Shown: positions 1-64,000 of the stretch, one piece after another
Layout of the letters: every line of letters starts with the position of its first letter
Numbering within the stretch: position 1 is the stretch's first letter
Source of the DNA: a virus
Length of the DNA: 64,000 bases
Virus record (IMG/VR): IMGVR_UViG_3300005077_000003
Coordinates: 32,001-96,000 of that record
Direction: 5' to 3' (one strand)
Notes under the pieces: model-generated
Seen by the model: the letters and a program-made list of their open reading frames with translations, nothing else
Databases searched by the model: none
What the model was told of the DNA's origin: nothing
Translations under genes and position numbers: made by a program

Positions 1-311
1 TTCTCACCATTTGATTTCTCAAATGGGGCACCTGCTTCAAGCCAGCTATGTAGTCTTGCGTGTTGTGATTTAGTTAGGATTAGTAAATTAGAGCACCTAT
101 TATCTTCCCTAATACCATTTAGGTGATGTACAACTTCATCTTTATGAAGTTGTCTTCCTAATGATTGTTCGGCAAAATAAATGTGTTCATATACCCATCC
201 TAGCCAGTTCTCACACTTCATCGAGCTTGGGTGATCTGGCATATATATCACCCGATACCCGTTTAATATTCGGACTTTTATAGCTAACTCGTTAGATTCT
301 TGTTCTTTCAT
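1..311 (-). CDS. HNH homing endonuclease (3' end off window; not in ORF track)
   Basis: Manual translation: MKEQESNELAIKVRILNGYRVIYMPDHP...YEHIYFAEQSLGRQLHKDEVVHHLNGIREDNRCSNLLILTKSQHARLH, a typical phage HNH pattern. Open to position 1. Confidence 0.88.
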   Translation of the reverse strand, partial: MKEQESNELAIKVRILNGYRVIYMPDHPSSMKCENWLGWVYEHIYFAEQSLGRQLHKDEVVHHLNGIREDNRCSNLLILTKSQHARLHSWLEAGAPFEKSNGE

Positions 312-359
312 GCAGATATTATCGTAACATCTACATGTGAACCTTAAACCTAAGTTCAG

Positions 360-396
360 ATGAGGCGATTGCTCTAACCGACTGAGCTAAGAGCCC
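360..396 (-). tRNA. tRNA-Ile2/Met (CAU), 5' half only, interrupted immediately after the anticodon
   Basis: Minus strand GGGCTCT-TA-GCTC-AGTCGGTTA-GAGC-A-ATCGC-CT-CAT, then non-tRNA sequence. D-arm is perfect and the sequence resembles bacterial Ile2 tRNAs. The 3' half is not in the window. Confidence 0.8.
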
Positions 397-460
397 TTAT
401 TTTTAAAGATCTTACTACGATTACTTAAAAGAGTATACCAGAAGGAGAAATTTTCATTCG

Positions 461-1063
461 TTAAATCGTTTCATTAATCATCATTCTTCGGACCATATTA
501 GTAATACCAGGATTTACATATGATTTAATTACTGGTACTACATGACTGCGCAAATTAGTGCGCAGATCGTCTCCTACGCTACTAATAGTAGTAATAGAAT
601 TGCGATCGCACCAACTGATAAACCTATACTTAGGAGTAAGTCTAAATGGTCTAAAGATGAATGTGTCATATTTTTCAGAGTATCTAAAGTACGGGATAAC
701 ACTAGAAAACCCCCTTTTTAGTGTGCTAATAATATATTCTTCTACACAGTCATCAAGATGATGACAAGTAATTACTGGTATATTTTGACTATGCAACCAT
801 TCATATCTCTCTTCCCTAAAGTAAGCTTCAGAAGTATCTGAGCTATCTAAAATAACTCCTTCTTTATAAGAAAGATGGTGCGTACCACAATAATTTAAAA
901 CGATTTCTCTGCCTTTCCTGCTTTCCTGAGTTCCATGGTGAAAGAATAGTGCGGTTACTTCCTTTTTCCCCTTTCGTAAAAAGTCAAGTACCGCCATACT
1001 ATCAGGCCCACCACTAACAGCTACTCCTACTTTATTAGGGATGGTTCCTTGGATTTTAATCAT
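461..1063 (-). CDS. tilS: tRNA(Ile)-lysidine synthetase, N-terminal PP-loop domain only
   Basis: VAVSGGPDS PP-loop, FFHHG, R..RY, TCHHLDDCVE, RPF, RTNLRSHVVP motifs. 200 aa, lacks the usual C-terminal domains. Confidence 0.85.
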   Translation of the reverse strand: MIKIQGTIPNKVGVAVSGGPDSMAVLDFLRKGKKEVTALFFHHGTQESRKGREIVLNYCGTHHLSYKEGVILDSSDTSEAYFREERYEWLHSQNIPVITCHHLDDCVEEYIISTLKRGFSSVIPYFRYSEKYDTFIFRPFRLTPKYRFISWCDRNSITTISSVGDDLRTNLRSHVVPVIKSYVNPGITNMVRRMMINETI

Positions 1064-1425
1064 TTTCTCTTATTCCTTCCTTCATCCATTAATACCATCG
1101 CTTGGCAAGCTTCTAGCAATGTTTTAACATGATTAGGATACAAGAAAAACTCTACTATTTCTCTTTCACATTGTCCACAATATATTACATTATAGCCCAT
1201 TAGTTCTTCTTCAGTCATACTAGGAATGAAGAATATATCAGAGTTCATAAAGCAATCATCGTCACAATGAGCAGATAGTATTTCTGGATATTCTTCTTGT
1301 AACTTGAATAATGCTTCTGCTGCATCAAGTGGAGATAAATCTTCTATTGCTCTTTTTGCTTTATGAATTAGCCAATGTAGTTTAGAAGTTCTATCTACAA
1401 AATCTAAAGGGTTATCTTCTTTCAT
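1060..1425 (-). CDS. hypothetical protein
   Basis: 121-aa ORF, 4-nt overlap with tilS start. Confidence 0.7.
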   Translation of the reverse strand: MKEDNPLDFVDRTSKLHWLIHKAKRAIEDLSPLDAAEALFKLQEEYPEILSAHCDDDCFMNSDIFFIPSMTEEELMGYNVIYCGQCEREIVEFFLYPNHVKTLLEACQAMVLMDEGRNKRK

Positions 1426-1635
1426 TTATAATCTACCCATTGTTCGATGTAAATACTCTCTCCGCCAGTAGTTCCATCCTCATTAAGAATAACATTACCT
1501 ATACCTGTAAAGGGATATACTTTTGCATAATATCTCCCTTCCTAGTTCACTAGGCATAGGACATTCGCTTTCTTTCATCCAACGCGGGCTTTTTTGTTCA
1601 TTTTGCCTTGTTAATCTTTATTATAATACTTATAT

Positions 1636-1914
1636 TCAAGTGGTTTTTTCTTCTAAAAGATCATTAATTTGATCTTTTAGCTTTCTAAGCATTCCTTCTG
1701 TAGTAAAAATAGATTCGTGTCCTTTAGGAGAGTCTTCTGCAATATTTTCTGGGACTTCTCCAAAAGGGAACCAGCCCCAAGAAAGCTGGTATATCTTTTC
1801 TGTTCTATCAGAATATGTATCCAAACGCTCAAATCTTACATAAATAGGCCAATAAAAATCTCTATTAGTAAGTTCTACGTAATTATTTTCTTCTTTATTC
1901 ATCTTTAGTCCCAC
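1636..1914 (-). CDS. hypothetical protein
   Basis: 92-aa ORF in the co-oriented gene run. Confidence 0.6.
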   Translation of the reverse strand: MGLKMNKEENNYVELTNRDFYWPIYVRFERLDTYSDRTEKIYQLSWGWFPFGEVPENIAEDSPKGHESIFTTEGMLRKLKDQINDLLEEKTT

Positions 1915-1989
1915 AAATCAAAAATGTCCCGATAGCTTTTTCAAAAAAATCCAGTTTATTTCTCAATTTTTCTTAGATTATCAGGAATA

Positions 1990-2289
1990 TTATTTATGGA
2001 ATCCACGGTCATTATTAAGATAGTTAACCATTTCCTCTTTACTCAAATTATTCCACATACTATTTTGGTCTCCAAAAATTCTATAATTATTTAAAAGGAA
2101 ACCAGAAATATAAAACCTTCCACACATTTCAATTAGATACCGAGGATAACCCTTCATAAAGAACTTAAAACCAGGTTTAATATCATCAATAGAAAATATA
2201 GGTTCTGCTTTTCCTAATTCTTTTTTAGCTTCTTCTAGTTCACGCTCAGCGGCTTCAATGCGTTTTTTGATTTCTTCTACGTTCTTCAT
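1990..2289 (-). CDS. hypothetical protein with N-terminal coiled coil
   Basis: 99-aa ORF overlapping the upstream stop. Confidence 0.65.
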   Translation of the reverse strand: MKNVEEIKKRIEAAERELEEAKKELGKAEPIFSIDDIKPGFKFFMKGYPRYLIEMCGRFYISGFLLNNYRIFGDQNSMWNNLSKEEMVNYLNNDRGFHK

Positions 2290-2705
2290 TAATTAATCTC
2301 CGGGAAAGTTACACAATGCCTACACCCTTCAACCTCAGTAGCCAAAAGCTTTTCTCTAAATCTCTTTACTTCTGTAGAGTGCCAGACATCAATAAAAGAA
2401 TCAAATTCCAGTACGTTTACAGGTTTCCAATCTAGCTCATTCTCTGAGAAGCTGCAATTCCAATACTCCCCAAGCACATTAATATAAGCAGAGAATAAAG
2501 AACTTTCACAGCTTTCAGAGAGAGAAAGGTATCTTTGTAGCTCCCCTTCATTTAGTTCCCCTGAGATATTTTTAATAGCGGCTTCAAATTTTGGAGCAGA
2601 GCAACTATCAAAACCAATTAGCCTTCCTTGAACTTTTCCTTTTTCAGTGGCTACGATAAAAGAACTACTAGAACTGTTACTTACAAATCCGTTTCTAATT
2701 TTCAT
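2289..2705 (-). CDS. conserved phage hypothetical protein (MKIRxGFVSNSSSSSF family)
   Basis: MKIRNGFVSNSSSSSFIV N-terminal motif places the start at 2705 rather than 2726. Confidence 0.75.
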   Translation of the reverse strand: MKIRNGFVSNSSSSSFIVATEKGKVQGRLIGFDSCSAPKFEAAIKNISGELNEGELQRYLSLSESCESSLFSAYINVLGEYWNCSFSENELDWKPVNVLEFDSFIDVWHSTEVKRFREKLLATEVEGCRHCVTFPEIN

Positions 2706-2940
2706 AAATTTTATCCCAATTAGCAATTTTTTCAGGAAGACTTTTTGCTTTAATTAGAGTTAAAGTAGAAGAATAGCCATCTGACCAAACTAATCTATCA
2801 TGCATGATTAGGTTGTTCTAAAGTCCAACCAGAGCTTTCTACAAATATTAGAGCTTTGTCTATTGCATCCTTATAAGTATCAAAAGGCCCATAGCGTTTA
2901 TCGTTATATATAATTACATACATTTTATTTTACCTAGTAG

Positions 2941-3027
2941 TGGTGGCCAGTGGGGGACTCGAACCCCCACGCCCAAAAGGACATTAGATTTTGAATCTAA
3001 CGCGGCTGCCGATTACGCCAACTGGCC
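2941..3027 (-). tRNA. tRNA-Leu(CAA)
   Basis: GGCCAGT/ACTGGCC acceptor stem, TTAGA-TTCAAAA-TCTAA anticodon arm, long variable arm, GGGGG-TTCGAGT-CCCCC T-arm, encoded ACCA end. Confidence 0.95.
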
Positions 3028-3044
3028 ACATTACAAATATTTTA

Positions 3045-3413
3045 TTATCTTACTATCTCTCTAATTATTTTGCCATTTTTAGTTGTATACAAAACTCTTT
3101 TGATACCTGCCTCTTTAATTCGTTTCATACAATCTTTACATGGTCTACTCATTTGAGTACCATTTAATCTACAAACAAAAAGTTTGGCGCCTACCAGAGA
3201 AATGCCGCGATTTTCCGCCCAATCAATTGCCATCATCTCGGCATGTCTACCATTAGAATAACCACCACCTCTTGGGTGAGGCGTATAATCATTGTACCCA
3301 GTAGATAGTATTCTACCACCCTTGTAGATTACACAGCCATGTTTAGATTGTCTACACGGGTCACCCTCCTGTTCAGCTACTTTCTGTGCTTTGTTCTTGA
3401 TCTTTTTCTTCAT
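3045..3413 (-). CDS. dCMP/cytidine deaminase family protein
   Basis: KHGCVI..GGRILSTGYN, HAE and PCKDC zinc motifs, GIKRVLY. Start uncertain (3413 or 3431). Confidence 0.85.
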   Translation of the reverse strand: MKKKIKNKAQKVAEQEGDPCRQSKHGCVIYKGGRILSTGYNDYTPHPRGGGYSNGRHAEMMAIDWAENRGISLVGAKLFVCRLNGTQMSRPCKDCMKRIKEAGIKRVLYTTKNGKIIREIVR

Positions 3414-3836
3414 GTAATTTCTTTTGTTCATTCCAATAATTCATAGCTGATATCATATTTTCATCTTTAGCTTTTCTTTCAGGGCCACATGCTAAAAACA
3501 ATTGTTTTACTTTATCTGATTTAATATTATCTAAGTAAGGTGCTTGTGGCCTCATTCCTCTTACTTTTGAAGCAAATAGATCAGACAAATAAATATATGC
3601 ATAATCAAAGTCATCTTTTCCGTCTTCATCTAGAGCATTCCTTGCTTCTTCTAAAAGATGGACATTTTCTGGCGTAACTTCTTCACAATCTGCAGAAGCT
3701 ACACCAAAAAGTATCATTACAAATTGCTAAGATCCTAAATTTAGTTTCATCTCTTGGTCCATAACGCCAAAAGAATTGTTCTCCACAGAATGTGGTAGCA
3801 TCAAAAAAACCTTTGATAAGGTTCTAGTTTATCCAT
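3373..3836 (-). pseudogene. phage hypothetical protein apparently broken by two +1 homopolymer indels (or sequencing errors)
   Basis: MDKLEPYQRFF + DATTF...ICNDTF + GVASADCEEVTPEN...RGMRPQ...LFLACGPER join into one frame if the T7 and T5 runs (minus strand) are each one base shorter. Confidence 0.5.
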
Positions 3837-3848
3837 GATATAAAATTA

Positions 3849-3878
3849 GAAGACCCGGAGTAAAACTTCCGGGTCTTC
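3849..3878. terminator. intrinsic terminator-like hairpin
   Basis: gaagacccgga...tccgggtcttc inverted repeat downstream of the 3903-4595 gene. Confidence 0.65.
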
Positions 3879-3902
3879 CTTCTAAACTATGTAGATGATG
3901 TT

Positions 3903-4595
3903 CTAGGTCCCGTAAGTTACAATAACAGTAATTTCTTCAGTACCATTATTTGATGCTGAGAAAGAACCACCACTAAAAACGGATTTATATTCACTTTCTG
4001 CATGGAGATACAGTCCGTCTCCATTCTTCAATCCGTCAAGGATGGTAGAGTCTGTAATTACGGATCCTACGGTAAAATCACTAATAGACTGCTCAGTTTG
4101 TCCACCAGAACCAGTAAAATCTGGATTTGATCCATCGTAATCTGTTACACCATCATAAGGCCCTACAGGATCATAACTTGCTCTTACGGTTACGCATTTT
4201 TGAACATCAAAGAAGTCTTTGTGAGTTGCTAAAGTATTAGAAGGACTTGTCCAATAAGCTCTATATTTAACAAAAGCATCCCCCTCAGTACCTAATTCAG
4301 ACGGGTAAGGGAACCTTCCCCATGCTTGGTAGTCCCATGATTGATATCCTGCGGCAGACGACATACCAAGGCCTTCTACTCCTGACCACCAATATACATC
4401 TGCTGCAATAGTAACTTTGACCCAAGTAGCATTTGCTGGAAGATCTCCAATATCTACCCAAGGGTCTGAACACCAACCAGGGTTACTAAGTGTTACCCTA
4501 ATTGTTCCTGGAATAGGTGTTGGTGATGTAAAAGAACACAAAGTGAGCGTAGCCGTAGTTGCTAGCGTAGCAAGTGACAAAATTAGTTTCTTCAT
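3903..4595 (-). CDS. secreted protein, choice-of-anchor E-like
   Basis: N-terminal signal peptide MKKLILSLATLATTATLTL and a YDGVTDYDGS..DFTGSGG motif. Confidence 0.6.
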   Translation of the reverse strand: MKKLILSLATLATTATLTLCSFTSPTPIPGTIRVTLSNPGWCSDPWVDIGDLPANATWVKVTIAADVYWWSGVEGLGMSSAAGYQSWDYQAWGRFPYPSELGTEGDAFVKYRAYWTSPSNTLATHKDFFDVQKCVTVRASYDPVGPYDGVTDYDGSNPDFTGSGGQTEQSISDFTVGSVITDSTILDGLKNGDGLYLHAESEYKSVFSGGSFSASNNGTEEITVIVTYGT

Positions 4596-4598
4596 ATG

Positions 4599-5960
4599 TT
4601 AAACAGAATCCTCCCAAACTTCTCTAGGTAGATAGTTCATTGGCTGGCTACCGCCAGCATCCACTTGTCTTGCAGAACCCATCGTTAACCAATATTCTAA
4701 TGTTTCTCCAATAAGATCTTTGAACATTAAATGTGTAAAAGGAACCTTATCTCCAGTACGCCTACCATCAGGAGTAATATATTTCTGAGGATAGGTGCCA
4801 ACAAAGTTCATTAAATTATCATATTGAACTTGTAAACCTGGTCTTAATTTCATAGCTAAAGCTAAGAAATGTAATTCAAAACACGCAGCTATTTCTATTC
4901 CAGGCATAGATGGTTGCATAGTTGTCATATATGGAGATGGACAACTACCAGATGCTGCAAGTTTCACTATATCTTCTAATAATTGAGAAAACTCTGATTC
5001 TGGTTCTAATGTCCATACTAATCTAGCGACGTGAGCAAACTCACGTCCTAGTCTATAGCTGGGGCCGGGATTTTCCTCTAAGTGATCTTTTATTTGCCTA
5101 GCTGTCCAATAATAGCTAGGTTCATAGTCTCTATTTGGATCAGGATACCAAGCTAATTTTAAGTGATTCATTAGCCAACTAAGATAGTCTTTGGCAAATG
5201 GATCATCTTTAAATATTAAGGCGGCCCGGTATGCTCTATGGAAATGCTGGCCGTCATGTCTTTGGTACTCTGCTAAATTCCTAACTCCCTGCCACCATTC
5301 TGCAGCACAATCTAAATCATAACTATATCCAGCAGGTGGTATAATAGTTTGTAGACTATACTTTGGTGAAGATTTCCAACCTGGATTTGCATACTCATCT
5401 AAATAATATGCAATTGGATTACGCTGTGCTGTTGCAAGCATTTCATCCCAGGCTCTTTTATAGCCTGTTGCATGCATACGCCATCCAAACCAGTTTGGGT
5501 CTATTCCTTGTCCGCCATACATCCATCCTAAATGGTGCCAATATAAATTATATGGACCAATAGTAGCTAATGCTATTGGATGTGAAACCATCTTCCCTTC
5601 AGACCATGTCGGGCACTTTAAAATAGGATACTTGGCTTCAAAGTAATTTTTTGGATTGCCCGACCAGAAGGTTTTTGTCCATATACCTCCTGGCAATATA
5701 CCCCACTTATCACTATGGATATATGATTCACCACCATCTATCCTAATTGAAATCCCTTGTAATGGTGCAAAATCATTGTTTTCTTGACCATTAACAATTG
5801 CTATTGTGTGTTTATATGTTCCACCAGCTTCATCTCTGTAAACTATGACGTTAAGACCGTTTAGTATTTGTGCATTACGTTCTGCGTTTCTACCAGTAGT
5901 TATTTTGTGTCTTTTGCCAAATTCATCAGTAAATGAAGCCCTCAAAAGGGGCTCTTTCAT
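4599..5960 (-). CDS. hypothetical protein (Trp/Tyr-rich, 453 aa)
   Basis: Long ORF tightly packed between neighbours; no family recognised. Confidence 0.8.
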   Translation of the reverse strand: MKEPLLRASFTDEFGKRHKITTGRNAERNAQILNGLNVIVYRDEAGGTYKHTIAIVNGQENNDFAPLQGISIRIDGGESYIHSDKWGILPGGIWTKTFWSGNPKNYFEAKYPILKCPTWSEGKMVSHPIALATIGPYNLYWHHLGWMYGGQGIDPNWFGWRMHATGYKRAWDEMLATAQRNPIAYYLDEYANPGWKSSPKYSLQTIIPPAGYSYDLDCAAEWWQGVRNLAEYQRHDGQHFHRAYRAALIFKDDPFAKDYLSWLMNHLKLAWYPDPNRDYEPSYYWTARQIKDHLEENPGPSYRLGREFAHVARLVWTLEPESEFSQLLEDIVKLAASGSCPSPYMTTMQPSMPGIEIAACFELHFLALAMKLRPGLQVQYDNLMNFVGTYPQKYITPDGRRTGDKVPFTHLMFKDLIGETLEYWLTMGSARQVDAGGSQPMNYLPREVWEDSV

Positions 5961-5963
5961 GAA

Positions 5964-7298
5964 TTAAAGTATTTCCTGTTTTATTCTAAGATTATTTTGT
6001 TTATCAAGGTTCAATAGATAAGAATCTCTATCCCAGTTGTTTGTAATACGATTGCATCTATCTACTAATTCCGCTTGTGATATTTCATCGCTATAACATG
6101 TATCGTTAAAAGCTTTATTGAATACATCAGCATCTTGTTTAAAAACATTTACCCAAATAGAATGTGCTTGTTCTCTTGTTAACCTATTAAACTTAATAAT
6201 ATCAAATAGTCTGCCTTTGCGCAAAATAGCATCGTCTAGATTGGATATAACTTGGTTTGTTGCAATAATAATCTTGTTATCAAAAGAGCTAAATACACCT
6301 TGGCCAAATGTAAGTATGCTGTTTAAAACATTATTTCTAGAAGAGCCATTGGCTGGCTTCTTTAATAGAGAAGCATCAAAATCATCAAATATCAGTAAGT
6401 GAGTATCATCTGTTGCCATACTTGTCCAAAATTCTTGGTTATTAATGACATTTTCATCTTTTGTATAGGTACATACAATATCTCTTTTGTATGCTTCTAC
6501 ACATATTTTCCTAATAAACGATGTTTTACCCGTACCTGGTATGCCTTCTAAGATTAATATAGGTGCATCACTACTAAAAAATATGCTTATTAGTTTGTCT
6601 ACATTTAGCTCTGGATACAATTCATCAGTATATTTAAAAGCTTTAAGTTCTTTTAGAATGGAACAAGTTTGTAAACCATAATTATTAACATAACTTACAT
6701 TTATACTAAATGAATTTTGTTTATCTTCTTCTTTAATTTCAAAATGTAAGGTTAAATATTCTAATATTTCACTGCCAATAGTTTCATTATTGCACATTAC
6801 AATAATGGGGAGAACTGTGGTTTCTTTTGCATCTTTATCAAGTAATACTTCTGTATTCCCCAACGCTATGACAAAATCAACTTGATGCTTGTAAATATTT
6901 TTAATGGAGACTCTAATATATTTATATTTGTTATCGTTTAAGTTAAGGGAGATTGGATCATCATAAGAAAACTTATCAGAATTAGGACTTCCTACGTCTA
7001 GTCCAAACTTTTGACGTATATACTTTACATTTTTATAAAGAAATGAAAATGAACTAGCATTTTGTTCTTTATCAATAAATGATCTAATATATTTTAATTG
7101 TGTATAAATAACAGACCTATACCACAATTCCCTATTAGGATCAACAGTTAGCGTAAACTCATTATTAAATCCTTCCATACTATATGTGTATGAAACAGAG
7201 TTACATAAAGGAAGTGATTCTTTGCTAATAAAAGTATTAAGTAAATCAACTGCATCTTTGTCGGTCATTTTAAGTTTCTTTTTTCTTTTAGTTGACAT
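5964..7298 (-). CDS. AAA+ ATPase
   Basis: Walker A GIPGTGKT, Walker B LLIFDDFD, sensor IIIATN, LDDAILRKGR arginine-finger region. Confidence 0.9.
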   Translation of the reverse strand: MSTKRKKKLKMTDKDAVDLLNTFISKESLPLCNSVSYTYSMEGFNNEFTLTVDPNRELWYRSVIYTQLKYIRSFIDKEQNASSFSFLYKNVKYIRQKFGLDVGSPNSDKFSYDDPISLNLNDNKYKYIRVSIKNIYKHQVDFVIALGNTEVLLDKDAKETTVLPIIVMCNNETIGSEILEYLTLHFEIKEEDKQNSFSINVSYVNNYGLQTCSILKELKAFKYTDELYPELNVDKLISIFFSSDAPILILEGIPGTGKTSFIRKICVEAYKRDIVCTYTKDENVINNQEFWTSMATDDTHLLIFDDFDASLLKKPANGSSRNNVLNSILTFGQGVFSSFDNKIIIATNQVISNLDDAILRKGRLFDIIKFNRLTREQAHSIWVNVFKQDADVFNKAFNDTCYSDEISQAELVDRCNRITNNWDRDSYLLNLDKQNNLRIKQEIL

Positions 7299-7315
7299 AT
7301 TGTATGTTAATAAAA

Positions 7316-7343
7316 ATAGGCAGGACTTTTTGAATCCTGCCTA
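7316..7343 (-). terminator. intrinsic terminator
   Basis: Minus strand taggcagga...tcctgccta followed by ttttt. Confidence 0.65.
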
Positions 7344-7394
7344 TAAGTGGAGTTTTTCTCTCCACGGCGAAGAACCTTGCCTACGAAGGCGAGG

Positions 7395-8180
7395 TTAGTT
7401 TCTATAGTAGATTATTTCTCCCTTCAGTGTTGCATGTGAAGCGTAATATACTTCAGTCAACCCAATAATTGATGCAGTAAATGCTGTCCAGCCTTGACAA
7501 TCCAATTGCAGTCTAATGGTTGGAGTGGTAACACTTACTTGTATTGGTTCTCCATATACAAATGGATCACTACCTTGAACATCATGGTGACTTCCACCGC
7601 TAGTTCCTTTGTAGTCTTTTACTCCATCAGCTGGTGTATAAGGAAATACATTTTCGCTATTGTAGGCATATGCAATTTTGCCATATGATCTGGCTGCATC
7701 TACCAACTGATATGTGGTATTCCCTACTACCATAGATAGCGTACAATCCCAATGATTGTCAGAGATTTCATCTAGGTCATCTCTGTCAGGCCAATGTTTA
7801 TTATTATGATTTGGCCAATACCATCCTGCTGCTAGCTTTCCTTTAGCGTAAGTATCATAGTTCATATACTCAATGCCAATAAACCAGTCTACCTCTAGAT
7901 CTACACCAGCTTGTAAGCTAGTATAAGTTCCCCATTCTGGTTTAAAACCTGGAAAGACTAGTGTTGTAGGAAAACAACAAGATGCTGGATCATGTACAAT
8001 AAATGGGATTACTACTTTAGTTGGATCAGACAAGTCTGGAGTACCAATTTCTACATTTTCATTACTCCATTCTTTATTACTTTGTAATTGAATAATTTCA
8101 GACTCTACTCTTGGTAGAATAGAAAAATATGTTTTTGTGTTAACTAAAGGTAGTACAGTAAGTAGGCTTAAAAAAATCAT
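7395..8180 (-). CDS. secreted/surface protein, choice-of-anchor E-like (paralogue of 3903-4595)
   Basis: Hydrophobic N-terminus; PYTPADGVKDYKGTSGG parallels PYDGVTDYDGS..SGG. Confidence 0.55.
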   Translation of the reverse strand: MIFLSLLTVLPLVNTKTYFSILPRVESEIIQLQSNKEWSNENVEIGTPDLSDPTKVVIPFIVHDPASCCFPTTLVFPGFKPEWGTYTSLQAGVDLEVDWFIGIEYMNYDTYAKGKLAAGWYWPNHNNKHWPDRDDLDEISDNHWDCTLSMVVGNTTYQLVDAARSYGKIAYAYNSENVFPYTPADGVKDYKGTSGGSHHDVQGSDPFVYGEPIQVSVTTPTIRLQLDCQGWTAFTASIIGLTEVYYASHATLKGEIIYYRN

Positions 8181-8224
8181 TTTATTTTTTTTCTATGGGT
8201 AAATTCATAGGTGTAACTTATGAT

Positions 8225-8520
8225 GATATGCTGGTTTTATGCAGTAAAACCAGCAAAACTGCTTGGTTGATTTTTAATGTAAGTGACCCAGACGAACACC
8301 AAGAAACTTGGGTTTTACAATAGTAGGGATGAAGTTAACTTCAACCTACGCTGGAACTCTAGAAGTGGAATAGTGTATCGTTTAGGGGCTATTCCTACCC
8401 GCCGTACATATTGTACGATCTTTCTTATACCACAACTTCTAGAGTTATTTGGCGGCAGCCTTAGCTGATGGTAACACTGTTATGATGACCATGGAATATA
8501 ACTATCTAAATACCATCAGC
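8225..8520 (-). ncRNA. cluster of stable hairpins in non-coding DNA
   Basis: tgctggtttt/aaaaccagca, actctagaagt/acttctagagt and gctgatggta/taccatcagc stems; no credible ORF. Confidence 0.4.
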
Positions 8521-8529
8521 CTTATACAG

Positions 8530-8800
8530 GCTAGCATGGTCTAGGGCTGCCCACCTGTGCTAATTGGTAGGACCCGCTACGTCAGCGCACTGACACCGGG
8601 GCTTAGGGATTTTGCTGCATCCCTGCTGCGGCCGAACCTACCTCACCCTCCTAGTTATCCCTAATTCTAGGTTTAATGGCTGTTAGGGCAGCCTCCCCGT
8701 TGTTCACCCAGCAGGGATCTGGGAAGTTGAGAAGATACTAGCCTTATCCATCCTCTTGTGGACTAGTTCATCAAGAGGCCTCGCTCTCAACTGTGTCATT
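8530..8800 (-). ncRNA. multibranch structured RNA of unknown class
   Basis: Nested stems ggctgccc(8545-8552)/gggcagcc(8686-8693), ggtagg/cctacc, ccgc/gcgg, agggat/atccct, gtcag/ctgac, agttgaga/tctcaact, cctcttg/caagagg. Confidence 0.55.
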
Positions 8801-8809
8801 AGATGTAAA

Positions 8810-9705
8810 GTAGGCTGAGACTACACCTACTAACTGACCGGTCTTGGTGCCCGTATGATTATAACTTAGGCCTTATCCACCAACCTATGTTGGTATCCAG
8901 TCACAGCAGCCTTTTTGAATAGGTGGCGGTTCCTATGTGCTGTCAAACTACTCAATAGCTTTCATTAAGCCAACGCTGCCGCGCTGTTCGTATTGCTACC
9001 TACTACTCGCTGTCCACTATCAACACAATCATCCTTCCGGGAATCATGTGCCTGTATTCATCCGAAGATGTACAGGATTATGCTGCTTTCGCTTGACATC
9101 CGGCCAGGTTTGTGGTTTCTTCTAGTTTGTAGGCAGGACTCGAACCTGCAACCTATCGTTCCTAAAACGACTGAGCTACCAATTGCTCCACTACGTTTAC
9201 GTGAAGACCCCCTGGCCGAATGGTTCCTATATCTTTTGGATATAGAAATGCCAAGGATCTTCTAATGGCTACCTATTAGCTATAGGTTTAACCGGTTAGT
9301 ATGGACTTTGTCTCCGACTTCATAAAATCCACCGGAACCAAAGCACCAAGTAACTGCACTTCGCCTTTTGTTGCTATCCTTCAGACTCTGTGCTACCCTT
9401 TGTCTCTCATATATTCACTAGTTTGCATCCTATCCTCCTTGCGGGAGGAAATTGACCTGATCACCGTTGGCCACAGGCACTTGTCGGCTAGCGTCATATT
9501 TATTCACCCCAGGAGGGTAAACTAGGAGACTCGGCTTGCATGAATGGACCAAAATTAATTGGCGGGTTCCTCGTAACGCAGAATCCCTTTGGGCATATTA
9601 CTATGCTTGTCCTTAGCGACATCATGCTGCCGTACACTTACTCGCATAAGTGAGTAGTGTACTAGTTGTCAAAGAGTTTATTCACGCTCTCTCTTTGAGA
9701 GCTTA
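8810..9705 (-). ncRNA. large (~900 nt) structured ncRNA, GOLLD-like candidate
   Basis: No credible ORF, elevated GC, many stems (cctccc-GCAA-ggagg, acact..aagtgt, closing gtagg...cctac hairpin), tRNA-like insert, size and phage tRNA-region context. Confidence 0.55.
9125..9197 (-). tRNA. tRNA-like element (UAG anticodon), broken acceptor stem, no CCA; probably not a chargeable tRNA
   Basis: GAGC/GCTC D-arm, GTCGT-TTTAGGA-ACGAT anticodon arm, GCAGG-TTCGAGT-CCTGC T-arm; only 4 bp (GTAG/CTAC) of acceptor stem. Confidence 0.6.
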
Positions 9706-9752
9706 ATTGAAAAAAGAATTTTCTTTAGTGAATATCGTTCTATTTCCCACTC

Positions 9753-9929
9753 TTATTTAAGTTCTAATACTTCTTGACCTTCCCAAAAATCATTTTCATA
9801 TGAATCCTCCCATATGTCCACAATCTTTGTCCCTATATCATCCTTTTCTTCAAGAAGTTCAATTCGTTCACGTTCTAGGATAGCCTTAATAATACTATTG
9901 CGTAAGGTTGCTCTGCGATTAGTATCCAT
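9753..9929 (-). CDS. small acidic hypothetical protein (58 aa, below ORF-track cutoff)
   Basis: MDTNRRATLRNSIIKAILERERIELLEEKDD...; co-oriented with neighbours. Confidence 0.55.
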   Translation of the reverse strand: MDTNRRATLRNSIIKAILERERIELLEEKDDIGTKIVDIWEDSYENDFWEGQEVLELK

Positions 9930-9942
9930 TTTTAAATACTAC

Positions 9943-10221
9943 TTAAGAATTAAATACTTGTACTTTAATTAGTTTAGGAAAGCAAGTGTGTGAGAGCCAC
10001 TGCCAACCAGCAGACATATTAATGTCTTCGATTGGTTCAGCTGGTTCAACTATATTATTCATTACTTTTAGGGCTTCTGCCCTTTGTTTTTCATTCAGAT
10101 CCTTACATAGGATTTCTAGTTGTTTTACTACTCCTTCCCTAGTTGGCTTACCAAGAGTTCTTACTATCACATTCCCAGTACTAATAGGAATTGTAGTAAC
10201 AAATTGTAGTTTGTAAGTCAT
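9943..10221 (-). CDS. hypothetical protein
   Basis: 92-aa ORF, overlapping stop/start with upstream gene. Confidence 0.6.
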   Translation of the reverse strand: MTYKLQFVTTIPISTGNVIVRTLGKPTREGVVKQLEILCKDLNEKQRAEALKVMNNIVEPAEPIEDINMSAGWQWLSHTCFPKLIKVQVFNS

Positions 10222-10454
10222 TTCCTCTTCCTTTTATCTAAGTACAGTCTTACAAGTTGTTCAATAGTATATTGATCATTTTTATTGTTTATTACAGTAT
10301 AAAATATTTCTATTGCCTGAAATGCGGTAATGGGAGCTATTATAAGAAAATAAATACCAACAAATATTGTAGTAATACTATGAATTATTGCTATAATAAA
10401 TAATATAGCAATAAATATAGTATCAATCAGGAGTTTTTTCACCTTTTTTAGCAT
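10218..10454 (-). CDS. membrane protein
   Basis: Long hydrophobic stretch. Confidence 0.55.
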   Translation of the reverse strand: MLKKVKKLLIDTIFIAILFIIAIIHSITTIFVGIYFLIIAPITAFQAIEIFYTVINNKNDQYTIEQLVRLYLDKRKRK

Positions 10455-10608
10455 CGTCTTCTAACCAATTTAAGCGCATATTAATGTGATTAATGTCCAT
10501 TTTTACTTGTTTTAAGTCTTCTACAAGTTTTAACACATCAGCAAACAATTTAGAATGTGCTTCTACTTGTTTATCAAACCTAAATTCAAGCCTTTCTAGT
10601 TGTTCCAT
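10423..10608 (-). CDS. small coiled-coil protein
   Basis: Heptad-like pattern, 61 aa. Confidence 0.55.
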   Translation of the reverse strand: MEQLERLEFRFDKQVEAHSKLFADVLKLVEDLKQVKMDINHINMRLNWLEDDAKKGEKTPD

Positions 10609-10654
10609 ATTAGGGCGAGGTGCCTTTGTAGATAGTAAAAAAGTTGCTATTACA

Positions 10655-10771
10655 TTATCTTAGTAGCAGTACATCTACTATATTTAGTAGGCATCGTGTT
10701 TCTGTTAGATCTGGATGGCGTAATCGGTAAATTGTAAACAATACGCCGATGTAGATAATAATGGCCATCAT
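10655..10771 (-). CDS. small membrane peptide (38 aa)
   Basis: MMAIIIYIGVLFTIYRLRHPDLTETRCLLNIVDVLLLR by manual translation. Confidence 0.5.
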   Translation of the reverse strand: MMAIIIYIGVLFTIYRLRHPDLTETRCLLNIVDVLLLR

Positions 10772-10808
10772 AAGCTATGTTATCAAATCACGTTTTTTCA
10801 TTATATTG

Positions 10809-11174
10809 TTACCAGCTTACCTGGCCCAATAAACTTTCAGCTTCTGGCGAGTACATATACCTAAGTCCAAGAAGCAGGACAGATAGTACTGTTGCTTGAG
10901 TTACTGTACACATAAATGCTGTGGGTCCAGGACCCAAAAGCATTGAGAACATGACGAAAAGTAGTGCAGTCAGCGCAATGTCAGCTGCTAGCATATGTTT
11001 CGCCATCAGTCTTTTTAACCATACTGGGAACTTGTTGACCAGGAACCACAGGGCCATTGTTGACACCAGGCCCATAAACATTCCTGCCTGGATAAAGCCC
11101 CCAACAACAGTTGCGAAAAGGAGCGAAGCTCCAATTACAACAGGGAAACTATTCTTTAGCAGTAGTTCTTTCAT
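10809..11174 (-). CDS. multi-pass membrane protein
   Basis: About 4 hydrophobic segments, GGAGG RBS. Confidence 0.75.
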   Translation of the reverse strand: MKELLLKNSFPVVIGASLLFATVVGGFIQAGMFMGLVSTMALWFLVNKFPVWLKRLMAKHMLAADIALTALLFVMFSMLLGPGPTAFMCTVTQATVLSVLLLGLRYMYSPEAESLLGQVSW

Positions 11175-11376
11175 TTTCCTCCGTTCACTTGAAAATAAAA
11201 GTAGCCTTCTACTTTTACGCAGAAGGCTACTGTGTAGGCTGGCGTCTTTTATGCTATTCTCTACACCTACCGATAGAGGCTAACAGGGTGTTGATTGCTT
11301 ATGTCAGCACGCCAATGACCTAATGCTACCGTATTTTGGTAGCATTAGGTCACAGGAAAAAAGAATGGTGGACAGA

Positions 11377-12057
11377 CTATTCTTCGAGTTTGTCCATCTT
11401 TTGGTTGGCAGCATTGCTGCTGCCAGTCACTTTCAGGTTAGTCCAGAAAGCGGTCTCGGAGTCTGGCGAACCAGACGGAGACAAGATGACCAGCATGCGC
11501 CCCGCACTATAGCGGGGTTTGCTGTCGCCAAAGAAGTCCTGATCAAACCCTTGAGTAGAGGGTATCTCAAGGATCGCTTGGAGAACCTGGTTGGTCTCAG
11601 CGTTGCACATCTCGATTGCCTCACTAAAGGCAATCGCGGGAACGCGCGCATCTCGGAGCTGCTGGGCAAGCTTTTGGGCGTGGACGCCACGTTTCAGCTC
11701 AACGAGCGGAATAGACCACCAAGTTCCTCGTTCGCGTTTAACAGGATTTAATGTGGCAACGTCAATATTGCGCATGCCGTCTCTAGTCATCTTGTTGATA
11801 GACAAGCTACCAACAAGTTTTTGGTCATCACCAATGATTTTGGCTGCTTCATTCAGCAGCCTGACACGCCGTGTGGACATGAAGATATTAATACCTTCAT
11901 GCCCTTCCGCAGCTATCTGGGGAGCGGACTTGGAGAAGTAAGCTTCGAAGGTCTTTGCGATCTTATCAACAACGTTCATCAGAGGTTCTTGGTTAAGAGT
12001 TTTGGAAGAGCGACCAAAGCCGCTCAAGAAAGTCGCAACAGAAAAGGGAATTTTCAA
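11377..12057 (-). CDS. hypothetical protein
   Basis: 226-aa ORF in the minus-strand run. Confidence 0.75.
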   Translation of the reverse strand: MKIPFSVATFLSGFGRSSKTLNQEPLMNVVDKIAKTFEAYFSKSAPQIAAEGHEGINIFMSTRRVRLLNEAAKIIGDDQKLVGSLSINKMTRDGMRNIDVATLNPVKRERGTWWSIPLVELKRGVHAQKLAQQLRDARVPAIAFSEAIEMCNAETNQVLQAILEIPSTQGFDQDFFGDSKPRYSAGRMLVILSPSGSPDSETAFWTNLKVTGSSNAANQKMDKLEE

Positions 12058-12063
12058 GGTAAT

Positions 12064-12297
12064 TCATTCAAGGTACACAGGTCCAAAGTTGCTAAAGAAC
12101 TCAGGATCAATTAGGCTATTTAGCCATTTGTATCCCTTGCTAACTGCGAGCTTATTTGTGAAAATATCAAAATATCTCTTGATATAGTGATAGTCATCTT
12201 CATATGATTCACATAGAAGCTCCCATGCGGTCATTGGATCATTTGCAATTACGATGATTGCTTGACCGTCGTTTCTATTGAAGGCAAATCTTTTCAT
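12064..12297 (-). CDS. hypothetical protein
   Basis: 77-aa ORF abutting the upstream stop. Confidence 0.65.
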   Translation of the reverse strand: MKRFAFNRNDGQAIIVIANDPMTAWELLCESYEDDYHYIKRYFDIFTNKLAVSKGYKWLNSLIDPEFFSNFGPVYLE

Positions 12298-13782
12298 TTA
12301 TATCCTGCTATAGCCTACTGTTGTTTGTGGAATTGCTTCCCCGACAATGTCACAAAACAACACTATTTGGACATTCTCACGCTGTTCTTGTTTGGGGAAT
12401 CTTATCATGAATGAGCCAGGAGGGATATTGACTACCCAGTAAGCTTGGCGCACATAGTGTACTTTTTCGCCTACTACTTTCCAGCCCCAGTTAACACCTG
12501 TCCAGAATGGCTCTTTTTCCTGTGCAGTTTCCGACTTTATACACGTTTTCACTGTTCCTTTAGCAACCTTGCTAAGGAACGTGCTCACTAACGTGCTACC
12601 AAACGACGGACAATAGCAATATTTCCCTTGTGGATGGTATTCTTTACCCTTTTCGGGTGAAAGCTGATAGCTTCCCACGAACGGAATACCTCCACTAACG
12701 AACTTCTTGAAGATATGTCCGTTGACTGCTTCTTCTTTGAACTCCTGTTTGGGAGTCCACCATCTGTCAACAAATAGTGGATGGTTCCCGTCAAACAAGA
12801 TACCCACCCTGGGGTACCAGGCACCTGCTCTATTGTACATAATAGGTAGATACTTTTTTTTCTCGGGTATCACATCAAAATCATCAATATCAACTCCGCT
12901 GAGTTGGTATTGGATTCTGCTAATCAGGGGTGAAATGTACCATTCGCCCTCTGATTTATGAATTGAAACAATGTTGCGGTCTCGCATCCAACGAAGTGTT
13001 GGAACGAGTATTGCATTTACTGGGTGGGCTTCCTTGTCATACATCTTCCACTCACCTGTCAGAAAGTCAAGCTTTCTGAGTGGGAGTGACGAAAGAGCTG
13101 TTTTCGGTTTACCCTTTTCCAGATCCTCTTCCTGGTTCCGCCATAACCAAAAGAGGATCTGTTCCACATTGGGGCCAAAGCCTTTCTTGGGGATTATAAC
13201 ATCACAAATGGATGTAACCCTGTAAACATTGGCGGTTTCTGCCCCATATGGCTCATCGTTGTTCCAGGTGTTTACTGGAGTGTTAGGATACAATGCTTGT
13301 CGCATTATACTGATTTCATAATTGGCTTCCGTGGCAACAAGCTGCCATCCGTCCTTAAATCTATGGAATTCTCCATAGTACTCAGGACCATTTGGTACTA
13401 CAGAGTTTTCACCCAACTCTGTAAAGACAACAGACTGGCTGGTAATATCCCAGCAGTCGTCTTGTTTGCCACCATCAATGAATGGCAATTTATCCTTATC
13501 AAGAACCCAAATGGCTTGTTTTAGCAGCCTAAGAAGAGCGTTGGCTGCTCGGAGTTCTTCTCCCCATTTCAACAAAGACGCCAAATCCTCTGCTGCTACA
13601 ACGATTTCTTCAATCGTTGTAGCCCATTGCTTAGCCGCAGAGTATTTGGCGGCAATGTTTTCGATGCACGCGTACTCGCGCCCAACGACATCCTTGACTA
13701 GATTGATTTCAATGGCTTCTTGTTCTTTACGCTCAGCTACTTCCTCATCAAAGAACACGATTTCCTCCGCCGCATCGAACAT
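12298..13782 (-). CDS. hypothetical protein (494 aa)
   Basis: Long ORF with GGAG RBS; no family recognised. Confidence 0.85.
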   Translation of the reverse strand: MFDAAEEIVFFDEEVAERKEQEAIEINLVKDVVGREYACIENIAAKYSAAKQWATTIEEIVVAAEDLASLLKWGEELRAANALLRLLKQAIWVLDKDKLPFIDGGKQDDCWDITSQSVVFTELGENSVVPNGPEYYGEFHRFKDGWQLVATEANYEISIMRQALYPNTPVNTWNNDEPYGAETANVYRVTSICDVIIPKKGFGPNVEQILFWLWRNQEEDLEKGKPKTALSSLPLRKLDFLTGEWKMYDKEAHPVNAILVPTLRWMRDRNIVSIHKSEGEWYISPLISRIQYQLSGVDIDDFDVIPEKKKYLPIMYNRAGAWYPRVGILFDGNHPLFVDRWWTPKQEFKEEAVNGHIFKKFVSGGIPFVGSYQLSPEKGKEYHPQGKYCYCPSFGSTLVSTFLSKVAKGTVKTCIKSETAQEKEPFWTGVNWGWKVVGEKVHYVRQAYWVVNIPPGSFMIRFPKQEQRENVQIVLFCDIVGEAIPQTTVGYSRI

Positions 13783-13786
13783 TACT

Positions 13787-14104
13787 TTACTCCTCTTTTT
13801 GATTCTCCTCGACGCTATTTCTTTGCTTGGCGGTTTCTACAAGTTCAACCAAAACATCCCCATGACAACTATTAGGTTTGCACCAGCAACCTAGTATTTT
13901 GCCTTCCAACTCATGCAAATCATTGAGTAGATGTTTACCATCTCCCTCAGTGATCCATGTTCTGTATGCTTCTATGGCATCTTCGCGCGTCCCTACTACG
14001 TACTGAGCTTTTGTACCAGGTTTATGACTAAATGGGTTACCCCATTTACTTGGTCTACCTATGTAGACATCATATTTGTCACATTTACAGTGTACTACCT
14101 TCAC
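13787..14104 (-). CDS. DUF4326 family protein
   Basis: DVYIGRPSKWGNPF and LGCWCKPNSCHGDVL motifs. Confidence 0.88.
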   Translation of the reverse strand: MKVVHCKCDKYDVYIGRPSKWGNPFSHKPGTKAQYVVGTREDAIEAYRTWITEGDGKHLLNDLHELEGKILGCWCKPNSCHGDVLVELVETAKQRNSVEENQKEE

Positions 14105-14268
14105 GACTTCTCCTAATCGCGCTTTTTGTGGTTTCCCAGGTTATTGTTTAGCTCCTCTTACTGTTGCCTGAACAGTGCCTCCATAGCACAGCTCTCACAA
14201 GCACAGCAGAATTATGAAACAAATATAAATGTACAATATATAAATATATTGTACATCTACATACCCGA

Positions 14269-14778
14269 CTATTCTATCTTCTTTGTGGTCAGCTTCTTAA
14301 GAAGCTTCATTCTCAACCCAATACCTGCGCAAAAGCCTTTACAGGCTATCACGTGACCTTTGGAATCCCTTACCGCCTCTCCTGGATAAATAAGGTCGTA
14401 CCTGTTTATTGTGGAAGGATGTTCTGCTACTAAAGCAGAAACGATAACCCAGGTTCCCGCCTCTTGTTTTGGAAGACCTTCAGGTTCTCCAAGTGTAGTC
14501 TCTACAACAGAGAAGTCTTCCAAGTAGCCCAAAGGCCTTCTTCTGGCCTCTAAACGGGGTGCTGCCCCGTTTGGTGGGTAGGTCCTACTATTACCATCAT
14601 TGTCAAGCACTATAATAGAATGTGGAGTAAAGTTCTTGAACGTGGGTCTGAAGACCGAATCTACCCATGCAATATGGGCGTCTTCATATTCTTTTGAATC
14701 CTCCCCATATTCCCTTATGAAGTAGTCGAGATCAATCGGAACTGCATTCACGAGGCCCAAATTACTTGAGTATTTCAT
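14269..14778 (-). CDS. conserved phage hypothetical protein (N-x-TPH family)
   Basis: FKNFTPHSI, GLPKQEAGTWVIVSALVA, DLIYPGEAVRDSKGHVIACKGF. Confidence 0.7.
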   Translation of the reverse strand: MKYSSNLGLVNAVPIDLDYFIREYGEDSKEYEDAHIAWVDSVFRPTFKNFTPHSIIVLDNDGNSRTYPPNGAAPRLEARRRPLGYLEDFSVVETTLGEPEGLPKQEAGTWVIVSALVAEHPSTINRYDLIYPGEAVRDSKGHVIACKGFCAGIGLRMKLLKKLTTKKIE

Positions 14779-15296
14779 GTTATCTTCTCCTAGAGTATCT
14801 AAAACCTATCTAAACCACTTCAAACACCCAAACACCTCATAACACCCAGCCCCCGGCTGTGTCCAGGCGAAAAGACCTTTTTCAAGGTTTTCGCCAAGGT
14901 GATTAGCAATACTAACACACTATATGTTGTGGTTTGATTTCAGCATACTATTAGAGGTAAAATTGGTATTCTACCCCTAGAGCAAACCTTCCATTTCGCT
15001 ATCAAGAAATAGGAAGTTGCATATTACAACAGGCCCCAAAAAGGGCCTGTTTTGTAAACTGACACCACTATATATAGTGTGTTCACCACCTATTACTGCT
15101 GGTTCGTGTTATAGGTTCTGCATGCTAACAACTCCGTTGTTAGGGAAGAGGATACAAAGAAAGGAGGGTTTTCCAACCCCCCCAAAGTATTAGCGCCGGA
15201 GCCTACTTTAGGTCCTAATACCGAAATATATTGAATTTCGGTACTACTACCTAATTTTTACACTTTTGCTCTCACCCTACAAGGGGAGAGGCCGGA

Positions 15297-15463
15297 GCCC
15301 GCCTTTTTTCTTTTCGCGGGCTCCTTTGTGTTGTCCCCGTCTCTCCTTGGCGGCTTTCGCCGCCTTTGTTCTTTTGTTTGCCCTTTGTTCGCCGCTGTCG
15401 CGGCTCTTTGTCGGGCTTTTGTCTGTTGGTTGGTTGTCGCTCGCCCCCTGTTGGGGGCTCGCT
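15297..15463 (-). ncRNA. U-free structured RNA segment with repeated ACAA(A) linkers
   Basis: 167 nt with no A on +; GC hairpins joined by ACAAA repeats; begins right after the TAG of a 34-aa ORF. Confidence 0.55.
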
Positions 15464-15566
15464 ATCCCGCACCTAGCCACAACATCACCTTAAAGGCGAT
15501 GATGGCCATGATCGTTGCTGCAACAATGAAGCGCAGCACGATCGCCGCGGCTTTCCGTGCTCGCAT
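15462..15566 (-). CDS. small membrane peptide (34 aa)
   Basis: MRARKAAAIVLRFIVAATIMAIIAFKVMLWLGAG; start 1 nt after the upstream stop. Confidence 0.6.
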   Translation of the reverse strand: MRARKAAAIVLRFIVAATIMAIIAFKVMLWLGAG

Positions 15567-15567
15567 G

Positions 15568-15795
15568 TTATACCTTCTTGTAGTTGTTGTCAACCCACCA
15601 CTTCCGGTAGGCTCTCAGGCTCCCTCCGTGTTTTGCTATGGCAGCCCTGCTTGGATCAACAGGGCACCAGAACGAGTGAAGTTGAGAGAGCGTCTCCGGC
15701 GGTCCACAGACCGGACACGCGAGACGGGGGTCCTTTCTCTCTAGAATGGGCCACATCAGGCCCCAATCCACAGTGATCACTTCATCCATTTTCAA
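15568..15795 (-). CDS. small hypothetical protein with CPVC motif
   Basis: 75 aa, AAGGAG RBS. Confidence 0.6.
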   Translation of the reverse strand: MKMDEVITVDWGLMWPILERKDPRLACPVCGPPETLSQLHSFWCPVDPSRAAIAKHGGSLRAYRKWWVDNNYKKV

Positions 15796-15853
15796 CTCCT
15801 TTCGGACGTAGCGAGGGCTACTGGCTCCTCTTCAGGCGCATACAACCACGTAT

Positions 15854-15881
15854 GCGCTAGGAGAGGAGGAGCCCTTGCGGG
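15854..15881. terminator. terminator-like hairpin
   Basis: aggaggagccc-ttgc-gggctcctcct perfect inverted repeat. Confidence 0.65.
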
Positions 15882-15896
15882 CTCCTCCTATGTTAA

Positions 15897-16109
15897 TCAG
15901 CGATCACCGAGGTAATCCCCGGTGAAGGCGTCGAACACAGCCACTCGCTGCTGGCCGTACTCGACAAACGTGACGATGGCCGCCCATCGCCACAACCCGT
16001 CCATGTCCTGGACTTTGTCCAGGTGCATGAACTTGCTCTCCGGCATCTTCCGGAGAGCCTCCTCTGCCACGCCGTCGGGGCACTCTCGCCCCAGGGCATC
16101 TTTCCTCAT
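15897..16109 (-). CDS. hypothetical protein
   Basis: 70 aa; directly follows a small upstream ORF. Confidence 0.6.
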   Translation of the reverse strand: MRKDALGRECPDGVAEEALRKMPESKFMHLDKVQDMDGLWRWAAIVTFVEYGQQRVAVFDAFTGDYLGDR

Positions 16110-16110
16110 T

Positions 16111-16245
16111 TCAGTCCACCATGTGGCGAATCGCCACGTAGAGGGTGAAGCCGACCCAGTACCCGAAGAGGAACCGGGCGTGCTTCATCCTGTAGACGAA
16201 CGTAAGGATTCCCAGCGGGAACCCTATCAAAATCCCTAGCAGCAT
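16111..16245 (-). CDS. small membrane protein (44 aa)
   Basis: MLLGILIGFPLGILTFVYRMKHARFLFGYWVGFTLYVAIRHMVD, GAGGAG RBS. Confidence 0.6.
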   Translation of the reverse strand: MLLGILIGFPLGILTFVYRMKHARFLFGYWVGFTLYVAIRHMVD

Positions 16246-16247
16246 TG

Positions 16248-16703
16248 CTACTCCTCGCGGGCATAGGCCCGCCTCAGGTTGTAGAGGGGATACCCCCTCC
16301 GGTTACGCGAGACCCGAGTGATCTCCTGATCACCGTGATGAACGGTGATCTTCTTTGGCTCCAGTTCGGCTCTGAAGCTCTTCGTGGAAGCGGCCTCAGC
16401 CGCGTCCATTCCTGGTTGCAGTGCAGCGGGGTCGATCCCCACCGCGTTGCAGAAGTGGAGTACGCGCGCGGCGTACCCCTGCTGGGCCTTCTCGAAGGCA
16501 TCACTAGTGACGCCCTCGAACTTCTTGGGTGCCGTCCACGAGACGTGGACGTACCTTCCCAGGACCCCTAGCGTTATGTAGACTGATGGTAAAGGACCCT
16601 CCCCGTAGACGCGCGCGTTCAGGAGGAACGCGGCGTAGACGCCGCGGGGGAGGATTTCGCCCTCAGAATGGGCGAACGAATCGCTCAGCATGTCGTATGA
16701 CAT
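16248..16703 (-). CDS. hypothetical protein, weak resemblance to DUF669/ssDNA-binding OB folds
   Basis: ILPRGVYAAFLLNARV..V.ITLGV pattern; AAGGA RBS. Confidence 0.55.
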   Translation of the reverse strand: MSYDMLSDSFAHSEGEILPRGVYAAFLLNARVYGEGPLPSVYITLGVLGRYVHVSWTAPKKFEGVTSDAFEKAQQGYAARVLHFCNAVGIDPAALQPGMDAAEAASTKSFRAELEPKKITVHHGDQEITRVSRNRRGYPLYNLRRAYAREE

Positions 16704-16738
16704 GAGCAGTCCTTGTGTACTATGTACACTTTAGTCCT

Positions 16739-16837
16739 GTGACTACGCGCCTGCACGAAATGTGCTTACACCCTCACCTCTAGCCGTAGTCGCGGAGGGC
16801 ATTGGAGGGGCACCCCCCCACAAGAGGATGCCCCTGT
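16739..16837 (-). repeat. structured intergenic module, copy 1
   Basis: Shares cctgcac-N4-tgtgcttac-N6-acctctag and ggcatt..gaggggcaccc..acaagaggatgcccctgt with 17163-17258. Confidence 0.85.
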
Positions 16838-16880
16838 TGCTATGGTGCTGCTGTACTTGCAGTAGCTCAGGACTTCGATT

Positions 16881-17126
16881 CTAGTTCTTCTTGTAGTAGT
16901 CGTCAGCCTCTTGACGACGCCATGTGGTCATGATCCCCGTATCCTGCAGGAAGGTCATCACCTTCCCAAGCATGCTTCCGAGGAAGCTGGTGAAGCTGAC
17001 CATGTAGTCCTTACAGGCCTTTATGTACTCAATCTCCACCTCCACATCCACCTTTTCCAGGGTGAACTCGGGGGTATTGGTCTCGGGGTTGACAGAGATG
17101 TTCATCTTTTCGATCTTGAAATGCAT
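16881..17126 (-). CDS. hypothetical protein
   Basis: MHFKIEKMNISVNPETN...; start chosen downstream of the repeat module. Confidence 0.65.
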   Translation of the reverse strand: MHFKIEKMNISVNPETNTPEFTLEKVDVEVEIEYIKACKDYMVSFTSFLGSMLGKVMTFLQDTGIMTTWRRQEADDYYKKN

Positions 17127-17162
17127 GTGAATCCCTTTGTGCACTAAGGCACTTAGTAAGTT

Positions 17163-17258
17163 GTGACTGTCCACCTGCACTATGTGTGCTTACGCCACTA
17201 CCTCTAGTGACAGTCATGAGTGGCATTGAGGGGCACCCTCACAAGAGGATGCCCCTGT
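17163..17258 (-). repeat. structured intergenic module, copy 2
   Basis: Imperfect direct repeat of 16739-16837 with compensatory changes in the outer stem. Confidence 0.85.
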
Positions 17259-17262
17259 AGTA

Positions 17263-17514
17263 CTAGTCCTTCTTCACTTTGGCCTCGTTCCAGGCCCTCT
17301 TGGTGTTGTCCATGGTCGCCTTGACAACGGGGGCCACGCGCTGGATGCCCTTGCACACCAGCTTGGTGAACTTGTAGGCACCGTTCTTGACCGACTCGCC
17401 GACCTTACTGGCCAGCTTCTGCCTCTCGCGCTCTTGGAAGCGCTGAAAGGCTTCACGGCACTGGTCACACCAGATACCGGTCTCGATCTCCTTGTCACAT
17501 CCCTGGCACTTCAT
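17263..17514 (-). CDS. small zinc-finger protein
   Basis: MKCQGC..CDQC, AAGGAG RBS. Confidence 0.7.
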   Translation of the reverse strand: MKCQGCDKEIETGIWCDQCREAFQRFQERERQKLASKVGESVKNGAYKFTKLVCKGIQRVAPVVKATMDNTKRAWNEAKVKKD

Positions 17515-17623
17515 GCGTTCTCCTTGGTGTGAACGCCCAGCTTCCACAGCTTTAGGGCGGTTTCAGCCTCTTCCCGGCTGCCAGCGCAAACTCCTCGCTG
17601 GCCTTTGTGCCGTTGTAGGCCAT

Positions 17624-17681
17624 TAAAAAAAGAGTAAATAAAAAAAATAGGGATCCCTACCGCGAAGGCAGGGATCCCTAT
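17624..17681 (-). terminator. terminator plus conserved T-tract, copy 1
   Basis: Minus strand tagggatccct..agggatcccta-T8-atttactc-T7; 30 nt identical to 18483-18512. Confidence 0.8.
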
Positions 17682-17696
17682 GTTACCTAGGCCAAA

Positions 17697-18017
17697 TTAG
17701 AAGGGCGACCGCGAACGCCTGCAGTTGCAGGGCCGCGGCTTTCCGTGCTCGCATGCCGGACAGTCCGGCGCATGGGCCTTGAGGGCCAGCCCCTCAAGCA
17801 TGGCGACGCCCATAATCGCTCCAGCCGCCCAGTGCTGGGCTGCCCCAAAGCTCCCGAGACGCCCAATATAGGGCGCTCTGGCCCAGCAACGGAGCCAGCG
17901 ATACGTCTTGCGGGGGTGTTCCCCGTGCTCCCGGCGATCTCTCAGGACCGCCTCCACCGCCGAACGGGCCAACCAGGCCTGCGGGCTGTTCCCTGCTGTA
18001 AAAGACTTCGTATCCAT
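17697..18017 (-). CDS. hypothetical protein with C-terminal Cys motif
   Basis: 106 aa, AGGAGG RBS, CPAC..CNC. Confidence 0.65.
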   Translation of the reverse strand: MDTKSFTAGNSPQAWLARSAVEAVLRDRREHGEHPRKTYRWLRCWARAPYIGRLGSFGAAQHWAAGAIMGVAMLEGLALKAHAPDCPACEHGKPRPCNCRRSRSPF

Positions 18018-18209
18018 AATGGCCTCCTATGGCTATGCGTGCTATGGCGCAGACTTGGTTACATATCCAGCCCTACCGCGTGGAGGTGTCTGCATAGGGC
18101 CATTGGGCACACCACAAGGCATGCCCAAGCATGACCTGAGGGCTACTGGATAGTGGCCCTCAGTCTAACCGCCTCCTCCTTGAGACGAGTAAGCTCGTCC
18201 ATTTGGGGG

Positions 18210-18425
18210 TCAAGCTGTTCCCTCATGGCTAGGTCCTACACCATGAAGGTCAGCAGGATTAGCGCTGCCATCACTAGCAGCACCACCGCCTCGTTCATGG
18301 TGTTTAGACGCCTGTACTCGCTCACCGAGTATCTCCTTGCACTCCTCTACGAGTGCGGCTATGGCCCTGTTTACTTCTTGCAGGGCCGCGATCTCCTCCT
18401 CCAACACGTGCATGTGTAGGCACAT
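18210..18425 (-). CDS. small hypothetical protein (coiled-coil N-terminus)
   Basis: GGAGG RBS before MCLHMHVLEEEIAALQ; C-terminal part overlaps alternative tiny ORFs. Confidence 0.45.
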   Translation of the reverse strand: MCLHMHVLEEEIAALQEVNRAIAALVEECKEILGERVQASKHHERGGGAASDGSANPADLHGVGPSHEGTA

Positions 18426-18482
18426 GCGAACCTCCATGTTGGGGGCCTTTGAGCACAGTAGCCGATGTGCCACTGTGCTCAA

Positions 18483-18539
18483 TAAAAAAAGAGTAAATAA
18501 AAAAAATAGGGACCCCTAGTGTATACTAAGGGTCCCTAT
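18483..18539 (-). terminator. terminator plus conserved T-tract, copy 2
   Basis: Minus strand tagggaccc..ggggtcccta-T8-atttactc-T7. Confidence 0.8.
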
Positions 18540-18552
18540 GTGGGGGCAGCTC

Positions 18553-18750
18553 TTAGTAGAGCTGCCTTACCAAGCCAAGAACCCGCTGGTCCTTGACTTC
18601 GCCTGCGGCCAGCTGCCTCCTGAGCAGCTCAACCCCCTTCCGGGCCCACTTGGGGTCCCGGAGGAGGTTCACTACAACCACGTTCCTCTCGTCCGAGGAC
18701 AGGAGGGTGATGATCTGGCCGATGGTGTGGAAGAACTTGGAACTACGCAT
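18553..18750 (-). CDS. hypothetical protein (first gene of the leftward arm)
   Basis: MRSSKFFHTIGQ..., AGGAGG RBS within a 17-nt leader shared with the 17697-18017 gene. Confidence 0.7.
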   Translation of the reverse strand: MRSSKFFHTIGQIITLLSSDERNVVVVNLLRDPKWARKGVELLRRQLAAGEVKDQRVLGLVRQLY

Positions 18751-18900
18751 TGTATTGCCTCCTATGGCTATGCTTTCCATGTACACATTACCTAGTGTAC
18801 GTGTGCCATCGTACAGGCACAGGCTATAGCACACACTGTGTGTACTATAGTGCAGGCAGTACTTATATAGCACCCTGCCCTTGGCGCTTAAGCATATTAG

Positions 18901-19160
18901 AAGGGGGGGGGTGGGCGTGAAATGGGGAGATCCATCTCACAAGAAGCCCAAGTAGTACTATCCCTACCAATTAAACTACTATTTTCCAGGTATTAAGGCC
19001 TCCATCTCTCTTAAATTACTTTTTATGGGTATTAAGGCAAAATTTATTGTTTAAAATAATAAGAGTGGTGGAAATTTATATATTAGTTGTAATTTTTAGG
19101 GCATTAAGCGTTTATACCGATATCTTTTTAGGTTGCCCGCCAGTTTTTAGGGTTAATTAG
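18901..19160. promoter_or_regulatory. divergence point: G-run plus iteron-like repeats (possible terminus/pac/origin)
   Basis: G9 run at 18903-18911; three GG(T/C)ATTAAG motifs and TTTTTAGG motifs; strand switch and abrupt GC drop. Confidence 0.45.
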
Positions 19161-19162
19161 CA

Positions 19163-19501
19163 ATGACAGAACAATCAATAAGTTATCTTCCATTTTATCC
19201 ATTTTCACAGACTAGTGATAGTACTTTTTATATAGATAGTACTAGTAATAATAATACATTTACTATTGATAGTACTAATCATATTACTAATATAGTTTGG
19301 GGTGAAATGACAGATACTAAATATAATACTTATAATAATAGCCAGGTTGCTATTAAGTTTAGTAGCCTAGAGGCTATTATAATAGCCGCCAAGTTTACTT
19401 TGTTTATGAATATTAATGATTTAATGGAGATACCATTAGATGATTTAGTAGCACTGTCAAAAGAAGTAATGGCGGATACTAGTTTGCATTTAAAGAAGTA
19501 A
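19163..19501 (+). CDS. hypothetical protein
   Basis: 112-aa ORF; start uncertain. Confidence 0.55.
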   Translation: MTEQSISYLPFYPFSQTSDSTFYIDSTSNNNTFTIDSTNHITNIVWGEMTDTKYNTYNNSQVAIKFSSLEAIIIAAKFTLFMNINDLMEIPLDDLVALSKEVMADTSLHLKK

Positions 19502-19542
19502 GCGGAAATACTACTAGTGTATAATTAGTCTGCCTGGTTATC

Positions 19543-19770
19543 ATGGATAATATTATATTTGCTAGTAGTATCATGGAAAATAACCTATCAACAACTGAGG
19601 TGTATGCTTATTTTACCTGTGACAAAGCTGGGTGCGGGAAACAAAATATTAGACTACTAAAGAAGTATAGAAGTACGGGTAGTGGTAATAGGCCTATTCT
19701 TAATAGCGATGACGTATGCGACTTTTGTGGTATGCCAATACATGAGCCAGCGTATATTGAAGTAAAATAA
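19543..19770 (+). CDS. small Zn-ribbon-like protein
   Basis: CDKAGC...CDFC. Confidence 0.6.
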   Translation: MDNIIFASSIMENNLSTTEVYAYFTCDKAGCGKQNIRLLKKYRSTGSGNRPILNSDDVCDFCGMPIHEPAYIEVK

Positions 19771-19775
19771 ATAAA

Positions 19776-20186
19776 ATGAGTGAAAACAAAGAATTGAATC
19801 AAGTAACCAGTGTATATCCAGTAATACCTGCATCAGTAGTCCCGGTACCAACTAAAAAGGTCGCCGACCTTGCTAATGGGGGGATGAGGAATAGAAAGTA
19901 TGCCGCGTATGTTTCGGCAGCAATTATAAGAGACTTGGTAGATCACCAAGATCCTGTTATTATACAAGGTGATCTACCTAAGATTCTTATTGATGGGGAT
20001 ACTTTACAAGAAGTAAAGGAAAGGATGTTCGAAGAACTTAGCGCGGTTTTCCAGAATGCACAAGACCTGGTAGATGGTAAGATTACCATGGAAGATCTTG
20101 ATAGACAGGCTACGGAACAGGCTAAGATATACGAGGACGCAGTTAGAGCAGAATTTGCTAAAAAAGATGGAACCGAAACTAACTAG
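19776..20186 (+). CDS. hypothetical protein
   Basis: 136 aa, co-oriented run. Confidence 0.75.
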   Translation: MSENKELNQVTSVYPVIPASVVPVPTKKVADLANGGMRNRKYAAYVSAAIIRDLVDHQDPVIIQGDLPKILIDGDTLQEVKERMFEELSAVFQNAQDLVDGKITMEDLDRQATEQAKIYEDAVRAEFAKKDGTETN

Positions 20187-20364
20187 TATTAACTTAAATT
20201 GCTATCGGTGTGGTATGAGTAAACCATGCCTGCTAGATGTAAATGGTCCCCCTATTTGTAGGAATTGCTGGGAAACCAGTGCCCACATACAAATTAATGA
20301 TGAGTATGTAATTAAATTTGCTGGCGATAGCACTGCGGATGTATTCCCCGGGTATAGCTGCTAG
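20167..20364 (+). CDS. small Zn-finger protein
   Basis: CYRC..C..CRNC; start at ATG 20167 inferred. Confidence 0.55.
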   Translation: MEPKLTSINLNCYRCGMSKPCLLDVNGPPICRNCWETSAHIQINDEYVIKFAGDSTADVFPGYSC

Positions 20365-20411
20365 CTATAGTGTAATAGGAAACCCGGAAATTAATATAGC
20401 CGGGGAATATT

Positions 20412-20792
20412 ATGTTTACAACCCCGATAATACGTCGGGGTTATTTTATAACAAATATAATGGATGTTAACAAAACAAGAAGTATTCTTAAACAGTTTTT
20501 TAGAGTAAATCATACTAATAATACTGTTTTTATTGACTTTGACTCAATGTGTATGTTTTTAGTAAAGGACTGTAAAAGACATTTTTCGCCCAGTAGGTTT
20601 GAAAAAGTCTTAGAGGTTGAAGTACAGAAGTTAAAGGGCAAAATAATTTCACCTGAAATGTTTGATAGGCTTGCTGAATATGTTGACAATATGACTCTGT
20701 ATATACAACAAGAGGAGCGCAAGCTAGCCCTGGAAAGACAGAAGAAGGTTGAAAATAAACTAGTAAACTTTCATAAGAACAAAAGAAAATAG
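20412..20792 (+). CDS. hypothetical protein
   Basis: 126 aa. Confidence 0.65.
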   Translation: MFTTPIIRRGYFITNIMDVNKTRSILKQFFRVNHTNNTVFIDFDSMCMFLVKDCKRHFSPSRFEKVLEVEVQKLKGKIISPEMFDRLAEYVDNMTLYIQQEERKLALERQKKVENKLVNFHKNKRK

Positions 20793-20794
20793 CC

Positions 20795-21031
20795 ATGGAA
20801 GACTCTACGCTTAGGCTATGGCAGTCAGTGTTAGAAACCACTCTAAGGGATTACCTTACTAAGAAATACCCTGGAGAAATGGCCACGTATGATAGATTTA
20901 GGAAAAAAGTTGGCTTACACTGCAACTTTACGAAGGCAGCGGCAAGATTGATGTTCAAGTCAGAGGCAGTGAGTAAAAGCGACTTTCTTAGTAGGTTTAA
21001 GAGTAATAATTGGGATGGGTATACAAAGTAA
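20795..21031 (+). CDS. hypothetical protein
   Basis: 78 aa abutting neighbours. Confidence 0.65.
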   Translation: MEDSTLRLWQSVLETTLRDYLTKKYPGEMATYDRFRKKVGLHCNFTKAAARLMFKSEAVSKSDFLSRFKSNNWDGYTK

Positions 21032-21814
21032 ATGGACTTTTTTGAGATGAACGAAGCGCCGGACAAAGAAGAGCCGGAGCAGAAGAAAGAAGAGAGTATT
21101 GTAGTGGCAGATAGTAAGCATGACTTACTTACTGCTGCTGCAATAGAGGCAGGTGTAGTTGTGCCTCATGATAAGGCGGCTATACTCAAACAATTTCTTA
21201 AAAGTTCACAATATGGGCACCAGGCCTCTCTGGCAATGAAGTGCAAGGGAACCCAATGCCCATATCTTGATATTTGTCCTCTACATGCTATAGGAGCTAA
21301 CCTACCCAGAGGGAAACCGTGTCCGGTAGAGAATAGCCTTATCGAACAATGGGTCCAGCAGTTTATTGAAAGTATGGGACTGGATCCAGATGAACCATCT
21401 AATGCAGTAGAGATGCATATGGTGTATGAGTTAGCAGGATTGGAACTAATAAGACGTAGAGCTGCAACAGAATTATCTAAAGATCCGCTATTAGTTAAAA
21501 ACTCAATAGTTGGTTATTCTCCTCATGGAGAACCTATTTTTGATGATAAGCCTTCACAAGCTCTTCTAATATTAGAAAGACATTCTAAGATAGTAAACAA
21601 ATTACGTGAATCACTACTAGCTACGCCTAAGTCACAATCTCAAGCTGGGCAGGTATCTAGAGATATATCTACTAGAACTGCTAATATAATGGAGAGAGCT
21701 AGGAAGATTAGGGAGGCTAGGCAAAAGGGTGGTTCAATAGCTGATGCGGAGTATATACTAATTAATAATGAAGAAACAGAGAAGCAAGGTAAGGGATCAA
21801 ACGAAGAGGACTAG
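21032..21814 (+). CDS. Cys-motif helical protein, possible terminase small subunit
   Basis: CKGTQCPYLDICPL...PCPVE followed by helical/coiled region; lies upstream of the terminase. Function is inference. Confidence 0.5.
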   Translation: MDFFEMNEAPDKEEPEQKKEESIVVADSKHDLLTAAAIEAGVVVPHDKAAILKQFLKSSQYGHQASLAMKCKGTQCPYLDICPLHAIGANLPRGKPCPVENSLIEQWVQQFIESMGLDPDEPSNAVEMHMVYELAGLELIRRRAATELSKDPLLVKNSIVGYSPHGEPIFDDKPSQALLILERHSKIVNKLRESLLATPKSQSQAGQVSRDISTRTANIMERARKIREARQKGGSIADAEYILINNEETEKQGKGSNEED

Positions 21815-21886
21815 TTTAACTACAGCACCAAAGACTAGGATAAGACCTCATCCAAAGGATAAACAAAACTGCCCCAAGGTTTAGCA

Positions 21887-22336
21887 ATGCTAGGATTTTT
21901 TGCGCGTACATTTGAAGAGCTTTTACCAGTTAACCCGCTAGTGCTCTTTAAGAAGGAGCAAGCATCAAAGTTAGGTAAAGTTTTTGAGCGCGGTTTAGGA
22001 AGGTTCTCCACTAATGCACCAGAAATGATGAAGGAGTACTTTGCTGGGAAACAATACGGGAGTACTGCTGATCTTGGAGCAGAACTATCTAGAGCTAGAA
22101 CTAGGAAAGTTACTGCAGGTATAGGATTAGGTTTAGTAACAGCTAATGCACTTGGTATAAATCCTCTTGGTGTTACTGATGCTGCTACTAATACAGCTAT
22201 GCTTGGAGTACACTCTATGATTGGTAGTTCTATGATTAAATATGGAGCTGGTTTAAGTAAAGGACTAGGTGTTGGTTATTTAGGCTTAACTGCTCTAAAT
22301 ACTTTTAGGCGAGGCGAAAATGCTGGGCCTATGTAA
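21887..22336 (+). CDS. Gly/Ala-rich hypothetical protein (possible virion internal protein)
   Basis: 149 aa with hydrophobic Gly-rich helices. Confidence 0.7.
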   Translation: MLGFFARTFEELLPVNPLVLFKKEQASKLGKVFERGLGRFSTNAPEMMKEYFAGKQYGSTADLGAELSRARTRKVTAGIGLGLVTANALGINPLGVTDAATNTAMLGVHSMIGSSMIKYGAGLSKGLGVGYLGLTALNTFRRGENAGPM

Positions 22337-22345
22337 GGAGAAATA

Positions 22346-22417
22346 ATGGCTAAGAAAAAACAACCAGCAAAGAAGCCCATGAAGGGCTCCGACGCTAAGA
22401 AAAAGAAAAAGTGTTAA
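22346..22417 (+). CDS. tiny lysine-rich peptide (23 aa)
   Basis: AAGGAG RBS then MAKKKQPAKKPMKGSDAKKKKKC. Confidence 0.55.
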   Translation: MAKKKQPAKKPMKGSDAKKKKKC

Positions 22418-22423
22418 ACTATT

Positions 22424-23098
22424 ATGTTTGGTACATTAAAAACATTATTTGGCGGGCTGACTAAAATAGCCACAAAAGGAAAGGGTATTTCTACCGGTGC
22501 GAAGGTCGGTATGGGCGTATTTGGAGCTGGCTATGCTGCTAAAAAGGTAGCAAGCTCTGATCTATGGTCTCAGTATGAGATGTCGCGCTATGGTAAGAAA
22601 TACCTTGAAAGCAGGGGCGCCCTAGGTACTACTAGAGGCGTCGTAAGAGCTGCAGGCACTGCTGGTATGGCTGGTGGTATTGGTATTGGTGTAGGTGGAG
22701 GTAGAATAACTGCCAAAGCAACTAAATCAATATGGTCTAAAACATCTGGTCTGCCATCTAAAGCCTGGAAGGGAGCAACTACATGGCAGCCTGCAAGGCC
22801 ATCTTCTCCATTACCTCGCACTGCTAGACGTGGCTCGGCTGCCCCTACGTCAAGTATGGCGGCTATGAGAAGTGCTTATGGACACATAATGGATAGACCG
22901 GTAAGATACGGTCTAGCTACAGGAGGAGCTATTGGTACTGGTGCTGGCATAGCAACTCTTAAGAGAACCAACGTAATGCGCGAAGGTAGAATAACCGCGA
23001 TAGGTCGCGCACCACTTGGCGGCATATCTCCTAGTATGCAGTTTGGTGCAGCACAATCAAGATTTGTAAACAATAGATTATCTTCTAGAATTAGATAA
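22424..23098 (+). CDS. basic Gly-rich hypothetical protein
   Basis: 224 aa, K/R/G-rich. Confidence 0.75.
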   Translation: MFGTLKTLFGGLTKIATKGKGISTGAKVGMGVFGAGYAAKKVASSDLWSQYEMSRYGKKYLESRGALGTTRGVVRAAGTAGMAGGIGIGVGGGRITAKATKSIWSKTSGLPSKAWKGATTWQPARPSSPLPRTARRGSAAPTSSMAAMRSAYGHIMDRPVRYGLATGGAIGTGAGIATLKRTNVMREGRITAIGRAPLGGISPSMQFGAAQSRFVNNRLSSRIR

Positions 23099-23709
23099 TG
23101 TTACTAGATAACTCAACACTAGACAACTCTATTGATGAGTCTATGTTCGCGCCTGGGATTGAAGACAATCCTCTTCTTTCACCAATAGCTATAGCTGCTG
23201 ACCTTGGCTCTTTCTTTGTAGGCAAAAGCCTTATAAAGAAATCAGAAGCCCTATCAAAAAGAAAATCAAGGTTAACCAAACAAGTACGTACCATAAGACG
23301 CGCAACTAAAAAGCTATGGCGTTCTGGAAGAATAGACCCTAAAAAAGCTAGTCTTCTTAGAAAAACTAAGGCAGACAGAATAAGTGAACTTAAAAGTGTA
23401 AGAAAGTCAAAGATAACTAAACTATCTAGGGCAGGTAAAACTCTTACTGGAATATCAAAAGGTCTGCTTTTTATGGGTATGCTTGACCTTGGGTATAGTA
23501 TGGGTAAGGGAATATTCTCAATAGCAGAAAGCTATAGAACATCAAGAGATAGTTTAAACCAGTCTATTTCTGCAGGATATGAAGATACAGCCTACTATGA
23601 TAGTAGGAGAGCTTTTACTCAAAGACAGAGAGCTATTCAAGCTATTCACAATTCACAGCTATCAACGAGGTTCGCTTTTGGTGCGGAAGCCTCGTATTTG
23701 CATCAATGA
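23098..23709 (+). CDS. basic hypothetical protein
   Basis: 203 aa, TAATG-coupled to the previous gene. Confidence 0.75.
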   Translation: MLLDNSTLDNSIDESMFAPGIEDNPLLSPIAIAADLGSFFVGKSLIKKSEALSKRKSRLTKQVRTIRRATKKLWRSGRIDPKKASLLRKTKADRISELKSVRKSKITKLSRAGKTLTGISKGLLFMGMLDLGYSMGKGIFSIAESYRTSRDSLNQSISAGYEDTAYYDSRRAFTQRQRAIQAIHNSQLSTRFAFGAEASYLHQ

Positions 23710-23724
23710 TGAAAGGAATATAAC

Positions 23725-24135
23725 ATGGGCGAGTTAGAAGAAGATAAGGCTTCTAAAGAAGAGAGCTATATTATTTCAGCAGGAAATGGGGCTGGCTTAA
23801 AAGCCATTGCTTCTATAGCTATATTCTTTACTCTTTTAGGTGCATGTATAGCACCTTACTTATTTAGCAAGCAGGAACTAATGTCCGTAGAACAAAAGCT
23901 ACTTCATCAAGACGAAACTCAAGATGAAAATTCTAAAAGAAATCTTGAAGACATACTAAAAAGACTTAATTCTATAGAAGAGTGGAGACTGGAGCATGCT
24001 GCTATTGGGTCTGCAACTAATGCTCGCCAAGATGCTACCGATGAGTGGATGAAACAAATAATAATTACGCTTTTTGATAAAGTTTATTGCACAAAAGAAA
24101 TGTCCTACAATATGGTGGACAAGGAGAATAAATAA
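23725..24135 (+). CDS. single-TM coiled-coil protein (possible lysis accessory)
   Basis: One hydrophobic helix followed by a coiled coil. Confidence 0.6.
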   Translation: MGELEEDKASKEESYIISAGNGAGLKAIASIAIFFTLLGACIAPYLFSKQELMSVEQKLLHQDETQDENSKRNLEDILKRLNSIEEWRLEHAAIGSATNARQDATDEWMKQIIITLFDKVYCTKEMSYNMVDKENK

Positions 24136-24314
24136 TGATTATTCTGGTGTCTTTTTTTATGATAAGTGCACTAATTGTATTAGCACTTGCATTAATAGAG
24201 CCTGCTCTTATAGCAAATCATTTACCTCATGTACTTGGGTTACACAAACTATTTCCAGAGGTATTTGAGCACCCACATTTGCTAAAGAATAAACATAGCA
24301 AAATCAAGAGGTGA
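24135..24314 (+). CDS. small membrane protein (59 aa)
   Basis: MIILVSFFMISALIVLALALIEP..., TAATG-coupled. Confidence 0.55.
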   Translation: MIILVSFFMISALIVLALALIEPALIANHLPHVLGLHKLFPEVFEHPHLLKNKHSKIKR

Positions 24315-24398
24315 TCCATATTACACGAAATAGACAGTGTGTATTTGTATTAATGCGCAAAATTATATTGCGCTATATAGCCTATTATAGGTCAAATA

Positions 24399-25436
24399 AT
24401 GAGTAAGAATAAGCTTAGATTAATAGACAATTTAATATCAAAAGGCTTTGGCAGAAGAAGAATAGCTGAAGAACTTGAGATTACAGAATGGGCTGCTCGT
24501 AAACTTATAGCAGAATTAACAGAAGCTTTACAAGATAATTCAGATAGAACTATAACAAAAGGAAGTCCTTCTTCAAAAATATCACATCCTTATCATAAAT
24601 TAGTTAATACAAGCGGCAAACCATCAATAAAAGTTACTCCTAGTCGAATGTCGCACGGTGTTGAATCAATTGATTCAGATAGAGTAGTAAAAATTCAAAA
24701 AAGGCCAACATCATATTCGGTAGCAGTATTAGGTGATTGCCATTTTCCATATCAAAATGATACTGCACTAACAATAGCTAAAGCATATTTATCTGATAAT
24801 ATACCTGATTGCATAATATTTATAGGTGATATATGTGATTGCTATTCAGTAAGTCAGTATAATAAAAATACAGAAAGAAAACTTACTTTCCAAGATGAAA
24901 TAGATTATTGCAAAGAGAAATTACAAGAATGGGTAGAAGAGTTTCCATCAGTTAAGTTTTATTTCATAACTGGCAATCATGAGACTCGTCACAAAAGACT
25001 AATGCAAAAGTATGCAAACCAGCTATCTACCCTGAGATCAATGAAGATAGAGGAGCTTCTTGGACTGTCTGATATGGGTATACAATATATATCAGATGAT
25101 GAAGATCTTGAGATAGGCAGTCTTACATTTGTGCATGGAGAGTTTGCGCGCAAATATGCTGGCTCATCTATTCGCGCAACATTTGAAAAGATTGGCGCAT
25201 CAGCAATACAAGGGCATGTTCATAGGGGCTCGCTAGCATTTAAAAGAACAAAACAAGGAATACATACTCTTATTGAAAACATGTGTATGTGTGACTTAAA
25301 TGTTGAGTATGATAGATTTCCTGACTGGGTTAATGGTTTTACTGTAATTCATTATGATGGAGAAGATTTCCACGCTGATTTGCTGCCAATACCTGGAAAT
25401 AAATTAATTACTAATGGTTTAGTATATACTGTATGA
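24399..25436 (+). CDS. calcineurin-like metallophosphoesterase with N-terminal HTH
   Basis: GDCH, GDICD, GNHE, HG and GHVH motifs; N-terminal GFGRRRIAEELEIT HTH-like. Confidence 0.88.
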   Translation: MSKNKLRLIDNLISKGFGRRRIAEELEITEWAARKLIAELTEALQDNSDRTITKGSPSSKISHPYHKLVNTSGKPSIKVTPSRMSHGVESIDSDRVVKIQKRPTSYSVAVLGDCHFPYQNDTALTIAKAYLSDNIPDCIIFIGDICDCYSVSQYNKNTERKLTFQDEIDYCKEKLQEWVEEFPSVKFYFITGNHETRHKRLMQKYANQLSTLRSMKIEELLGLSDMGIQYISDDEDLEIGSLTFVHGEFARKYAGSSIRATFEKIGASAIQGHVHRGSLAFKRTKQGIHTLIENMCMCDLNVEYDRFPDWVNGFTVIHYDGEDFHADLLPIPGNKLITNGLVYTV

Positions 25437-28420
25437 CAGATAAGCTTGTAAAAGAAGACGCTCTAGTAAAATATATACCAGAAAACGACTATGAATCTCG
25501 TGACTTTAAGCCGTTTTATAGTCTTTCTGGTGATATGTGCACTAGGTGTAAGGCATACTATAGTATGCTACATGAGAAAGGACTAACAAAATATCCTTTC
25601 CCGCCTAATTGCAGCGGCAAAGTTCTAGATTCAACTATATCTGTAACAGAAGACGATTTTGATACTCTAGAAGATTATGAAAACTATATTATAGCCTCAG
25701 ATCCAGTATCGTGGGCATATAGATACTTAGGATGGGAAGCCCGGTGGTATCAAGAAGAAATACTAAGCTGTACTAGCTTACGCATAGTAGCTAGGATGGG
25801 CAGAAGGATAGGAAAGGCCCTAGATATAAATACTCCTATCCCAACTCCTAATGGCTGGAAAACTATGGGAGAACTCAATGTCGGAGATAAGGTTTTTGAT
25901 GACAACGGAGATCAGTGCAATGTAACATTTGTCACAGACGTACAATATGGTAGGAAGTGTTATGATGTATATTTTTCAGATGGCTCTAAAATTACTGCAG
26001 ACGAAGACCACCAGTGGACTGTTGTTAATAAAAACTCTAGAAAAGCACTAAAAGAGCCTCATAGAATATACAGGCCAATTACTCTTACTACCAGAGAAAT
26101 ATTAGCTGAAATAAAAGTTTCTAATAAAAAAGAATGTAACTATGCAATAGAAGTTGCAGGTGCAGTAGAATATTCAAAAAAAGAATTAGCGGTACACCCG
26201 TATGTTTTCGGTGTGTGGCTTGGTGATGGCAGTTCTTACTCTGGCCAGATTACTACTGAAGATAGCCAAATTTTAGATGAAGTATCTAAGCTTGGGTATG
26301 CTTATCATATAAACGTACCATTATCTAAAAACTGCGGAAATGCGAATGCATACCGCATTGACAGTCTTACTAGTGATTTAAACAAAGTAATTGCTCTTAA
26401 AAATACTAAAGATGATCTTCCATCAAAGTATATACCAGACATTTATCTTCAATCATCAATTGAAGACAGAAAAGAGCTTTTAAAAGGACTAATGGATACA
26501 GGTGGATGTATATATGGCAATGGAATATGCGAATTTTCAGTTACTTCTAAGAAATTAGCTGAAGGGTTTCATGAATTAATATCAAGTTTAGGTATAAAAT
26601 CTAAAATAAAAGAGTCTGATGCAAAATTATATAGTAAAATCATATCTAAACGATATAGGATAACATTTTGTCCAGATTTTAGCGTATTTAAACTAAAAAG
26701 AAAACTTTCCCGGCAACGCACCTATTCTAATAGAGTTAATTTTAGATATATAACTGATATAGTAGAGGTAAATTCTGTACCAGTAAAGTGTATTTCAGTA
26801 GATTCAGCTTCTTCACTATACTTAGCAGGGAAGAGTTTTATCCCTACACATAATACTATTTGCTTAGTTATTAAAATAATGTGGCTTCTAAACACAAATT
26901 CCAATTTCAGTATCCTTGTAGTTGCCCCATATGAGGTTCAAGTAAGAAAAATTTTTGATGAAATTGATAAGTTTATAGACTCATCTCCTGAGCTTACTAA
27001 CGCAGTTAAGCGTAGAACAAAAAGTCCTTGTCGTCTTGAATTCATGAATGGGTCAAAGGCACAAGGATTTTCTTCTGGTTCACAGTCGGCATCGGGATCT
27101 GACAAAATCCGTGGTCAAGACGCTCACTATATTGCAATAGATGAAGCAGATTACCTTGATGAAGATGATATAGATGCTATTTTAGCCATTTTAGCGTCTT
27201 ACCCAGATTGTGGTTTGTGGGCATCATCAACCCCCACCGGTCTGCATAAGAAGTTTTTCCAGTTTGTACAACAAAAAGATTTAGGATTCAAAGAATTCTG
27301 GATGATTTCTGCAGAAGCTCCCAACTGGACACCAGAAGTAGAGCAGTTTCTTAAAGAGAGTACAGCCTCAGCACAGTATGAACACGAGTACCTTGCATTA
27401 TTTGGTATACAAGAATCAGGCGTATTTAGAAACGACTTGGTGGATGAAAGTATAAGATCATACAAGCTTCCTATGAAACAAACTCCTGGGTCTATTACGT
27501 GCATAGGAGTGGACTGGAATGGACAGTCAATAGGTACGCACATAGTTGTGACTGAATGTGTAAGCAATCCTAATGGTGATGTTTACTACGTCTTACTAGA
27601 AAAGATAATAATCAAAGGCGTTGAGTTTACACAACATGTTGGCGTAGAGAAGCTAATAGAGCTTAATAATAAATATAATCCAAAATTTATCTATGTTGAT
27701 GCTGGATATGGAGAAGCTAATATAGAAATGCTTCGCAAATACGGCAAACAGCATAGAGCTTCTGGTTTACACAAGAAAGTTGTGCCTTATATGATGGGTA
27801 GTCTTATAGAAATAAGAGACCCAGTATCAAATCAGATAGTTAAAAAGAATGCAAAGCCATTTTTAGTAAATACAGCAGTAGTACAGCTAGAACAAGGCAG
27901 GGTAATATTCCCATCCTCAGAAGACACGAAAATACTTGTAGATAGTACTGAAAATAAAGAAACTGGAGCTATAAGTGGTATTGTACAGCAGATGAGAAAC
28001 TTTTGTATAGAAAGAGTTTCATCTACTGGGCTGCCATCATATTCACAAGGAGAAGATCATAGCTTGACTGCATGGATGCTTAGTATTGCCGCATTTGTTA
28101 TAGAACTTTCAGATATGAAAGGGAGGATACATATACAAACTCCAATGATAATGCGCAATATGTTACTGCCACCTACTACAGATGATGCTCATCCAACTAA
28201 ACAAGGAGACCTAGTTGCTACTGCCGCCCGCTCATTCTTGTTAAATAATAAGAATGTTGATATAAGAGATGCACGTAGAATATATTCAAGGGAGCGTAGT
28301 AATATAGCAAAAGGTGATGAAAAGACTATTAAGAAGTACTTTGGTAGAAAATCTGTTGACAGAACATCAGCACTAAAACCAGGCTGGCCTTTTAGAGATA
28401 AAGGAAGAGGTAGATTCTAA
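25433..28420 (+). CDS. terL: terminase large subunit with intein
   Basis: Walker A GRRIGK|T split by the intein, Walker B IAIDEAD, SSTP coupling motif, nuclease CIGVDW, YVDAGYG, DHSLTA. Confidence 0.95.
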   Translation: MTDKLVKEDALVKYIPENDYESRDFKPFYSLSGDMCTRCKAYYSMLHEKGLTKYPFPPNCSGKVLDSTISVTEDDFDTLEDYENYIIASDPVSWAYRYLGWEARWYQEEILSCTSLRIVARMGRRIGKALDINTPIPTPNGWKTMGELNVGDKVFDDNGDQCNVTFVTDVQYGRKCYDVYFSDGSKITADEDHQWTVVNKNSRKALKEPHRIYRPITLTTREILAEIKVSNKKECNYAIEVAGAVEYSKKELAVHPYVFGVWLGDGSSYSGQITTEDSQILDEVSKLGYAYHINVPLSKNCGNANAYRIDSLTSDLNKVIALKNTKDDLPSKYIPDIYLQSSIEDRKELLKGLMDTGGCIYGNGICEFSVTSKKLAEGFHELISSLGIKSKIKESDAKLYSKIISKRYRITFCPDFSVFKLKRKLSRQRTYSNRVNFRYITDIVEVNSVPVKCISVDSASSLYLAGKSFIPTHNTICLVIKIMWLLNTNSNFSILVVAPYEVQVRKIFDEIDKFIDSSPELTNAVKRRTKSPCRLEFMNGSKAQGFSSGSQSASGSDKIRGQDAHYIAIDEADYLDEDDIDAILAILASYPDCGLWASSTPTGLHKKFFQFVQQKDLGFKEFWMISAEAPNWTPEVEQFLKESTASAQYEHEYLALFGIQESGVFRNDLVDESIRSYKLPMKQTPGSITCIGVDWNGQSIGTHIVVTECVSNPNGDVYYVLLEKIIIKGVEFTQHVGVEKLIELNNKYNPKFIYVDAGYGEANIEMLRKYGKQHRASGLHKKVVPYMMGSLIEIRDPVSNQIVKKNAKPFLVNTAVVQLEQGRVIFPSSEDTKILVDSTENKETGAISGIVQQMRNFCIERVSSTGLPSYSQGEDHSLTAWMLSIAAFVIELSDMKGRIHIQTPMIMRNMLLPPTTDDAHPTKQGDLVATAARSFLLNNKNVDIRDARRIYSRERSNIAKGDEKTIKKYFGRKSVDRTSALKPGWPFRDKGRGRF
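25817..26854 (+). mobile_element. intein (346 aa) with LAGLIDADG-type domain in the TerL Walker A motif
   Basis: Starts ALDINTPIPTPNGW, ends CISVDS..LYLAG..IPTHN followed by Thr; blocks GVWLGDG and GLMDTGG. Confidence 0.95.
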
Positions 28421-30360
28421 TGTCATTAGATTATAACGGTATACCAAAACAGTCTTATACCAGAGACCTAAATGATACCAGTAGGTATTCAGGGAATCTA
28501 CAAGAAGATATTAAGCCAATAAAGGACGATGAGGCTACAGAGTTATTTAATGATGTTGCAAAGGTATTTATAAAAGGCAATAAGCTTATTACTGCACTAG
28601 GCCAATTAAATCCCGCCGCCTTTATACCAGTAGAAGAAGATTCAGCAGTAAGATCATCCTTAGCAAGACTTGATGAGCTACAGGACAGAATAACATTTGG
28701 ATTATTCCAAGATGCGTGCAAATTTATTAATAGTCGAGGAGAGGCTATTGATGAAGCGTTTATTATAAACCTAAAAACCATTGACCCAATAAATTTAAAT
28801 TCTGACGTAGTCAGAATGCATAAGGGGGTGGGTAATAGCTCAAAAGATTGGCTTACAGAATTTTTGACTAAATTATCCCCACTTGCTGGGCTTACAATAA
28901 TGGGATTCCTTAATGACTTGGCTTTTTCTAAATCAGGGAAAAGTCCAAATCCTGACGGAGAAAATTCTGGTACGCAGTCTATTATGTCCCATTTGCAGGG
29001 AATTGGTATTGGTATAGCACTACTTATTGAAGCAGGAATAACGCTAGCTGGTTTAGACATACTAACAGAGCCATTTAAAAGCGATGAAGCTAGCAATGAG
29101 GTTGCTAGTATGTATAACCAGCTTAAAAGTGACCCAAATAGGAGAAGGGAAGTCCTAGAAAATGGCGGGTATGATTACGAAGCTCTTAAAAAGAATAAAA
29201 AGTATGATGACTATTTAGCAGTAAAACAATATGCTTTAGAATATATCTCTAGACTTATAGACAATGTGCAGTATGATCACTGGATAGCTTTTGCAAATGT
29301 TGGTGATAACCAATCACTTTTAAGCTCTGCGTTATCTATGGCTCCTATGTACTCATTAAAATGGAGAAGATTTAACCAAACTAATGATGTCGCTACTCTT
29401 GAAAAAGAGGTGTATGAATACGAAGAAGACTCTTATCTAGAACAAGCAGTAGCATCTGGTCTCAACAGAGGGCTCAGAGATTACTTTAGTAGTCTTTTAT
29501 CAATTAGCAACGACCATTATGATAAAACTCTACAAGTATATTCTATGCAAATAGACGCGCGGGTTATATGCTGTTTAGTATGGTTTTTAGGCCCAATGAA
29601 CCTAGATAACCTCAAAAAGATGGCAAATATTTTGCATATATTAGGTGCTAGGTCGACATTAAATTGGAAGAGTTTGCTATCAAGGCTAGGAGAGGGGATG
29701 GCGAGGTCAATCGCCAATATGCTTCTTGGATATGTCGGAGTACTGGTCGAAAGCGTATTTGACAAAATATTGAGCGCGATGTTTAAAATACCAGACTCAG
29801 ACCTAGAAGTTGCACTAAAAAACTGTATAGGACTTGAAATGCTTTTTAATTTACTACAAGAAGCATGGCTGGAGATATTTGAACAAGTAAATAAATTGGT
29901 TACCCAGCTTAATAATATGCTTAATGATTTAAAAAATAAGGGCTCATTAAGCGTAGAGATAGCCGCAGAGAGAAGATATCTTGTTACTTTGGCGGGTATT
30001 TTGAGAGCAGTAATAAATAATATAGAAGCAGTACAACAAAACTGCTCATTTAATAGAAACCTAACAGAATCACAAATAAATGATATAGCAGCAGAAGCAG
30101 CTGTTGATTTTGTCTCCAGTCAAATAGTTGATAATACATATCCAACTATAGAGCTATCAGAAGATTTACGGAGGAAATTCTTTAGTGGAGTTCCTGAATT
30201 TACTACGTCTAGACTTAAATTACCGGTACCAGGCACAGATGAAGCTGGAAAACAACAAGACCTTACAAGGGATGATAAAATATCAGAGTGTGGAGAAGGC
30301 GGTAGAGCCGCTGCTGGTATTGCTATAGGCAAAAGAATTGCTGATATAATGAATAGTTAA
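28420..30360 (+). CDS. hypothetical protein (646 aa, helical) between terminase and portal
   Basis: Long ORF, TAATG-coupled. Confidence 0.85.
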   Translation: MSLDYNGIPKQSYTRDLNDTSRYSGNLQEDIKPIKDDEATELFNDVAKVFIKGNKLITALGQLNPAAFIPVEEDSAVRSSLARLDELQDRITFGLFQDACKFINSRGEAIDEAFIINLKTIDPINLNSDVVRMHKGVGNSSKDWLTEFLTKLSPLAGLTIMGFLNDLAFSKSGKSPNPDGENSGTQSIMSHLQGIGIGIALLIEAGITLAGLDILTEPFKSDEASNEVASMYNQLKSDPNRRREVLENGGYDYEALKKNKKYDDYLAVKQYALEYISRLIDNVQYDHWIAFANVGDNQSLLSSALSMAPMYSLKWRRFNQTNDVATLEKEVYEYEEDSYLEQAVASGLNRGLRDYFSSLLSISNDHYDKTLQVYSMQIDARVICCLVWFLGPMNLDNLKKMANILHILGARSTLNWKSLLSRLGEGMARSIANMLLGYVGVLVESVFDKILSAMFKIPDSDLEVALKNCIGLEMLFNLLQEAWLEIFEQVNKLVTQLNNMLNDLKNKGSLSVEIAAERRYLVTLAGILRAVINNIEAVQQNCSFNRNLTESQINDIAAEAAVDFVSSQIVDNTYPTIELSEDLRRKFFSGVPEFTTSRLKLPVPGTDEAGKQQDLTRDDKISECGEGGRAAAGIAIGKRIADIMNS

Positions 30361-30364
30361 TGCA

Positions 30365-32605
30365 ATGAGTATACTAGACTTTATTAGGGGAACATCTCAC
30401 TCTGCACAAATAGAGGAACTCCGTAAGCGCGTTGAGCTTCAGGTGGCAGAATTAGAGGACGTAAGAGCGCGCCTTGCTAATACTAATGAAAGAAGTAACA
30501 AACTAGAAGAGTACCTAAGAACAAGAAGAACTAATTTACCAAAACCAATACAATATTCTTCTAGGAATATATTATCTGGTGGCGATAGACGCAACCATGC
30601 GCCATTTGAAGGGCCTATATACGACCTAAGTGAAATAGCTAGAGCACTAGACGTAGAGGCATACATAGCTACATCAGTCAGGAAACATAGAGAACAAATA
30701 CTAAAAGAGGGCTTTACTATTACTGGGCAAACTCAAGAAACAATAGACTATATAAACAAAAGACTATTTGAGTTTTCTCTAGTAACTGGATTATCTTTTG
30801 ACGAAGTTGTTCGTGAATATACTACCAATTTGGTTCAGTATGCAACTAGCTTTATAGTAAAGCAGAGAGATGATGAAGCTAGCTCTGGTAAAAGGCATAG
30901 ATGGGGAGGTAAAGAATTATCTCCAATCGCAGGGATATTCCCTATGGATCCATCTACAGTTGGAGCACAACAGAATCAACTAGGCCACGTTGCTAATTGG
31001 ATGCAAAAAGTATTAGATCCAGTAACGGGTCAGCCTACGGAAAAAAAATACAAAAAAGAAGATATTGTAGTAGCTACTATAGATAAGAAATCAGGGTTTG
31101 TGTTCGGTACTCCATATATATTGCCAGTTCTAGATGACGTGAGAACGCTAAGGCGTATTGAAGAGATATCTGAAATAGTAGCTCAAAGACACGCATTCCC
31201 TTGGGTACACTGGAGAGTTGGAAGCGACGACAGGCCTGCTGATATATTTGAAGATGGTACTGGCGAAGTTGATCTAGTAAGAGCTATAATAGAGACCACT
31301 CCCCCAGAAGGCGGGATAGTTACAGATCACAGAGTAGAATCTGAAGTTTTAGGAATGAAAGGAGAGGCGCTTGACCTTGTCCCATACTTAGAATATTATG
31401 AAAAACGGGTGATGGCTGGTTTGCGCCTCTCTTCTATTGATTTAGGAAGAACAGAAGGTTCCAAGAGTAATGCGGTAACGGTATCAGAAACATTACAAGA
31501 TGCGTCAAAAGACTTCCAAGCAGTCATAGCCAATTCTCTTAGTCATCAACTTTTTGTTCCTCTTCTATTAGAAGGCGGTTTTGATGTAAACATAGAAACT
31601 ATGGTTACATTAGAGTTTAAACTAATAAACAGAGAAGAAGAGAGAGCACGTATTTCTCATGGCCAAGACCTATTTTTAGGCGGATCAATAACTCGTAATG
31701 AGTTCCGTAGAGATTACATTAACAAGAAAGATATGTCAGAAGAAGAAGACGCTGATACACTAATAGGGCGTAAAGAGCGTCATGACATGGAACTAGCTAA
31801 GTTGCAAGCAGCCGCTAAAGCGGCTCAGCAGGCAGCTACTGCAGCCAAAAATAAAACTGGAAATAAAACCAGGCCAAAGAATCAATATGGGCAAAAGCCT
31901 GCAAAAACAAGAGTAAAAGCAAATGACTCTAATAAAGAGATATATTTAACCAGCCTAATAGATCAATGGAAAAATACACAATCACTATTAATTGATTATG
32001 TTAAAAAATACTCTGGAGTTGTAGAAGATGATGGTTCTGATAATTTAGATGTTACTACTAGAGATATTGAGCTCACTTCTATATTAACAAGTTTTGTTAC
32101 TCTGTTTTCTGTTGACTCAAAATCATTATTGCTACCAATGATAATTGATGGCACTAAAAAGGCCGCAGATGACGCTTCTTGTGAAGAATATACTATAGCA
32201 AACAAACTTATTGATAGATTTATAAAAAATAATGTTACTAAATCACTAAATAAATTTATATCATCTGTAAAAGATGAAATACTATCCAACGATAGTATAG
32301 CTGGTATTCAAAACAAGGTTCACCCACAAACTGCGTTGGCGTCTATAGTAGACAATAGAATTGCCGATCTAGTTTTATTATCTTCTAAACACATAAATAT
32401 GGCGTTTAGATTTGGCTATGTAAAAGCAGCTCGCTCATATGGATATGACTCTGTAATACTCTCACCCATAGAAGAAGGCGCATGCGATGCCTGTATTGAA
32501 GCTGGAGATAAGGCTATTTCACTAACACAGAAAGATATACCATACAATATATTGCTTGATACTCATAGCACATGTAAATATGAAATATTTTTCAACGAAG
32601 AATAA
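30365..32605 (+). CDS. portal protein with C-terminal MuF/gpF-like extension
   Basis: Position, IFPMDPSTV and FGTPYILPVLDD portal-like motifs; C-terminal GY..A...CDAC...HSTC. Confidence 0.8.
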   Translation: MSILDFIRGTSHSAQIEELRKRVELQVAELEDVRARLANTNERSNKLEEYLRTRRTNLPKPIQYSSRNILSGGDRRNHAPFEGPIYDLSEIARALDVEAYIATSVRKHREQILKEGFTITGQTQETIDYINKRLFEFSLVTGLSFDEVVREYTTNLVQYATSFIVKQRDDEASSGKRHRWGGKELSPIAGIFPMDPSTVGAQQNQLGHVANWMQKVLDPVTGQPTEKKYKKEDIVVATIDKKSGFVFGTPYILPVLDDVRTLRRIEEISEIVAQRHAFPWVHWRVGSDDRPADIFEDGTGEVDLVRAIIETTPPEGGIVTDHRVESEVLGMKGEALDLVPYLEYYEKRVMAGLRLSSIDLGRTEGSKSNAVTVSETLQDASKDFQAVIANSLSHQLFVPLLLEGGFDVNIETMVTLEFKLINREEERARISHGQDLFLGGSITRNEFRRDYINKKDMSEEEDADTLIGRKERHDMELAKLQAAAKAAQQAATAAKNKTGNKTRPKNQYGQKPAKTRVKANDSNKEIYLTSLIDQWKNTQSLLIDYVKKYSGVVEDDGSDNLDVTTRDIELTSILTSFVTLFSVDSKSLLLPMIIDGTKKAADDASCEEYTIANKLIDRFIKNNVTKSLNKFISSVKDEILSNDSIAGIQNKVHPQTALASIVDNRIADLVLLSSKHINMAFRFGYVKAARSYGYDSVILSPIEEGACDACIEAGDKAISLTQKDIPYNILLDTHSTCKYEIFFNEE

Positions 32606-32646
32606 AATTATGCGTCGGAAATAAGTTTAGGAGATCACATAATATT

Positions 32647-34221
32647 ATGGAAATTATTGACACTTTCGGTATAGGGTTAGGCTGCCTAGTCGATGATGCC
32701 CTAAACTTGCTTACCGACGTTAAAGATTCCAAGAATAAGCCGGTATTGCAAATTAATATAGATGCAACACATTCAGGTAGGCTTACAAATGATAGAGTAT
32801 ATCCAGGGATACACGTGCGCAATGCTGCTGCCACCTGGACCAAACCTGCTCAAAAACCTGTCTTAAAGAACCATAGTTCTGATGCTGATCCAATAGGCAG
32901 GGTTACCTCGTCAAAATATATCCAGTTAAAAACAGGCAAAGCATTTGACGAGGACTACCTCCGCCCTTCTACTGGTGTGGGCTCTGGCGTAATACAACTA
33001 GATATAGACATAATGGATACCGACGCTATGGAGAAATTCCTCGACGGTAGATTTATGGAGTTCTCTACTCGCCAGCAGTTTTCAAGTATGATCTGCTCAT
33101 TCTGTGGTAATGACTATGTTAAAAACTATTGTGGGCACTACCCAGGAGACGTAGTAAAAGTAGAATCAAAAAAGAAGGGCGGAGCCGACAAAGAGTACAA
33201 AGTATATGGAATAACTGGCCCATTAACCTATAGAGAGGTTTCTGTGGTAAATATTCCAGCAGACAGCTTTACTCGTATCAATGAGATGAAGGCTGCCGAA
33301 GATGCTTTAGGAGATAGTATTATACTATCTGCATATGATGATACAAATCATGATATATCTAAAATATCATTAATTAGCAGCGCTGGTACTGACTCTGTTG
33401 ATCTTTTAAGATCCGGCAACCGGCAGACAGTTACATCTAGCGACAGAAGAAAACTAACCAACAAATCAATTTTCTGCGTTGCCGGTCCAGATTTCCAGCA
33501 ATTTATAGAAGATACAGATATGAATAAAGCTAAACTAGAAGATCCTCTTAAAGAAGAGGAAAAAGAGAACACTACCGTTATCGAAGACCAGACTGATAGC
33601 GATAGCGAGTCAAGTCAAGAAGGTCAAGAAACTGAAGGCGATCAGGAAGGTGTCGTAGCCCCTGACGGCGAAGGGACTGACGAAAATGATGAGACTATCC
33701 AAGACGTTTCTGATGAAGAAGTAAGAGAAGCTTCAATGAAGGCTCTTACTATTTCAAATAAGAAACTTGAACGCGATGTTAAAGAACTGCGTTCAGAGAT
33801 AGAGAGATTGAAGGGTGACAATACTCATAAAGATGAGGAAATTGATCGCCTACGCACTAGTGCATCTGAGTTCCAAAGTAAGCTAAAGCAAATAACTGCA
33901 AAGCAGCTATTGGATACTAAAATTATGTTAGGAAAACCTGATGTTTCTGATGTATCAGACAAAGAAACATACCAAGAGAAACTATCAGAACTAACAAAAA
34001 GATCTCTTGATTCTCTTAATGACGCCCTTACTGATATTTCTATTGAACTTTCAAATATGAAAAAAGATAAGGGCCTAATTGATTTTACTGAAAAGCCTAT
34101 TGAAAATCCAACTGTTAATGGTACACCAAATACAGAGAAGATAATCAACACCGACAGTAAAAGCGAGAATAAGAAGGTTAAACCTACTCGTAGTCAAATA
34201 ATAGATGCACAATTAAATTAG
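32647..34221 (+). CDS. prohead protease/scaffold
   Basis: ATHSG..NDRVY, KPVLKNH, PIGRV, FLDGRF.EFS, CSFCG..CGH.PG, EVSVVNIPAD; acidic coiled-coil C-terminus. Confidence 0.85.
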   Translation: MEIIDTFGIGLGCLVDDALNLLTDVKDSKNKPVLQINIDATHSGRLTNDRVYPGIHVRNAAATWTKPAQKPVLKNHSSDADPIGRVTSSKYIQLKTGKAFDEDYLRPSTGVGSGVIQLDIDIMDTDAMEKFLDGRFMEFSTRQQFSSMICSFCGNDYVKNYCGHYPGDVVKVESKKKGGADKEYKVYGITGPLTYREVSVVNIPADSFTRINEMKAAEDALGDSIILSAYDDTNHDISKISLISSAGTDSVDLLRSGNRQTVTSSDRRKLTNKSIFCVAGPDFQQFIEDTDMNKAKLEDPLKEEEKENTTVIEDQTDSDSESSQEGQETEGDQEGVVAPDGEGTDENDETIQDVSDEEVREASMKALTISNKKLERDVKELRSEIERLKGDNTHKDEEIDRLRTSASEFQSKLKQITAKQLLDTKIMLGKPDVSDVSDKETYQEKLSELTKRSLDSLNDALTDISIELSNMKKDKGLIDFTEKPIENPTVNGTPNTEKIINTDSKSENKKVKPTRSQIIDAQLN

Positions 34222-34265
34222 TCTTATTGTAATTAATTTGGAGCTGAAACACAAGGAGTCAAACA

Positions 34266-35120
34266 ATGGCTTATAGAATTCCGAGGGGGTACGCAGTAAA
34301 TCGCCCCCCATATCAGGAAATCTCCGAGGGTATCAGACCATCAGCTAGCGCAGTCCCAATGGGGGCCTGGACAGGGCTTCCTCCAGTCCGTATAGACGAT
34401 ATTACTCATGATCCGATAGTAATAGACGCCGGAACGGTTGTTGGTATAGCCACAGGCGGCTTTGCCGTAGGAAAGCTATTCCCAGCACACCAATTAACTG
34501 GTGCTACTACTATTACTCTTGAGCACCACTCTGATGGTGCTACATGGGGTCTTCCTGCTACTGATGCTGCTTTTACTAGTAACGTGCTTACTGGAGGTCC
34601 TGTACTTCCTCTTGGAGTTGTTTTCCAACCCATATACTCATTTATTCTTCAGGCAAACTTTACCAACTATACCAGAAACGTAAACGTTGGTATTGTTACT
34701 GATTATATGATACAAGTACCTGCAAAATGTGCTGCAGAAAAGAACATTAGAGCAGGACAGATGGTAATGGTGCACTCAACTGCACAAAACTATGGTGTTA
34801 TTGCTGCTGGCACAGCCAGCATGGGTGGATTCCAAGCATGGGATGGTACTGCAGGTACACTAAACTTCGTTGTTGGCAGATGCTTCTCAAACCTGCACTT
34901 CGCTACAGGTACTGCAACCAACACCATACTCTCTGATGATACTGCAGCTGCACTAACTACTAGTGGTGCTGCTGAGTATAAAGACCTAGCTAGGGTCAAT
35001 ACTGTACCAGGCCTAGGCCTCGCAGGCTCAGGCACTGGTGGTGTACCTTCATGGCTTATGAAAGCACAAAGTGATGCCAGTGGCTATTACTATGCTTTAA
35101 CTATTCTTATTAGGCTCTAA
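34266..35120 (+). CDS. capsid decoration/stabilising protein
   Basis: Directly precedes the MCP; Gly/Thr/Ala-rich; strong RBS. Confidence 0.7.
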   Translation: MAYRIPRGYAVNRPPYQEISEGIRPSASAVPMGAWTGLPPVRIDDITHDPIVIDAGTVVGIATGGFAVGKLFPAHQLTGATTITLEHHSDGATWGLPATDAAFTSNVLTGGPVLPLGVVFQPIYSFILQANFTNYTRNVNVGIVTDYMIQVPAKCAAEKNIRAGQMVMVHSTAQNYGVIAAGTASMGGFQAWDGTAGTLNFVVGRCFSNLHFATGTATNTILSDDTAAALTTSGAAEYKDLARVNTVPGLGLAGSGTGGVPSWLMKAQSDASGYYYALTILIRL

Positions 35121-35134
35121 GGGAGGTAACTGAT

Positions 35135-36547
35135 ATGGCTAAAAAAATAAATTTAGATACACAAGATATCGACCTTACTTGCTTTGATGAGAATCAACAG
35201 AAAGTAGTTCTGCAATTAGCACAAAAAATTGCAGATCAAGTAACCGAGGTTAACGACGATAGCCAAGAATATCTTGATATGCCTGTTGAGCATCAAGCAT
35301 TAATTGCTAAAGATGCCCGCAAAGCTAAGAAGATGACTGAGCTATGGAAATCAGGCGGCTATATTCCAGGTCTTCGTGACAGAGTAACTTTCAAAGAGTT
35401 TGCTGGTCACTCACAGAAATGGGATGAGCAATTCCAGCGCGAAGCTGCAGATGCTGGTTTTACTAGTACTGATCATCCAATCCTCATTGCTCGTACTATC
35501 TCCGAAGTAGTAAAAGAAGCTGTTGAACCAAATATAACACTTACCCCACTGCTTCAGCGCATTAACTACTCTCACGGTACAACCCTAACTTTCCCCGCTA
35601 TGGGCGCTTTCCCAGCAGCTGATATCGCGGAAGGTATGGAATACCCAGAGAGATCTATCGACTTCGCAGGGCAAACCGTAGCGACTATTGGGAAGAGCGG
35701 TGTCGCAGTCAAGATGACTGAGGAAATGATCCGCTACTCTCAATATGATGTTATGAGTATGAACCTTCGCGCAGCTGGTAGAGCACTTATCCGCTGGAAA
35801 GAAAGCAAGGTTGCAAGTATGATTACAACCAATGCGGGTGGAAGTAATACTATATTTGATAACACATCTGCTATTTATCCTTCAACTACTGGTCGTGATG
35901 CAGGAGGTACCTACAATGGCACCTTAACGCTAGATGACCTGTTTAAGGCATATGCTGAAATGATCAATAGGGGCTACAACCCCAATACTTTGATCATGAA
36001 CCCATTTGGATGGCAGATCTTTGCTGATGAAGCAATAGCTCGCGCATTTGGTTTCATTAACGGCCTTGCTATGTGGCAGCAGCTACAAGGCTCTCCAGCT
36101 CAAGTAGGCGCCTTTAGTGGTCCTTCACCACTACTTTCACAAAGTCAGCCAACTAGCCCACAGAACCTTGCTACTACATTCACCAACGTACCAACCCAAT
36201 TCCCAGTTGCATTTAATATCATAGTTAGCCCATTTGTGGACTATAACGCCACTAACGGCACTACTGATCTAATTCTTTGCGACAGAAATGAACTTGGTAT
36301 TATAGTAGTTGATGAGGAAGTTACTACAGACGAGTTCAAGGACCCAGCACGCGATATTTACAAAGTAAAACTCCGCGAGCGTTATGGTCTGGCTTCTCTA
36401 AACAACGGTTCTGGTACTGGTCTAATTAAGGCCGTCCACCTGAAGCGCGGTTTTGACTTCAGCCGTAGTCTACAGGCTACTATAGCTTCTACAGGACTTG
36501 GTTCACCACTGACTGGTGATGAAACTAACTATTCAGTAATTTCTTAG
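35135..36547 (+). CDS. major capsid protein (HK97 fold)
   Basis: FPAMG..A.DIAEG.EYPE, GKSGVAVKMTEEMIRYSQYDV, KLRERYG; optimised codons; followed by a terminator. Confidence 0.9.
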   Translation: MAKKINLDTQDIDLTCFDENQQKVVLQLAQKIADQVTEVNDDSQEYLDMPVEHQALIAKDARKAKKMTELWKSGGYIPGLRDRVTFKEFAGHSQKWDEQFQREAADAGFTSTDHPILIARTISEVVKEAVEPNITLTPLLQRINYSHGTTLTFPAMGAFPAADIAEGMEYPERSIDFAGQTVATIGKSGVAVKMTEEMIRYSQYDVMSMNLRAAGRALIRWKESKVASMITTNAGGSNTIFDNTSAIYPSTTGRDAGGTYNGTLTLDDLFKAYAEMINRGYNPNTLIMNPFGWQIFADEAIARAFGFINGLAMWQQLQGSPAQVGAFSGPSPLLSQSQPTSPQNLATTFTNVPTQFPVAFNIIVSPFVDYNATNGTTDLILCDRNELGIIVVDEEVTTDEFKDPARDIYKVKLRERYGLASLNNGSGTGLIKAVHLKRGFDFSRSLQATIASTGLGSPLTGDETNYSVIS

Positions 36548-36582
36548 TAGTTCCCCCAGCGGCAATAATAGCCGATAATACA

Positions 36583-36617
36583 GTGGGACCTTTGGGGCGA
36601 GTCCCTGGAGGTCCCAC
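36583..36617 (+). terminator. hairpin after the MCP gene
   Basis: gtgggacct...aggtcccac inverted repeat. Confidence 0.6.
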
Positions 36618-36653
36618 TACTAATATGTAAATAAAATAAGTTGAGATATAGTT

Positions 36654-37355
36654 ATGGCAAATGAGCAAAAAAAAGTAGTAAAAGTAACACGCAACCAATC
36701 TAATGATTCTCCTTCAAAGAAGGAGAATACTGGAGTACTTGGAGTTATGAACTCCTATAAAGGTCAATTTATTTCTTTAAATATGAAAGTTGCTCCATTC
36801 TTTGGGATAGGTACTTTAGAAGATGGGTCAAATAAAATTTGGCTGTCCGCCAATAATTGGTTTGATCAAGTACCTGATAATCTTACCGAAGAGGAAGTTG
36901 ATATGCTCACAAGAGCGATCAGGGATAAAAAGGTTATTCTTGGTAAGAGGTGGATACCAGCAATTGATAAAGATAAAGAAGTAAAGAATAAGTATATTAA
37001 GCACGTAAAATCTTTTAAGTTCTGCACTGAGGAATTTAAAGATATTGTGCGCGGGTTAGTTAGAAGAAAGAAAGAAGGTAACTATACTGCTATAGAACTA
37101 TTAAGGGCCATGATTGAAACAGAAAGGGCCGCCAATAATAGACCGGACTTTGTCAAGTATCTAGAGGATGCAATTGACCATTGTTCTGGGCCAGTATCTT
37201 TAGTAGAAGATTACCCAACAGATCCTGAAAACTTTACTGTGACAATAGATCCTTTAACAAAGCAAGTGGTAGAAAGCACTAAAAAGATTAAAGAGCCCAC
37301 CATGTCTGATGATCCAGTAACAAGATCAGCCAAAATAGAAGACGCACTAAATTAG
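36654..37355 (+). CDS. hypothetical protein (head-assembly region)
   Basis: 233 aa. Confidence 0.8.
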   Translation: MANEQKKVVKVTRNQSNDSPSKKENTGVLGVMNSYKGQFISLNMKVAPFFGIGTLEDGSNKIWLSANNWFDQVPDNLTEEEVDMLTRAIRDKKVILGKRWIPAIDKDKEVKNKYIKHVKSFKFCTEEFKDIVRGLVRRKKEGNYTAIELLRAMIETERAANNRPDFVKYLEDAIDHCSGPVSLVEDYPTDPENFTVTIDPLTKQVVESTKKIKEPTMSDDPVTRSAKIEDALN

Positions 37356-37373
37356 TGAATACGGAGCTAACTG

Positions 37374-38708
37374 ATGGCAATACCAGTATTAAGTTCATCT
37401 ACGCCCGCAGAAGGCGCCACAGATGTATATATAAATATACCACTGGATATTACATTTACTGATGATATACTTGAGTCATCAGTTAGTTCAACATCTGTAT
37501 TACTAGAAGATGTTGGCGCAAATGATCTTGTTCCGATAAGTGTTGAGCTAATAGAATCAAATAAAATTCGCATTAGTCCAATAGGGTCTCTTCCAGAAGA
37601 TACTCTATGGAAAATAAGTTTTCCAGGCACTGATATAGCAATAAGCGCAAGCTATGTAATTCAGGGGCTCGCCGGTACTTCGGAAGCCCTTGAAGATACT
37701 ATAACAATAACTTTTAGAACAGGATCTAGAACATACATAGATGATACTTCTATAGATAAAGATGCAGCAGATTTATCTTTAGAAGGAGATCTAAATCTAC
37801 CTATCCACGTAAAGGCTTTAGGAGATTTGGCATTAGATTATGTTGTACCAAAAAATAACTCATACGATGTAGCAGTAGATACAACAATAGTATTTACATT
37901 TAACCAGGTACTTTCAACTGGTGACTTTACACAAAACTGGTTAAATGTTGATATATATCCAATGCTTGATTCTACGGCCTACCTTGCATCTGGAGATACC
38001 CTTGGTAGCGGAAGTATACCAGACTATGGGGTTACTCATAGTGACAAAACATTGACGGTAACATTTTCTGGATATCTACCACAAAATGCTGGTATTGAAA
38101 TAACACTAGATGATAGCATAACTGATGTTGATGGTTCTGAGTATGGGCCAAATAATTATAAATATTCAATAACTACTGATAGATATCCAAGTGTGTCTGG
38201 TATACATGTAATACACAGAGAATTAAAAGCTATTTCCGATGAACTTACTAATGACTATATAGCTGCGACATTATTATCAAGCACTATAAGATATCTAAAT
38301 AGCTTTAGAAATCCAGATATAGATTCACATTTAGCACTTAGGTGGATAACAGCTAGGTCAGTAGTAGATATCCTAGATGATAAAGAATTAGAAAAAGCAG
38401 TAGTAGCTGGCACAAGAAGGCAGCTTGGCGATATGAGTGTATCAGTAGATCCAATAATAGGTCTGCTAGCACTGAAACATAAGCGCGCCCTTGATGAATT
38501 AGATAATATATCTAAAACAATATGCAAAGTTACTGCGGTTAATTATTCATTAGAAGCACAGGTTGGTATATCCAGAACGCCTAGACTTTGGTTTGGAGTA
38601 AACCAGAAGCTTATTGAAGCTAGATTCGTCTATTGGCAGCCAGATATACCAGCCTCTAATATAGCACTAAACCGTGGCGCTAAAGTGCCACCATCATATT
38701 ATTTTTAA
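37374..38708 (+). CDS. virion protein with two Ig-like domains plus putative head-tail adaptor C-terminus
   Basis: SSTPAEGATDVYINIPLDITF and VVPKNNSYDVAVDTTIVFTFNQ Big_5-like repeats. Confidence 0.75.
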   Translation: MAIPVLSSSTPAEGATDVYINIPLDITFTDDILESSVSSTSVLLEDVGANDLVPISVELIESNKIRISPIGSLPEDTLWKISFPGTDIAISASYVIQGLAGTSEALEDTITITFRTGSRTYIDDTSIDKDAADLSLEGDLNLPIHVKALGDLALDYVVPKNNSYDVAVDTTIVFTFNQVLSTGDFTQNWLNVDIYPMLDSTAYLASGDTLGSGSIPDYGVTHSDKTLTVTFSGYLPQNAGIEITLDDSITDVDGSEYGPNNYKYSITTDRYPSVSGIHVIHRELKAISDELTNDYIAATLLSSTIRYLNSFRNPDIDSHLALRWITARSVVDILDDKELEKAVVAGTRRQLGDMSVSVDPIIGLLALKHKRALDELDNISKTICKVTAVNYSLEAQVGISRTPRLWFGVNQKLIEARFVYWQPDIPASNIALNRGAKVPPSYYF

Positions 38709-38710
38709 TC

Positions 38711-38884
38711 ATGGCAAAACCACATAAATCAGTAGATAATCCAAAACTAACCAAGATAGCCAAGCAAGCTGCAGAAGAACTTCTAGCAAAGGGGTCTAAT
38801 ATTAGTGGCAAAGTATCTACTACTTATAAGCCACCAATAAAGAACCCAAAAGCAAATAAACTAGTTCATGGTACTGACCTGTAG
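38711..38884 (+). CDS. small basic protein (57 aa)
   Basis: MAKPHKSVDNPKLTKIAKQAAEE... fills the gap in the operon. Confidence 0.55.
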   Translation: MAKPHKSVDNPKLTKIAKQAAEELLAKGSNISGKVSTTYKPPIKNPKANKLVHGTDL

Positions 38885-38887
38885 TAA

Positions 38888-39358
38888 ATGAGAAAAATTG
38901 AATTCATAGACCTTAGGGGTGAAGTAGATTTTATACAAAAGAGATACTCATTCTACTGGGTAGCTCTCAGGTCTATGTATTTAAATACTAAGTGCCCATG
39001 TTTTGATGGAATTCCAAACAAGAAGTGCTCTAAATGTATGGGTACTGGTTATCTATATGTAGATAAATTAGTTAAGGCACAAAATGCTAGAACCACTCCT
39101 GGATTAGATTTTAGTACTCAAATAGGGAAAATAAATACACAAACTATTACCTGGATAATTCAGCACGACAAGAGACCTAAAACTACTGATTGGATATTAG
39201 AACTAGATTTAGATGAATCTACGAGAATACCAAGACAGCCGTTTGTGGTAAAAAGATCGTTTGCCATACAGGATGCTTGGCCTTATAGAGGCAAAAATGG
39301 CGAAATAATATACTGGTATTGTCTCTCTGAAGAGCGAAACTTTGTGTCTATTAATTAA
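38888..39358 (+). CDS. neck/head-closure-like protein with Cys motif
   Basis: KCPC..CSKC.GTGYLYVDKLVKA; paralogue of the next gene. Confidence 0.65.
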   Translation: MRKIEFIDLRGEVDFIQKRYSFYWVALRSMYLNTKCPCFDGIPNKKCSKCMGTGYLYVDKLVKAQNARTTPGLDFSTQIGKINTQTITWIIQHDKRPKTTDWILELDLDESTRIPRQPFVVKRSFAIQDAWPYRGKNGEIIYWYCLSEERNFVSIN

Positions 39359-39866
39359 GATGACTGATTTTTTTAGAGAGCGCCTAGATATAAGAAAAGA
39401 GCTGCGTGTTCTTGTAGAGACATCTGGATTCAGATGGGTAGCATTAAGGTCCGCACAGCTTGATCAGGCGTGCACAAGGTGCATAAATAAGATATCACCT
39501 CAATATGACAGCCCTACAGGAGTATGTCTCAAGTGCCTAAATACCGGCCACCTATTTGCAGATAAGCTCGTAAAAGCCTATAGCTATTTACCAGCAGCTG
39601 GTAGAGACTTTCTATCAGATATAGGGATAATAAACACTGAAACAGTAGTATATATATTTGAACACGGCTCAAAGCCCAAAACTGGTGATATAGTATGTGA
39701 ATTAGACCTAAATGAAGCTACGGGTACTCCAAGGCAACCATTTTCTATAAGGCGGATGTTCACTATACAAGACTCAAAAGAAATGCGCGGAGATGATGGT
39801 AGAATAGAATTCTATAAAACATATTGTGAAGAACTTAATTTAGACAAGGGTCAAAGCATACTATAA
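39342..39866 (+). CDS. neck/head-closure-like protein with Cys motif (tandem paralogue)
   Basis: CTRC..CLKC.NTGHLFADKLVKA; shares ELDLNE.T..PRQPF. Confidence 0.65.
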   Translation: MCLLIKMTDFFRERLDIRKELRVLVETSGFRWVALRSAQLDQACTRCINKISPQYDSPTGVCLKCLNTGHLFADKLVKAYSYLPAAGRDFLSDIGIINTETVVYIFEHGSKPKTGDIVCELDLNEATGTPRQPFSIRRMFTIQDSKEMRGDDGRIEFYKTYCEELNLDKGQSIL

Positions 39867-39882
39867 TAGCGGAAATATAATA

Positions 39883-40968
39883 GTGAGTACTACTAATGAC
39901 AAATATGGCATGCCTGATCTAGAATCATCAGATCAGCCATTCTATATGAAACATATTGTATCATCTACAATGCCTTTAAGCGTATTCCCGCGCCTTAAGG
40001 CAGATAGGTGTGCATCTTTGTCAGACTCTATGATGATGATAGATATTCTGATAAAGAAATATGAAGCACAATATTATACCGCTACAAAAGATAAAAATTT
40101 ATTAGTACTACCAAATTTATTTCTTAAGCCCTTACAGGGCACTAAAATTAAAAACCTGAACACTGATGAGGTATATGAAATTGCTGATGTAATCAGCAAT
40201 CCCGTAACTGGTCTATGGGAGGGCCTTATCAGAATTAATTCTATTACACCACCCAATAGAGATCTGCAAGAAAAACTGCAATTCCTTACTGATGATAGAT
40301 TAGTAAGATTTTCTGCAGAATTTACGCGCTCTCTAGGTGTAGAGAATCAGACTGAAGATGAGTTATTAAAAGACGTTGGGCCAATAAGGCCAACAATAAT
40401 ATATGCGCTCATTAAAAAAGAACCAGGGTCAATAGGCAAAACGCCTTTTGGTCCTCAAAAACAAGCCAAACCTATGCACCGCGAATTTATTCGCGATCAA
40501 CACTGGGCTGGTCACTCTGTTGAGATGCTTGGTCAATGGTTTGATCTGCTTGTAGAGTTTGGGTGCTTTACAACAGACAACCGCTCTGCTGATCTGTTAG
40601 CTGATTGGTTTGAGCGATTTATGCGGCAGAATACATGGGTTCTAAAGCTAAATGGTGTACAAGAACTTATGTACTTCCAAAGACTACGTGATAGTGCTGT
40701 TACGAAGTGGAGACAAGATCTTATAAGTAGGACAGTCCAATATTACTTCAGGTTAGAGGAGATTCTGCCAACCGTCGTACGTAATATTAGAAAGCTAGAT
40801 ACAACAGTAAACCTAGCAACTGAAATTGCTGAATCAGGAAAGCGTTGGATTGCCGGTAGAGAAGTGACTGGTCCACTTACTCAAGAGGAATATAATGCTT
40901 TATTCTATGGTCCAGACGGTACAAGAATCTTTGACACTATCTTAGTAAACGATAACAATTTAACATAA
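39883..40968 (+). CDS. tail terminator/neck-like protein
   Basis: Position before sheath; FDLLVEFGCFTTDNRSADLLADWFERFM. Confidence 0.6.
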   Translation: MSTTNDKYGMPDLESSDQPFYMKHIVSSTMPLSVFPRLKADRCASLSDSMMMIDILIKKYEAQYYTATKDKNLLVLPNLFLKPLQGTKIKNLNTDEVYEIADVISNPVTGLWEGLIRINSITPPNRDLQEKLQFLTDDRLVRFSAEFTRSLGVENQTEDELLKDVGPIRPTIIYALIKKEPGSIGKTPFGPQKQAKPMHREFIRDQHWAGHSVEMLGQWFDLLVEFGCFTTDNRSADLLADWFERFMRQNTWVLKLNGVQELMYFQRLRDSAVTKWRQDLISRTVQYYFRLEEILPTVVRNIRKLDTTVNLATEIAESGKRWIAGREVTGPLTQEEYNALFYGPDGTRIFDTILVNDNNLT

Positions 40969-40980
40969 TGGAGGTCCTAA

Positions 40981-42510
40981 ATGGCTTATCCGCATCTTCC
41001 TGGAGTTACGCTAAACTTAGCTGACCTAGGACTTAAGATTGCGCCACCGCCTGCTGGTCCTAAAGTAACTTTACTTGGTGTTACATGCAATACTGGAGTT
41101 CCACTACTAGAGCCATTATCAGTAACCAACGTAGGTAAAACTATTAATGCTCTATGGGCTTCTGGTGCTACATCATCATTAACATTCCCAAGTGAACTTG
41201 CTTTAGCGGTAGAAGAAGCATCCGCTGCTGGCGCTGAAAACATTGAAATATTAGTCATTGCCAATCCAACTGGCAATGATTATGACTATTGGATTGATCC
41301 AACAAGTGCTGTTGGACGATCTGCGCGCTTCTCGGCGCTTAGTGGAGCATATGATGTATTGCTTCAATCCAACGTAGACGTTGTTCATCCAGTAAATGCC
41401 TGGATTGATAATCCCGGTAGCACTATTAGATTTGGGAGCCAACTAGCTAATTTCTGTCACCAAAAATCAAAAGAGTTTGATAATACTTGTGTTGGAGTTC
41501 TTCCAATGATGACTCCAGTAGAGTGGGCTCAAACTATGACTGGCAGAATAACCGGTGGGGGTTTTAGCTTCTCTGCCACAGTTTCTGGAGAAATGTCGGA
41601 TGTTACTGGTGCAGCAGATAGATATTTTGGTTCTGCTTCAAGTGCACTAGTAACAGAATGGGCAAAATATGCTTCAAATGTTTCTGCAGATCCAACTTGC
41701 TATTATACTCCTGAATTCTCAGGTTACTTAGCAGGCTCTGAAGATACTACTAATACTTATTATCCAACAAACTATGAAAACGAAGCTACTGCAGTTAACT
41801 CTGCTTACTGGACATACTGGCAGGCGGTTGATGCTGATGGTACTGCAGCTACAGACCAAAAGGGAAATAAAGTTGACGCAGGCAGAAGAGTGTGCGTATT
41901 TGGATGCCCAGTAGTTACTAACGGTACTCAAACATCATTGCTCGCGGCTGGAGTTGGAGCATCGTTAACTAATACTGTTTATAACACCAATGGCGCTGCT
42001 GCATATGCTGCTAGAATAACTACACTAGCACCACAGTCTGCAACTACCAATAAACCAATTTACAACCTAACTTATTCGCGTCCTCTTTCTGGTTCGCAAG
42101 CTAATAAACTTGCAGGAAGACGTATTACCACCATGCACAATAGAGCCAATGGCTTCGTTGTTACTAGTGGTATAACTGGCGCCCATAACGTTAGCAAGTA
42201 TGTAAGATCTGACTTCGTAAGACTAACCACGATTAGAATCGTTGACTCAGTCGTTAACCTGACCAGATCAGTATCTGACAAATATATTGGCGAGCCCAAT
42301 ACTGCAACAGCACGTAATGCGCTATACAATGACATAGAAAAATACCTGAAGCAGATGCGCGTTGCAAATGCATTAAGAGGTTGGACTATGTATATTTCTT
42401 CTTCACCAGATCAACAAGTACTAGGTGAAGCTACCATTGACCTTACCTTAGTCCCAGCATTTGAACTTGTTAAGATCGAATGCAACATAGCCCTCGCTAA
42501 GAGCGTATAA
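40981..42510 (+). CDS. tail sheath protein
   Basis: LPGVTLNLAD N-terminus; LTTIRIVD, YIGEPN and IDLTLVPAFEL C-terminal sheath motifs. Confidence 0.92.
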   Translation: MAYPHLPGVTLNLADLGLKIAPPPAGPKVTLLGVTCNTGVPLLEPLSVTNVGKTINALWASGATSSLTFPSELALAVEEASAAGAENIEILVIANPTGNDYDYWIDPTSAVGRSARFSALSGAYDVLLQSNVDVVHPVNAWIDNPGSTIRFGSQLANFCHQKSKEFDNTCVGVLPMMTPVEWAQTMTGRITGGGFSFSATVSGEMSDVTGAADRYFGSASSALVTEWAKYASNVSADPTCYYTPEFSGYLAGSEDTTNTYYPTNYENEATAVNSAYWTYWQAVDADGTAATDQKGNKVDAGRRVCVFGCPVVTNGTQTSLLAAGVGASLTNTVYNTNGAAAYAARITTLAPQSATTNKPIYNLTYSRPLSGSQANKLAGRRITTMHNRANGFVVTSGITGAHNVSKYVRSDFVRLTTIRIVDSVVNLTRSVSDKYIGEPNTATARNALYNDIEKYLKQMRVANALRGWTMYISSSPDQQVLGEATIDLTLVPAFELVKIECNIALAKSV

Positions 42511-42523
42511 GGAGGATTGAACT

Positions 42524-43195
42524 ATGGCTAGTACATTAGATAGTTATACTAAGAGCTATAACTCATTCTCTGGTGCTGATATGGTTGTAACCTTCGGTAA
42601 ATATATTATCGGAGAGCTACAGGGTATATCATATACAATACAAAGAGAAAAGGCTCCACAGTATGTACTAGGTCAATCTGACCCAGTATCATTTTCAAGA
42701 GGGAAGCGCGGGATAGCAGGTTCTTGTGTATTCCTGGTATTTGACCGGTCTGCATTACTTGATGCGTTCCAGGATACGCCATTCTTAGCATGGGAGCATG
42801 AATTTGCTGCACTCGTATCCGATCCAATAGTAAGTGCGCCCGTCCTGATAACAGCAGGATTAAGCAGTGCTTCTTCTGGGTATGGTCAACCTCAAACCGC
42901 CAACTCTTTTGCGGTTGCTAATTCAATTCAAATTAGCAAAATACTTGCGCGCCCCGCTTACCATGACCAAGTATTACCATTTGAAATAGTGGTTACTGGT
43001 GCAAACGAGTATGGTGCTACAGCATCCATGAAAATACACGGTGTCGAAGTCATCAATGTCGGCTCCGGGTTCTCAATTGATGATATGCAAATTGATGAAG
43101 CTTGTACTTGGATAGCCAAGGGTATTACCAACTGGCGTCCAGGAATACAAATACATATTCCTAACTATACTCTACCTACTACTATCGCTGGCTAG
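42524..43195 (+). CDS. tail tube protein
   Basis: SFSGADM, GELQGISY.IQREKAP.YVLG, GKRGIAGS; follows the sheath. Confidence 0.85.
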   Translation: MASTLDSYTKSYNSFSGADMVVTFGKYIIGELQGISYTIQREKAPQYVLGQSDPVSFSRGKRGIAGSCVFLVFDRSALLDAFQDTPFLAWEHEFAALVSDPIVSAPVLITAGLSSASSGYGQPQTANSFAVANSIQISKILARPAYHDQVLPFEIVVTGANEYGATASMKIHGVEVINVGSGFSIDDMQIDEACTWIAKGITNWRPGIQIHIPNYTLPTTIAG

Positions 43196-43211
43196 ATGCT
43201 ATAACTATTTT

Positions 43212-43240
43212 GGGTAGACCCAGAAATGGGTCTACCCTTT
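43212..43240 (+). terminator. intrinsic terminator
   Basis: gggtagaccc-agaaat-gggtctaccc-ttt. Confidence 0.7.
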
Positions 43241-43247
43241 AATTATA

Positions 43248-44141
43248 ATGCCTTTATTTGATCCACAAACAGTTTTAGGTAAAGAAAAAGTATCATTTTC
43301 TGGTACTGATGTTAGCGTTGTATTTAGTATTCATGGCAGTATGCCATCGTACATAGCAGATAAGCGATACTTTAGATCAGCACAATTACAAACTATATCT
43401 TTAACTTCAGCAGCATCATTATTCCCAGTTCGCAGATGCGGAGAAGCATCTGCCACAACGCTCACAAAGGGTGCGCGTACGGTTGCGGGTTCTATGGTAT
43501 TTACCATACTAGGACAAGATCCTTTACAAGAAATATTTTCTATTGATGCAATAAAATCTGCAGCCAGAACAGATAGTTTATGGCACATAGATCAAATGCC
43601 ACCAATAGACTGTTTGCTAATATTTGCTACTGAAACTGGCGGTAGAGGATTACAAGTAATCCAAAACATGCAAATATCTAACTGGGGAGAAGTAGTAAGT
43701 ATTGATGACATGTATATTGAATCTAGTTATACTTTTATTGCTGAACATATAACTCCATTTTTGTCTATGGATCTTATGTCAGCAAGCGGCACCAGTAGTA
43801 ATAGGGTTGCTAAAGTATTAGAAGATAGAATGTCAGACATAAGATCTAATGCATTAACCCCAGATGATGCAGCTATAACTGCGATAGGTATTTCTCAGAA
43901 AGAAATAATAGATAAGTATGGATGGCATGCGCCTACTATTATGGCACAACTTGCTAAGGATGAATTAAAATTAAGAGCAGGCAAAGCTCTTAATTTAATG
44001 GATATAGGAGTCTCAAGACTTATAGATAATATAGAAACAGGTACAACAAAAGCTGGAGAAGTATATGCAATATGGACAACAGCACCAGAAATACCTTCAA
44101 CAATATTTGATCTTACTAATTTAAAATATGTCACGCGCTAG
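43248..44141 (+). CDS. tail tube-like paralogue
   Basis: SFSGTDV, LQTISL, GARTVAGSMVF. Confidence 0.75.
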   Translation: MPLFDPQTVLGKEKVSFSGTDVSVVFSIHGSMPSYIADKRYFRSAQLQTISLTSAASLFPVRRCGEASATTLTKGARTVAGSMVFTILGQDPLQEIFSIDAIKSAARTDSLWHIDQMPPIDCLLIFATETGGRGLQVIQNMQISNWGEVVSIDDMYIESSYTFIAEHITPFLSMDLMSASGTSSNRVAKVLEDRMSDIRSNALTPDDAAITAIGISQKEIIDKYGWHAPTIMAQLAKDELKLRAGKALNLMDIGVSRLIDNIETGTTKAGEVYAIWTTAPEIPSTIFDLTNLKYVTR

Positions 44142-44883
44142 GCATTATCCAACACCAATAACTACTACCTTTTACATAGGGCAGTATTTAATTGATGATG
44201 TATATAGGGTTGATTTTACAAGAAAAGTAACTCATCAACCAATATGGGGGTATGCCAGTAAACAATATGATTTTATTGCCAAAGGTAGAGAAATAGTAAC
44301 TGGCAATATTATAATTAACTTTAGGTATCCAGGCTATCTGACTAATGCCATTAAAGTAGCAACTCAAGATTCTGATACAAATAAAGTTCTAGTTAAATCT
44401 GGAATTAAAAAGGATTCAAAACAATCACTTGGAAACCTACTTGATGATATACACAATGTTAATAGTATTTCATCGGTAATGGAAAAAATAAGCAATATAT
44501 TGCTTGGCACTAAAATAAATAATTCGCAACAAGAGAATACCGCATCTCTTAGTAATATAAATGAAATAAACGAAACATATAATGAACTAAAAAAATCTTT
44601 AGTTGAGCGACATACTAAACAGTTTTCAAAACTCGATACTGGCGTTAAGCACTTAGAATCTCCATTATCAATAGAACTTCCTTTATTTGATCTTGAAATC
44701 CAGTATGGTTTCCAAGGAGTATCTGGTGGGTGGAGAAGAATATTTAAAGATATAACACTGGTTGGAGAGTCGCAAGTAATACAAGCAGGGGGAGATGGCA
44801 GCGGTATGGGTAGTAGTGCACAATGTTTATTAGAAGCATACCCATTTTTTGCATCTAGTACAATAGTTAAAAGGACAGTATAA
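44128..44883 (+). CDS. tail tube-like paralogue (diverged)
   Basis: FYIGQYLIDDV, PIWGYAS..YD.IAKGREIVTGNIIINF. Confidence 0.65.
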   Translation: MSRARHYPTPITTTFYIGQYLIDDVYRVDFTRKVTHQPIWGYASKQYDFIAKGREIVTGNIIINFRYPGYLTNAIKVATQDSDTNKVLVKSGIKKDSKQSLGNLLDDIHNVNSISSVMEKISNILLGTKINNSQQENTASLSNINEINETYNELKKSLVERHTKQFSKLDTGVKHLESPLSIELPLFDLEIQYGFQGVSGGWRRIFKDITLVGESQVIQAGGDGSGMGSSAQCLLEAYPFFASSTIVKRTV

Positions 44884-45239
44884 TGAATATGTTACCAGAA
44901 GACGTAAAGGAAGCCGCCGAAAAAGCAAAGGCCGATGGCTTCCGTCCATATTGGATTACACTTAATGGCGTTAGTTTTGTATATAGACCAATTAAGCGTA
45001 AAGAATGGAGAGAATTAACTAGAGCTCAAAATAAAGAGCTTGTTGCTTCTCAAGAAGATCCTCTAGAATTGGCTGAAATAAAGGCTAAATATGTTGAGGA
45101 AATAGTAAAAATGTGTGTTCTATGGAGCGAGCTACCTATTGATGACAATCTAGGTGCAGGCTATGTAGAAACACTTTCCGACGCAATCTTAATAGATTCA
45201 GGTTTTGGTTCTCCTGATGTTCCTTCAGTTGAAGTATAA
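44883..45239 (+). CDS. putative tail assembly chaperone
   Basis: Small acidic protein, FVYRPIKRKEW, precedes the tape-measure-like gene. Confidence 0.65.
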   Translation: MNMLPEDVKEAAEKAKADGFRPYWITLNGVSFVYRPIKRKEWRELTRAQNKELVASQEDPLELAEIKAKYVEEIVKMCVLWSELPIDDNLGAGYVETLSDAILIDSGFGSPDVPSVEV

Positions 45240-45874
45240 TGGAAAACAATGTACTGGATAAGTACACAGAGCTAATACTTCAAGGTAACAAAGACATATT
45301 TATTACCGAACTCGGGGGCTTGTCATTTATTTGCAAGCCCCTTACTTATTATCAGTATAAGCTTTGTTTAGATATAGAAAAGAATGTGGGCGCACCAGAT
45401 TCTAATGAAGCCATTCTAAAATTATCAATTATATTTCCAGAAAGGAATGAGTTAGAAAATTGGATAGATAGCACAAACGCCTGTTTCCCAGATATATTAG
45501 CAGATAAAATCCTAGCTAAATCTAGTTTTAAAAGCCAAGAAGATATATATAGCTTATATCTTTCATCCAGGGATGATGTTGAAAAAGACTTTATTGGCTT
45601 AGCACAAATATATATTTGCACCGCATTTAAGGCCATATCGCCAGCAGATATAGATAAAATGCCAATGAAAGATATTATGTGCCTACTAGTAAAGGCAGAA
45701 GAAGCTTTAGGTAAAAAGATTAATATAGAAGAATTATTTAATATAGAATCAGAAGGTAAACAAAAAATACCTATTCCTCCAGGAATGGAGTCAACTGCTT
45801 TTGATCCTTTCTCTAAAGAGTATATGTTAGATCCAGATAATGCGAGCCCAATACCACCAGAGGCATTCAGATAA
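45239..45874 (+). CDS. putative tail assembly chaperone 2
   Basis: FICKPLTYYQY parallels the previous gene; position. Confidence 0.6.
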   Translation: MENNVLDKYTELILQGNKDIFITELGGLSFICKPLTYYQYKLCLDIEKNVGAPDSNEAILKLSIIFPERNELENWIDSTNACFPDILADKILAKSSFKSQEDIYSLYLSSRDDVEKDFIGLAQIYICTAFKAISPADIDKMPMKDIMCLLVKAEEALGKKINIEELFNIESEGKQKIPIPPGMESTAFDPFSKEYMLDPDNASPIPPEAFR

Positions 45875-48800
45875 TGGCCAGGCAAGGAGAAGAGCCTAGG
45901 TATACTGGTCCACGCGAGGGTGAACTAGAAGCCTATAATGCAGAAGTAGATCAGGCCAATGAGCGTGATGCTAGTTGGCTAGCCAAAATAGCTATAATAG
46001 GTTTTGGTACACACGTACTAGGAAGGGCAGTTGGGCGAAATATAATTGCTGATATTATCCACACTGGTGGATTAATGTCCAAGTGGGCTGGCGGCCTCTA
46101 TAAGAGAAAAGGCAAATCTTTATTAAGACCAGAAGTATACAATAGAGTTGCTAGGGCTATTGATGATAATAGTGGCGTTTCTGGTGAGGTAATAAAAAGA
46201 ACCTGGGAAGGTTCAAACCTAGAAGAAATAGAGGGCGTAAGAAGGCTAATAGAGATGTCCTCTATTATAGGGGATCCTAAAAATATTACTTCCCGCCCTA
46301 GACTAATAGAGTTTTTTAAAGAAGAGCTCGCCAGAGATGCGCGGGTTCTTCAAAGACCAACACCTTTACAAAAAGAAATGTCGCATAGCCTAGATAGGCT
46401 AACCTTTGGTGACATTCTAGAAAATGAATCATATTTCTTTAGACCAAAAGAAATAGCAAAGTCATACCAAATAGAATCTATTAATCTTGCAATAGATCAA
46501 GGGCTTATAACAAAAGAAACAGTAGTAGGACCAAAACTATTTAAGCGCCTCGATAAACAAGGCAAGTTTGCATCACTAATAGATTTAAGACTTACTGATC
46601 CAAGATATGCACTTGAAAGTGCAGCTAAAATAGTTGGCGACGTAGCTGGTATATTTAGGGGTTTCGCGTCTTTATTTGGTAATGCCAGAACATTAGCTGA
46701 ACTACCAAGCGAGCATCCAGGTGGACCGCTAAGGGTATTTATAAAAGGACAAGCCGATTCTGCCGTAGCACCGCGCAGACCAACAATAAAAGGTCCATGG
46801 AATGATGCAGATGTATTAGCTTTTGATATAGAGACAAACAAAGCCAAAGCAATTAATGATGTAACAAAATTGCATATGGTTTCTATCGCCGCCAAAGAGA
46901 AGGGCGGAGCATGGAAGAGCTATACATTCTGGGATGATACTGCAGTAACCCACCCTGATGTTGTAAGATCTGGCAGTATACAAGACGCCTTAGATATACT
47001 AGAGGCTCATAAGGGTACATTATTTGGCCATAAGATTTTAGATTTTGACTTACCCGTAATTAAAAACTTACGCGGTGGGCTTACTATAGAAAGCGGCGCA
47101 GAAATAAGGGATACACTAGAAATGTCCCACGTTGCTTTTGGTACCTTTAAATCTGGAAAGCTACGCGAGATAGACAGACTAGCAGCTATAGGAAAAGAAC
47201 AAGAGTTCTCTGGACAAGTTCTTCATAAAATACCAAGCGAAATGAGGGGGAGACATTCCCTAGAAGCTTGGGGGCAAAGGCTTGGTAAAACTGCAAAACT
47301 GGAATATAAGGGCGACTGGTAAGCCCTAACGCCAGATATGCTTAAGTATGGATCGCATGATCCAGTAGTAACTGGTGACCTATTTGACTTTCTCAAAACA
47401 CTAGCTAAACCAACACATAAAGAAGTAAGCGCCACTGCTTCTATTGCTAAAAAAGCAGAAGACATTAAAGGAAGTGTCGGTAGAGTATATGAGTTTGTTG
47501 GTGATGAGCCTCCAAAACTAGTAGAATCTGGTGTTCGTCTTGGAGAAACCGGAGATATATTGTTCAAGCCTTCTGTTCTTAGAAAGCTCCATAGAGAAGG
47601 CAAATTAGAATCTATTTATACAAAACCCGGCCCTAATGCTACTTGGCTCCAAAAGTTACAACACAAGGCTGGTATAGGACCAGAATTCCAAGAGCGACCT
47701 GGTGGCTTTGTTCAAACACTATTAAGAGCAGTTAGGTCTATAAAGGCAATACATACTGGTGAAGCAAAGTTTGCTGGTAAAAGATATAAATCTAGTCCAA
47801 GCTCATTATTAAACGTTGTAGCTGGCAGCACAATACCACTAGAGGAAAGACTGCCTGAATATATTTCTCGTGGTAAATATTATAAACAAGCCGGTGAGCC
47901 AATAAAACCCGGGTTCTTTGATAGGATCAAAGCATACTTAGGGATATCTGAAGACGTAGATATAGTAAAAGCATCAGCTTTTGAGCCAGGTCGTATGCAA
48001 ATAGAAGCAGCAGATCTGCTAATCCCTCCAAAAACAGGTGGATTAAAACCACTTACTAAATCAGCATATTCTGCTACAGAAAAAACAATTGGCCCAACTG
48101 GAACGTTATCAGCCAGAAGAACTTCAGAATTTTATACTTCTAGTGCCAATCCTATAGATAAGCTATATGATTTTGCAAACTATTTAACAATAAGATTAAA
48201 TACATTAGCTAGCAGCCAAATGCTTGGCATAGGATACCGCGCATCAGGTAGCCTTACTGCTAATGCATTAAGATTGGCGGCAATCCCAGCAATATATATA
48301 GCTGGTACTGAAGCAATAAAATATGCTGATTATGAAATAGGCGAGCTAACAGGAGTCCGCCCATCATTCTTGGTATCAGATTTATATACTAAAGCTAGAG
48401 TACTACAACAGCAAGCAAGAGAAACCACTGGAATACGTAAAGGGGCAGAGACATTTGAGCTTACTTTCCCAGGCATAAGTGCCGGCCTAGCAGGAACAGG
48501 GCTAGCAGCCTTAGGCGCATTTGCTACCCTAAAAGGCACTGGATCATTTAAAGCCGCAGCTGCTGCTGGCGCCGCCATTTATTCATTGATAGGCGGCCCA
48601 GATGTAGCTCAAAAGCCAAAAGAATTAGAAGAGGAATATGAAGGCATACGCAAAGTGCCAGTAAGGTCATCTTCCTATTGGTTACTGGGATACGCTCCTT
48701 TTATTGGCGGCCACATAACCCACCATGAGCCAAGTTGGTATGTAAAACACAAATCGCAAGCGTATAAAACAAATATATATGGATCTGAAAAAGAATATTG

Positions 48801-51243
48801 GTCCAGCGGCACATTCTTACCAACGCCACAAAATTGGTTTGGTTTAAAAAATATAATTGATCCATATAAATTAGAAAGGGAAAACTACTACAGAAGGCCA
48901 TACCCTACTACTGCTGGCTGGGGAGAAGAGTTCCCAATTATTGGCCCATTAGTAGCAGATACAATAGGTGAGATATTTAAGCCTCGTGTAAGAATGCATG
49001 AGGAAGACAACCAACGTGTTGTAATAAGCAACTTACAACAAAGAGGTGCGCCAAAAGATATTGCATCATATCTCGGTATACCAGAATTGCCAGTATCAAT
49101 TGTAGAATATGGCAAACCTGAAGTATTAAGAGAAAGGCTTAAAAAATATGCAAATGTCGCTTTAGAGCCTGCTGGTATATGGAAGTTTGCTTTACAATAC
49201 TTTGGTATTAGTTTTGACGAAGGATATGAGGAAGCTACTGCTTCTAATATGGGATCCATATCAAGAAGATTCTATGAAGCAAACCTGGGCGGGGCATTCG
49301 GAGAAAGTGAATTCCTTAGGCGCTTCCTACTATCTGATTATGGTAGGGCTTCAAAGTTCAACCAACAATTAAATCCAATACCAAACTATCTTCCTAGATG
49401 GCTACCTGGATCATTAAGCAACTTCGAAGAAGACAGAGCTGCATTCTATGATTTTTCTCTTGGAGATGCATATACCAAGATACAAGGCGGGGAATATAAT
49501 TTACCTGGTGTTGGATATGAAAGCTATACTCCGCTACACGGTAAAGAAGCAGAAAGAGAAGAAGAGAAAATTAAATTTACTGCTAGAGTAGTTAAAGTAG
49601 TTGACGCTGATACTGTTGATATATCAATTAATGGCGGCAGACAGCGTATACGTCTAGCAGAAACTATGGCTCCAGAGAAGAATACGACAGAAGGTCAAAT
49701 TGCTATAGCAGCAATGAAATCTTTGTTGTCTCCTGGTGACAATATAACAGTAGAAACTACAAGAGACGAATTTGATTCTGGTGAATCTCAAGGCCCTTAC
49801 GGACGGACTATCGCGCGTATTTGGAAGAATGGCCTGTCTATTAATAGGGCAATGGTAGACTCTGGACACGCTACACAAATAGATTCAAGCTATGATGCAG
49901 TAGACAGATTCTTAATACTATCCAATATAGCACCATTCTCAAGAGCTTACAAAGATGCAGAACGCCAAGTTCGCCATATGCATCTTACAGAAGATTGGCA
50001 GGCCAGGGTTAATGCTGCCTATGAAGAAAGAGAGGCAAAAGTAGATAGGTTAGGGCTAAAAAAGTACCTACAAGAAGAAGCCGAAGCAGCTAAATTAAGT
50101 CCTCAACTAAGAGTCATAAGAAGTACATATCAATCTGTACATGAGAATCTACTTTCAGAAATACCAATAGTTGGATCAAAGTTTTTCCCAAAAAGAAATC
50201 CAGTTGATTTATATAGGAAGTTTGAAGTAGAAGGATCTGGCTTTGCAAACTGGGAAGAGCCATATGAAACCATATTACGCCCAGCTATATATGATATAAT
50301 TGGAAACAACCCAGTAATAGCTACAGCAAAAGCAGGTGGTTTAACTTGGCTAGCATCATCCTCTATGGGTAAATGGCTAAATCCAATAAGCGCCTTAGCA
50401 TATCCAGCAAATAGAGCTGCCACAATAGCAAGTGCCGCCGCAGTAGGTGGCGCGTTGTCAACTACAAGAATGGTTGCTACCGGCAAACTGGAAGGAGGAT
50501 TTACCCCGCCTCATATTGAAGAAGAGAGAGAAGTAGAAGAATATTTTGATCAACTAAAATATTTAAAGCATAGAAACTTAGAAGAAGCCGCTAATGATGA
50601 ACAGGCATACCATGTAGCAAACTATGCTAAAAAGCAATCGCGCAAAACATTGTTATATGGTCTACATGCACTAGAAACTAAAGGAAATATATTTGCTTAT
50701 AAAGGAGCACTTAAATCTAAAGAGAGGGCTTACTTTGAGGCCTTTGTAGAGGCTCCAGAAGAGGACAGGAGTGACATCCTATCAATGACCCCTGACCATA
50801 TGAAACGCGCGCTGGAAGCAATATGGGACCGCCAGCGTAAAGATAGACCGCCCGTAGAAGAACAGGCAGAACAATACTGGGATAAACATGCTATGCCAAA
50901 GCCGACGTGGATAGGTTGGCACCCAGATATTGATGATGATGAGGTAAGAATAAAAGCTATTGAGGGTGGCATAAATGGTATTTCTGATAATTTACAAAGA
51001 TTTGGTTATTTCCCCTCACAAAGAAGAGAAGTAAAAGCCAGATTTGGCTACCTTACTTCGCCAGTAGATGATATACATCCAGCAAGTAAAACATTTGAAT
51101 TACCATGGAAAGTTAAGAAGAGAGGAGGAAATATACTTAGCGAGTTCAATTTTGGTGCTGGCGCTGCAATTAATTTATCTAATATTAATATATCAGATGA
51201 TCGCAGTGAAGAGATAGCCTATTTTGCTAATTATATTAGATAA
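45874..51243 (+). CDS. tape-measure-like giant virion protein with embedded DEDDy exonuclease and SNase-like domains; one in-frame TAA at 47320-47322
   Basis: ORFs 45874-47322 and 47338-51243 are in the same frame; the stop falls inside the exonuclease domain and there is no SD before 47338. Confidence 0.75.
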
Positions 51244-54200
51244 TGAGTATAATAAATGAAATTATAGCATCCCTGATAGGTGATGAAGGGAAAGCTGCAA
51301 TAGGCTATGCTTCAGTAAGCACGAACAGGGTTAGACCTGCTCTAGACAAAGTAGGCATAGAGGCATCTCTTGGCAGTACCAGAGTAAAGTCTATTAGGGC
51401 AAAACAGTACTTGACTACTGATTTTGGTGAGTCTAGAACAGCGTCTACTTTAGTAAAACAGATTGGCATTAAAATGCCAGAGACGCTTACTTCTGTTATT
51501 GGGAAAACAACAGAAGAAAATATACCAAAAGCTCTGTTTGTATACGACGTAGAATTCTTTAAGAGAGCTGCTCTACAAACTGGCGCTAGGCCAAAAAGTG
51601 GTATGGCGCATCTTATAGATGTAAAGCAATTAGTTTTACAAACACTTCCAGAGCTTGCTCCCCAAAACACAAGGATTGAGAACGTATATAGGGCACTGGG
51701 GTTAAGGGGCATAAGCATCCCCGAAGGTAGGGAATTTTTTACAAATAAAGAACGCCTTCAAGCAGTAGAAGAAATAGTACAAGAGGTTTTTTCAAGATCT
51801 CCTGTAGAAGCAAAAAGATTTTTAGAAAGATCTGTCGGACGCCGCTTTGGGATAAATCCACTTGATAAGTATGCCTCATTAATTGATGAGCACCCTTTAC
51901 AAAAGCTTATTGGCCCGGAAACGCTTAACGTAATCCCAGTTAAGAATAAGCTAAAGTCAACTGTACATGTAAGCAACCTAAAATCTCTTAATGAGGGATT
52001 AGTACCGATATTAGAATCTAGGTTTGGGAAACCATTTGCGGAAACATTCAAAACCTTTTCGCATAGATTATTTGAAAGCGTTGACCGCCCAGGAGACGTA
52101 TCCTTCTTACTAACAGGCGGCAATAGACTATTTGTTGGTGTTACTGGTGTAGCCAGTACATACGAAGAGCTTCCTACCCAAATAGGCGGCCTTATAGGCT
52201 ATAAAGGCAAACTGGCTTCTGCGCGCAATATTCTTATAGAGTCAAAAGAAGAAGGCGTTAAAGGAGTAAAAACACTAACAGAAGCTTTCTTTGATGAATT
52301 CATTAAGGGCGTAGAAGAGTATGGAGAAGGTGGTAAGAACGTTACCGCCGCCTTAGAAAAAGGTAGAAAACAAGCTCTTGGTACAGAGCTTTTACCAGGC
52401 TTAAGATTCAAAGATATCAAGGGAGCAGTATCCACATATGGCGATATAAGTTTCCATCAAGCTGCATATATGCAGCACTCTCTTGTAGTTGGCAAAGAGT
52501 CTATGCCACTGCTAGATGAGGAGATTAGGGAAGCTTCACTTAAGGCACAAACATTCCAGGTTACTAAGGAAAGTACTACAGAAAGACTATTAAAAGCACA
52601 AGAAGCAGATCTCGCTAAGCTTGAAGCCAAAGGTATAGAACTCCAAAAAATAACTGGAAGTGATGTTACCATAGGCAAAGAAGGGTATGAAATGATAAGC
52701 AATAAAACAGGCTTATCATTAGCCCCATACTCTTCAATAAGATCATATTTCCCTCCTGGTGCACAAACAGAAAGAGATCTATCAAAGGGAGCCTATCAAC
52801 TAGGTGGTATCAAGGAGACGTGGGAGCCACTAAGACATAGAGTTTTAGAACTTACCAGAAGAAGGCTAGGTCTCACAAGTGCACATCCAGTAGGTACTAC
52901 AATAGGAGTAGTGTCCGAAGAGCAGACTATGCACCAAATGCTTAAGTCTGCTACTGGGAAAGCTGTGATCGAAAAGCCGCTACTTATGTGGCAAGGCTTA
53001 ACCACAGTAGTAGCTCCAGGAGAAAGCCTAAAAGTAAGGAGCATGCTTGGTGATCAAGGTGCTATACTTACTCCTATAGGAAGATTATCTACTCAGAAAA
53101 GAAGAGCACTAGTAGGTACTGAAGCCGCGCTCAATGCGAGCGATTTAATAGATACTATTCGCACCCTTGCTGGGGTAAGAAAAGGAGAAGAATTACCTAA
53201 ACAGTGGAGCAATATATTAGAAAAAGCTCTACAGCAACAAGAGGTCTCTATTAGAGATATTGGCGAAGGTATAAAAATAAAAGGGAAAAGCTCTCTTGTT
53301 CCAAGGGGTGCAGAAGTACTTACTGGCATCTCATATGACGACTGGAATAAAGTATATAAATTTAATTGGAAGACCAAAGCAGGTAGCACATTAACAGAAG
53401 CCTTATTACTAGACAATCAAAGAATAACAGCTAGCGTAGCTGGTGAGTCTTTTCTAGAAGAGCTATTCGGAACTAAAGCCCTAAGAAGTGATATAATCAC
53501 TTCTTCTGAAACCTTTGCAAAAGCAGGTAAAGCCAATATACTTTATACACATATGCTTGGTCTGCTTGGCACCGAAAAGCTACAAAAAGCTGGTGGTGTA
53601 GCAAGGTTCTTAAGGTTATATGAAAAGCATGGCGGTAAGGGATTAGAAAGGGTAGGCAGAAAACAGCAGATCATAGCGACTTCTGAATTTTCATTTAAAA
53701 ACTTCCTTAGCCAAGGTGCTATAGAAGGGCCTGCTGAAAAAGCTCTATCTGAAATGGGCGCATCAGTAGCGCAAATATATGGACTTGCTAAAAGCTCTAC
53801 AGAGTATGGGGAGAGTATATATGAACTTTTCCCGCAAGCTATTAAGCCTGGTCCTAAAGGACCAGAAGTAAAAGGCACTATTTTAGATGAAATAGGAGCA
53901 AAAACTCTTCCTACTTTAGAGGAGCTTAGAGAGGTATCTATGAAAAGCAATATGTTTGCTTTCATAACCAATATGGCAAATAGAACCTCTGAAGTAACTG
54001 ACTTCTTAAATTCTGAAAAGTCATTTAGAATGAGACTCTTTACTTTGCATCAAATGGGTCAATCTCTACCAACTATGTTTGGCCTAGAAAATCCAATGCA
54101 ACATCCTATATATAGGATGGAAATAGAACATCTACAAGAAAGTGTGCCGGGATTAATCTTGAATCCTAACGCCAAAGCAGCTATTGGGAAACCAGGAGGA

Positions 54201-56663
54201 GAAGCTTTCGTAAAACAATTACCAAGAGACATTAAAAATGTGGCATATGCACTCAAATTACCTGCTCTTGAAAAGCTGAAAGTACGTGGCGGCAAAAAAT
54301 ATTTTAAAGGTGTAGAGGTATTAACAAGACAAGAGGCCGCAGAAAGATTCATAAATGCTCCTGGCGGTATAAATGTACAAATGTTAGAAGGAGAAATGAG
54401 TGCCAAAGAGCTTTTTGAAAAAGAGCTCTTAAGAAAGGAAAGACCCGGGTTCTTCCTTCATACTGGAGATACGCCATGGTTTGCGCCAGAAAACCTCGAA
54501 GCAGAAGGCAAAGTTATGAAGGCCTTGCCAGTTAGGGGTACATATATACCGTCTGGTGAAGAACTAAGAAGAATGATAGGACAAGGGGAATTTCCAAGAG
54601 GATCTCTGCTGCATTCTATGGTATCATTGCTACAGCAACCTAATGCAGTATATGGAGCCAAAGAACCTAGCGCAGCAACTAGTGTTACAGTAAGAGGTGC
54701 ATTTGAAAATGTATGGAGGTGGTGGGCTAAAGCTGGAGCAAAAGGCGGCTATTTCCATGAAACTAAGCTTACTAGCAAAAAAATGCCTGGCTCTGCCAGG
54801 GTCAGGCTAACACAGAAAATAGCAAGTAATCGTTCAGAGTTTAATCTTATAAACTCTATGGAGGACATTTATTCCGTTAAAATACAGAAAGATACTCTCC
54901 ATAAAATGGCAAAAGAAATTGCAATAGCTGAGGGTGCAAAAACTCCAGAAGAATTACTTGCAATAGAGGAAGACCTTATTGAAAAAGCATCAAAAGGAAA
55001 ACTATATGGCGCAGTTACGCCAAGACCTCAACATGCTCCATCACATCAAAGGCTGGTAAAATTACAACTTATAAAAGAAGAGGTTACAAAGAAATTAATA
55101 TATGCTGATCAGGCTACTGCAGGAGTTAGTCCATACTTGGCACACGAACTAAGTAGAGACTTTGACAAGGACGCAATAGAAGTTGCAATAATAAGAGCTA
55201 GGCATCTCAAAGGAACTGTCGACCCAGAAGAACTTATAAAGAAGCAGTATGAGATGTCTGCATCACAAAGGAAGCAGTTTGATAGACTAAAAATAGAAGC
55301 AGATAAAGCTCTTTCCACTATAGAAGAAACATTGGAAGGGGCAACAAAAATAGAACAAAAACAGCTGCTAAATAAATATGCGCTAAAGTACTTTGCATTT
55401 GGTAGGACCCCGGCCCTATCACAAGTAGGCTCTTGGACAACCCTTGCATTTGCTCAAAAGATAGCTGATACGGCTACTAGTGAAAAACAAATTGCTGAAG
55501 AGCTAAATAGATTGTTTACAATTTCTGCTGGCGGTGAATATACAGAAGGAATCATACAAAGATATAGAGATATTTTAGGAGAAGGGTCCGAAGCTGGATT
55601 TGCTGGTAGAGTAGAGCGCGCCATAGAAATGTATAGAACTCCATTCCAAGGCGCTCTTACAAAAGCAGGAGAGATTAAAGACTTGCTTGATGATTTCCTA
55701 AATATTCCCGGCATTATTAAAGAAAGAGCAGAATCTTATGTAGTTGGTAAGGAAAAACCATTAATAGAAGAAACCATAAGTATGGTTGAAGAATATCTAA
55801 CTAAAGCCCTTGGAGCTACAGATGAGGAAGTTCTTGGAAATATAGCCACAGGATATGGAGAATACTACGTAAGAGAGGCAGCAAAATCAGCAACTAGTGG
55901 AGTCAAGAAAGCCATCACCAGATTAGCGGCAGAAGATCTTGGCACCGTTATAGGCGTTTCTGCTATTGCAATGCAGAGACATCACGGCGGGAGAGTAATA
56001 GGTAACCCAATGAGAGACGCTTTCCAAAAAGTAAAAGGATCAATGGCGTCTCTGTGGTCGTTTGTTACTGGTGAACCAGTTCAAAATATTAGAGAGTCCA
56101 TGGTAGAAATTGCTATGGAACATAGCGATAGATCTGCTGAAGAACTTGGCGAAAAAGCTGCCAAGGTCATGGAAAAGACCATAGACAAAGCAACCACTAA
56201 AGCCAGCAATATTCTGAAAGATTCAGAAGTACTAAATGATATCTCTGCGAAGATGAAAGGTAAGTGGGGATTAGTTGCTGGTATAGCTGCCGGGCTATTT
56301 GTTTTGCGAGAGTTAAGCGGAATAGTTTCTGATGTTGGCGGGTTTGCCGGCGGTAGTGCTCCTATCCCAAGACAGCCACTGCTGTCATTCCCAGAAGTGC
56401 ATAATTTATTCGATAGCCAACAACCTACTGCCAACGTAATGCCGGTTGAAGGATATAACTCTTCACTAAACTATCAAGGTGGTGGCTATCAAGATGTTGA
56501 AGATATCACAGATAATCTAGGTGAAATCACAAATAGAGGTGCCAACTTCTCTAATATAAATATCAGAGATAGCAGAAAATACTCTAGTAATTTTGCTATG
56601 TCACAAGCATACAAGAAACAGGGTGTTAGTGATTTTACACACCAATATCAATATAATCAGTAA
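51243..56663 (+). CDS. 1806-aa giant virion protein, candidate single-chain two-barrel RNA polymerase
   Basis: KGGYFHETKLTSKKMPGSARVRL and GVSPYLAHELSRDFDKDAIEV resemble beta-prime motifs; upstream beta-like segments. Confidence 0.65.
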   Translation: MSIINEIIASLIGDEGKAAIGYASVSTNRVRPALDKVGIEASLGSTRVKSIRAKQYLTTDFGESRTASTLVKQIGIKMPETLTSVIGKTTEENIPKALFVYDVEFFKRAALQTGARPKSGMAHLIDVKQLVLQTLPELAPQNTRIENVYRALGLRGISIPEGREFFTNKERLQAVEEIVQEVFSRSPVEAKRFLERSVGRRFGINPLDKYASLIDEHPLQKLIGPETLNVIPVKNKLKSTVHVSNLKSLNEGLVPILESRFGKPFAETFKTFSHRLFESVDRPGDVSFLLTGGNRLFVGVTGVASTYEELPTQIGGLIGYKGKLASARNILIESKEEGVKGVKTLTEAFFDEFIKGVEEYGEGGKNVTAALEKGRKQALGTELLPGLRFKDIKGAVSTYGDISFHQAAYMQHSLVVGKESMPLLDEEIREASLKAQTFQVTKESTTERLLKAQEADLAKLEAKGIELQKITGSDVTIGKEGYEMISNKTGLSLAPYSSIRSYFPPGAQTERDLSKGAYQLGGIKETWEPLRHRVLELTRRRLGLTSAHPVGTTIGVVSEEQTMHQMLKSATGKAVIEKPLLMWQGLTTVVAPGESLKVRSMLGDQGAILTPIGRLSTQKRRALVGTEAALNASDLIDTIRTLAGVRKGEELPKQWSNILEKALQQQEVSIRDIGEGIKIKGKSSLVPRGAEVLTGISYDDWNKVYKFNWKTKAGSTLTEALLLDNQRITASVAGESFLEELFGTKALRSDIITSSETFAKAGKANILYTHMLGLLGTEKLQKAGGVARFLRLYEKHGGKGLERVGRKQQIIATSEFSFKNFLSQGAIEGPAEKALSEMGASVAQIYGLAKSSTEYGESIYELFPQAIKPGPKGPEVKGTILDEIGAKTLPTLEELREVSMKSNMFAFITNMANRTSEVTDFLNSEKSFRMRLFTLHQMGQSLPTMFGLENPMQHPIYRMEIEHLQESVPGLILNPNAKAAIGKPGGEAFVKQLPRDIKNVAYALKLPALEKLKVRGGKKYFKGVEVLTRQEAAERFINAPGGINVQMLEGEMSAKELFEKELLRKERPGFFLHTGDTPWFAPENLEAEGKVMKALPVRGTYIPSGEELRRMIGQGEFPRGSLLHSMVSLLQQPNAVYGAKEPSAATSVTVRGAFENVWRWWAKAGAKGGYFHETKLTSKKMPGSARVRLTQKIASNRSEFNLINSMEDIYSVKIQKDTLHKMAKEIAIAEGAKTPEELLAIEEDLIEKASKGKLYGAVTPRPQHAPSHQRLVKLQLIKEEVTKKLIYADQATAGVSPYLAHELSRDFDKDAIEVAIIRARHLKGTVDPEELIKKQYEMSASQRKQFDRLKIEADKALSTIEETLEGATKIEQKQLLNKYALKYFAFGRTPALSQVGSWTTLAFAQKIADTATSEKQIAEELNRLFTISAGGEYTEGIIQRYRDILGEGSEAGFAGRVERAIEMYRTPFQGALTKAGEIKDLLDDFLNIPGIIKERAESYVVGKEKPLIEETISMVEEYLTKALGATDEEVLGNIATGYGEYYVREAAKSATSGVKKAITRLAAEDLGTVIGVSAIAMQRHHGGRVIGNPMRDAFQKVKGSMASLWSFVTGEPVQNIRESMVEIAMEHSDRSAEELGEKAAKVMEKTIDKATTKASNILKDSEVLNDISAKMKGKWGLVAGIAAGLFVLRELSGIVSDVGGFAGGSAPIPRQPLLSFPEVHNLFDSQQPTANVMPVEGYNSSLNYQGGGYQDVEDITDNLGEITNRGANFSNINIRDSRKYSSNFAMSQAYKKQGVSDFTHQYQYNQ

Positions 56664-59600
56664 TGACCTTAAATATATTTGATGAGACTGGTATTGAAAG
56701 ATCTGAGCAGACTCTTACCAGTGAGCAGCTAGCTGCAGCGCATGCTTCTACTAGGAACCTTGGTACTCCTATTAGAAGTACGTATAATACTCCATCTACT
56801 AATAGAAACAATCCAGTACTACCACCTATCAAACATACTGTTTACGGTAAAAATCCTGGTTCATTAGCTGCCAAGGATCAAACCTTTTTACAGATAGGAC
56901 CACATATATATGGTGGTGAAGTACAGGATATACAAATATTAGAGAATAAGGCAGTCGCACAATTTCTTGGTGTTAGAACATCAGCAGACTTTTTAGTTGA
57001 TAGCGGAGATGGTGATGCAAATATAGTTATTAGTTTACTATTTTCTGGAGTAGAACATATCTACTCTGGTTTAGTACCACTTATAGCTTTATTTAAAATA
57101 TCTCCGCTAACAAGTATAAAAAATGAGATGATAACATCATCTCTATCAAATGAATTTGTTGATAATATTGCTGATGGTGCGACAAAGCTTGCTCTAGATA
57201 AAGCTGACGAAATAATAAACAAAGCTTCTTTATATGAAGCATCAAGTATATTTATAGAGAATATTAGGCCATATTATGATGGCATACTCCCACAGGTTGT
57301 TAATTTAGAGTTTTTTAACAGTTTTAGAAATAATCAAGATTATAATAAACTACCCATGTGGGGTTACTATAACTGGGATACTTATGATGATTTTATTAAC
57401 TATAAAGCATTACCAAGATACAGCAACTCTGAAAAACTTAAATTAGCTTCTTCGGAAGAATATACTGAAAAACTTAAGAAGAAGCTAGTAAACAGAAAGC
57501 CCTCTAATTTCGTTCCGGTAGCTTTTACTGATATAACAATACAAACACATACTGAACTATCTGATACACTAATAGCCCGCTTAGTGTTTAAGAGGGTAGA
57601 TGTTTCTGCTTATAGCTCAACTAGTTTATTATATAGAAGTGCTAACAATACTCCTACAGATGATCCATTGAACGCCTATTGGCTACGTAGGATGCTAGAT
57701 CTTTATATAAACAAGTATTTAGATAAGAGCTATGTATTTGCTAATATGGGAGATGGGATAAGTGAAGAAGTATCACTAAGGTTTGCAGGCAATGATATAG
57801 TATTAAATATATTTAAGAAAGAATATAATCTAAATAATCTTGTGGTACAAGATACAGGATCAAATAGAGATTCTGTTGTAATGCAAATGCAAATTGCATA
57901 TGGTAATAAATTTTCTTTTGTAAGAAGGGCGGGTACAAGCTTCCCAACAGCACAGTTTATGGGCTATGGTAGTGGCACCTGTGCGATGGCTATAAAAACA
58001 AAGTCTGCTGAAAAGTTTAAGTCCATACATGCATACAAATCTGCCGCCGACTTCTTTATAAGAACACAAGATAGATTTGATAGATTTACTGGTTGGGAAA
58101 TAAGATCATCAATAGTTAAGATGTTTAATACATCTAGCTTACCCAATTCTTTACCAAATAAGCCAGCAGAATTTAAATCAGCATGGTATCCAATACAAGT
58201 ACAGTCATCTACTGATCCAGATTATCCTAATGTAAAAAATATATCTATAACATTTAAAGAAACAAACCCGGATTTCTATTCTGATTTTGGATTTTCAGTA
58301 TATAGAAAAGGATATCGCCTTGATAACCTAAGAGATTTCTTTAATGAAATATGGGATAGAGCAGTAAGGTATAGAAAAGGTGAGGGAGATTCTTTAGACA
58401 TTACTGCACATACAGCAGTATTTGGTACAGGAGATCCATATGAACTAGAATACAGTATGGTTAATGAAGATACTATAGCTGCTGTATTCTATAACGCATA
58501 TAGATTTAATACAAAAAGTCAATACTTCTCTCCAGAAGCTAATGATATTAGTGAAAAACTTTTTTCAAGACTAATGTACAGTAAAAAGTTTTCTGGATTT
58601 GAAGGATCATCTGTTACACTACCAGAGCATTTAAATAATGAACTTGGAGAAATCTTATCTCCTTTTGAATTAACTAGTGATTTTGAACTTAATAATGAAA
58701 CATTTGCAAATCTAGCTACTCTAGTAGCTGACTATTATTTTGATGTAGATGACACAGATGTATATAATGGTCTTGTAAATGCTATAAATAAAGTAGCATC
58801 TGGAGAATCTGGCAGAAGGAGTTTATATTCATATATATACCAACACATGGATATATTAATGAATAATGAATTTAGAGACTCTCTGTTTGCAGTAATCGCC
58901 AGAAGACCAAAGCCAGAAGTTAATGAGCATCAGTATAGCCTACACGGACTAAGTTCTGCGTTTTCGACACTGTCGCTTGTTTTGGAAGCAAAAGGTAAAG
59001 AACTATTAAGTGACGAATCCTACAGTGCACTATCTCAAACAAAAAGAGATGAAACAAAAATAATATTGGATTCTAATAATACGCAATCTAGAACAGAAAC
59101 CGCAACAGCATATCCAGATTATTTTAGAGCCACTTATGGTGAGCTGTTTAATGTTGTAGATGGCAACCCATTATATTGGAAAAACTTTGCCCCTACATTT
59201 CAGGATATGGGCATAATAAATGCCGATCCAAAGTTCTTAGAAAAGTATGATAGTTTTACAGAGTCGTCTGTTAAAGATGCGCAAAATCAGACTATAGCTA
59301 CTATAGATAGTCCAGTACCACCAAGTATAATATTCTATCACGAAAGATTATTAGACAAAGAGTTTATGCATCAGGTAGATGAAGATGTGTCTAACTATCA
59401 TGACAAACTTTCTAAGATGCGCATGTATATATCTTTTGATATACAAAAAGTATTAAAAGATGAATATGGCAGATATCTTGGGGAGAATGAAAACTTTGAC
59501 CAGTCTAAAATAGACGGATTAGCTGACGTAATAGAAAAAGGATTACAAAAACAAAACTCTTCTAAGAGCAGACAAGACTATATCAAATCAGGCGGTTTAC

Positions 59601-62600
59601 TTGTAAATGATTTACTTGATCAATACAGTAAGCAAAGGGGGGTTGATAGAACCGAAGTAATAAAAAAAGATTCATCATATAGAGCTGAATTTGAAAAGCA
59701 TATTAGAGATATACTTGATGGTAAAATAGAAAATTACAGTGATTATGATTTTAACAAAATATTGACCCCATTCTTAATTGGTACTAATATAAATGCTCCA
59801 GTAGCAAAGTGGAAATCATATTCAAGCGTTATTGGCGAAGGTATATCCAGAGGAATACTTAAAGGTGCTGGAGCAAACGTAGACTTGTCATCGTTTTTAG
59901 ATAATACATTAGTAACAACTGAAAATGGTGGTGTTACTCTTTCATGTGCAAATAGAGATGAAGAAAGAGTATCTATGTTAAAAATTATGCAGCGAGTCGC
60001 TGATAATTCATACTCTATGATAAGAGCATTCCCAACTATGAGATTATATCTTATAGAATTTCTTGGGCCTAGAATAATAGTACAAGATAACTTTTGGGGA
60101 TATAATGCTATTATATCTATGGACATAACTCTTGATAAAAATGATGCAGATCTAGCTGTAATAAGAATAGCCGACCCCTTCCACATATTACAAGGTTCCG
60201 CATTTGGTTCTGAATGGGCTGGTGGAGATACTGTGGTTGATCATATAGCTGTTCCAGTAACAAATGATGATCCATCACAAGGAAATATACTAGAAAGAAT
60301 AAAACTAAAAGTTGGTAGAGCAATTCAGATACGCGGCGGCTATTGCGTGGACGATAGGACCGAAATTCTCACACAAAGAGGATGGCTTACAAAGGACGAG
60401 TTAAAGGTTGGCGATATGTCTCTAACTCTCAACCACAATACCGGCTTATCTGAATGGCAGCCAGTAAAAGAGATCCACGTTTTTCAGCATGATGGCCCAA
60501 TGGTCTCTATAGATGGCAATAGGCATTCGTCTCTAACAACTTTAGGGCACAAATGGCCCGTCATCTATAAATCCAGAATGATAAATAGAAAGACCATCAA
60601 AAAGGTTAGAGAGTGGACTACTTCTGAGAAATTAAATGGCGCCCACATTCTTATCGGCGGGGCGAAGCATAATAGCGATATAAAAGAAAAAGTATATAGC
60701 GATGCCTTTGTTGAAATAGTAGCATGGTTTTGGACAGAGGGAAATATAAGAAACAATATAGGAATAAAAAGGGCTCCTATTATTAGGATATCTCAATCTC
60801 CTACTGCTAATCCAGATAATGTAAAAAGAATAAGTGCAGCTCTGGAAAATGAGTTTGGTAAACCAAGTGATAATATTAGTTCTGGTAATAGAATATCTCT
60901 GGGTGTCCCAAAATGGAAATCAAAAAAAAGACGTACTAGGAATGAGATTGTATTTAGTTTGAATAAAGCTGCTTCTGCTTTAATACTAAAGGTTGCACCA
61001 GGCAAGGTAGTGTCTAAAGAGTTCATACTTCAGCTTACCCAAGATCAGCTTGAGCTATTTGTCCAGATCTCTAACAAGGCTGATGGTCACAATAGTAAAT
61101 TAAATGATAAAATACTATTGTCACAAAAAAATCCTAAGTTTTTAGATGCGCTGGAGCTCGCAGCTATTCTCGCAGGATATAGAACTCATAGATACTTTGC
61201 AAAAGCAAGCTGTCAAGATCGTAGAGGTAACTGGTATCATCCTGATAGACTAAACATAAGCCCTAAAGTCAACATTTGGGTTGATACTTCTAGACCTGAA
61301 GTAGTAAACTACAAAGGCATTGTATGGTGCCCAACAACAAAAAATCATTCGTGGATGGCACGCAGAAATGGACACTGCTATTTTACCGGGAACAGTAGTG
61401 ATCCTGAAAACTTAGATATTATATTTACAGGTAGAGTAGCTGAAGTAGAATATGGAGATATCATAACTATAGCGGCACAAGGCTGGAAGTCAGAACTATT
61501 AGGTAGAACAGTAGAATTCCAGCTTAATAATAGGAATGAAAGTTCTGTTAAAGATTTAGTTGTAACGACTATTCAAAAAGCTTCTCCAGGAGGAATTGGA
61601 GAAGAATACTCTGGCAAAGTCACTGACGTTCTTACTTCAATAGGAGGTAATCTGCCAGCATCTCAAGCTATATTTAACTCACTACTAAACAGTAGCGGGA
61701 CTGCCGTAGGAGTCCCAGGTTCTGGCGGGACAGCTGGTATAGGTACTATTATAGGCAGCTGGAGATTCCTTAAAAATCTAGGGATGGGCCTAGATACTAG
61801 GCTAAGAAACATATGGATACCAGATAAAGACAGGACGCGACTTGACTATTTTGCAGATATATCTGATACAGGTTGGGAAGGCAAACACTGGGTATTCCCG
61901 CCTACGGATGCGTGGGAGATATTACAAAAAGCCACTAATTATACATGGAGATATATTTGTCAAGTAGTACCATATGAAGGAGAAGCCACATTATTTTTTG
62001 GGAGACCAGATCAACTCTATTACCATAGAGACGTAGATACTCGCCAATATCAAGCACAGGATAAAAGAAGAACTGCTTATAAAACAGAGTTGACAAAACT
62101 AATATCTGAAGTGATTGAACAATGGTATTCTACGTTAAACCCTGTTGTATCAAATAAATATTCTGATGGATATGAAAATCCAGGCGTAACGCTTCCCGCC
62201 CTTAATAGAAATTCGTATTATCCTTTATTTAAAGCTAGCTTCTATAAAAATTCAATATGGGATGTATTTAAATCATATAAAGACTTAGCAACCATATATA
62301 AAGTAGAAAATAGCTGGATTGCTCAAGCATCAAAGGACATATTAAATGTAGATGTTTATAATGATTTTGAAACTATTATAGAGTATTTTGGTGATCCAAT
62401 AATCATATCTAAGTTACTTCTTGTAGAGTTCTATGGGCTTAATTATGATTATGTAGAACAATATTTAGAACCTTATGTTTTATCATCTGTTATAGCTAGA
62501 AAGCTAACTGAAAATGACCTAATATCACTAAAGAATACTTTAGTTGAAGAAACTAATAATAACAAAGTTAGTGATGTTTTAGAAAAAATAAGTGCTTTAC

Positions 62601-64000
62601 CACAACAAAAAATTATTGAGGCTCAAGAGTTTTTTAAATCAATTCCTCAATCTGTAAGAGATATTAGGATAATATCAGTAGAACCAGGAGGTAGGTTTGA
62701 AAACAATATAATAGTTAAACTTGAAGAGTATGATAGTGATTTAGATAGCTATATTAATAAAACTAATGATTTTATTAATTATGTACGGAAAACTTCAGTT
62801 GAAAATCCACATTCTATAGCCTCAATACAATTACGGAATCATCTTTTCAGAGATAAATATATTTCTGTACCATCAAATGCTAAAACTAAATTACATTATG
62901 ATATATTGGCTGTTTTATCTGTAGGTTCTACATTTGGTAGAATTATACATATAGCAGAAGAATATGCTAGACTAAACTATAATCAACAGAACTTAGTAGA
63001 TACTGTCAATATAGCGCAGAAATTTATTCCGCTATCTAACTCTCCTTCTATATTATCAAAAGATAATCTTGGTGATACTAAAGATACGTCAGAGTATATA
63101 ATATACTATATGCCATTATACAAAGTATTTATACATAGTTTTGCCGAATTCTTAAGAAGATCATCAAGTAGTGGAAATACTAATGTAATTGACCCAATTA
63201 ATAAATTTAGATCTATTAGCACATTCCCGTTTGATAAAGCACTAAACATGAAAGTGTTTAGGGATTATCATTATATTAATAACTATGATGATATTATAGA
63301 AAACAATATATCAGCAAGCACCAGAGAAATGTTTAATACAGTCTTGTTGAGACATCCTGGTGACTTAGAAACTACGAACTCTAATTGGTATGATATATCA
63401 GATTTTTTTGGCAGTGGAAGGCAGAACTTTGATTCTGTAGAAATATCTGGTGATACAGAATGGCGCACATGGCCAGAGTCAAAAGACTATGGGCAAATAG
63501 GGCTGCAATTCCAACCAAACATAATACTACAAGAAAAGAAGGTCGCAGTATATAGTGATCTAAACGTTCATAGGAGGGACCAAGCTTCTAAGGTAGCTAC
63601 TAATGTTCTTGCAAAAGTAATGCGCCCAATGTATAGGGATAATTTGCTTATACTTGGTAGAGTTATAAAACCATGGGATGTAATATATCTTAAAGATGAC
63701 TATAATGATATGTATGGCCCACTAGAAGTAGAAAGGGTAGTACATCATTATAGTGCAGAAACTGGATGGGTAACCAATATAGTTCCCCACTTAATGTGTG
63801 AAGCGAACCCCGGCAATAGTGCTGTGCAAATTGCTTTGTTTAATAATAAAATAGATAAAATATTTAATCTAGTTGATTACGGCCTTTGGGCGTTGACAAT
63901 AGCATCAATGGGATCTGCCTTAGGAGTAGCTGGCATTGCAGGAATAGCCAAGAGCTCATATGCTGCCGGTTCAAATAGTTTTAAATATATTCTTGGTAAT
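56663..64000 (+). CDS. giant baseplate-hub-like protein with intein (>2400 aa, runs off window)
   Basis: TAATG-coupled start at 56663; same frame open wherever spot-checked to the end. Absent from the track, consistent with no in-window stop. AIQIRGGY..IIFTGRV and IKPWDVIYLKD..LEVERVVHHYS hub-like motifs. Confidence 0.8.
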   Translation, partial: MTLNIFDETGIERSEQTLTSEQLAAAHASTRNLGTPIRSTYNTPSTNRNNPVLPPIKHTVYGKNPGSLAAKDQTFLQIGPHIYGGEVQDIQILENKAVAQFLGVRTSADFLVDSGDGDANIVISLLFSGVEHIYSGLVPLIALFKISPLTSIKNEMITSSLSNEFVDNIADGATKLALDKADEIINKASLYEASSIFIENIRPYYDGILPQVVNLEFFNSFRNNQDYNKLPMWGYYNWDTYDDFINYKALPRYSNSEKLKLASSEEYTEKLKKKLVNRKPSNFVPVAFTDITIQTHTELSDTLIARLVFKRVDVSAYSSTSLLYRSANNTPTDDPLNAYWLRRMLDLYINKYLDKSYVFANMGDGISEEVSLRFAGNDIVLNIFKKEYNLNNLVVQDTGSNRDSVVMQMQIAYGNKFSFVRRAGTSFPTAQFMGYGSGTCAMAIKTKSAEKFKSIHAYKSAADFFIRTQDRFDRFTGWEIRSSIVKMFNTSSLPNSLPNKPAEFKSAWYPIQVQSSTDPDYPNVKNISITFKETNPDFYSDFGFSVYRKGYRLDNLRDFFNEIWDRAVRYRKGEGDSLDITAHTAVFGTGDPYELEYSMVNEDTIAAVFYNAYRFNTKSQYFSPEANDISEKLFSRLMYSKKFSGFEGSSVTLPEHLNNELGEILSPFELTSDFELNNETFANLATLVADYYFDVDDTDVYNGLVNAINKVASGESGRRSLYSYIYQHMDILMNNEFRDSLFAVIARRPKPEVNEHQYSLHGLSSAFSTLSLVLEAKGKELLSDESYSALSQTKRDETKIILDSNNTQSRTETATAYPDYFRATYGELFNVVDGNPLYWKNFAPTFQDMGIINADPKFLEKYDSFTESSVKDAQNQTIATIDSPVPPSIIFYHERLLDKEFMHQVDEDVSNYHDKLSKMRMYISFDIQKVLKDEYGRYLGENENFDQSKIDGLADVIEKGLQKQNSSKSRQDYIKSGGLLVNDLLDQYSKQRGVDRTEVIKKDSSYRAEFEKHIRDILDGKIENYSDYDFNKILTPFLIGTNINAPVAKWKSYSSVIGEGISRGILKGAGANVDLSSFLDNTLVTTENGGVTLSCANRDEERVSMLKIMQRVADNSYSMIRAFPTMRLYLIEFLGPRIIVQDNFWGYNAIISMDITLDKNDADLAVIRIADPFHILQGSAFGSEWAGGDTVVDHIAVPVTNDDPSQGNILERIKLKVGRAIQIRGGYCVDDRTEILTQRGWLTKDELKVGDMSLTLNHNTGLSEWQPVKEIHVFQHDGPMVSIDGNRHSSLTTLGHKWPVIYKSRMINRKTIKKVREWTTSEKLNGAHILIGGAKHNSDIKEKVYSDAFVEIVAWFWTEGNIRNNIGIKRAPIIRISQSPTANPDNVKRISAALENEFGKPSDNISSGNRISLGVPKWKSKKRRTRNEIVFSLNKAASALILKVAPGKVVSKEFILQLTQDQLELFVQISNKADGHNSKLNDKILLSQKNPKFLDALELAAILAGYRTHRYFAKASCQDRRGNWYHPDRLNISPKVNIWVDTSRPEVVNYKGIVWCPTTKNHSWMARRNGHCYFTGNSSDPENLDIIFTGRVAEVEYGDIITIAAQGWKSELLGRTVEFQLNNRNESSVKDLVVTTIQKASPGGIGEEYSGKVTDVLTSIGGNLPASQAIFNSLLNSSGTAVGVPGSGGTAGIGTIIGSWRFLKNLGMGLDTRLRNIWIPDKDRTRLDYFADISDTGWEGKHWVFPPTDAWEILQKATNYTWRYICQVVPYEGEATLFFGRPDQLYYHRDVDTRQYQAQDKRRTAYKTELTKLISEVIEQWYSTLNPVVSNKYSDGYENPGVTLPALNRNSYYPLFKASFYKNSIWDVFKSYKDLATIYKVENSWIAQASKDILNVDVYNDFETIIEYFGDPIIISKLLLVEFYGLNYDYVEQYLEPYVLSSVIARKLTENDLISLKNTLVEETNNNKVSDVLEKISALPQQKIIEAQEFFKSIPQSVRDIRIISVEPGGRFENNIIVKLEEYDSDLDSYINKTNDFINYVRKTSVENPHSIASIQLRNHLFRDKYISVPSNAKTKLHYDILAVLSVGSTFGRIIHIAEEYARLNYNQQNLVDTVNIAQKFIPLSNSPSILSKDNLGDTKDTSEYIIYYMPLYKVFIHSFAEFLRRSSSSGNTNVIDPINKFRSISTFPFDKALNMKVFRDYHYINNYDDIIENNISASTREMFNTVLLRHPGDLETTNSNWYDISDFFGSGRQNFDSVEISGDTEWRTWPESKDYGQIGLQFQPNIILQEKKVAVYSDLNVHRRDQASKVATNVLAKVMRPMYRDNLLILGRVIKPWDVIYLKDDYNDMYGPLEVERVVHHYSAETGWVTNIVPHLMCEANPGNSAVQIALFNNKIDKIFNLVDYGLWALTIASMGSALGVAGIAGIAKSSYAAGSNSFKYILGN
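60344..61393 (+). mobile_element. intein (350 aa) with LAGLIDADG-type domain
   Basis: Starts CVDDRTEILTQRGW, ends VWCPTTKNHSWMARRNGHCYFTGN followed by Ser; blocks AWFWTEG and ISNKADG. Confidence 0.93.

Follow-up and report, generated by a model that had tools for sequence, protein, structure and literature searches.

A probably mobile group I intron in a phage tRNA(CAU) gene, with an HNH endonuclease reading frame threaded through its ribozyme core

A phage tRNA gene that breaks off at its own anticodon, and is followed on the same strand by the reading frame of a putative homing endonuclease, raises the question of whether the endonuclease gene has landed in the tRNA gene and destroyed it, or is carried by an intron that can still be removed from the transcript. 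This arrangement lies at the start of the window, i.e., the whole 64,000-nt stretch of DNA analysed here, which corresponds to C1:32001-96000 of a viral record (C1) of 177,611 bp with 36.4% GC. The flanking DNA, C1:22001-34000 (L002), was read together with the window, in which a position equals the L002 position minus 10000. Within the pre-tRNA, positions are given as p, where p 1 is the first G of the tRNA (window 396), the window position is 397 - p, and the C1 position is 32397 - p. The whole split-tRNA locus is found on the minus strand, with the following features.

Window 461-1063, minus strand: TilS-like PP-loop ATPase gene, 200 aa, directly upstream of the tRNA (context, outside the intron)
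Window 396-360, minus strand: tRNA(CAU) 5' exon, 37 nt, ending in the anticodon CAT (362-360), with the 5' splice site after the U at 360
Window 359 to 403 nt beyond the window start, minus strand: group I intron, 763 nt, its first 359 nt inside the window
Window 338-343 (intron nt 17-22), minus strand: GGTTCA, T-loop-like box, at the same offset from the insertion point as the real T-loop box, within 1 nt
Window 311 (ATG 311-309) to -246, L002 10311-9754, minus strand: predicted HNH homing-endonuclease ORF, 185 aa (PF13392, PHROG 15471)
C1 31756-31754 (window -244 to -246), minus strand: UGA stop of the HNH ORF
C1 31597-32000 (window 0 to -403), minus strand: remainder of the intron, with the terminal G at C1 31597
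C1 31596-31560, minus strand: 3' exon, 37 nt, beginning AAGCGAT, followed by CCA at 31559-31557

The 5' exon (window 396-360, minus strand: GGGCTCT TA GCTC AGTCGGTTA GAGC A ATCGC CT CAT) comprises, in this order, the 5' strand of the acceptor stem, the D arm, the 5' strand of the anticodon stem, and the loop ending in CAT. At the other end of the insert, ...AAACGTG, whose terminal G is the last nucleotide of the intron, is followed by AAGCGAT, and the 3' junction and exon read ...CTAGCACAAACGTG / AAGCGAT AGGTC GTTGG TTCGAAC CCAAC AGAGCCC A CCA, where the slash marks the splice site; the junctions overall are thus CAT/C...G/AAGCGAT. When the exons are joined, they form a perfect 77-nt cloverleaf with the anticodon CAU, CCA included. 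An earlier note on this DNA, made from the window, had described a perfect tRNA 5' half ending in CAT at 360, an insert placed exactly after the anticodon, and an HNH reading frame some 50 nt further on the same strand, and had predicted a group I core beyond position 1, a terminal G, and a 3' exon starting roughly AA-GCGAT. All of these are borne out, with an ATG 48 nt after the CAT in a frame that matches PF13392, a core recognized by Infernal, and AAGCGAT in exactly the predicted form.

When introns are allowed, ARAGORN reports one split tRNA at C1 c[31557,32396], an 840-nt gene with a 763-nt intron, and when they are not, it reports no tRNA at the locus. The program's label, tRNA-Gln(CUG), which is obtained by moving the junction by 2 nt, was rejected because it leaves a C at -1 and because the resulting "anticodon" varies between relatives (ctg, ttg, tcg, cgg...), whereas CAU is invariant, as is the whole of CTCAT in all 30 aligned pre-tRNAs.

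These observations bear directly on the opening question. The insertion of a free-standing HNH gene that destroyed the tRNA gene, with no intron involved, would be in keeping with the many homologs that sit in phage tRNA arrays with no group I core around them, but it is refuted by the presence of the 3' half, a complete group I core, and the terminal G, which leaves it a negligible probability. As these three are all where they were predicted to be (the core with E 4e-14), the split tRNA with its intron is not a chance arrangement, and together with the HNH ORF they support the suggestion, made in the earlier note, of an endonuclease-carrying group I intron in a phage tRNA. Our reading, which we hold with high confidence, is that a mobile group I intron of class Ile2.5Ug (the Azoarcus type) interrupts a phage tRNA(CAU), most likely the AUA-reading tRNA-Ile2, between nt 36 and 37.

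The core itself was located through a match to Rfam RF00028 (Infernal; L002 10048-9604, minus strand), with 62.2 bits against a gathering score of 50, over model positions 1-253. Its elements can be assigned as follows.

Window 357-362, minus strand: P1 5' strand, exon CAU and intron CUG, pairing with CAGGUG at 34-29
Window 29-34, minus strand: IGS (P1 3' strand), CAGGUG, in ORF codons 93-95, Ala93-Gly94-Ala95
p 35-40 with 363-368, minus strand: P1, CAU/CUG with CAG·GUG, U37·G366 at the splice site
p 371-378 with 383-390 (window 7-26), minus strand: P2, 8 bp, GAAA tetraloop, encoding Pro96-Gly102
p 397-403 with 727-733, minus strand: P3
p 407-412 with 647-652, minus strand: P4
p 416-421 (UCUAAG) with 639-643 (UAUGA), minus strand: P5, resembling an 11-nt tetraloop receptor
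p 421-428 with 632-639, minus strand: P5a, a long-range helix
p 659-665 with 670-676, minus strand: P6
p 685 and 687-691 with 766-771, minus strand: P7, with a bulged A
p 692-721, minus strand: P7.1-like hairpin
p 734-759, minus strand: P8
p 772-774 with 797-799, minus strand: P9.0
p 779-790, minus strand: P9, with a GAAA loop
p 800, minus strand: omegaG, G800 being invariant among relatives

The proposed structure was evaluated on an alignment of 30 pre-tRNAs, comprising this phage and 29 other loci (26 from metagenomes and 3 from GTDB genome records), against slid controls in which the pairing partners were shifted by 1-3 columns. All 98 proposed pairs are standard in the phage's own copy, and across the 30 pre-tRNAs 88.0% of the cells are paired, versus 31-43% in the slid controls, with double changes at 71 of the 98 pairs and a covariation score of 0.535, compared with no more than 0.124 in the slid controls and reached by none of the 500 shuffles. 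Some of the strongest support is for helices that have their 5' strand within the ORF (P3 96%, P4 98%, and P5 98% paired), with covariation at 5 of the 7 pairs of P3 and double, i.e., compensatory, changes at all eight pairs of P2. In addition, P7 is 100% paired, and P9.0 covaries at 3 of its 3 pairs.

In P1, the C-G, A-U, and U·G pairs, the last of them at the splice site, are invariant in 30 of 30 copies, and the fourth pair is C-G in 26, A-U in one (a compensatory change), and U-G in one, while the GGUG of the IGS is invariant or nearly so among the 30 relatives. The absence of a convincing IGS within the window, as recorded in the earlier note, does not hold, given that CAGGUG is present at window 34-29, inside codons of the ORF; the core was not visible to that reader because the window ends exactly at the border between J2/3 and P3. 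An alternative IGS, GUGAG (window 5-1, in J2/3), which would form 5 bp with CUCAU, was rejected, as it lies 3' of P2 and is unconserved in the relatives. No convincing P10 was found in this intron. A hairpin of 6-7 bp is also found directly after the 5' splice site (window 337-359, minus strand; UGAACUU...AAGGUUCA), in competition with the two outermost pairs of P1. Only about half of the relatives have its GAAC arm, whereas its GUUC is nearly invariant.

The reading frame carried by the intron matches Pfam HNH_3 (PF13392; E 2.7e-10, 40 bits, cutoff 24.8) and PHROG 15471 (E 4e-31), and has 187 protein homologs at E <= 1e-5, the best-matching of which are 45-61% identical. The residues H63, N71, N75, and H84 are invariant in the family alignment, all 24 family-invariant residues are kept in this ORF, including the HNH His/Asn and four Cys, and the endonuclease ORF is intact and of full length. 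The AlphaFold model (mean pLDDT 86) has two confident domains separated by a linker, residues 101-111, with pLDDT below 50 and thus predicted to be disordered. The best structural match of the N-domain is I-HmuI (PDB 1u3e; Z 6.8, rmsd 3.0 A over 79 residues, 19% identity), and the C-domain is modelled as a three-helix HTH that matches three-helix HTH DNA binders at Z 5-6, although a sequence search of the PDB with the HNH family profile gave no match. No clear Shine-Dalgarno sequence was seen ahead of the ORF.

This last point, the short P1 (4-6 bp), and the presence of a single intron copy in the phage genome are what might be expected of a decaying relic, that is, of a tRNA pseudogene whose intron no longer splices or whose endonuclease is dead. 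We regard such decay as very improbable, given that both exons are perfect, every core pair is standard in this copy, the ORF is of full length with its 24 invariant residues, the HNH His/Asn and four Cys among them, and a TilS-like gene accompanies the tRNA in a genome rich in AUA codons.

The ORF spans p 86-643, starting in L1, running through the IGS and the 5' strands of P2, P3, P4, and P5, filling L5, and stopping in the 3' strand of P5; the earlier note's placement of it in the first loop is thus right for its start, and not for the remainder, which continues through the core. The correspondence between codons and ribozyme elements, all on the minus strand, is the following.

Codons 93-95: IGS
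Codons 96-102: P2
Codons 104-106: P3
Codon 107: J3/4
Codons 108-109: P4
Codons 111-112: P5 receptor strand
Codons 113-115: P5a
Last three codons and the UGA stop: 3' strands of P5a and P5

In this layout, the nuclease domain is coded in the P1 loop and the DNA-binding domain in the P5 loop, and the flexible linker of about 20 aa is coded by P2-P3-P4-P5, with the IGS just upstream of it, in the conserved GAP segment. Given that the ORF runs through P1'-P2-P3-P4-P5, the disordered segment between the domains is encoded by the ribozyme core, and a stretch of about 66 nt specifies both the inter-domain segment of the protein, linker included, and P1'-P5. The embedded ORF corresponds to one protein, since homologs with no sign of a surrounding intron likewise have both domains in one chain. 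This overlap of ORF and core is real dual coding and not an artefact of annotation. The linker motif NG.NSGKSK is nearly invariant in the HNH alignment, though predicted to be disordered, and the third codon positions of the linker are the most conserved of the gene (0.75 versus about 0.5; Mann-Whitney p 0.009), while the J3/4-P4 motif is present in 20 of 22 intron-embedded IMG/VR loci versus none of 58 homologs with no sign of an intron. In some relatives there is no stop in P5 and the ORF continues through P6-P7 to end in ...EGAETSGEV, which is the literal translation of the J6/7-P7 consensus, GAAGGUGCAGAGACUAGUGGAG.

Threading of this kind means that the passage of ribosomes and the folding of the ribozyme should exclude each other, and translation and splicing should therefore be mutually exclusive in this intron. 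In the overlaps known so far, the core sits at one end of the ORF, which has been explained by "core creep", and their sizes are 20 nt in I-TevI, 61 nt within P1/P2 in I-Ssp6803I, and up to 81 nt elsewhere (PMC3073962). The core of the phage intron lies, unlike these terminal overlaps, between two folded domains of the ORF.

One other element that recurs in the family is the T-loop-like box near the 5' end of the intron. A GTTCR motif starts at intron nt 17-18 in 24 of the 30 copies and at nt 17 of exon 2 in 28 of the 30, against a background rate of 0.0016 per nt. The possibility that the GGUUCRA box mimics a T arm at the RNA level was rejected because there is no closing stem. A global alignment of the intron 5' end with its own exon 2 was no better than that of cross pairs or shuffles, and the two share only the GTTCR box and its offset. 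In about 13 of the 30 relatives, the box lies between sigma-70-like -35 and -10 elements that are fixed in position and 17 nt apart, and in the intron 5' end of this phage no convincing promoter of this type was found. The T4 enzyme I-TevI reportedly represses itself through an operator within the intron that encodes it, a site similar to its homing target (Edgell et al. 2004). For the GTTCR box, a role at the DNA level seems most likely, e.g., as a putative binding site for the HTH of the enzyme, and the I-TevI operator may be its analogue.

The identity of the interrupted tRNA was assessed from its own structure and from its surroundings. The spliced tRNA is not initiator-like: it has a G1-C72 pair and lacks three consecutive G-C pairs at the foot of the anticodon stem. 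The other tRNA(CAU) of the genome, at C1 c[158151,158239], outside the window, is initiator-like: it is 89 nt long (158151-158239, minus strand), with a mismatched 1-72 pair, a GGG/CCC anticodon stem, and an unusually long extra arm. The protein encoded directly upstream of the split tRNA has the SGGPDS motif, matches PF01171 (E 7e-18), and scores E 1e-19 and 71 bits against TIGR02432 (TilS N domain), below the equivalog cutoff of 93.6. TilS is its best NCBIfam match, and its only PDB sequence matches are to TilS (3a2k and 1ni5). Since it falls below the TIGR02432 cutoff, has 200 aa, and lacks the C-terminal tRNA-binding domains, the gene is named here TilS-like. In E. coli, the acceptor-stem determinants of TilS are C4-G69 and C5-G68, and the phage tRNA has C4-G69 but U5-A68, the two determinants being found across the family in 19 and 18 of 30, respectively.

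The most serious alternative accepts the intron as described and takes the host gene to be an elongator tRNA-Met(CAU) instead of tRNA-Ile2, a reading that we consider unlikely, though less so than decay of the locus. The nearest phage tRNAs in a blastn search with the spliced tRNA are annotated "tRNA-Met", and ARAGORN agrees, but "Met" is the default label for any CAU anticodon and does not discriminate. The U-A at 5-68, in place of the C-G used by E. coli TilS, and the sub-cutoff score of the TilS-like protein also point in that direction. Against them stand the adjacency of the TilS-like gene to the tRNA, here and in the viral contigs L203 and L205, where an ortholog (36% identity, 1e-35) is upstream of the intron-bearing tRNA(CAU), and the codon usage of the phage, in which AUA makes up 58% of the Ile codons (ORFs of at least 150 aa, a crude ORF set) and is the main one. 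Similarly, in a Nomurabacteria MAG the split gene is a third tRNA(CAU), beside an initiator and a separate, intact Met-like gene. The setting was typed as Ile2 by tRNAscan-SE in the survey of Williams 2020 (bioRxiv 10.1101/2020.01.27.920355), where Ile2.5Ug is one of the four classical classes of group I introns in bacterial tRNAs, all IC3, and where introns of over about 400 bp are noted as possible holders of genes. The insertion between tRNA positions 36 and 37, with U-1 and omegaG, places the phage intron in class Ile2.5Ug, the IC3 label being taken from that same source. We thus favour, with good confidence, the AUA-reading tRNA-Ile2, and the earlier note's tRNA-Ile(CAU) stands as regards the CAU anticodon and is well supported, not proven, as regards Ile rather than Met.

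The relatives, whose DNA was taken from GTDB genomes, metagenomes, and IMG/VR by way of the HNH homolog alignment, indicate that the arrangement recurs. The same split tRNA(CAU), with the same geometry, is present in MAGs of two CPR bacteria, Candidatus Nomurabacteria and Saccharibacteria, and in a further MAG contig, and these genome records and the metagenome set together hold 34 distinct loci, 29 of which were aligned with the phage copy. In IMG/VR, 21 viral contigs (5-395 kb) share this architecture, with both halves of the core confirmed by nhmmer, and RF00028 was confirmed in all eight IMG/VR contigs tested (42-83 bits, seven of them above the 50-bit threshold). In a quick tree with a midpoint root, the embedded HNH genes form one cluster inside the diversity of the non-embedded ones.

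Four IMG/VR contigs, L213, L219, L220, and L225, hold the coreless HNH genes closest to the embedded clade; L213, L219, and L225 fall within the embedded cluster, and L220 in its sister group. The genes of L219, L220, and L225 are directly beside intact tRNA(CAU) genes, and that of L213 is beside a tRNA-Arg. The W..GAP (or GAK) segment that supplies the IGS is kept in L213, L219, and L220, and not in L225, and all four are without NSGKSK. These loci look like states before or after the invasion of the intron. Split tRNAs called by ARAGORN around other HNH homologs (L016, L027, L029, L030...) were rejected as chimeras of neighbouring intact tRNAs, with no RF00028 match.

No near-identical phage with an intron-less allele was found, and the mobility of the intron is therefore deduced from the distribution of the family alone. 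Intron-less tRNA(CAU) genes with an identical 19-nt anticodon arm occur in 7 viral contigs, none with this acceptor stem. Searches of IMG/VR for close phage relatives through peptide patterns of the TilS-like protein returned none, a search with the exact 5' junction pattern returned no further relative, and GenBank phages (crAss-like and huge) share with this phage only 75-130 nt of generic intron core.

Some further observations were made in the same contigs. A phage tRNA-Leu(UAA) in the 63-kb IMG/VR contig L014 has an ORF-less group I intron (1822-2105; RF00028, 62.5 bits), inserted as CUU/.../AA, as in cyanobacteria, and the adjoining tRNA-His(GUG)-like gene (1565-1681) is interrupted after its anticodon by about 44 nt, which is not long enough for a group I intron. 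In the 170-kb IMG/VR contig L216, a second, ORF-less group I core (1762-1950; 59 bits) lies about 130 nt downstream of the intron-bearing tRNA(CAU), and phage tRNA arrays can therefore hold several introns. ROOL RNAs (RF03087, 280-330 bits) are found beside HNH homologs and tRNAs in L017, L019, L020, L021, and L031, with a drum RNA match also in L020 and L021. Near the present locus, a 2-kb island with 54-65% GC, compared with 36% GC in the phage, starts about 350 nt after the 3' end of the tRNA (L002 7150-9200, C1 29150-31200, i.e., 800-2850 nt before the window start), and a 301-aa ORF similar to DUF4406 / nucleoside-2-deoxyribosyltransferases (L002 9347-8442, minus strand) has an AT-rich start and becomes GC-rich part-way on, which could reflect a recent acquisition or a chimeric gene.

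Among the closest known systems is the Azoarcus intron, in which a GUG-type IGS immediately precedes P2, both P2 and P9 are capped by GAAA tetraloops, and P5 contains a CCUAAG/UAUGG-like receptor. The phage intron shares the GUG-type IGS before P2, the GAAA of P2 and P9, and the P5 receptor, as well as the type of host tRNA, the insertion point after U36, and U-1/omegaG. It has, unlike Azoarcus, an extra, P7.1-like hairpin between P7 and P3', and a phage rather than a bacterium as its host. The Azoarcus intron, which also follows U36 and has a 40-nt 3' exon including CCA, is of 205 nt (PMC13168695) and without an ORF, whereas that of the phage is of 763 nt, with an HNH gene over L1 and L5. The intron in the tRNA-fMet of Synechocystis PCC 6803 is likewise a bacterial-type group I intron in a tRNA with a CAU anticodon, and carries a homing endonuclease, I-Ssp6803I, whose ORF lies in P1 and overlaps P1/P2 by 61 nt (PMC3073962). 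There, however, the enzyme is PD-(D/E)XK instead of HNH, the class is fMet.2Ug instead of Ile2.5Ug, and the overlap is at the end of the ORF, whereas here the core is in mid-ORF, between two folded domains.

Resemblances extend to phage introns in other settings. I-HmuI, which is encoded in the DNA-polymerase intron of Bacillus phage SPO1, is likewise an HNH enzyme with a C-terminal HTH and is matched by the fold of the N-domain, but there is no sequence-detectable match, its target is a protein-coding gene, and its ORF lies in P8, overlapping the core by only 9 nt (PMC3073962). The T4 td intron, with I-TevI, is another case in which the ORF overlaps core elements ("core creep", PMC3073962), and its enzyme is similarly modular, with a nuclease, a zinc finger, and an HTH, although it belongs to the GIY-YIG type and only its last 20 nt overlap the core. 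Free-standing homing endonucleases occur in phage tRNA clusters, e.g., SegB of T4 (PMC2330249), and the nearest coreless HNH relatives of the present gene similarly adjoin intact tRNA(CAU) in phage tRNA arrays, but they differ from the intron gene in lying outside introns and in lacking the NSGKSK linker that encodes P3-P5.

Given this anatomy, the following course of events may be proposed. The pre-tRNA would keep the body of the tRNA while the intron adopts its P1-P9 fold, in which P2 and P9 end in GAAA tetraloops, and an exogenous G would attack after U36, held in a U·G wobble with the GGUG of the IGS. The freed 3'-OH of U36 would then attack after the terminal G, which would yield the mature tRNA(CAU). 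Lysidine is probably formed at C34 by the TilS-like enzyme of the adjacent gene, which would allow an AT-rich phage to read its abundant AUA codons. The HNH enzyme, which is predicted to consist of an I-HmuI-like nuclease, a zinc ribbon, and an HTH, in this order, presumably introduces a nick or a cut into tRNA(CAU) genes that lack the intron, in co-infecting phages and possibly also in hosts, and the repair of the cut gene would copy the intron into it, i.e., homing.

According to a 2014 review, every phage intron known at the time interrupted a protein-coding gene, even though phages have many tRNA genes (PMC3984707). A full-text search of the literature outside subscription journals returned no report of a group I intron in a tRNA gene of a phage, nor of an Ile2 intron carrying an HNH gene. 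The class Ile2.5Ug is already known; the phage host (178 kb), the HNH cargo, and the internal overlap of ORF and core are new. This locus, together with at least 21 other viral contigs, shows that phage tRNA genes do host group I introns.

On a broader view, which we put forward tentatively and rather doubt as a whole, the phage intron family may represent a distinct design of mobile intron, in which the core is threaded by the ORF, the linker is the 5' half of P2-P5, and translation and splicing are exclusive, beyond what terminal "core creep" alone would provide. Under this design, the GGTTCRA box may be a DNA operator or a decoy for the intron's own HNH enzyme, in autoregulation or immunity, and the intron may pass back and forth between large phages and the bacteria they infect, CPR bacteria among them, since tRNA-Ile2 is near-universal. 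More immediately, the intron sits in a gene that the phage probably needs, which would offer it a safe harbour, given that AUA makes up most of the Ile codons and that the tRNA is paired with a likely modifying enzyme. The layout of an ORF running through a core is a natural experiment in dual coding, which makes testable both the merging of endonuclease genes with introns and the separation of translation from splicing. Finally, standard tRNA finders miss such split genes, and the tRNA repertoires of phages are therefore under-counted.

Follow-up and report, generated by a model that had tools for sequence, protein, structure and literature searches.

A divergent GOLLD RNA with a nested tRNA-like element on the minus strand of a 177.6-kb phage genome

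The DNA analysed here is a 64-kb window (positions 32,001 to 96,000 of IMG/VR virus record IMGVR_UViG_3300005077_000003; coordinates below are those of the window). The host record is 177.6 kb long, has a GC content of 36.4% and is rated as 92% complete, and as an IMG/VR virus record it provides the phage or prophage location expected of a GOLLD RNA. Between the minus-strand ORFs 7395–8180 and 9753–9929 lies a GC-rich, ORF-free tract of about 1.4 kb (~8300–9700, GC 0.45–0.52), and the neighbouring ORFs are all on the minus strand. Pfam names one of ten neighbours, a 444-aa AAA ATPase, and a synteny search with the flanking proteins 7395–8180 and 12298–13782 found no relative among viral contigs; a distant-mode blastn search of 8200–9800 against phage sequences also returned no match. 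An earlier sequence-only reading of the window had singled out 8810–9705, which is the upstream two thirds of the GC-rich tract when read on the minus strand, as a giant structured RNA candidate with raised GC and no credible ORF over about 900 nt. Both observations are borne out. GC is 0.45–0.49 across 8600–9650, compared with 0.30–0.39 in the flanks and 0.364 in the genome, and the GC-rich tract is broader than the interval then proposed. The longest table-11 frames in 8810–9705 are 90, 74 and 62 aa on the plus strand and 40–45 aa on the minus strand, and no coherent frame was found in this interval when TGA was read as tryptophan and TAG as glutamine.

As shown in Table 1, the features recognised at this locus lie on the minus strand and are listed from 5′ to 3′ on that strand.

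Table 1. Features of the GOLLD locus in window coordinates.
Feature	Position	Strand	Remarks
Hairpin GCUCUC-AAAGA-GAGAGC	9686–9702	−	Read from sequence; just upstream of the boxA-like motif
boxA-like motif CUCUUUGACAA	9666–9676	−	35 nt upstream of the 5′ core
GOLLD 5′ domain	9264–9670	−	Colinear with the 3′ domain; 5′ end approximate
Conserved 5′ core	9532–9631	−	Model R1, 52.7 bits, E ~2e-11, full model
Loop motif GCCAACGGUGA, stem CCUG/CAGG	9461–9471	−	Common to 5′ domains of tRNA-bearing GOLLDs
Last 5′-domain hairpin	9267–9293	−	Two double-changed pairs in a relative's contig
GOLLD conserved 3′ domain	8812–9263	−	Rfam RF02032 positions 1–416 of 416, 150.8 bits
Nested tRNA-like element	9129–9194	−	Rfam tRNA, 50.7 bits; linker J13/15
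Pseudoknot 5′ strand	9091–9100	−	9 of 10 pairs form with 8939–8948
Pseudoknot 3′ strand	8939–8948	−	Pairs with 9091–9100
3′-terminal hairpin GUAGG-UGUAGUCUCAG-CCUAC with invariant GUAGUCUCAGCC	8810–8830	−	End of the GOLLD model

The Rfam GOLLD model RF02032 represents the conserved 3′ domain only. It is matched once in the genome, with a score of 150.8 bits (E 3e-40) that clears the gathering score of 150 by 0.8 bit. This marginal score is normal, since GOLLDs of the tRNA-bearing subclass in viral contigs score 140–200 bits, compared with 200–320 bits for other members. When the alignment is rebuilt from the structure line of the model, 85 of the 96 modelled 3′-domain pairs are standard in this sequence. 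The sequence-only reading had taken the region for a GOLLD-like member and proposed searches with the Rfam GOLLD and ROOL models; the GOLLD search is positive over the full model, and a separate model of the 5′ core, described below, matches at the expected spacing, while ROOL gives no match at E ≤ 1. Within 8200–10000, no Rfam family, ROOL included, reaches E ≤ 1 except GOLLD, tRNA and one chance ctRNA match. The terminal hairpin holds the invariant GOLLD 3′ motif GUAnUCUCAGCC, which here takes the form GGUGUAGUCUCAGCCU at 8827–8812; the gtagg...cctac hairpin previously noticed at the end of the region is confirmed on the minus strand (8830 to 8810). The three short motifs singled out in the same reading all belong to the RNA: TCTCAGCC is the GOLLD 3′ end, TGCAAGCC falls within the 5′ core and GCCACCTATTC lies in a modelled 3′-domain hairpin. 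A self-complementary UUAUAA loop (~8855–8860) was considered as a cage contact and dropped, a relative's contig diverging there to a GGAAACCG-type loop.

For comparison, GOLLD loci were collected from viral contigs by two motif scans and checked with the Rfam model, which confirmed a GOLLD 3′ domain in 35 of 35 records from the first scan and in 39 of the 50 core-pattern records from the second. Thirty unique 5′ cores of other GOLLDs, with the window excluded, were used to build the covariance model R1, in whose alignment 10 of 14 predicted pairs covary with double changes. A search of both strands of the window (128 kb) with R1 returns a single match, the minus-strand core at 9532–9631. The order of elements in the core is a hairpin, GAyAAG, a GNRA hairpin (GCAUA-GUAA-UAUGC), AAAG, a hairpin, a GCC hairpin and GGUCCAUUCAUGCAAGCC, and its consensus end in GOLLD loci is GGTCmAyyyAdGCAAGcc. 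The distance from the end of the core to the start of the Rfam match is 271 nt here, compared with 252–310 nt in tRNA-bearing relatives; upstream, sequence homology in relatives begins about 25 nt before the core. In the middle of the 5′ domain, the pattern GCCRAYGGTGA has one match in the window against 0.06 expected. In 14 relatives this loop lies 165–186 nt from the 3′ domain, compared with 198 nt here, and the closing stem of the GCCAACGGUGA loop covaries. R2, a covariance model of the stem-GCCrAyGGUGA-stem block, gave no significant match and picked up the loop alone (7.4 bits, E 3.7); its MAFFT alignment had misplaced the closing stem. A sequence-only profile for the middle of the 5′ domain also had no match. 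The putative part of the 5′ domain beyond the core (9264–9531) is backed just by the shared loop motif and one covarying hairpin, with no model-level support for most of its length.

As the 5′ core and the 3′ domain stand in colinear order, the RNA spans about 9670 to 8812 on the minus strand, or roughly 860 nt, with an approximate 5′ end. The extent of about 900 nt given earlier (8810–9705) is right to about 35 nt at the 5′ end. That reading gave no strand; the strand is minus, and the RNA runs in the same direction as the phage genes around it, which form a minus-strand block. The free-energy z-score of the interval is about −3 and is similar for both strands; thermodynamics alone is therefore not the evidence, which lies in the covariance models and the compensatory changes. 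The RNA is a genuine GOLLD, a new and divergent representative of a family already known; it does not define a class of its own.

No close relative was found in the phage, viral-contig and metagenome collections, where the nearest GOLLD is L164, with 60% identity over 396 nt; an exact 27-mer and a loop-and-junction pattern each gave no hit among metagenome contigs or viral contigs. Contigs 88–95% identical to parts of the RNA are found in the RNA libraries of two rhizosphere studies. The contigs X1 and X2 cover 8865–9152, 9196–9417 and 9486–9567, and 8200–8864 and 9568–9800 are uninformative on the ends and on the downstream tract. In these relatives, six pairs are changed on both sides and remain paired, namely 9245:9227, 9240:9232, 9096:8943, 9095:8944, 9293:9267 and 9285:9273. 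Four of them are in the 3′ domain, including two adjacent pseudoknot pairs (9096:8943, U-A to C-G; 9095:8944, C-G to U-A), and two are in the last 5′-domain hairpin (9293:9267, G-C to A-U; 9285:9273, C-G to U-A). Two further pseudoknot pairs show a one-sided change with pairing kept. Among the one-sided changes of the 3′ domain, pairing is kept or gained in seven and lost in two; several are switches from G.U to A-U, which fit the minus strand only. Base pairing is preserved by compensatory change within the lineage of the present RNA. By analogy, the pseudoknot may be taken as the L20-J13/15 kissing contact described as bridge B7 of the env-38 cage (PMC12286853). The RNA-library contigs also hint at expression of the relatives, as assembled contigs that carry no strand or end information.

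It has been reported that the J13/15 linker of GOLLD sometimes holds a tRNA (PMC12286853, PMC12990946). The nested element of the present RNA occupies slot ~64–141 of the 3′ domain, the same as the nested tRNAs of relatives, and matches the Rfam tRNA model at 50.7 bits against a cut-off of 29, over model positions 4–67 only. It folds as a cloverleaf with a class I body and complete D, anticodon and T arms; the anticodon loop is UUUAGGA, with anticodon UAG and U33 present, and the variable loop has 5 nt (AGGUU), without the long arm of class II. The acceptor stem has 4 bp, the 3′ flank reads AAACUAG and CCA is absent; ARAGORN calls the element at a relaxed threshold only and rejects it at the default one. 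Bacterial tRNA-Leu belongs to class II and has a long variable arm. Nested tRNAs with Ser and Leu anticodons in other GOLLDs (L071–L075, L150–L164) also do without it. Nested and free-standing tRNAs of the same phage loci were compared from ARAGORN structure strings: a 7-bp acceptor stem is found in none of 14 nested elements, which have 4–6 acceptor pairs, compared with 74 of 87 free tRNAs, and an encoded CCA in none of the 14 compared with 77 of the 87. From the 4-bp acceptor stem, the missing CCA, the Leu-type anticodon on a class I body and this nested-versus-free comparison, we infer that the tRNA-like module is probably a tethered mimic and not a working tRNA gene. Free tRNAs of the phage itself number three and are scattered (Arg-tct, Leu-caa, Met-cat). 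The nearest, Leu-caa, is 5.8 kb away, so the proximity to tRNA genes that the sequence-only reading associated with such RNAs fails here. Unlike most GOLLDs, this one has no tRNA island beside it; a tRNA array is usual in the family without being required.

Between near-identical relatives, the nested element changes much faster in its anticodon arm than the GOLLD scaffold does. A relative whose flanking 3′ domain is 95% identical to that of the present RNA has other bases at 5 of the 7 anticodon-loop positions (9153–9182 compared with X1). In near-identical GOLLD pairs, which are not independent of one another, about 32% of anticodon-arm positions differ, compared with a background of about 10%, and anticodons switch among UAU, UAG and CUU (L155/L157/L150/L156, L073/L074, and the window compared with X1). 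Two other nested elements have unusual features. The linker at L160:1568–1662 (+) holds an apparent circularly permuted tRNA, with the order T arm, 8-bp acceptor-like hairpin with ACCA in its loop, D arm and anticodon arm; the GOLLD chain would enter and exit it by the variable-loop side and not by the acceptor end. In L164 (G068), ARAGORN assigns the nested element a four-base anticodon (ttga).

Upstream of the RNA, the motif CUCUUUGACAA, a form of YTCTTTRAHAA, bears what we take to be a resemblance to the boxA of rRNA operons. Just 5′ of the 5′ domain, YTCTTTRAHAA occurs in sense orientation in 15 of 58 unique GOLLD loci and in antisense orientation in none. Its density is 0.95/kb in this upstream zone, 330–620 nt upstream of the 3′ domain (loci L042–L058, L148–L163), compared with 0.037/kb elsewhere in the loci, a 26-fold difference. 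The 177.6-kb genome is AT-rich and contains five other loose matches; CUCUUUGACAA is its only copy that is not made up of A and T alone. This enrichment suggests Nus-type antitermination for GOLLD transcription: a putative boxA-type signal at 9666–9676 may help transcription through the long untranslated RNA, and it is possible that GOLLD genes commonly use such a signal. A literature search found no paper linking GOLLD with boxA or antitermination. The hairpin at 9686–9702 could be a boxB-like element, or else the transcript end of an upstream 58-aa ORF; in the MFE fold, UCAAAGAG forms an alternative pairing with the boxA-like CUCUUUGA. Upstream of the GOLLD, no convincing sigma-70-type promoter was found, and the scan gave fewer sites than in shuffled sequences.

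Just 3′ of the GOLLD end, the minus-strand stretch 8320–8811 is ORF-free, has a GC content of 0.45–0.52 and is unique in the genome. It folds with a z-score of −2.8 on both strands, and 8515–8811 alone with −0.87. An Rfam search of 8181–8815 gave no match at E ≤ 10, and comparison with the sequence 3′ of 65 other GOLLDs revealed no similarity. The first terminator-like site 3′ of the GOLLD is a weak one at 8533–8517 (−); on this account the tract may be co-transcribed with the GOLLD RNA. A second GC-rich zone (GC up to 0.56) is seen at 10850–12100, with tangled overlapping ORFs of 121–226 aa on both strands. These ORFs have no Pfam match, 10400–12400 has no Rfam match at E ≤ 1, and the zone could be non-coding.

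The structures of two GOLLD RNAs provide the frame in which the present one can be read. The env-38 GOLLD is 833 nt long and forms a 14-mer cage (PDB: 9MEE); its 3′ domain is preceded by a 5′ domain that is less conserved and measures about 420 nt (Kretsch et al. 2025, PMC12286853). The present RNA resembles it in having a variable 5′ domain of about 400 nt followed by a conserved 3′ domain of about 410–450 nt, an L20-J13/15-type pseudoknot, a terminal GUAnUCUCAGCC hairpin, a linker at the position of the disordered linker, and a phage origin. However, the similarity between the two is too low for BLAST, and the linker of the present RNA carries a tRNA-like insert. The present 5′ domain has a core of the GGUCmAyyyAdGCAAG type, absent from the largest lake-type GOLLD cluster of the set. 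The GOLLD of Streptococcus agalactiae is 700 nt long and forms a 12-mer (PDB: 9L0R), and its 3′ domain a 10-mer (PDB: 9LMF) (PMC12990946). In this member of the same family, the 3′ domain can assemble alone and the 5′ domain sets the stoichiometry; it differs from the present RNA in being borne by a prophage or bacterial chromosome and in being shorter, and the stoichiometry of the present RNA is not predictable from sequence. Closer in one respect are the GOLLDs with a tRNA in J13/15 (the Mycolicibacterium GOLLD with tRNA-Phe, PMC12990946; L071–L075 and L150–L164), which have the insert in the same slot, with a short acceptor stem and no CCA; the present RNA differs from them in having the shortest acceptor stem (4 bp) and a phage without a tRNA array. 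ROOL (env-120 8-mer, PDB: 9MDS) is likewise a large, ornate, phage-associated RNA-only cage often found near tRNAs, but its sequence and fold are unrelated, and the present RNA is not a member.

By analogy with the env-38 14-mer and the S. agalactiae 12-mer, the RNA would self-assemble without protein into a closed, dihedral multimeric cage, with caps made of 5′ domains and rings made of 3′ domains. Chains would touch one another through kissing contacts of the pseudoknot strands, and the linker would be directed towards the cavity together with its tRNA-like module (cage and linker facts from PMC12286853 and PMC12990946), where the module probably stays tethered. Taking the locus as a whole, we regard it as highly probable that the best explanation is a full-length minus-strand GOLLD RNA of about 860 nt, which would form a cage predicted from homology and carry a tethered tRNA-like module.

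Other explanations differ from this one in the role of the nested element, in the extent of the transcript, or in the nature of the region. The nested element could be a real tRNA that is stored by the GOLLD and released later ("inhibited storage"), supplying the phage with a CUA-reading tRNA. Such storage has been suggested in print for the Mycolicibacterium GOLLD with tRNA-Phe (PMC12990946), and it would suit a tRNA body that is intact in its three arms and U33 and scores 50.7 bits, in a phage whose own tRNA-Leu carries the anticodon CAA and whose long ORFs use CUA for 23.5% of their Leu codons. However, an acceptor stem of 4 pairs, the absence of CCA, rejection by ARAGORN at default settings and a class I body where bacterial tRNA-Leu is generally known to be class II are hard to reconcile with a releasable tRNA, and a complete acceptor stem and CCA are both missing from all 14 nested elements, whereas 77 of the 87 free tRNAs in these phages have CCA encoded; storage is accordingly rather improbable. 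The truncated acceptor ends of the nested elements, the 5 of 7 loop differences, the excess of changes in the anticodon arm (32% against 10%) and the permuted element of L160 lead to a more specific proposal within the tethered-mimic reading, which we put forward tentatively and consider unlikely as it stands: neither a stored tRNA nor a relic, the module might serve to display an anticodon arm on which diversifying selection acts. As an uncharged and uncleavable mimic, it could be a bait or sponge for an anticodon-reading host factor, for instance an anticodon nuclease or an enzyme that modifies tRNA.

The GOLLD could also be part of a composite non-coding transcript of about 1.4 kb that runs through 8320–8811, its parts working together. 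The unbroken GC-rich, ORF-free zone over ~8300–9700, the lack of a terminator-like site before the weak one at 8533–8517 (−) and the fold z-score of −2.8 for 8320–8811 would fit such a transcript, but 8812 is where the GOLLD model stops, here as in every relative, the tract has neither an Rfam match at E ≤ 10 nor similarity to what lies 3′ of 65 other GOLLDs, 8515–8811 is shuffle-like (z = −0.87), and the z-score of the tract is the same on both strands, so that we give this transcript a low probability. A decaying, non-functional GOLLD relic might show the marginal Rfam score, the degenerate tRNA-like element and the missing tRNA island seen here; low scores and short acceptor stems, however, characterise the tRNA-bearing subclass as a whole, the two domains are complete and in colinear order, 85 of 96 pairs are intact, and the changes in relatives are compensatory, those in the pseudoknot, which would be an inter-chain contact, included. 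Decay is therefore very unlikely. Finally, the short plus-strand frames of 62–90 aa and the similar z-score of the plus strand could be read as signs of a protein-coding region or of a plus-strand RNA, a reading with next to no probability given that the two covariance models have their matches on the minus strand alone, that G.U pairs and G.U/A-U switches are consistent with that strand only, and that altered codes yield no long frame.

For the full-length GOLLD RNA preferred here, our favoured guess is a role connected with tRNA or translation in lytic growth, with the displayed anticodon arm as its specific part. If the displayed-arm reading is true, the cages would carry many copies of the mimic, with an anticodon loop that is quickly swapped between near-identical phages. 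With this locus the known family gains a divergent member whose lineage has relatives in rhizosphere samples. The presence of a GOLLD in a phage without a tRNA island weakens the presumed association of GOLLD with tRNA arrays. Of greater use than the single new member may be the comparative by-products: the truncation of nested tRNAs, the fast anticodon arms and the 26-fold enrichment of boxA-like motifs are testable handles on the role of the GOLLD cage.

Follow-up and report, generated by a model that had tools for sequence, protein, structure and literature searches.

The window analysed here, a 64,000-nucleotide stretch of DNA, is the middle part of the 177.6-kb genome (GC 36%) of a large contractile-tailed myovirus. 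The phage bears a distant likeness to Bacillus phage 0305phi8-36, with major capsid proteins that are approximately 31% identical. CheckV rates the phage record as 92% complete; it is a collapsed metagenomic contig, in which no end repeats were found. Two relatives, G001 (93% complete) and G002, were compared with the studied phage (G000). The features of interest are collected in Table 1 and comprise a GC-rich block of small genes, a run of giant ORFs in the tail module, and 2 translation genes near the left edge of the window. The original prediction had combined these into a single scheme, in which RNA polymerase, exonuclease, and SNase folds in virion-module proteins form an ejected machine, the polymerase transcribes the small-gene block from repeated hairpin motifs, and translation is subsequently retuned for ATA-rich late genes by a phage TilS and tRNA-Ile2. 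Overall, this scheme is partly supported.

Table 1. Features of the window (nucleotide positions counted from its first letter; aa, residues of the protein named).
Feature	Position	Strand	Remarks
HNH ORF within group I intron	3-311	-	
tRNA(CAU) 5' exon	360-396	-	in 1..396 feature
TilS-N-like PP-loop protein, 200 aa	461..1063	-	
GC-rich block, at least 10 small genes	15240..18950	-	53-58% GC, 3.7 kb
U-free transcript segment, 167 nt	15297..15463	-	GC hairpins joined by ACAA/A-rich linkers
GGGGCAT..TTGTG..TGCCCC hairpin without U-tract, copy 1	16809..16834	-	other copies at 17230-17255 and 18104-18127
Terminator hairpin + T8 + conserved T-rich 29-mer, copy 1	17624..17684	-	copy 2 at 18483-18539
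Three direct repeats TTTTNNRGGNATTAAG	18982..19108	+	divergent intergenic region, block / late operon
gp145-like virion protein, N-terminal piece, 482 aa	45874..47322	+	ends within exonuclease-like insert (ExoI DIE, ExoII HKILDFD)
In-frame TAA	47323-47325	+	cuts exonuclease-like domain, ExoII from ExoIII
gp145-like protein, remainder, 1301 aa	47338..51243	+	ExoIII-like YGSHD motif at start
SNase/thermonuclease insert	aa 736-850 of 1301-aa piece, nt 49543-49887	+	
Predicted single-chain two-barrel RNA polymerase, 1806 aa (P0001)	51243..56663	+	assigned from fold and motifs
Beta-like region of polymerase	~aa 482-920, nt 52686-54002	+	
Beta'-like region of polymerase	~aa 980-1397, nt 54180-55433	+	
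DFDKD (DxDxD motif) of polymerase	aa 1306-1310, nt 55158-55172	+	
C-terminal hydrophobic helix of polymerase	aa 1677-1695		
Giant ORF in tape-measure position, 2613 aa	56663..64000	+	runs on to 64504, past the window

The 1806-aa ORF is a single-chain two-barrel RNA polymerase by fold and conserved catalytic motifs, and it is predicted to be active. With an AF2 model built for aa 470-1460 (pLDDT 74), each of the best 50 Foldseek matches listed is an RNA polymerase chain, and almost every one is of the beta' type. VIA-align superposes model residues 3-451 on beta/Rpb2-type chains (Z 8.5-11.1, approximately 270-300 residues aligned) and model residues 511-928 on beta'/Rpb1 chains and QDE-1 (Z 6.8-7.8; 6.9 for QDE-1), placing the beta-like barrel first in the chain and the beta'-like barrel second. 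Two hallmarks of the two-barrel superfamily are therefore present, a beta'-type barrel with a DxDxD metal-binding loop and a second, beta-type barrel. Across 23 aligned homologues, the R-D-x-D-K-D motif with its 3 aspartates (D1306, D1308, and D1310) and an upstream PxPTHGxGH are near-invariant. R914 and R1188 are near-invariant as well; conservation within the family does not extend to the HGGKG lysines. Structure searches, alignments, and motifs together bear out the polymerase fold originally proposed for a virion-module protein.

At the sequence level, the polymerase belongs to a family without an earlier description. Pfam gave no match for the 3 giant ORFs, phmmer and family-profile searches of PDB sequences returned nothing meaningful, and tblastn against 50,697 phage records found no match. 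Loci related to a polymerase fragment or to P0003 were not found in viral contigs, and neither were relatives in 2 metagenome scans and 1 genome scan; ESM Atlas provided a weak lead to PF05183 (0.75). The family is rare, with approximately 24 relatives among 1.8 billion proteins; of these, P0026, P0019, P0010, and P0007 are carried on long contigs of 178, 159, 123, and 104 kb, respectively. By hhalign, the family has no relation to gp99 and gp145 of 0305phi8-36 or to CDS0026 and CDS0027 of Moorella phage MTATph1, and a polymerase homologue is not detectable in the tail modules of these 2 phages. Within the studied phage, no other ORF of at least 250 aa pairs a DxDxD with an upstream PxPxH context, and no second, non-virion polymerase was found.

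The start and stop codons of the polymerase gene overlap the flanking tail genes, and the gene is translationally coupled between the gp145-like gene and the giant tape-measure-position ORF. In both relatives, the polymerase homologue occupies the same position between the same neighbours, and in none of the 3 phages is it fused to the tape measure, as each encodes it in a distinct ORF that ends in a stop codon of its own. The upstream neighbour is homologous to 0305phi8-36 gp145, a virion protein detected by mass spectrometry. An N-x-SNINI-x-D-x-R motif is common to the C-termini of the polymerase and the gp145-like protein, where it reads NLSNINISDDR in the 1301-aa piece. The downstream giant ORF has an endolysin-like domain (aa 2195-2381) followed by a hydrophobic helix (aa 2408-2429). 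Since the coupling ties the polymerase to the gp145 homologue and the giant ORF, and since this order is kept in 2 relatives, the gene arrangement shows that the polymerase should be made late, along with the tail-lumen proteins. Given the known virion RNA polymerases of P23-45 (gp96) and crAss phi14:2 (gp66), as well as that of N4, packaging in the virion and delivery with the DNA would be its most likely use. The C-terminal hydrophobic helix could anchor the delivered enzyme.

It may be argued that the polymerase is real but stays in the infected cell, serving late genes in a positive feedback as an enzyme like YonO of prophage SPbeta, with the block transcribed by the host polymerase. The same fold and motifs would then be expected, YonO-type single-chain enzymes do work as non-virion polymerases, and one of them is encoded by 0305phi8-36 outside its tail module: gp99, a YonO-like (PF05183-like) two-barrel polymerase that adjoins the terminal repeat. 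Nevertheless, we consider this improbable: the gene is coupled between 2 tail-lumen-type giant proteins in 3 phages, its product carries the C-terminal helix as well as the motif shared with the gp145-like protein, and a sigma70_r2 gene in the left arm already gives the phage a route to late transcription.

For a delivered polymerase, P23-45 gp96 and crAss gp66 are the closest known systems. Gp96 of Thermus phage P23-45 combines a virion RNA polymerase of the two-barrel type with the tape measure protein in a single fusion (PMC10770324). Like the 1806-aa protein, it is a two-barrel DxDxD enzyme from a tail-module gene and shows no resemblance in sequence to known polymerases beyond the motif region; in both phages, moreover, the tail-lumen protein has membrane segments. 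It differs in that the protein studied here is a separate ORF between the gp145-like and tape-measure-position ORFs of a contractile-tailed phage that lacks a detectable second, non-virion polymerase. In addition, the best fold matches here are multisubunit beta/beta' chains, with gp96 absent among the matches listed. Gp66 of crAss phi14:2 is likewise a giant single-chain two-barrel protein with a DFDxD, is encoded among giant virion-block proteins, and is delivered to transcribe early genes (bioRxiv 10.1101/2020.03.07.982082). Unlike the family described here, gp66 groups with QDE-1 and YonO, and the phenylalanine of its DFDxD varies among our homologues (consensus RDxDKD); gp66 is also absent among the fold matches listed for the 1806-aa protein. 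Crass-like phages have a tail type other than contractile.

If the polymerase enters with the DNA, the question arises which genes it would meet first. The leftward arm opens with the GC-rich block, which adjoins the start of the late operon. As originally described, it stands out from the genome (36% GC), with a GC3 of 0.73 versus 0.26 in late genes. None of its proteins resembles anything in G001 or G002, and the 151-aa gene product, the sole one searched, is an ORFan; such an absence of relatives is typical of takeover genes. The U-free RNA is confirmed as well: the plus strand has no A throughout the segment, and the next longest run of this kind in the genome is 34 nt. The segment lies 3' of the last small ORF, before a closing hairpin at 15283-15322. 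The repeated hairpin modules are present, albeit in families of only 2-3 copies that are confined to the block. Their stems are 11-19 bp long, and each copy of the GGGGCAT..TTGTG..TGCCCC hairpin is followed by a structured leader.

The role originally assigned to these hairpins, that of promoters for the ejected polymerase, is not upheld. All 6 of the 6 repeated hairpins are more stable as sense RNA, with G.U pairs, and 2 copies carry U-tracts. They look like RNA-level terminators or leaders that split the block into one-gene cassettes. Coliphage N4 is alike in concept, as its early genes, the first to enter, are transcribed by an ejected polymerase, but the N4 enzyme is T7-like and of an unrelated fold. 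For its promoters, N4 uses short DNA hairpins formed by the template strand. The block hairpins are not of this type, being long and favouring the sense strand, and this bias, together with the U-tracts, argues against N4-style template-strand promoters. On promoter recognition itself, hairpins that favour the sense RNA strand say nothing. A promoter motif common to the block or repeated genome-wide was not found, with exact k-mer searches of the genome returning AT-rich low-information words only. A weak scan of the block revealed no well-placed sigma70-like promoter.

The position of the block is shared with other phages. The genome plan resembles that of 0305phi8-36, including a gp145-like protein encoded ahead of the tape-measure-position ORF and minus-strand genes directly left of the late operon, which in 0305phi8-36 form a 6.5-kb terminal repeat. 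In G002 (42% GC overall), a GC-raised block (48-56% versus 40%) occupies the same position and contains 9 hairpin+T6 cassettes, with compensatory changes in 7 of 14 pairs and U-tracts on all 9 terminators. The G002 hairpins repeat the strand preference, with 16 of 18 folding better as sense RNA, one tied, and one reversed. In G001 (53% GC overall), GC is raised beside the strand switch, and a repeated cassette of the G002 kind was not found.

These comparisons bear on a further explanation, namely that the block consists of horizontally acquired "moron"-type cassettes with their own terminators and host-type promoters, transcribed by the host polymerase and unrelated to the polymerase of the tail operon. 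Sharp compositional borders, canonical hairpin+U8 terminators between genes, the lack of detected relatives, and module families that resemble local duplications would all fit such an origin. Against this, the GC-raised small-gene block recurs at a matching position in both relatives despite their differing overall GC, and it does so without protein similarity, which suggests a conserved genomic role rather than recent import. The host-type promoters that such cassettes should carry are also not apparent in the block, although the scan for them counts as weak evidence. We therefore regard acquisition of this kind as rather unlikely.

A delivered polymerase for which the block is the first target is plausible by analogy. 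The block is a reasonable target because it is the first leftward-arm unit next to the late operon, corresponds in position to the terminal repeat of 0305phi8-36, and has a counterpart in G002. It may also be likened to the targets of the P23-45 enzyme, small pre-early genes that together span a few kb at one end of the genome and share a conserved terminator motif; in contrast to those, the block is GC-rich and has no P23-45-type AT-rich promoter besides the 2-copy T-rich 29-mer. The whole explanation, i.e., a tail-delivered polymerase of a new family with the GC-rich block as candidate first template, is our preferred one, although we would put its chances a little below even. The polymerase would be incorporated into virions and enter the host together with the DNA, in the manner of gp96, gp66, and the N4 enzyme. 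Inside the host, it would transcribe the first-entering DNA without the host polymerase, for which the region of 15.2-18.95 kb is the best candidate template. Transcription of the block would run away from the junction into the remaining early arm, and the phage sigma factor may afterwards redirect the host polymerase to later genes.

Virion RNA polymerases allow a phage programme to start without the host enzyme and shape the evasion of defences. In the literature consulted, only a few kinds are described, namely those of N4, the phiKZ/AR9 group, crAss-like phages, and P23-45. If the explanation above is true, it adds a polymerase family that is invisible to sequence searches, and the separate gene in a myovirus tail operon extends the idea of tail-delivered polymerases beyond P23-45. 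It also provides a candidate regulon in the GC-raised, compact block, which in G002 has conserved terminator cassettes. A more far-reaching proposal is tentative, and on balance doubtful: that a subgroup of large contractile-tailed phages carries a membrane-anchored, tail-lumen polymerase of the new family, beside a gp145-like carrier with swappable inserts. Transcription by this enzyme would be coupled to the entry of a GC-raised terminal block, whose one-gene cassettes it would express and at whose end a U-free RNA is made. Such a block would be a regulon dedicated to the pre-early phase, with a promoter code to itself.

The inserts in the gp145-like protein of the studied phage are nuclease-like. 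The SNase fold was correctly predicted: the domain matches a PDB thermonuclease (E = 7e-9) and phrog_452, and catalytic residues are retained. In the alignment, what we take to be the equivalents of D21, R35, E43, and R87 are present and that of D40 is missing. For the exonuclease, motifs resembling ExoI, ExoII, and ExoIII can be read, but the TAA separates ExoII from ExoIII, so that the 3 motifs of a DEDDy 3'-5' exonuclease do not share one open frame, and T7 DNA polymerase is matched only weakly (E = 0.08). Suppression of this stop by the tRNA-like insert of a GOLLD RNA was considered and rejected, as its anticodon UAG would read CUA. Both domains are absent from G001 and G002 and thus, judging from the sequences compared, are cargo inserts specific to the studied phage. 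A conserved ejected machine would not include them, and they hint at the gp145-like tail protein as a carrier of enzyme cargo that can be exchanged.

The translation genes lie outside the region 15240-56663 that the original scheme covered. The late genes are indeed ATA-rich (464 of 772 Ile codons, 60%, versus 19% in the block). Of the predicted TilS, a PP-loop protein is present that scores above the cut-off of PF01171 (65 versus 27 bits) and below that of TIGR02432 (71.1 versus 93.6 bits); with 200 aa, it matches profile positions 18-204 of 439 and lacks the C-terminal tRNA-binding domains. The predicted tRNA-Ile2 is a tRNA(CAU) that is interrupted by a group I intron of 763 nt (RF00028, 62 bits) and lies partly off the window, with the ribozyme core and the 3' exon to the left (genome 31557-32048). 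Its identity as Ile2 is inferred because it adjoins the TilS-like gene; the other CAU tRNA of the genome was rejected as Ile2, having initiator hallmarks.

Every component that the original prediction named is therefore present in some form, and the ATA share does climb from the block to the late genes. Even so, the full chain as written, in which an ejected polymerase/nuclease machine, DNA hairpin promoters, and retuning by TilS and tRNA-Ile2 form one co-evolved programme, is very unlikely to hold: the hairpins are sense-biased RNA structures, the nuclease domains are missing from the relatives and one is cut by a stop, and G001 has no TilS. Since G001 keeps the polymerase, this indicates that the translation-retuning module is separate and not co-inherited, and we regard the TilS-like gene, together with the tRNA(CAU) and its intron, as an independent adaptation to ATA-rich codons.

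P0001, the 1806-residue protein encoded in the tail operon, has no sequence match in Pfam, PHROG or PDB, and HMMER, run exhaustively over 1.84 billion representative proteins with its residues 470 to 1460, returned only 24 relatives, mostly 1700 to 1870 residues long. In an alignment of 23 relatives, P1260, P1262, H1264, H1268 and V1272 are near-invariant (consensus PxPTHGxGHxxxVK), as are R1305, D1306, D1308 and D1310 about 35 residues downstream (NRDxDKDxI). In spacing and character this pair matches RAPTLH...NADFDGD in the beta' subunit of bacteria. No other ORF of at least 250 residues combines a DxDxD motif with an upstream PxPxH context. For the AF2 model of residues 470 to 1460 (pLDDT 74, pTM 0.54), each of the best 50 rows of a Foldseek search of the PDB is an RNA polymerase chain; nearly all are of the beta' type, headed by the non-virion polymerases of phages AR9 and phiKZ and by bacterial beta'. 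VIA-align, an independent structure search, places model residues 13 to 451 on second-largest subunits (plastid, vaccinia, AR9, Pol I, Pol III, Pol IV, ASFV and bacterial beta; Z 8.5 to 10.7) and residues ~511 to 928 on largest subunits and QDE-1 (Z 6.8 to 7.8); Rpb2-type matches reach Z 11.1 over ~300 residues in a second-look alignment. These matches to both subunit types show that P0001 holds both barrels, in the order beta then beta'. The polymerase fold originally proposed for this gene is thus borne out by model and near-invariant aspartates alike. The solid and interesting outcome of the analysis is a new family, single-chain two-barrel RNA polymerases encoded in the tail operon of a group of myoviruses.

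Genomic context favours P0001 being a virion protein. At its 5' end the gene overlaps the upstream ORF's stop, and at its 3' end the start of the next ORF, which encodes 2613 residues with an endolysin-like domain. The upstream product is homologous to gp145 of Bacillus phage 0305phi8-36, which was detected in virions by mass spectrometry and whose gene sits just ahead of the tape measure gene. This three-gene order is kept in two IMG/VR relatives, G002 (61 kb, capsid 52% identical, P0001 homologue of 1826 residues) and G001 (181 kb, 53% GC, capsid 44% identical), the latter with a diverged homologue of 1631 residues carrying DLDFD (hhalign probability 97%). P0001 has one strongly hydrophobic helix (residues 1677 to 1695), and its C-terminal NFSNINIRDSR recurs weakly (pairwise E-value 0.023) as NLSNINISDDR in the gp145-like protein, again close to the C-terminus. 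Among published virion polymerases are gp66 of a crAss-like phage and, as the nearest known concept, gp96 of Thermus phage P23-45, which is fused to the tape measure protein and transcribes pre-early genes over 9 kb at the end of the genome; an AT-rich motif marks the starts, and a terminator motif is conserved there too (PMC10770324). The best-supported reading, we infer, is that P0001 would be delivered with the DNA and transcribe the GC-rich block.

The original prediction had joined this polymerase to two nuclease folds in one ejected machine. The SNase domain of the gp145-like protein is real (thermonuclease, E=7e-9; phrog_452 match). For the exonuclease, ExoI-, ExoII- and ExoIII-like motifs and a T7-like HSLEAWGQRLG segment are present; the match to T7 DNA polymerase reaches only E=0.08, and an in-frame TAA cuts the domain between ExoII and ExoIII. 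The homologues are single ORFs in G002 (1453 residues) and G001 (1495 residues), and in alignment with them both domains are inserts confined to this phage. The proposed nuclease link is not supported as stated: rather than belonging to a conserved machine, the two domains are best seen as optional cargo that a carrier protein has taken up.

The virus record (177,611 bp, 36.4% GC, 92% complete by CheckV), of which the window covers bases 32001-96000, belongs to a contractile-tailed phage with a tail sheath gene, and its major capsid protein shares 31 to 35% identity with its counterparts in Moorella phage MTATph1 and 0305phi8-36. The sign of the GC skew flips near 19.0 kb, with leftward genes on the left, including replication genes, tRNAs and a sigma factor, and a single long late operon on the right. 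The left-arm gene for a sigma70 region-2 protein suggests that host polymerase is used at a later stage of infection. Insertions occur in the large terminase (intein), in the primase-helicase (LAGLIDADG-type insert) and in the ribonucleotide reductase (intein and homing-endonuclease domains), the last two elsewhere in the genome.

Positions of the features discussed (window coordinates unless marked)
Feature	Position (strand)	Detail
TilS-like ORF	461-1063 (-)	200-aa PP-loop protein
GOLLD RNA	8812-9263 (-)	RF02032, 150.8 bits, just at gathering score
tRNA-like element in GOLLD RNA	9129-9194	anticodon UAG
GC-rich block	15240-18950 (-)	53-58% GC
U-free RNA	15297-15463 (-)	167 nt, closes block
Exact 24-nt duplicate	15544-15567, 17732-17755	sense strand ATGCGAGCACGGAAAGCCGCGGC
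Leader element	16704-16804, 17127-17225 (-)	~100 nt, structured, two copies only
Repeats in divergent spacer	18982-19108 (+)	three clustered 16-nt direct repeats, TTTTNNRGGNATTAAG
Large terminase	25433-28420 (+)	LAGLIDADG-type intein, aa 334-412
Major capsid protein	35135-36547	
Tail sheath	40981-42510	
In-frame TAA	47323-47325	
gp145 homologue	47338-51243	
P0001	51243-56663 (+)	
Sigma70 region-2 protein	genome 24941-25111 (-), left of window	PF04542, 35.5 bits, inside 238-aa ORF
89-nt tRNA(CAU)	genome 158151-158239 (-), right of window	
G002 cassettes	L022:12300-16200 (52.3-56.2 kb)	nine copies
G001 tandem repeats	L018:15225-15334 (~175.2 kb)	four 22-nt repeats, TAGTGCTCTATGGACAGCTACC

The predicted GC-rich block of small genes is present, with a GC3 of 0.73 versus 0.26 in late genes. 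On its minus strand are at least 10 small ORFs that have Shine-Dalgarno sites; a search of 5.8 billion proteins found no relative of the largest. The position and orientation of the block are those of the 6,479-bp direct terminal repeat of 0305phi8-36, which holds seven minus-strand genes and adjoins the late operon's first gene on the left; transcription of its right-hand copy runs inward to the early arm. In T5 and SPO1, pre-early or takeover genes are found in terminal repeats. By positional analogy, the block may be terminal. No end repeats were found in the 177,611-bp record; a terminal repeat would appear collapsed in a metagenomic contig. The repeats in the divergent spacer between block and late operon have no copy elsewhere in the window and could serve as operators, packaging signals or promoters.

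Repeated hairpin modules occur as foreseen, in the block only and in families of two or three copies: a 15-bp hairpin followed by U8 and a conserved T-rich 29-mer (two copies), a GGGGCAT..TTGTG..TGCCCC hairpin (three copies) and a leader ending in GCATAGCCATAGGAGGC (two copies). G002 has a GC-raised stretch (48-56% versus ~40% elsewhere) similarly placed, beside the strand switch between late genes and the opposite arm, where one cassette recurs between small genes. It comprises a GC-clamped hairpin with conserved flanks, a loop conserved in most copies (CTATTAAATTAG or a near variant in five of nine) and the end CCCCTTTTTTAG, then directly a second hairpin with a GCATTGT-type loop, and a Shine-Dalgarno site and ATG 25-45 nt further on; compensatory changes affect 7 of 14 stem pairs. 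The block hairpins had been proposed as promoters. As sense RNA, all six of the repeated ones are more stable than as antisense, by 3-8.5 kcal/mol, and in G002 the sense strand is more stable for every terminator hairpin (9/9) and for seven of nine second hairpins (one tied, one reversed), which leaves the promoter link unsupported. The G002 hairpins are RNA-level structures, e.g., terminators and 5' leaders, and not N4-style DNA hairpins on the template strand. In G001, GC is also raised beside the strand switch (56-62% versus ~50%), with no repeated cassette seen in that region; iteron-like tandem repeats lie near the switch.

The predicted U-free RNA was also found: the + strand lacks A over the whole stretch, so that the transcript lacks U, and the next longest A-free run genome-wide is 34 nt. 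A-rich linkers of the ACAA/AAnAAnAA type separate its GC hairpins; speculatively, they resemble the A-rich motifs by which RNAs like CrcZ sequester Hfq. The leader element common to two block genes has a co-varying outer stem (GCCACT/AGTGGC versus GCCCTC/GAGGGT), and the enclosed GACTGTC or GACTACG can pair with a downstream complement, suggesting a pseudoknot. One copy of the 24-nt duplicate begins a 34-aa membrane ORF; the other lies out of frame within a 106-aa ORF.

As for translation, late genes are ATA-rich as claimed (60% of Ile codons, versus 31% in sampled left-arm genes and 19% in the block). The TilS and tRNA-Ile2 invoked alongside stand in part: the PP-loop protein has the N-domain of TilS as its best match, with a score under the curated cut-off, and a tRNA gene starting 64 nt downstream has a 5' exon that ends in CAU and is followed by a 763-nt group I intron (RF00028, 62 bits) with an HNH ORF. 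The joined exons form a canonical 77-nt elongator tRNA(CAU), and the pair plausibly aids AUA decoding. The expected co-occurrence of tilS and polymerase failed, the polymerase being kept in G001 and G002 and PF01171 absent from G001 (93% complete) and the G002 fragment; the TilS-like module is therefore not co-inherited with the polymerase, and the TilS link as stated is unsupported. The tRNA-like element in the GOLLD RNA has the anticodon UAG; late genes often use CUA for Leu (241 times). The 89-nt tRNA(CAU) has initiator hallmarks, namely a 1:72 mismatch and three G-C pairs closing the anticodon stem, together with an oversized variable region.

What the first reader, a model, noticed from the sequence alone, without database searches (positions are those of the whole stretch)
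15297..15463. 167-nt U-free structured RNA with repeated ACAA(A) linkers
Seen: no A on + from 15297 to 15463, so the sense (minus) transcript has no U (chance about 0.8^167, roughly 1e-16, at 20% A). It starts immediately after a TAG stop. It folds with GC-only stems (gccccc/gggggc, gccc..gggc enclosing gccgc/gcggc, ggcggc-GAAA-gccgcc, ggagcccgc/gcgggctcc) joined by repeated ACAA/ACAAA linkers. Inference: selection at RNA level, such as a protein sponge (compare the A-rich motifs of CrcZ/Hfq), a decoy for ACA-cutting toxins, or resistance to U-directed nucleases (RNase E, some Cas13). I know no described element like it.
Basis: partly seen in the sequence, partly recalled or inferred. Interest (0 to 1): 0.8.

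Follow-up and report, generated by a model that had tools for sequence, protein, structure and literature searches.

The report
Uridine-free hairpin array in phage mRNA
A large uncultured phage carries, right after the last gene of its GC-rich early operon, a unique 167-base stretch whose RNA has no U at all and folds into four G-C-only hairpins; it is real, far beyond chance and not protein-coding, but it occurs in this one genome only, so its job (most likely a nuclease-proof RNA tail or platform) is only inferred.

Summary
Window 15297-15463 has no A on the + strand, so the sense RNA has no U. It is the only such run in the 177.6-kb phage; the next longest is 34 nt.

The tract starts at the AG of the TAG stop of a 34-codon membrane-peptide ORF. 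It ends in the 3' arm of a 9-bp hairpin. The RNA folds into four G-C-only hairpins (z = -8.8).

It is not the ordinary kind of T-free tract. T- or A-free runs of 154 nt or more occurred in 66 of 301 high-GC bacterial genomes. The 32 I examined were nearly all repetitive, 3-periodic and inside long ORFs. This tract is non-repetitive, shows no codon periodicity, uses codons unlike its neighbours, and has no ORF beyond itself.

Neighbouring hairpins fold better as minus-strand RNA. The last hairpin is a paralogue of a conserved intercistronic module.

No homologue was found in related phages, Rfam, phage or plasmid collections, or one metagenome scan.

Tests for Hfq/Crc, CsrA, CRISPR-repeat, DGR and ACA-decoy readings were negative or unsupported.

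Best guess (confidence 0.35): a nuclease-resistant 3'-UTR module or RNA platform.

This scan earlier noted a C-free gene in another genome (e1-895147). That one is coding, so it is a different case.

The parts
15297..15463 (-). U-free tract: 167 nt of sense RNA with A 41%, G 31%, C 28%, U 0%
   Evidence: unique in the 177.6-kb genome
15443..15458 (-). Hairpin H1: GCCCCC-AACA-GGGGGC, starting 4 nt after the stop codon
15380..15416 (-). Hairpin H2: outer GCCC/GGGC, an 8x7 A-rich internal loop, inner GCCGC-GACA-GCGGC (15391-15404)
15349..15364 (-). Hairpin H3: GGCGGC-GAAA-GCCGCC (GNRA tetraloop in the sense orientation)
15294..15324 (-). Hairpin H4: 9-bp stem GGAGCCCGC/GCGGGCUCC with a 13-nt A-rich loop. 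The first U after the tract (15296) lies in its 3' arm. Paralogue of the intercistronic hairpin at 15866-15891.
15285..15346 (-). Predicted outer helix, GGAGAG (15341-15346) with CUCUCC (15285-15290), enclosing H4. CUCUCC also follows the paralogous module.
15462..15566 (-). Last ORF of the GC-rich early operon: a 34-aa single-pass membrane peptide ending in TAG. GC3 is 0.69, like the other island genes.
15200..15293 (-). U-containing structured part of the same 3' UTR. The long hairpin 15208-15254 folds better as minus-strand RNA (-21.7 against -16.2 kcal/mol).
15152..15183 (-). Intrinsic-terminator-like hairpin with a U-rich tail, minus strand only (-15.1 against -8.2 kcal/mol; its G-U pairs exist only in this sense). 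Probable 3' end of the transcript that carries the tract.
15565..15593 (-). Sigma-70-like promoter match TTGACA-17-TAACAT (10 of 12) overlapping the start codon of the peptide ORF. It could give a separate RNA of about 400 nt that carries the tract. Consensus match only.
15860..15891 (-). Standard intercistronic module (hairpin with GCAA loop, then CUCUCCU). It is conserved in the only relative of this early arm (L172) and is the paralogue of H4 plus CUCUCC.

Best explanation
The tract is the non-coding 3'-untranslated segment of the phage's leftward, GC-rich early mRNA (sense = minus strand). It is an enlarged version of the lineage's own intercistronic hairpin module.

Without U, none of its 68 A residues can pair. 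The RNA can therefore fold only into the four G-C hairpins, with ACA-rich linkers held single-stranded.

Three kinds of nuclease attack look blocked. No hairpin is followed by a U-tract, so none should act as a terminator. There is no U for an RNase E-type cut, which prefers a U two nucleotides downstream in single-stranded RNA. The stems are too short for RNase III.

The segment should therefore resist endonucleases and block 3' exonucleases. It would work as a protective 3' cap for the operon mRNA, or survive as a stable RNA fragment that offers its linkers and hairpins to a partner not yet identified.

Shown: base exclusion, fold, non-coding character, strand, and paralogy with the module. 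Inferred: transcription, stability, any partner.
For: - Unique U-free run. Other intergenic regions of the same island have 19-40% U.
- Fold z = -8.8 to -9.7, stable across three contexts.
- Only 8 G-C-only hairpins with a stem of 5 bp or more and a 4-nt loop exist in 177.6 kb; 3 of them lie in the tract.
- Not coding: no periodicity, A-ending K/E/Q codons 12:8, 12:6 and 10:5 against 27:108 in island genes, and no open frame beyond 210 nt.
- All flanking genes are on the minus strand. The adjacent hairpin and terminator fold 5-7 kcal/mol better as minus-strand RNA.
- In the sense orientation, the listed G-C-only intergenic hairpins of this phage and of L172, plus the GCAA module at 15866-15891, have U-free, A-rich loops: GCAA, GCAA, ACAA, AACA, GACA, GAAA.
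- H4 shares GGAGCCCGC and the trailing CUCUCC with a module conserved in L172.
- The RNase E preference for U at +2 comes from the abstract of PMC5222698.
Against: - It is a singleton. No homologous or analogous tract was found in 13 related loci, 5 related viral records, L172, the phage and plasmid collections, or one metagenome scan.
- There are no expression data.
- A stabiliser would tolerate an occasional U, so complete exclusion over 167 nt is not fully explained.
- The upstream coding part of the mRNA contains U and stays cleavable.
- The host is unknown, so its RNase set is unknown.
- Motif tests found no known partner.
Confidence: 0.35

Rival explanations
1. Protein-recruiting platform for transcription control (works like lambda nutR/boxB or HK022 put). 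The hairpin array on the nascent early RNA binds a phage or host factor that lets RNA polymerase read through the terminator 115 nt downstream into the delayed-early genes.
For: - Placement after the last immediate-early ORF and just upstream of a minus-strand terminator.
- No sigma-70 match of 9/12 or better lies between that terminator and the next gene on the minus strand.
- Two very strong internal terminators upstream (15-bp stems, U8) are followed directly by ORFs. This suggests the arm relies on read-through.
- Short G-C stems with purine-rich loops (GAAA, GACA) recall boxB loops. This is from memory and was not tested.
Against: - No boxA is possible, because boxA contains U.
- No arginine-rich N-like protein was recognised among the island ORFs.
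- The four hairpins differ in sequence, so a single sequence-specific binder is unlikely.
- Nothing in this reading requires total absence of U.
Confidence: 0.13
2. U-exclusion is a defence-evasion trait. The RNA is built to survive a U-directed attack, such as U-preferring collateral or toxin RNases, or ddhUTP-type chain terminators. It would persist as a decoy or scaffold when other RNAs are destroyed or cannot be completed.
For: - Only a process in which a single U is fatal explains complete exclusion over 167 non-repetitive nucleotides. This is inference.
- ddh-nucleotides, including ddhUTP, act as chain terminators for RNA polymerases (10.1101/2023.09.13.557418).
- A possible own promoter lies about 95 nt upstream.
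Against: - Any transcript reaching the tract first crosses U-containing RNA, whether from the operon or from the putative promoter.
- No defence or counter-defence gene was recognised nearby.
- The host is unknown.
- The comparable C-free case in this scan was later priced at 5% for the same kind of reading (e1-895147).
Confidence: 0.1
3. A plus-strand feature: three tandem one-way intrinsic terminators. Each is a G-C hairpin followed by UUUGU-type tails, and together they shield the early operon from antisense transcription.
For: The scan flags H3, H2 and an H2-outer variant as terminator-like on the + strand. H4 is followed by TTTGTGTTGT.
Against: - No + strand gene or convincing + strand promoter lies upstream.
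- The phage's own clear terminators look different: 15-bp stems and U8.
- H4 has a 13-nt loop and H2 has large internal loops.
- The fold z-score is weaker on + (-4.6 against -8.8).
- Terminators do not need zero A.
Confidence: 0.08
4. A DNA-level or hybrid-level element. The purine-rich, U-free transcript forms an unusually stable R-loop with the pyrimidine-rich template, with hairpins in the displaced strand. This could serve as a replication-priming or recombination site, or the hairpins could act in single-stranded DNA.
For: - The sense strand is 72% purine with no weak rU:dA pairs.
- All stems are perfect palindromes, so they exist equally in DNA.
- The tract lies in the early arm, 3.5 kb from the strand-switch and GC-skew minimum.
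Against: - There are no iterons or AT-rich unwinding element beside it.
- RNA hairpins would compete with hybrid formation.
- The flanking structures show an RNA-strand asymmetry that DNA function does not predict.
Confidence: 0.08
5. It is translated. Options are a 66-67-aa basic disordered peptide from GTG 15472 or GTG 15480, or a hydrophilic tail of the membrane peptide produced by read-through of TAG.
For: - All three frames are open.
- GTG 15480 has AAGG 7 nt upstream.
- In other genomes most long T-free tracts are coding.
- The read-through product gives a sub-threshold DUF4834 match (E 0.0011, 20.2 bits, cut-off 27.8).
Against: - No codon periodicity and codon endings unlike island genes (p about 1e-4 in every frame).
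- P(no U | peptide) is 1e-3 to 1e-12.
- Coding does not explain a fold z of -8.8.
- There is no suppressor tRNA, and TAG is a normal stop in 18 of 107 long ORFs.
- No homologue among 5.8 billion proteins and no Pfam family over threshold.
Confidence: 0.04
6. No function: a mutational relic (strand-specific hypermutation), a recent odd insertion, or an assembly artefact at the edge of the GC-rich block.
For: It is a singleton, it lies at the left edge of the high-GC block, and reads could not be inspected.
Against: - T-to-C hypermutation would leave A-C mismatches in former stems, yet all stems are perfect.
- The edges coincide with a stop codon and a hairpin arm.
- H4 is a good copy of a conserved module.
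- The GC-rich left arm is shared by relatives, so the block is not a chimeric insert.
Confidence: 0.05

Closest known systems
3'-terminal and intercistronic stabiliser hairpins of bacterial and phage operons (for example REP sequences downstream of malE, or hairpins between T7/T4 early genes); from established knowledge
   Same: G-C-rich stem-loops without a U-tract, placed after a stop codon inside or at the end of an operon. They are expected to block 3'-to-5' exonucleases. H4 is a paralogue of this phage's own intercistronic hairpin.
   Different: REPs are multi-copy and contain U. Here there is a single array of four different hairpins plus about 100 nt of linkers, with one nucleotide wholly excluded.
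Protein-sponge sRNAs: CrcZ/CrcY (Hfq/Crc) and CsrB/RsmZ (CsrA)
   Same: Stem-loops alternate with single-stranded A-rich segments.
   Different: The defining motifs are not enriched (AAnAAnAA 2 against 1.2 expected; no GGA in loops). There is no Rfam match even at E up to 10. Those RNAs contain U.
Lambda nutR (boxA-boxB) and HK022 put antitermination RNAs
   Same: Short hairpins on the nascent early transcript, between the last immediate-early gene and a terminator. The loops are purine-rich.
   Different: No boxA. Four unlike hairpins instead of one or two defined ones. No N-like protein was seen. No homology was tested or found.
Ordinary long T-free tracts: low-complexity coding repeats such as PT-, GD-, AE- or KE-rich linkers and collagen-like repeats
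   Same: One base is absent for 150-300 nt.
   Different: Nearly all of those lie in long ORFs (468-2661 nt), are strongly 3-periodic and repetitive, and have fold z from -5 to +6. This tract has a 210-nt open frame, periodicity 0.11, 8-mer repetitiveness 0.06 and z = -8.3.
C-free viral gene noted earlier in this scan (e1-895147)
   Same: A virus-borne stretch of a few hundred nucleotides that excludes one base completely on the sense strand.
   Different: That case is an intact protein-coding gene in a recurrent family. This one is non-coding, hairpin-rich and so far unique.

Membership tests
CrcZ/CrcY-type Hfq/Crc sponge RNA | Several AAnAAnAA (CA) motifs or ARN-triplet runs in unpaired regions | tested here: not met
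   AAnAAnAA: 2 observed, 1.24 expected (P = 0.33). Runs of four or more ARN triplets: 1 observed, 1.56 expected (P = 0.70).
CrcZ/CrcY-type Hfq/Crc sponge RNA | Match to the Rfam covariance model | tested here: not met
   No hit in the tract at gathering score or at E up to 10.
CsrB/RsmZ-type CsrA sponge RNA | Many GGA motifs presented in hairpin loops | tested here: not met
   The loops are AACA, GACA, GAAA and a 13-nt A/G loop without GGA. By my own count from the sequence, only 3 GGA occur in the tract, all in linkers or stems. No Rfam hit.
Intrinsic (Rho-independent) terminator, minus strand | G-C hairpin followed by a U-tract | tested here: not met
   There is no U in the tract. The first minus-strand terminator-like site is downstream, at 15183-15162.
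Intrinsic terminator array, plus strand | G-C hairpin with a 3-8 nt loop followed by a U-rich tail, plus an upstream transcription unit to terminate | tested here: inconclusive
   The hairpin-plus-tail pattern is met for H3 and H2. No + strand gene, and no promoter match of 9/12 or better, lies directly upstream. The phage's clear terminators have 15-bp stems and U8.
Lambda-type nut site | A boxA sequence next to a boxB hairpin, and an N-like arginine-rich protein | tested here: not met
   boxA contains U and so cannot lie in the tract. No island ORF matched a known family of that kind. Resemblance of the loops to boxB is from memory only.
Low-complexity protein-coding T-free tract | Lies in a long ORF, with 3-nt periodicity, repeats, and host-like synonymous codon use | tested here: not met
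   Open frame 210 nt, periodicity 0.11, repetitiveness 0.06. K/E/Q codon endings differ from island genes (p about 1e-4).
RNA anti-CRISPR / solitary CRISPR repeat mimic | Sequence and structure similarity to a CRISPR repeat family | tested here: inconclusive
   No CRISPR-DR family of Rfam matched at E up to 10. The host and its repeats are unknown.
Diversity-generating retroelement (template or variable repeat) | A reverse transcriptase with a nearby TR/VR pair that differs at adenines | tested here: not met
   The genome has a reverse transcriptase, but it is retron-type and 40 kb away. blastn found no second copy of the tract and no TR/VR pair.
REP/BIME-type extragenic palindromes | Many dispersed copies per genome | tested here: not met
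   The covariance model of the tract hits only itself in the genome and in 4 related records. Only one other copy of the H4 module exists.
Type I toxin-antitoxin locus (small membrane peptide plus antisense RNA over its 3' UTR) | A small hydrophobic toxin ORF and a convergent antisense RNA gene with its own promoter | tested here: inconclusive
   A 34-aa membrane peptide ORF is present. No + strand promoter match of 9/12 or better lies left of the tract. Toxicity was not tested.

The most novel reading that the evidence does not exclude
A phage has evolved a 167-nt RNA written with only A, C and G because a single U would be fatal to it. The U-less segment would outlast a U-directed host attack, such as U-preferring RNases or UTP-analogue chain terminators, and act as a decoy, scaffold or protected message tail. 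That would make nucleotide exclusion a counter-defence strategy for RNA.
Probability: 0.1. Interest if true: 0.85.

Novelty: new variant of a known kind. Interest (0 to 1): 0.55.

Why it matters
If the tract is a functional RNA, it is a natural example of an RNA alphabet cut to three letters. That design forces a single modular fold, keeps every A unpaired and removes the preferred cleavage context of RNase E-type enzymes. Such a design is of interest for RNA stability, for phage control of early messages, and for engineering nuclease-resistant RNAs.

It also gives a clean experimental handle. Putting single U residues into the linkers should have no effect on an ordinary stabiliser. It should have a large effect if U itself is the target of selection.

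The control work here also gives a practical rule for the scan. Long base-free tracts are common in high-GC genomes and usually mean low-complexity coding. Only non-repetitive, non-periodic, strongly folding tracts such as this one deserve attention.

Tried and rejected
- Homology by DNA: blastn of 14800-16200 and 16200-19000 against 50,697 phage records, and of 15150-15600 against plasmids, gave no match.
- Homology by neighbouring proteins in IMG/VR: the 151-aa, 169-aa and 494-aa proteins, and the alignment A2, gave none.
- The 995-aa protein gave 13 distant loci and one MAG contig. None has a base-free run over 66 nt. Five whole related records have no T- or A-free run of 90 nt or more.
- The left arms of three relatives have no depleted window.
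- The motif scan ACAAAGG x3 in IMG/VR returned only tandem coding repeats.
- A 22-mer of H3 in metagenome contigs gave two chance hits inside genes coding AAKAAKE.
- The island proteins are near-orphans. The 151-aa and 75-aa proteins hit only themselves among 5.8 billion proteins. Exhaustive HMMER found one remote relative, on the 2.66-kb contig L172; no longer contig was found.
- The covariance model of the tract found only itself.
- Relatives cannot be drawn for a virus record.
- TAG recoding is rejected: no suppressor tRNA, and TAG is used as a stop.
- A DGR origin is rejected.
- An ACA-specific toxin decoy is unsupported.
- A literature search for natural U-free RNAs found nothing relevant.
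- PHROG scans of the giant virion ORFs gave no clue to a virion RNA polymerase. The PF00940 search was uninformative because its controls did not ring.

Full report
**Setting**

The window is bases 32001-96000 of a 177,611-bp IMG/VR phage record. The record is linear, about 92% complete and 36% GC. Most of its proteins match no family.

Genes left of about 18.9 kb lie on the minus strand, and genes right of 19.16 kb lie on the plus strand. The first 3.6 kb of the leftward arm (15.3-18.9 kb) is 55-62% GC.

The ten small ORFs in that block are real genes. Their GC3 is 0.53-0.84 (at least 0.63 in nine of ten), against 0.35-0.45 in the next genes.

A GC-raised left arm also occurs in distant relatives. 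The block is therefore a trait of the lineage and not a chimeric insert.

**The observation**

Positions 15297-15463 contain no A on the + strand, so the sense RNA has no U. This is the longest run lacking any base in the whole genome. The next A-free run is 34 nt.

Other intergenic stretches of the same arm have 19-40% U.

The tract starts at the AG of the TAG that closes a 34-codon membrane-peptide ORF (ATG 15566, stop 15464-15462). The first U after the tract lies in the 3' arm of hairpin H4.

**Structure**

As minus-strand RNA, the tract with short flanks folds at -80.1 kcal/mol against -47.0 +/- 3.8 for dinucleotide shuffles. That is z = -8.8. The fold has four discrete G-C-only hairpins:
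- H1: 15443-15458.
- H2: 15380-15416, with an inner stem at 15391-15404.
- H3: 15349-15364.
- H4: 15294-15324.

A GGAGAG/CUCUCC helix lies around H4. The same hairpins appear in 331-nt and 409-nt contexts (z = -9.0 and -9.7).

In the entire genome only eight G-C-only hairpins have a stem of 5 bp or more and a 4-nt loop. Three of them lie in these 167 nt.

In the linkers, ACA, ACAA and ACAAAG are over-represented: 12 against 5.4, 8 against 2.7, and 4 against 0.39. The tract is not a tandem repeat.

**Is it just a hydrophilic coding tract?**

This is the ordinary explanation, so I tested it against a control set. T- or A-free runs of 154 nt or more occur in 66 of 301 genomes of one high-GC phylum. 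I analysed 32 of these runs from the 30 loci the search returned. Nearly all of them:
- lie in long open frames (468-2661 nt);
- show strong 3-nt periodicity (median about 0.5);
- are repetitive (median 8-mer repeat fraction about 0.8);
- have fold z-scores between -5.2 and +5.9.

Two of the 301 genomes (G179, G278) are unpublished. The count of 66, and the rows L155 and L159, rest partly on them.

The IMG/VR motif scan gave the same picture.

The phage tract is an outlier on every measure. Its longest open frame is 210 nt, its periodicity 0.11, its repetitiveness 0.06, its z-score -8.3 and its A content 41%.

Codon evidence points the same way:
- Island genes end K/E/Q codons in G 108 times and in A 27 times.
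- The three frames of the tract give A:G ratios of 12:8, 12:6 and 10:5 (Fisher p = 1e-4 to 4e-4).
- Even given each frame's peptide, the chance that synonymous choice avoids U is 10^-3.2 to 10^-5.2 with island codon usage.
- With backbone codon usage that chance is 10^-8 to 10^-12.

There is no suppressor tRNA, and TAG is an ordinary stop. The read-through product and the two GTG-started frames have no Pfam family over threshold and no homologue.

Coding is therefore rejected as the cause. Whatever excludes U acts on the nucleic acid.

**Which strand?**

All the stems are perfect G-C palindromes, so on their own they are uninformative. The surroundings do tell the strand:
- Every neighbouring gene is on the minus strand.
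- The long hairpin at 15208-15254 folds at -21.7 kcal/mol as minus-strand RNA and -16.2 as plus.
- The terminator-like hairpin at 15183-15162, with its U-rich tail, folds at -15.1 as minus-strand RNA and -8.2 as plus. Its G-U pairs exist only in the minus sense.

The tract therefore most likely sits in a minus-sense transcript that ends near 15155, as part of a 3' UTR of about 300 nt.

In the sense orientation, the intergenic hairpin loops of this arm and of its one relative are U-free and A-rich, and three are GNRA. They are GCAA, GCAA, ACAA, AACA, GACA and GAAA. The three G-C-only palindromes inside the 151-aa gene have loops TCTA, TGAG and CTAT.

On the + strand, three of the hairpins look like weak terminators. 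Three points count against that reading:
- There is no + strand unit to terminate.
- The phage's clear terminators are of a different build (15-bp stems, U8).
- The + strand fold is less exceptional (z = -4.6).

**Relatives**

The tract has no second copy in the genome. It matches no Rfam family, even at E up to 10. It matches nothing in the phage or plasmid collections.

Distant relatives were found through a 995-aa protein (42-54% identity). They keep the rightward gene order but share no leftward genes, and they have no base-free or base-depleted stretch.

The island proteins are near-orphans. Exhaustive HMMER found one remote homologue, on the 2.66-kb metagenome contig L172. That contig is syntenic for two island genes.

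L172 has the same kind of intergenic hairpins. It shares a well conserved module with the window at 15860-15891: a hairpin with a GCAA loop followed by CUCUCCU, with one compensatory pair.

H4 of the tract carries the same 9-mer, GGAGCCCGC. That 9-mer occurs 3 times in the window against 0.11 expected, and two of the three are the palindromic arms of H4. H4 is followed by the same CUCUCC.

The 3' end of the tract is thus an elaborated copy of a lineage-specific intercistronic element. The U-free array itself is so far unique to this phage.

**Specific readings tested**

- Hfq/Crc sponge: the defining A-rich motifs are not enriched.
- CsrA sponge: no GGA lies in any loop.
- CRISPR-repeat mimic: no CRISPR-DR model matched. 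The host is unknown.
- DGR: the phage has a reverse transcriptase, but it is retron-type and 40 kb away. No TR/VR pair exists.
- ACA-cutting toxin decoy: ACA is enriched in the tract, but the phage's mRNAs do not avoid ACA (observed/expected 0.94-1.22).
- Papers: no natural U-free prokaryotic or phage RNA turned up.

**Most likely mechanism**

Without U, the 68 A residues cannot pair. The RNA can then form only its four G-C hairpins, and it holds about 100 nt of ACA-rich linker single-stranded.

No hairpin has a U-tail, so none should terminate transcription. RNase E-type enzymes cut single-stranded RNA with a strong preference for a U two nucleotides downstream (abstract of PMC5222698), and no such site exists in the tract. 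The 5-9 bp stems are too short for RNase III, by established knowledge.

I therefore read the tract as a nuclease-resistant, exonuclease-blocking 3' module of the early mRNA. It could also persist as a stable fragment and serve as a platform for an unknown partner.

My confidence is about 0.35. It is limited for these reasons:
- Nothing shows expression.
- A stabiliser does not need zero U.
- The element is a singleton.

**Rivals**

The rivals, with their confidences, are given in the structured fields:
- a nut/put-like recruitment site ahead of the terminator;
- selection by a U-directed defence;
- plus-strand terminators;
- an R-loop or DNA-level element;
- translation;
- a non-functional relic or artefact.

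**Verdict**

The anomaly is real, striking and statistically secure. It is non-coding and lies on the sense strand. It is built from this lineage's ordinary hairpin parts but is unique in excluding one nucleotide. Its function is open.

Of its proposed partners, the Hfq/Crc motif test was negative and the ACA-decoy idea gained no support. The nuclease-resistance idea remains the best lead.

Noticed in passing
window 8812-9263 (-), with 9129-9194 (-): Rfam gathering-level match to GOLLD RNA (150.8 bits, cut-off 150). A tRNA-like domain is embedded in it and scores 50.7 bits against the tRNA model.
   Followed up: partly
G000:C1:6176-7594 (-), = L134:1069-2487; outside the window: The phage encodes a 472-aa retron-type reverse transcriptase. 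Best PADLOC matches are RT-Protease_XI and RT_II-A (about 1e-46 to 1e-43). The NCBIfam retron St85 RT match (1e-43) is below its curated cut-off. Palindromes lie just downstream at G000:5729-5833.
   Followed up: partly
window 15544-15567 and 17732-17755: An exact 24-nt direct repeat, 2.2 kb apart. One copy covers the start codon and the following codons of the 34-aa peptide ORF. The other lies, in a different frame, in the 3' part of the 106-aa ORF.
   Followed up: no
window 17621-17681 and 18480-18539 (-): Two near-identical modules. Each has a 15-bp hairpin and a U8 terminator, followed at once by a U-rich leader without a Shine-Dalgarno sequence and then an ATG. Genes directly behind strong terminators suggest that read-through or antitermination controls this arm.
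   Followed up: no
window 15860-15891 (-) and L172:1695-1730 (+): An intercistronic module (G-C hairpin with GCAA loop, then CUCUCCU) is better conserved in nucleotides between two phages than the flanking proteins are in amino acids (25-39% identity).
   Followed up: partly
window 14914-14940 and 15057-15083, flanking 15030-15055: Two near-palindromic boxes of about 21 bp (CACACTATATATAGTG type) flank a hairpin that looks like a terminator in both directions. This may be an operator pair in the 520-bp gap before the 169-aa gene.
   Followed up: no
L168 (G001:1-6500), L169 (G005:1-9500): Distant relatives also have a GC-raised leftward arm (0.50-0.57, against 0.42-0.46 to the right). They share no detectable leftward genes with this phage.
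   Followed up: partly
L137 (DAINSI010000020.1, Candidatus Dormiibacterota MAG, 36.9-kb contig): This is the only prokaryote-genome hit for the phage's 995-aa protein (37% identity). It may be a binned phage contig, so it is only a weak clue to the host.
   Followed up: no
window 19278-19336: Back-to-back sigma-70-like promoter matches sit at the strand-switch point: ATGACA-18-TATAAT on + (11 of 12) and TTCACC-17-TATGAT on - (9 of 12). They fit divergent early promoters read by the host polymerase.
   Followed up: no
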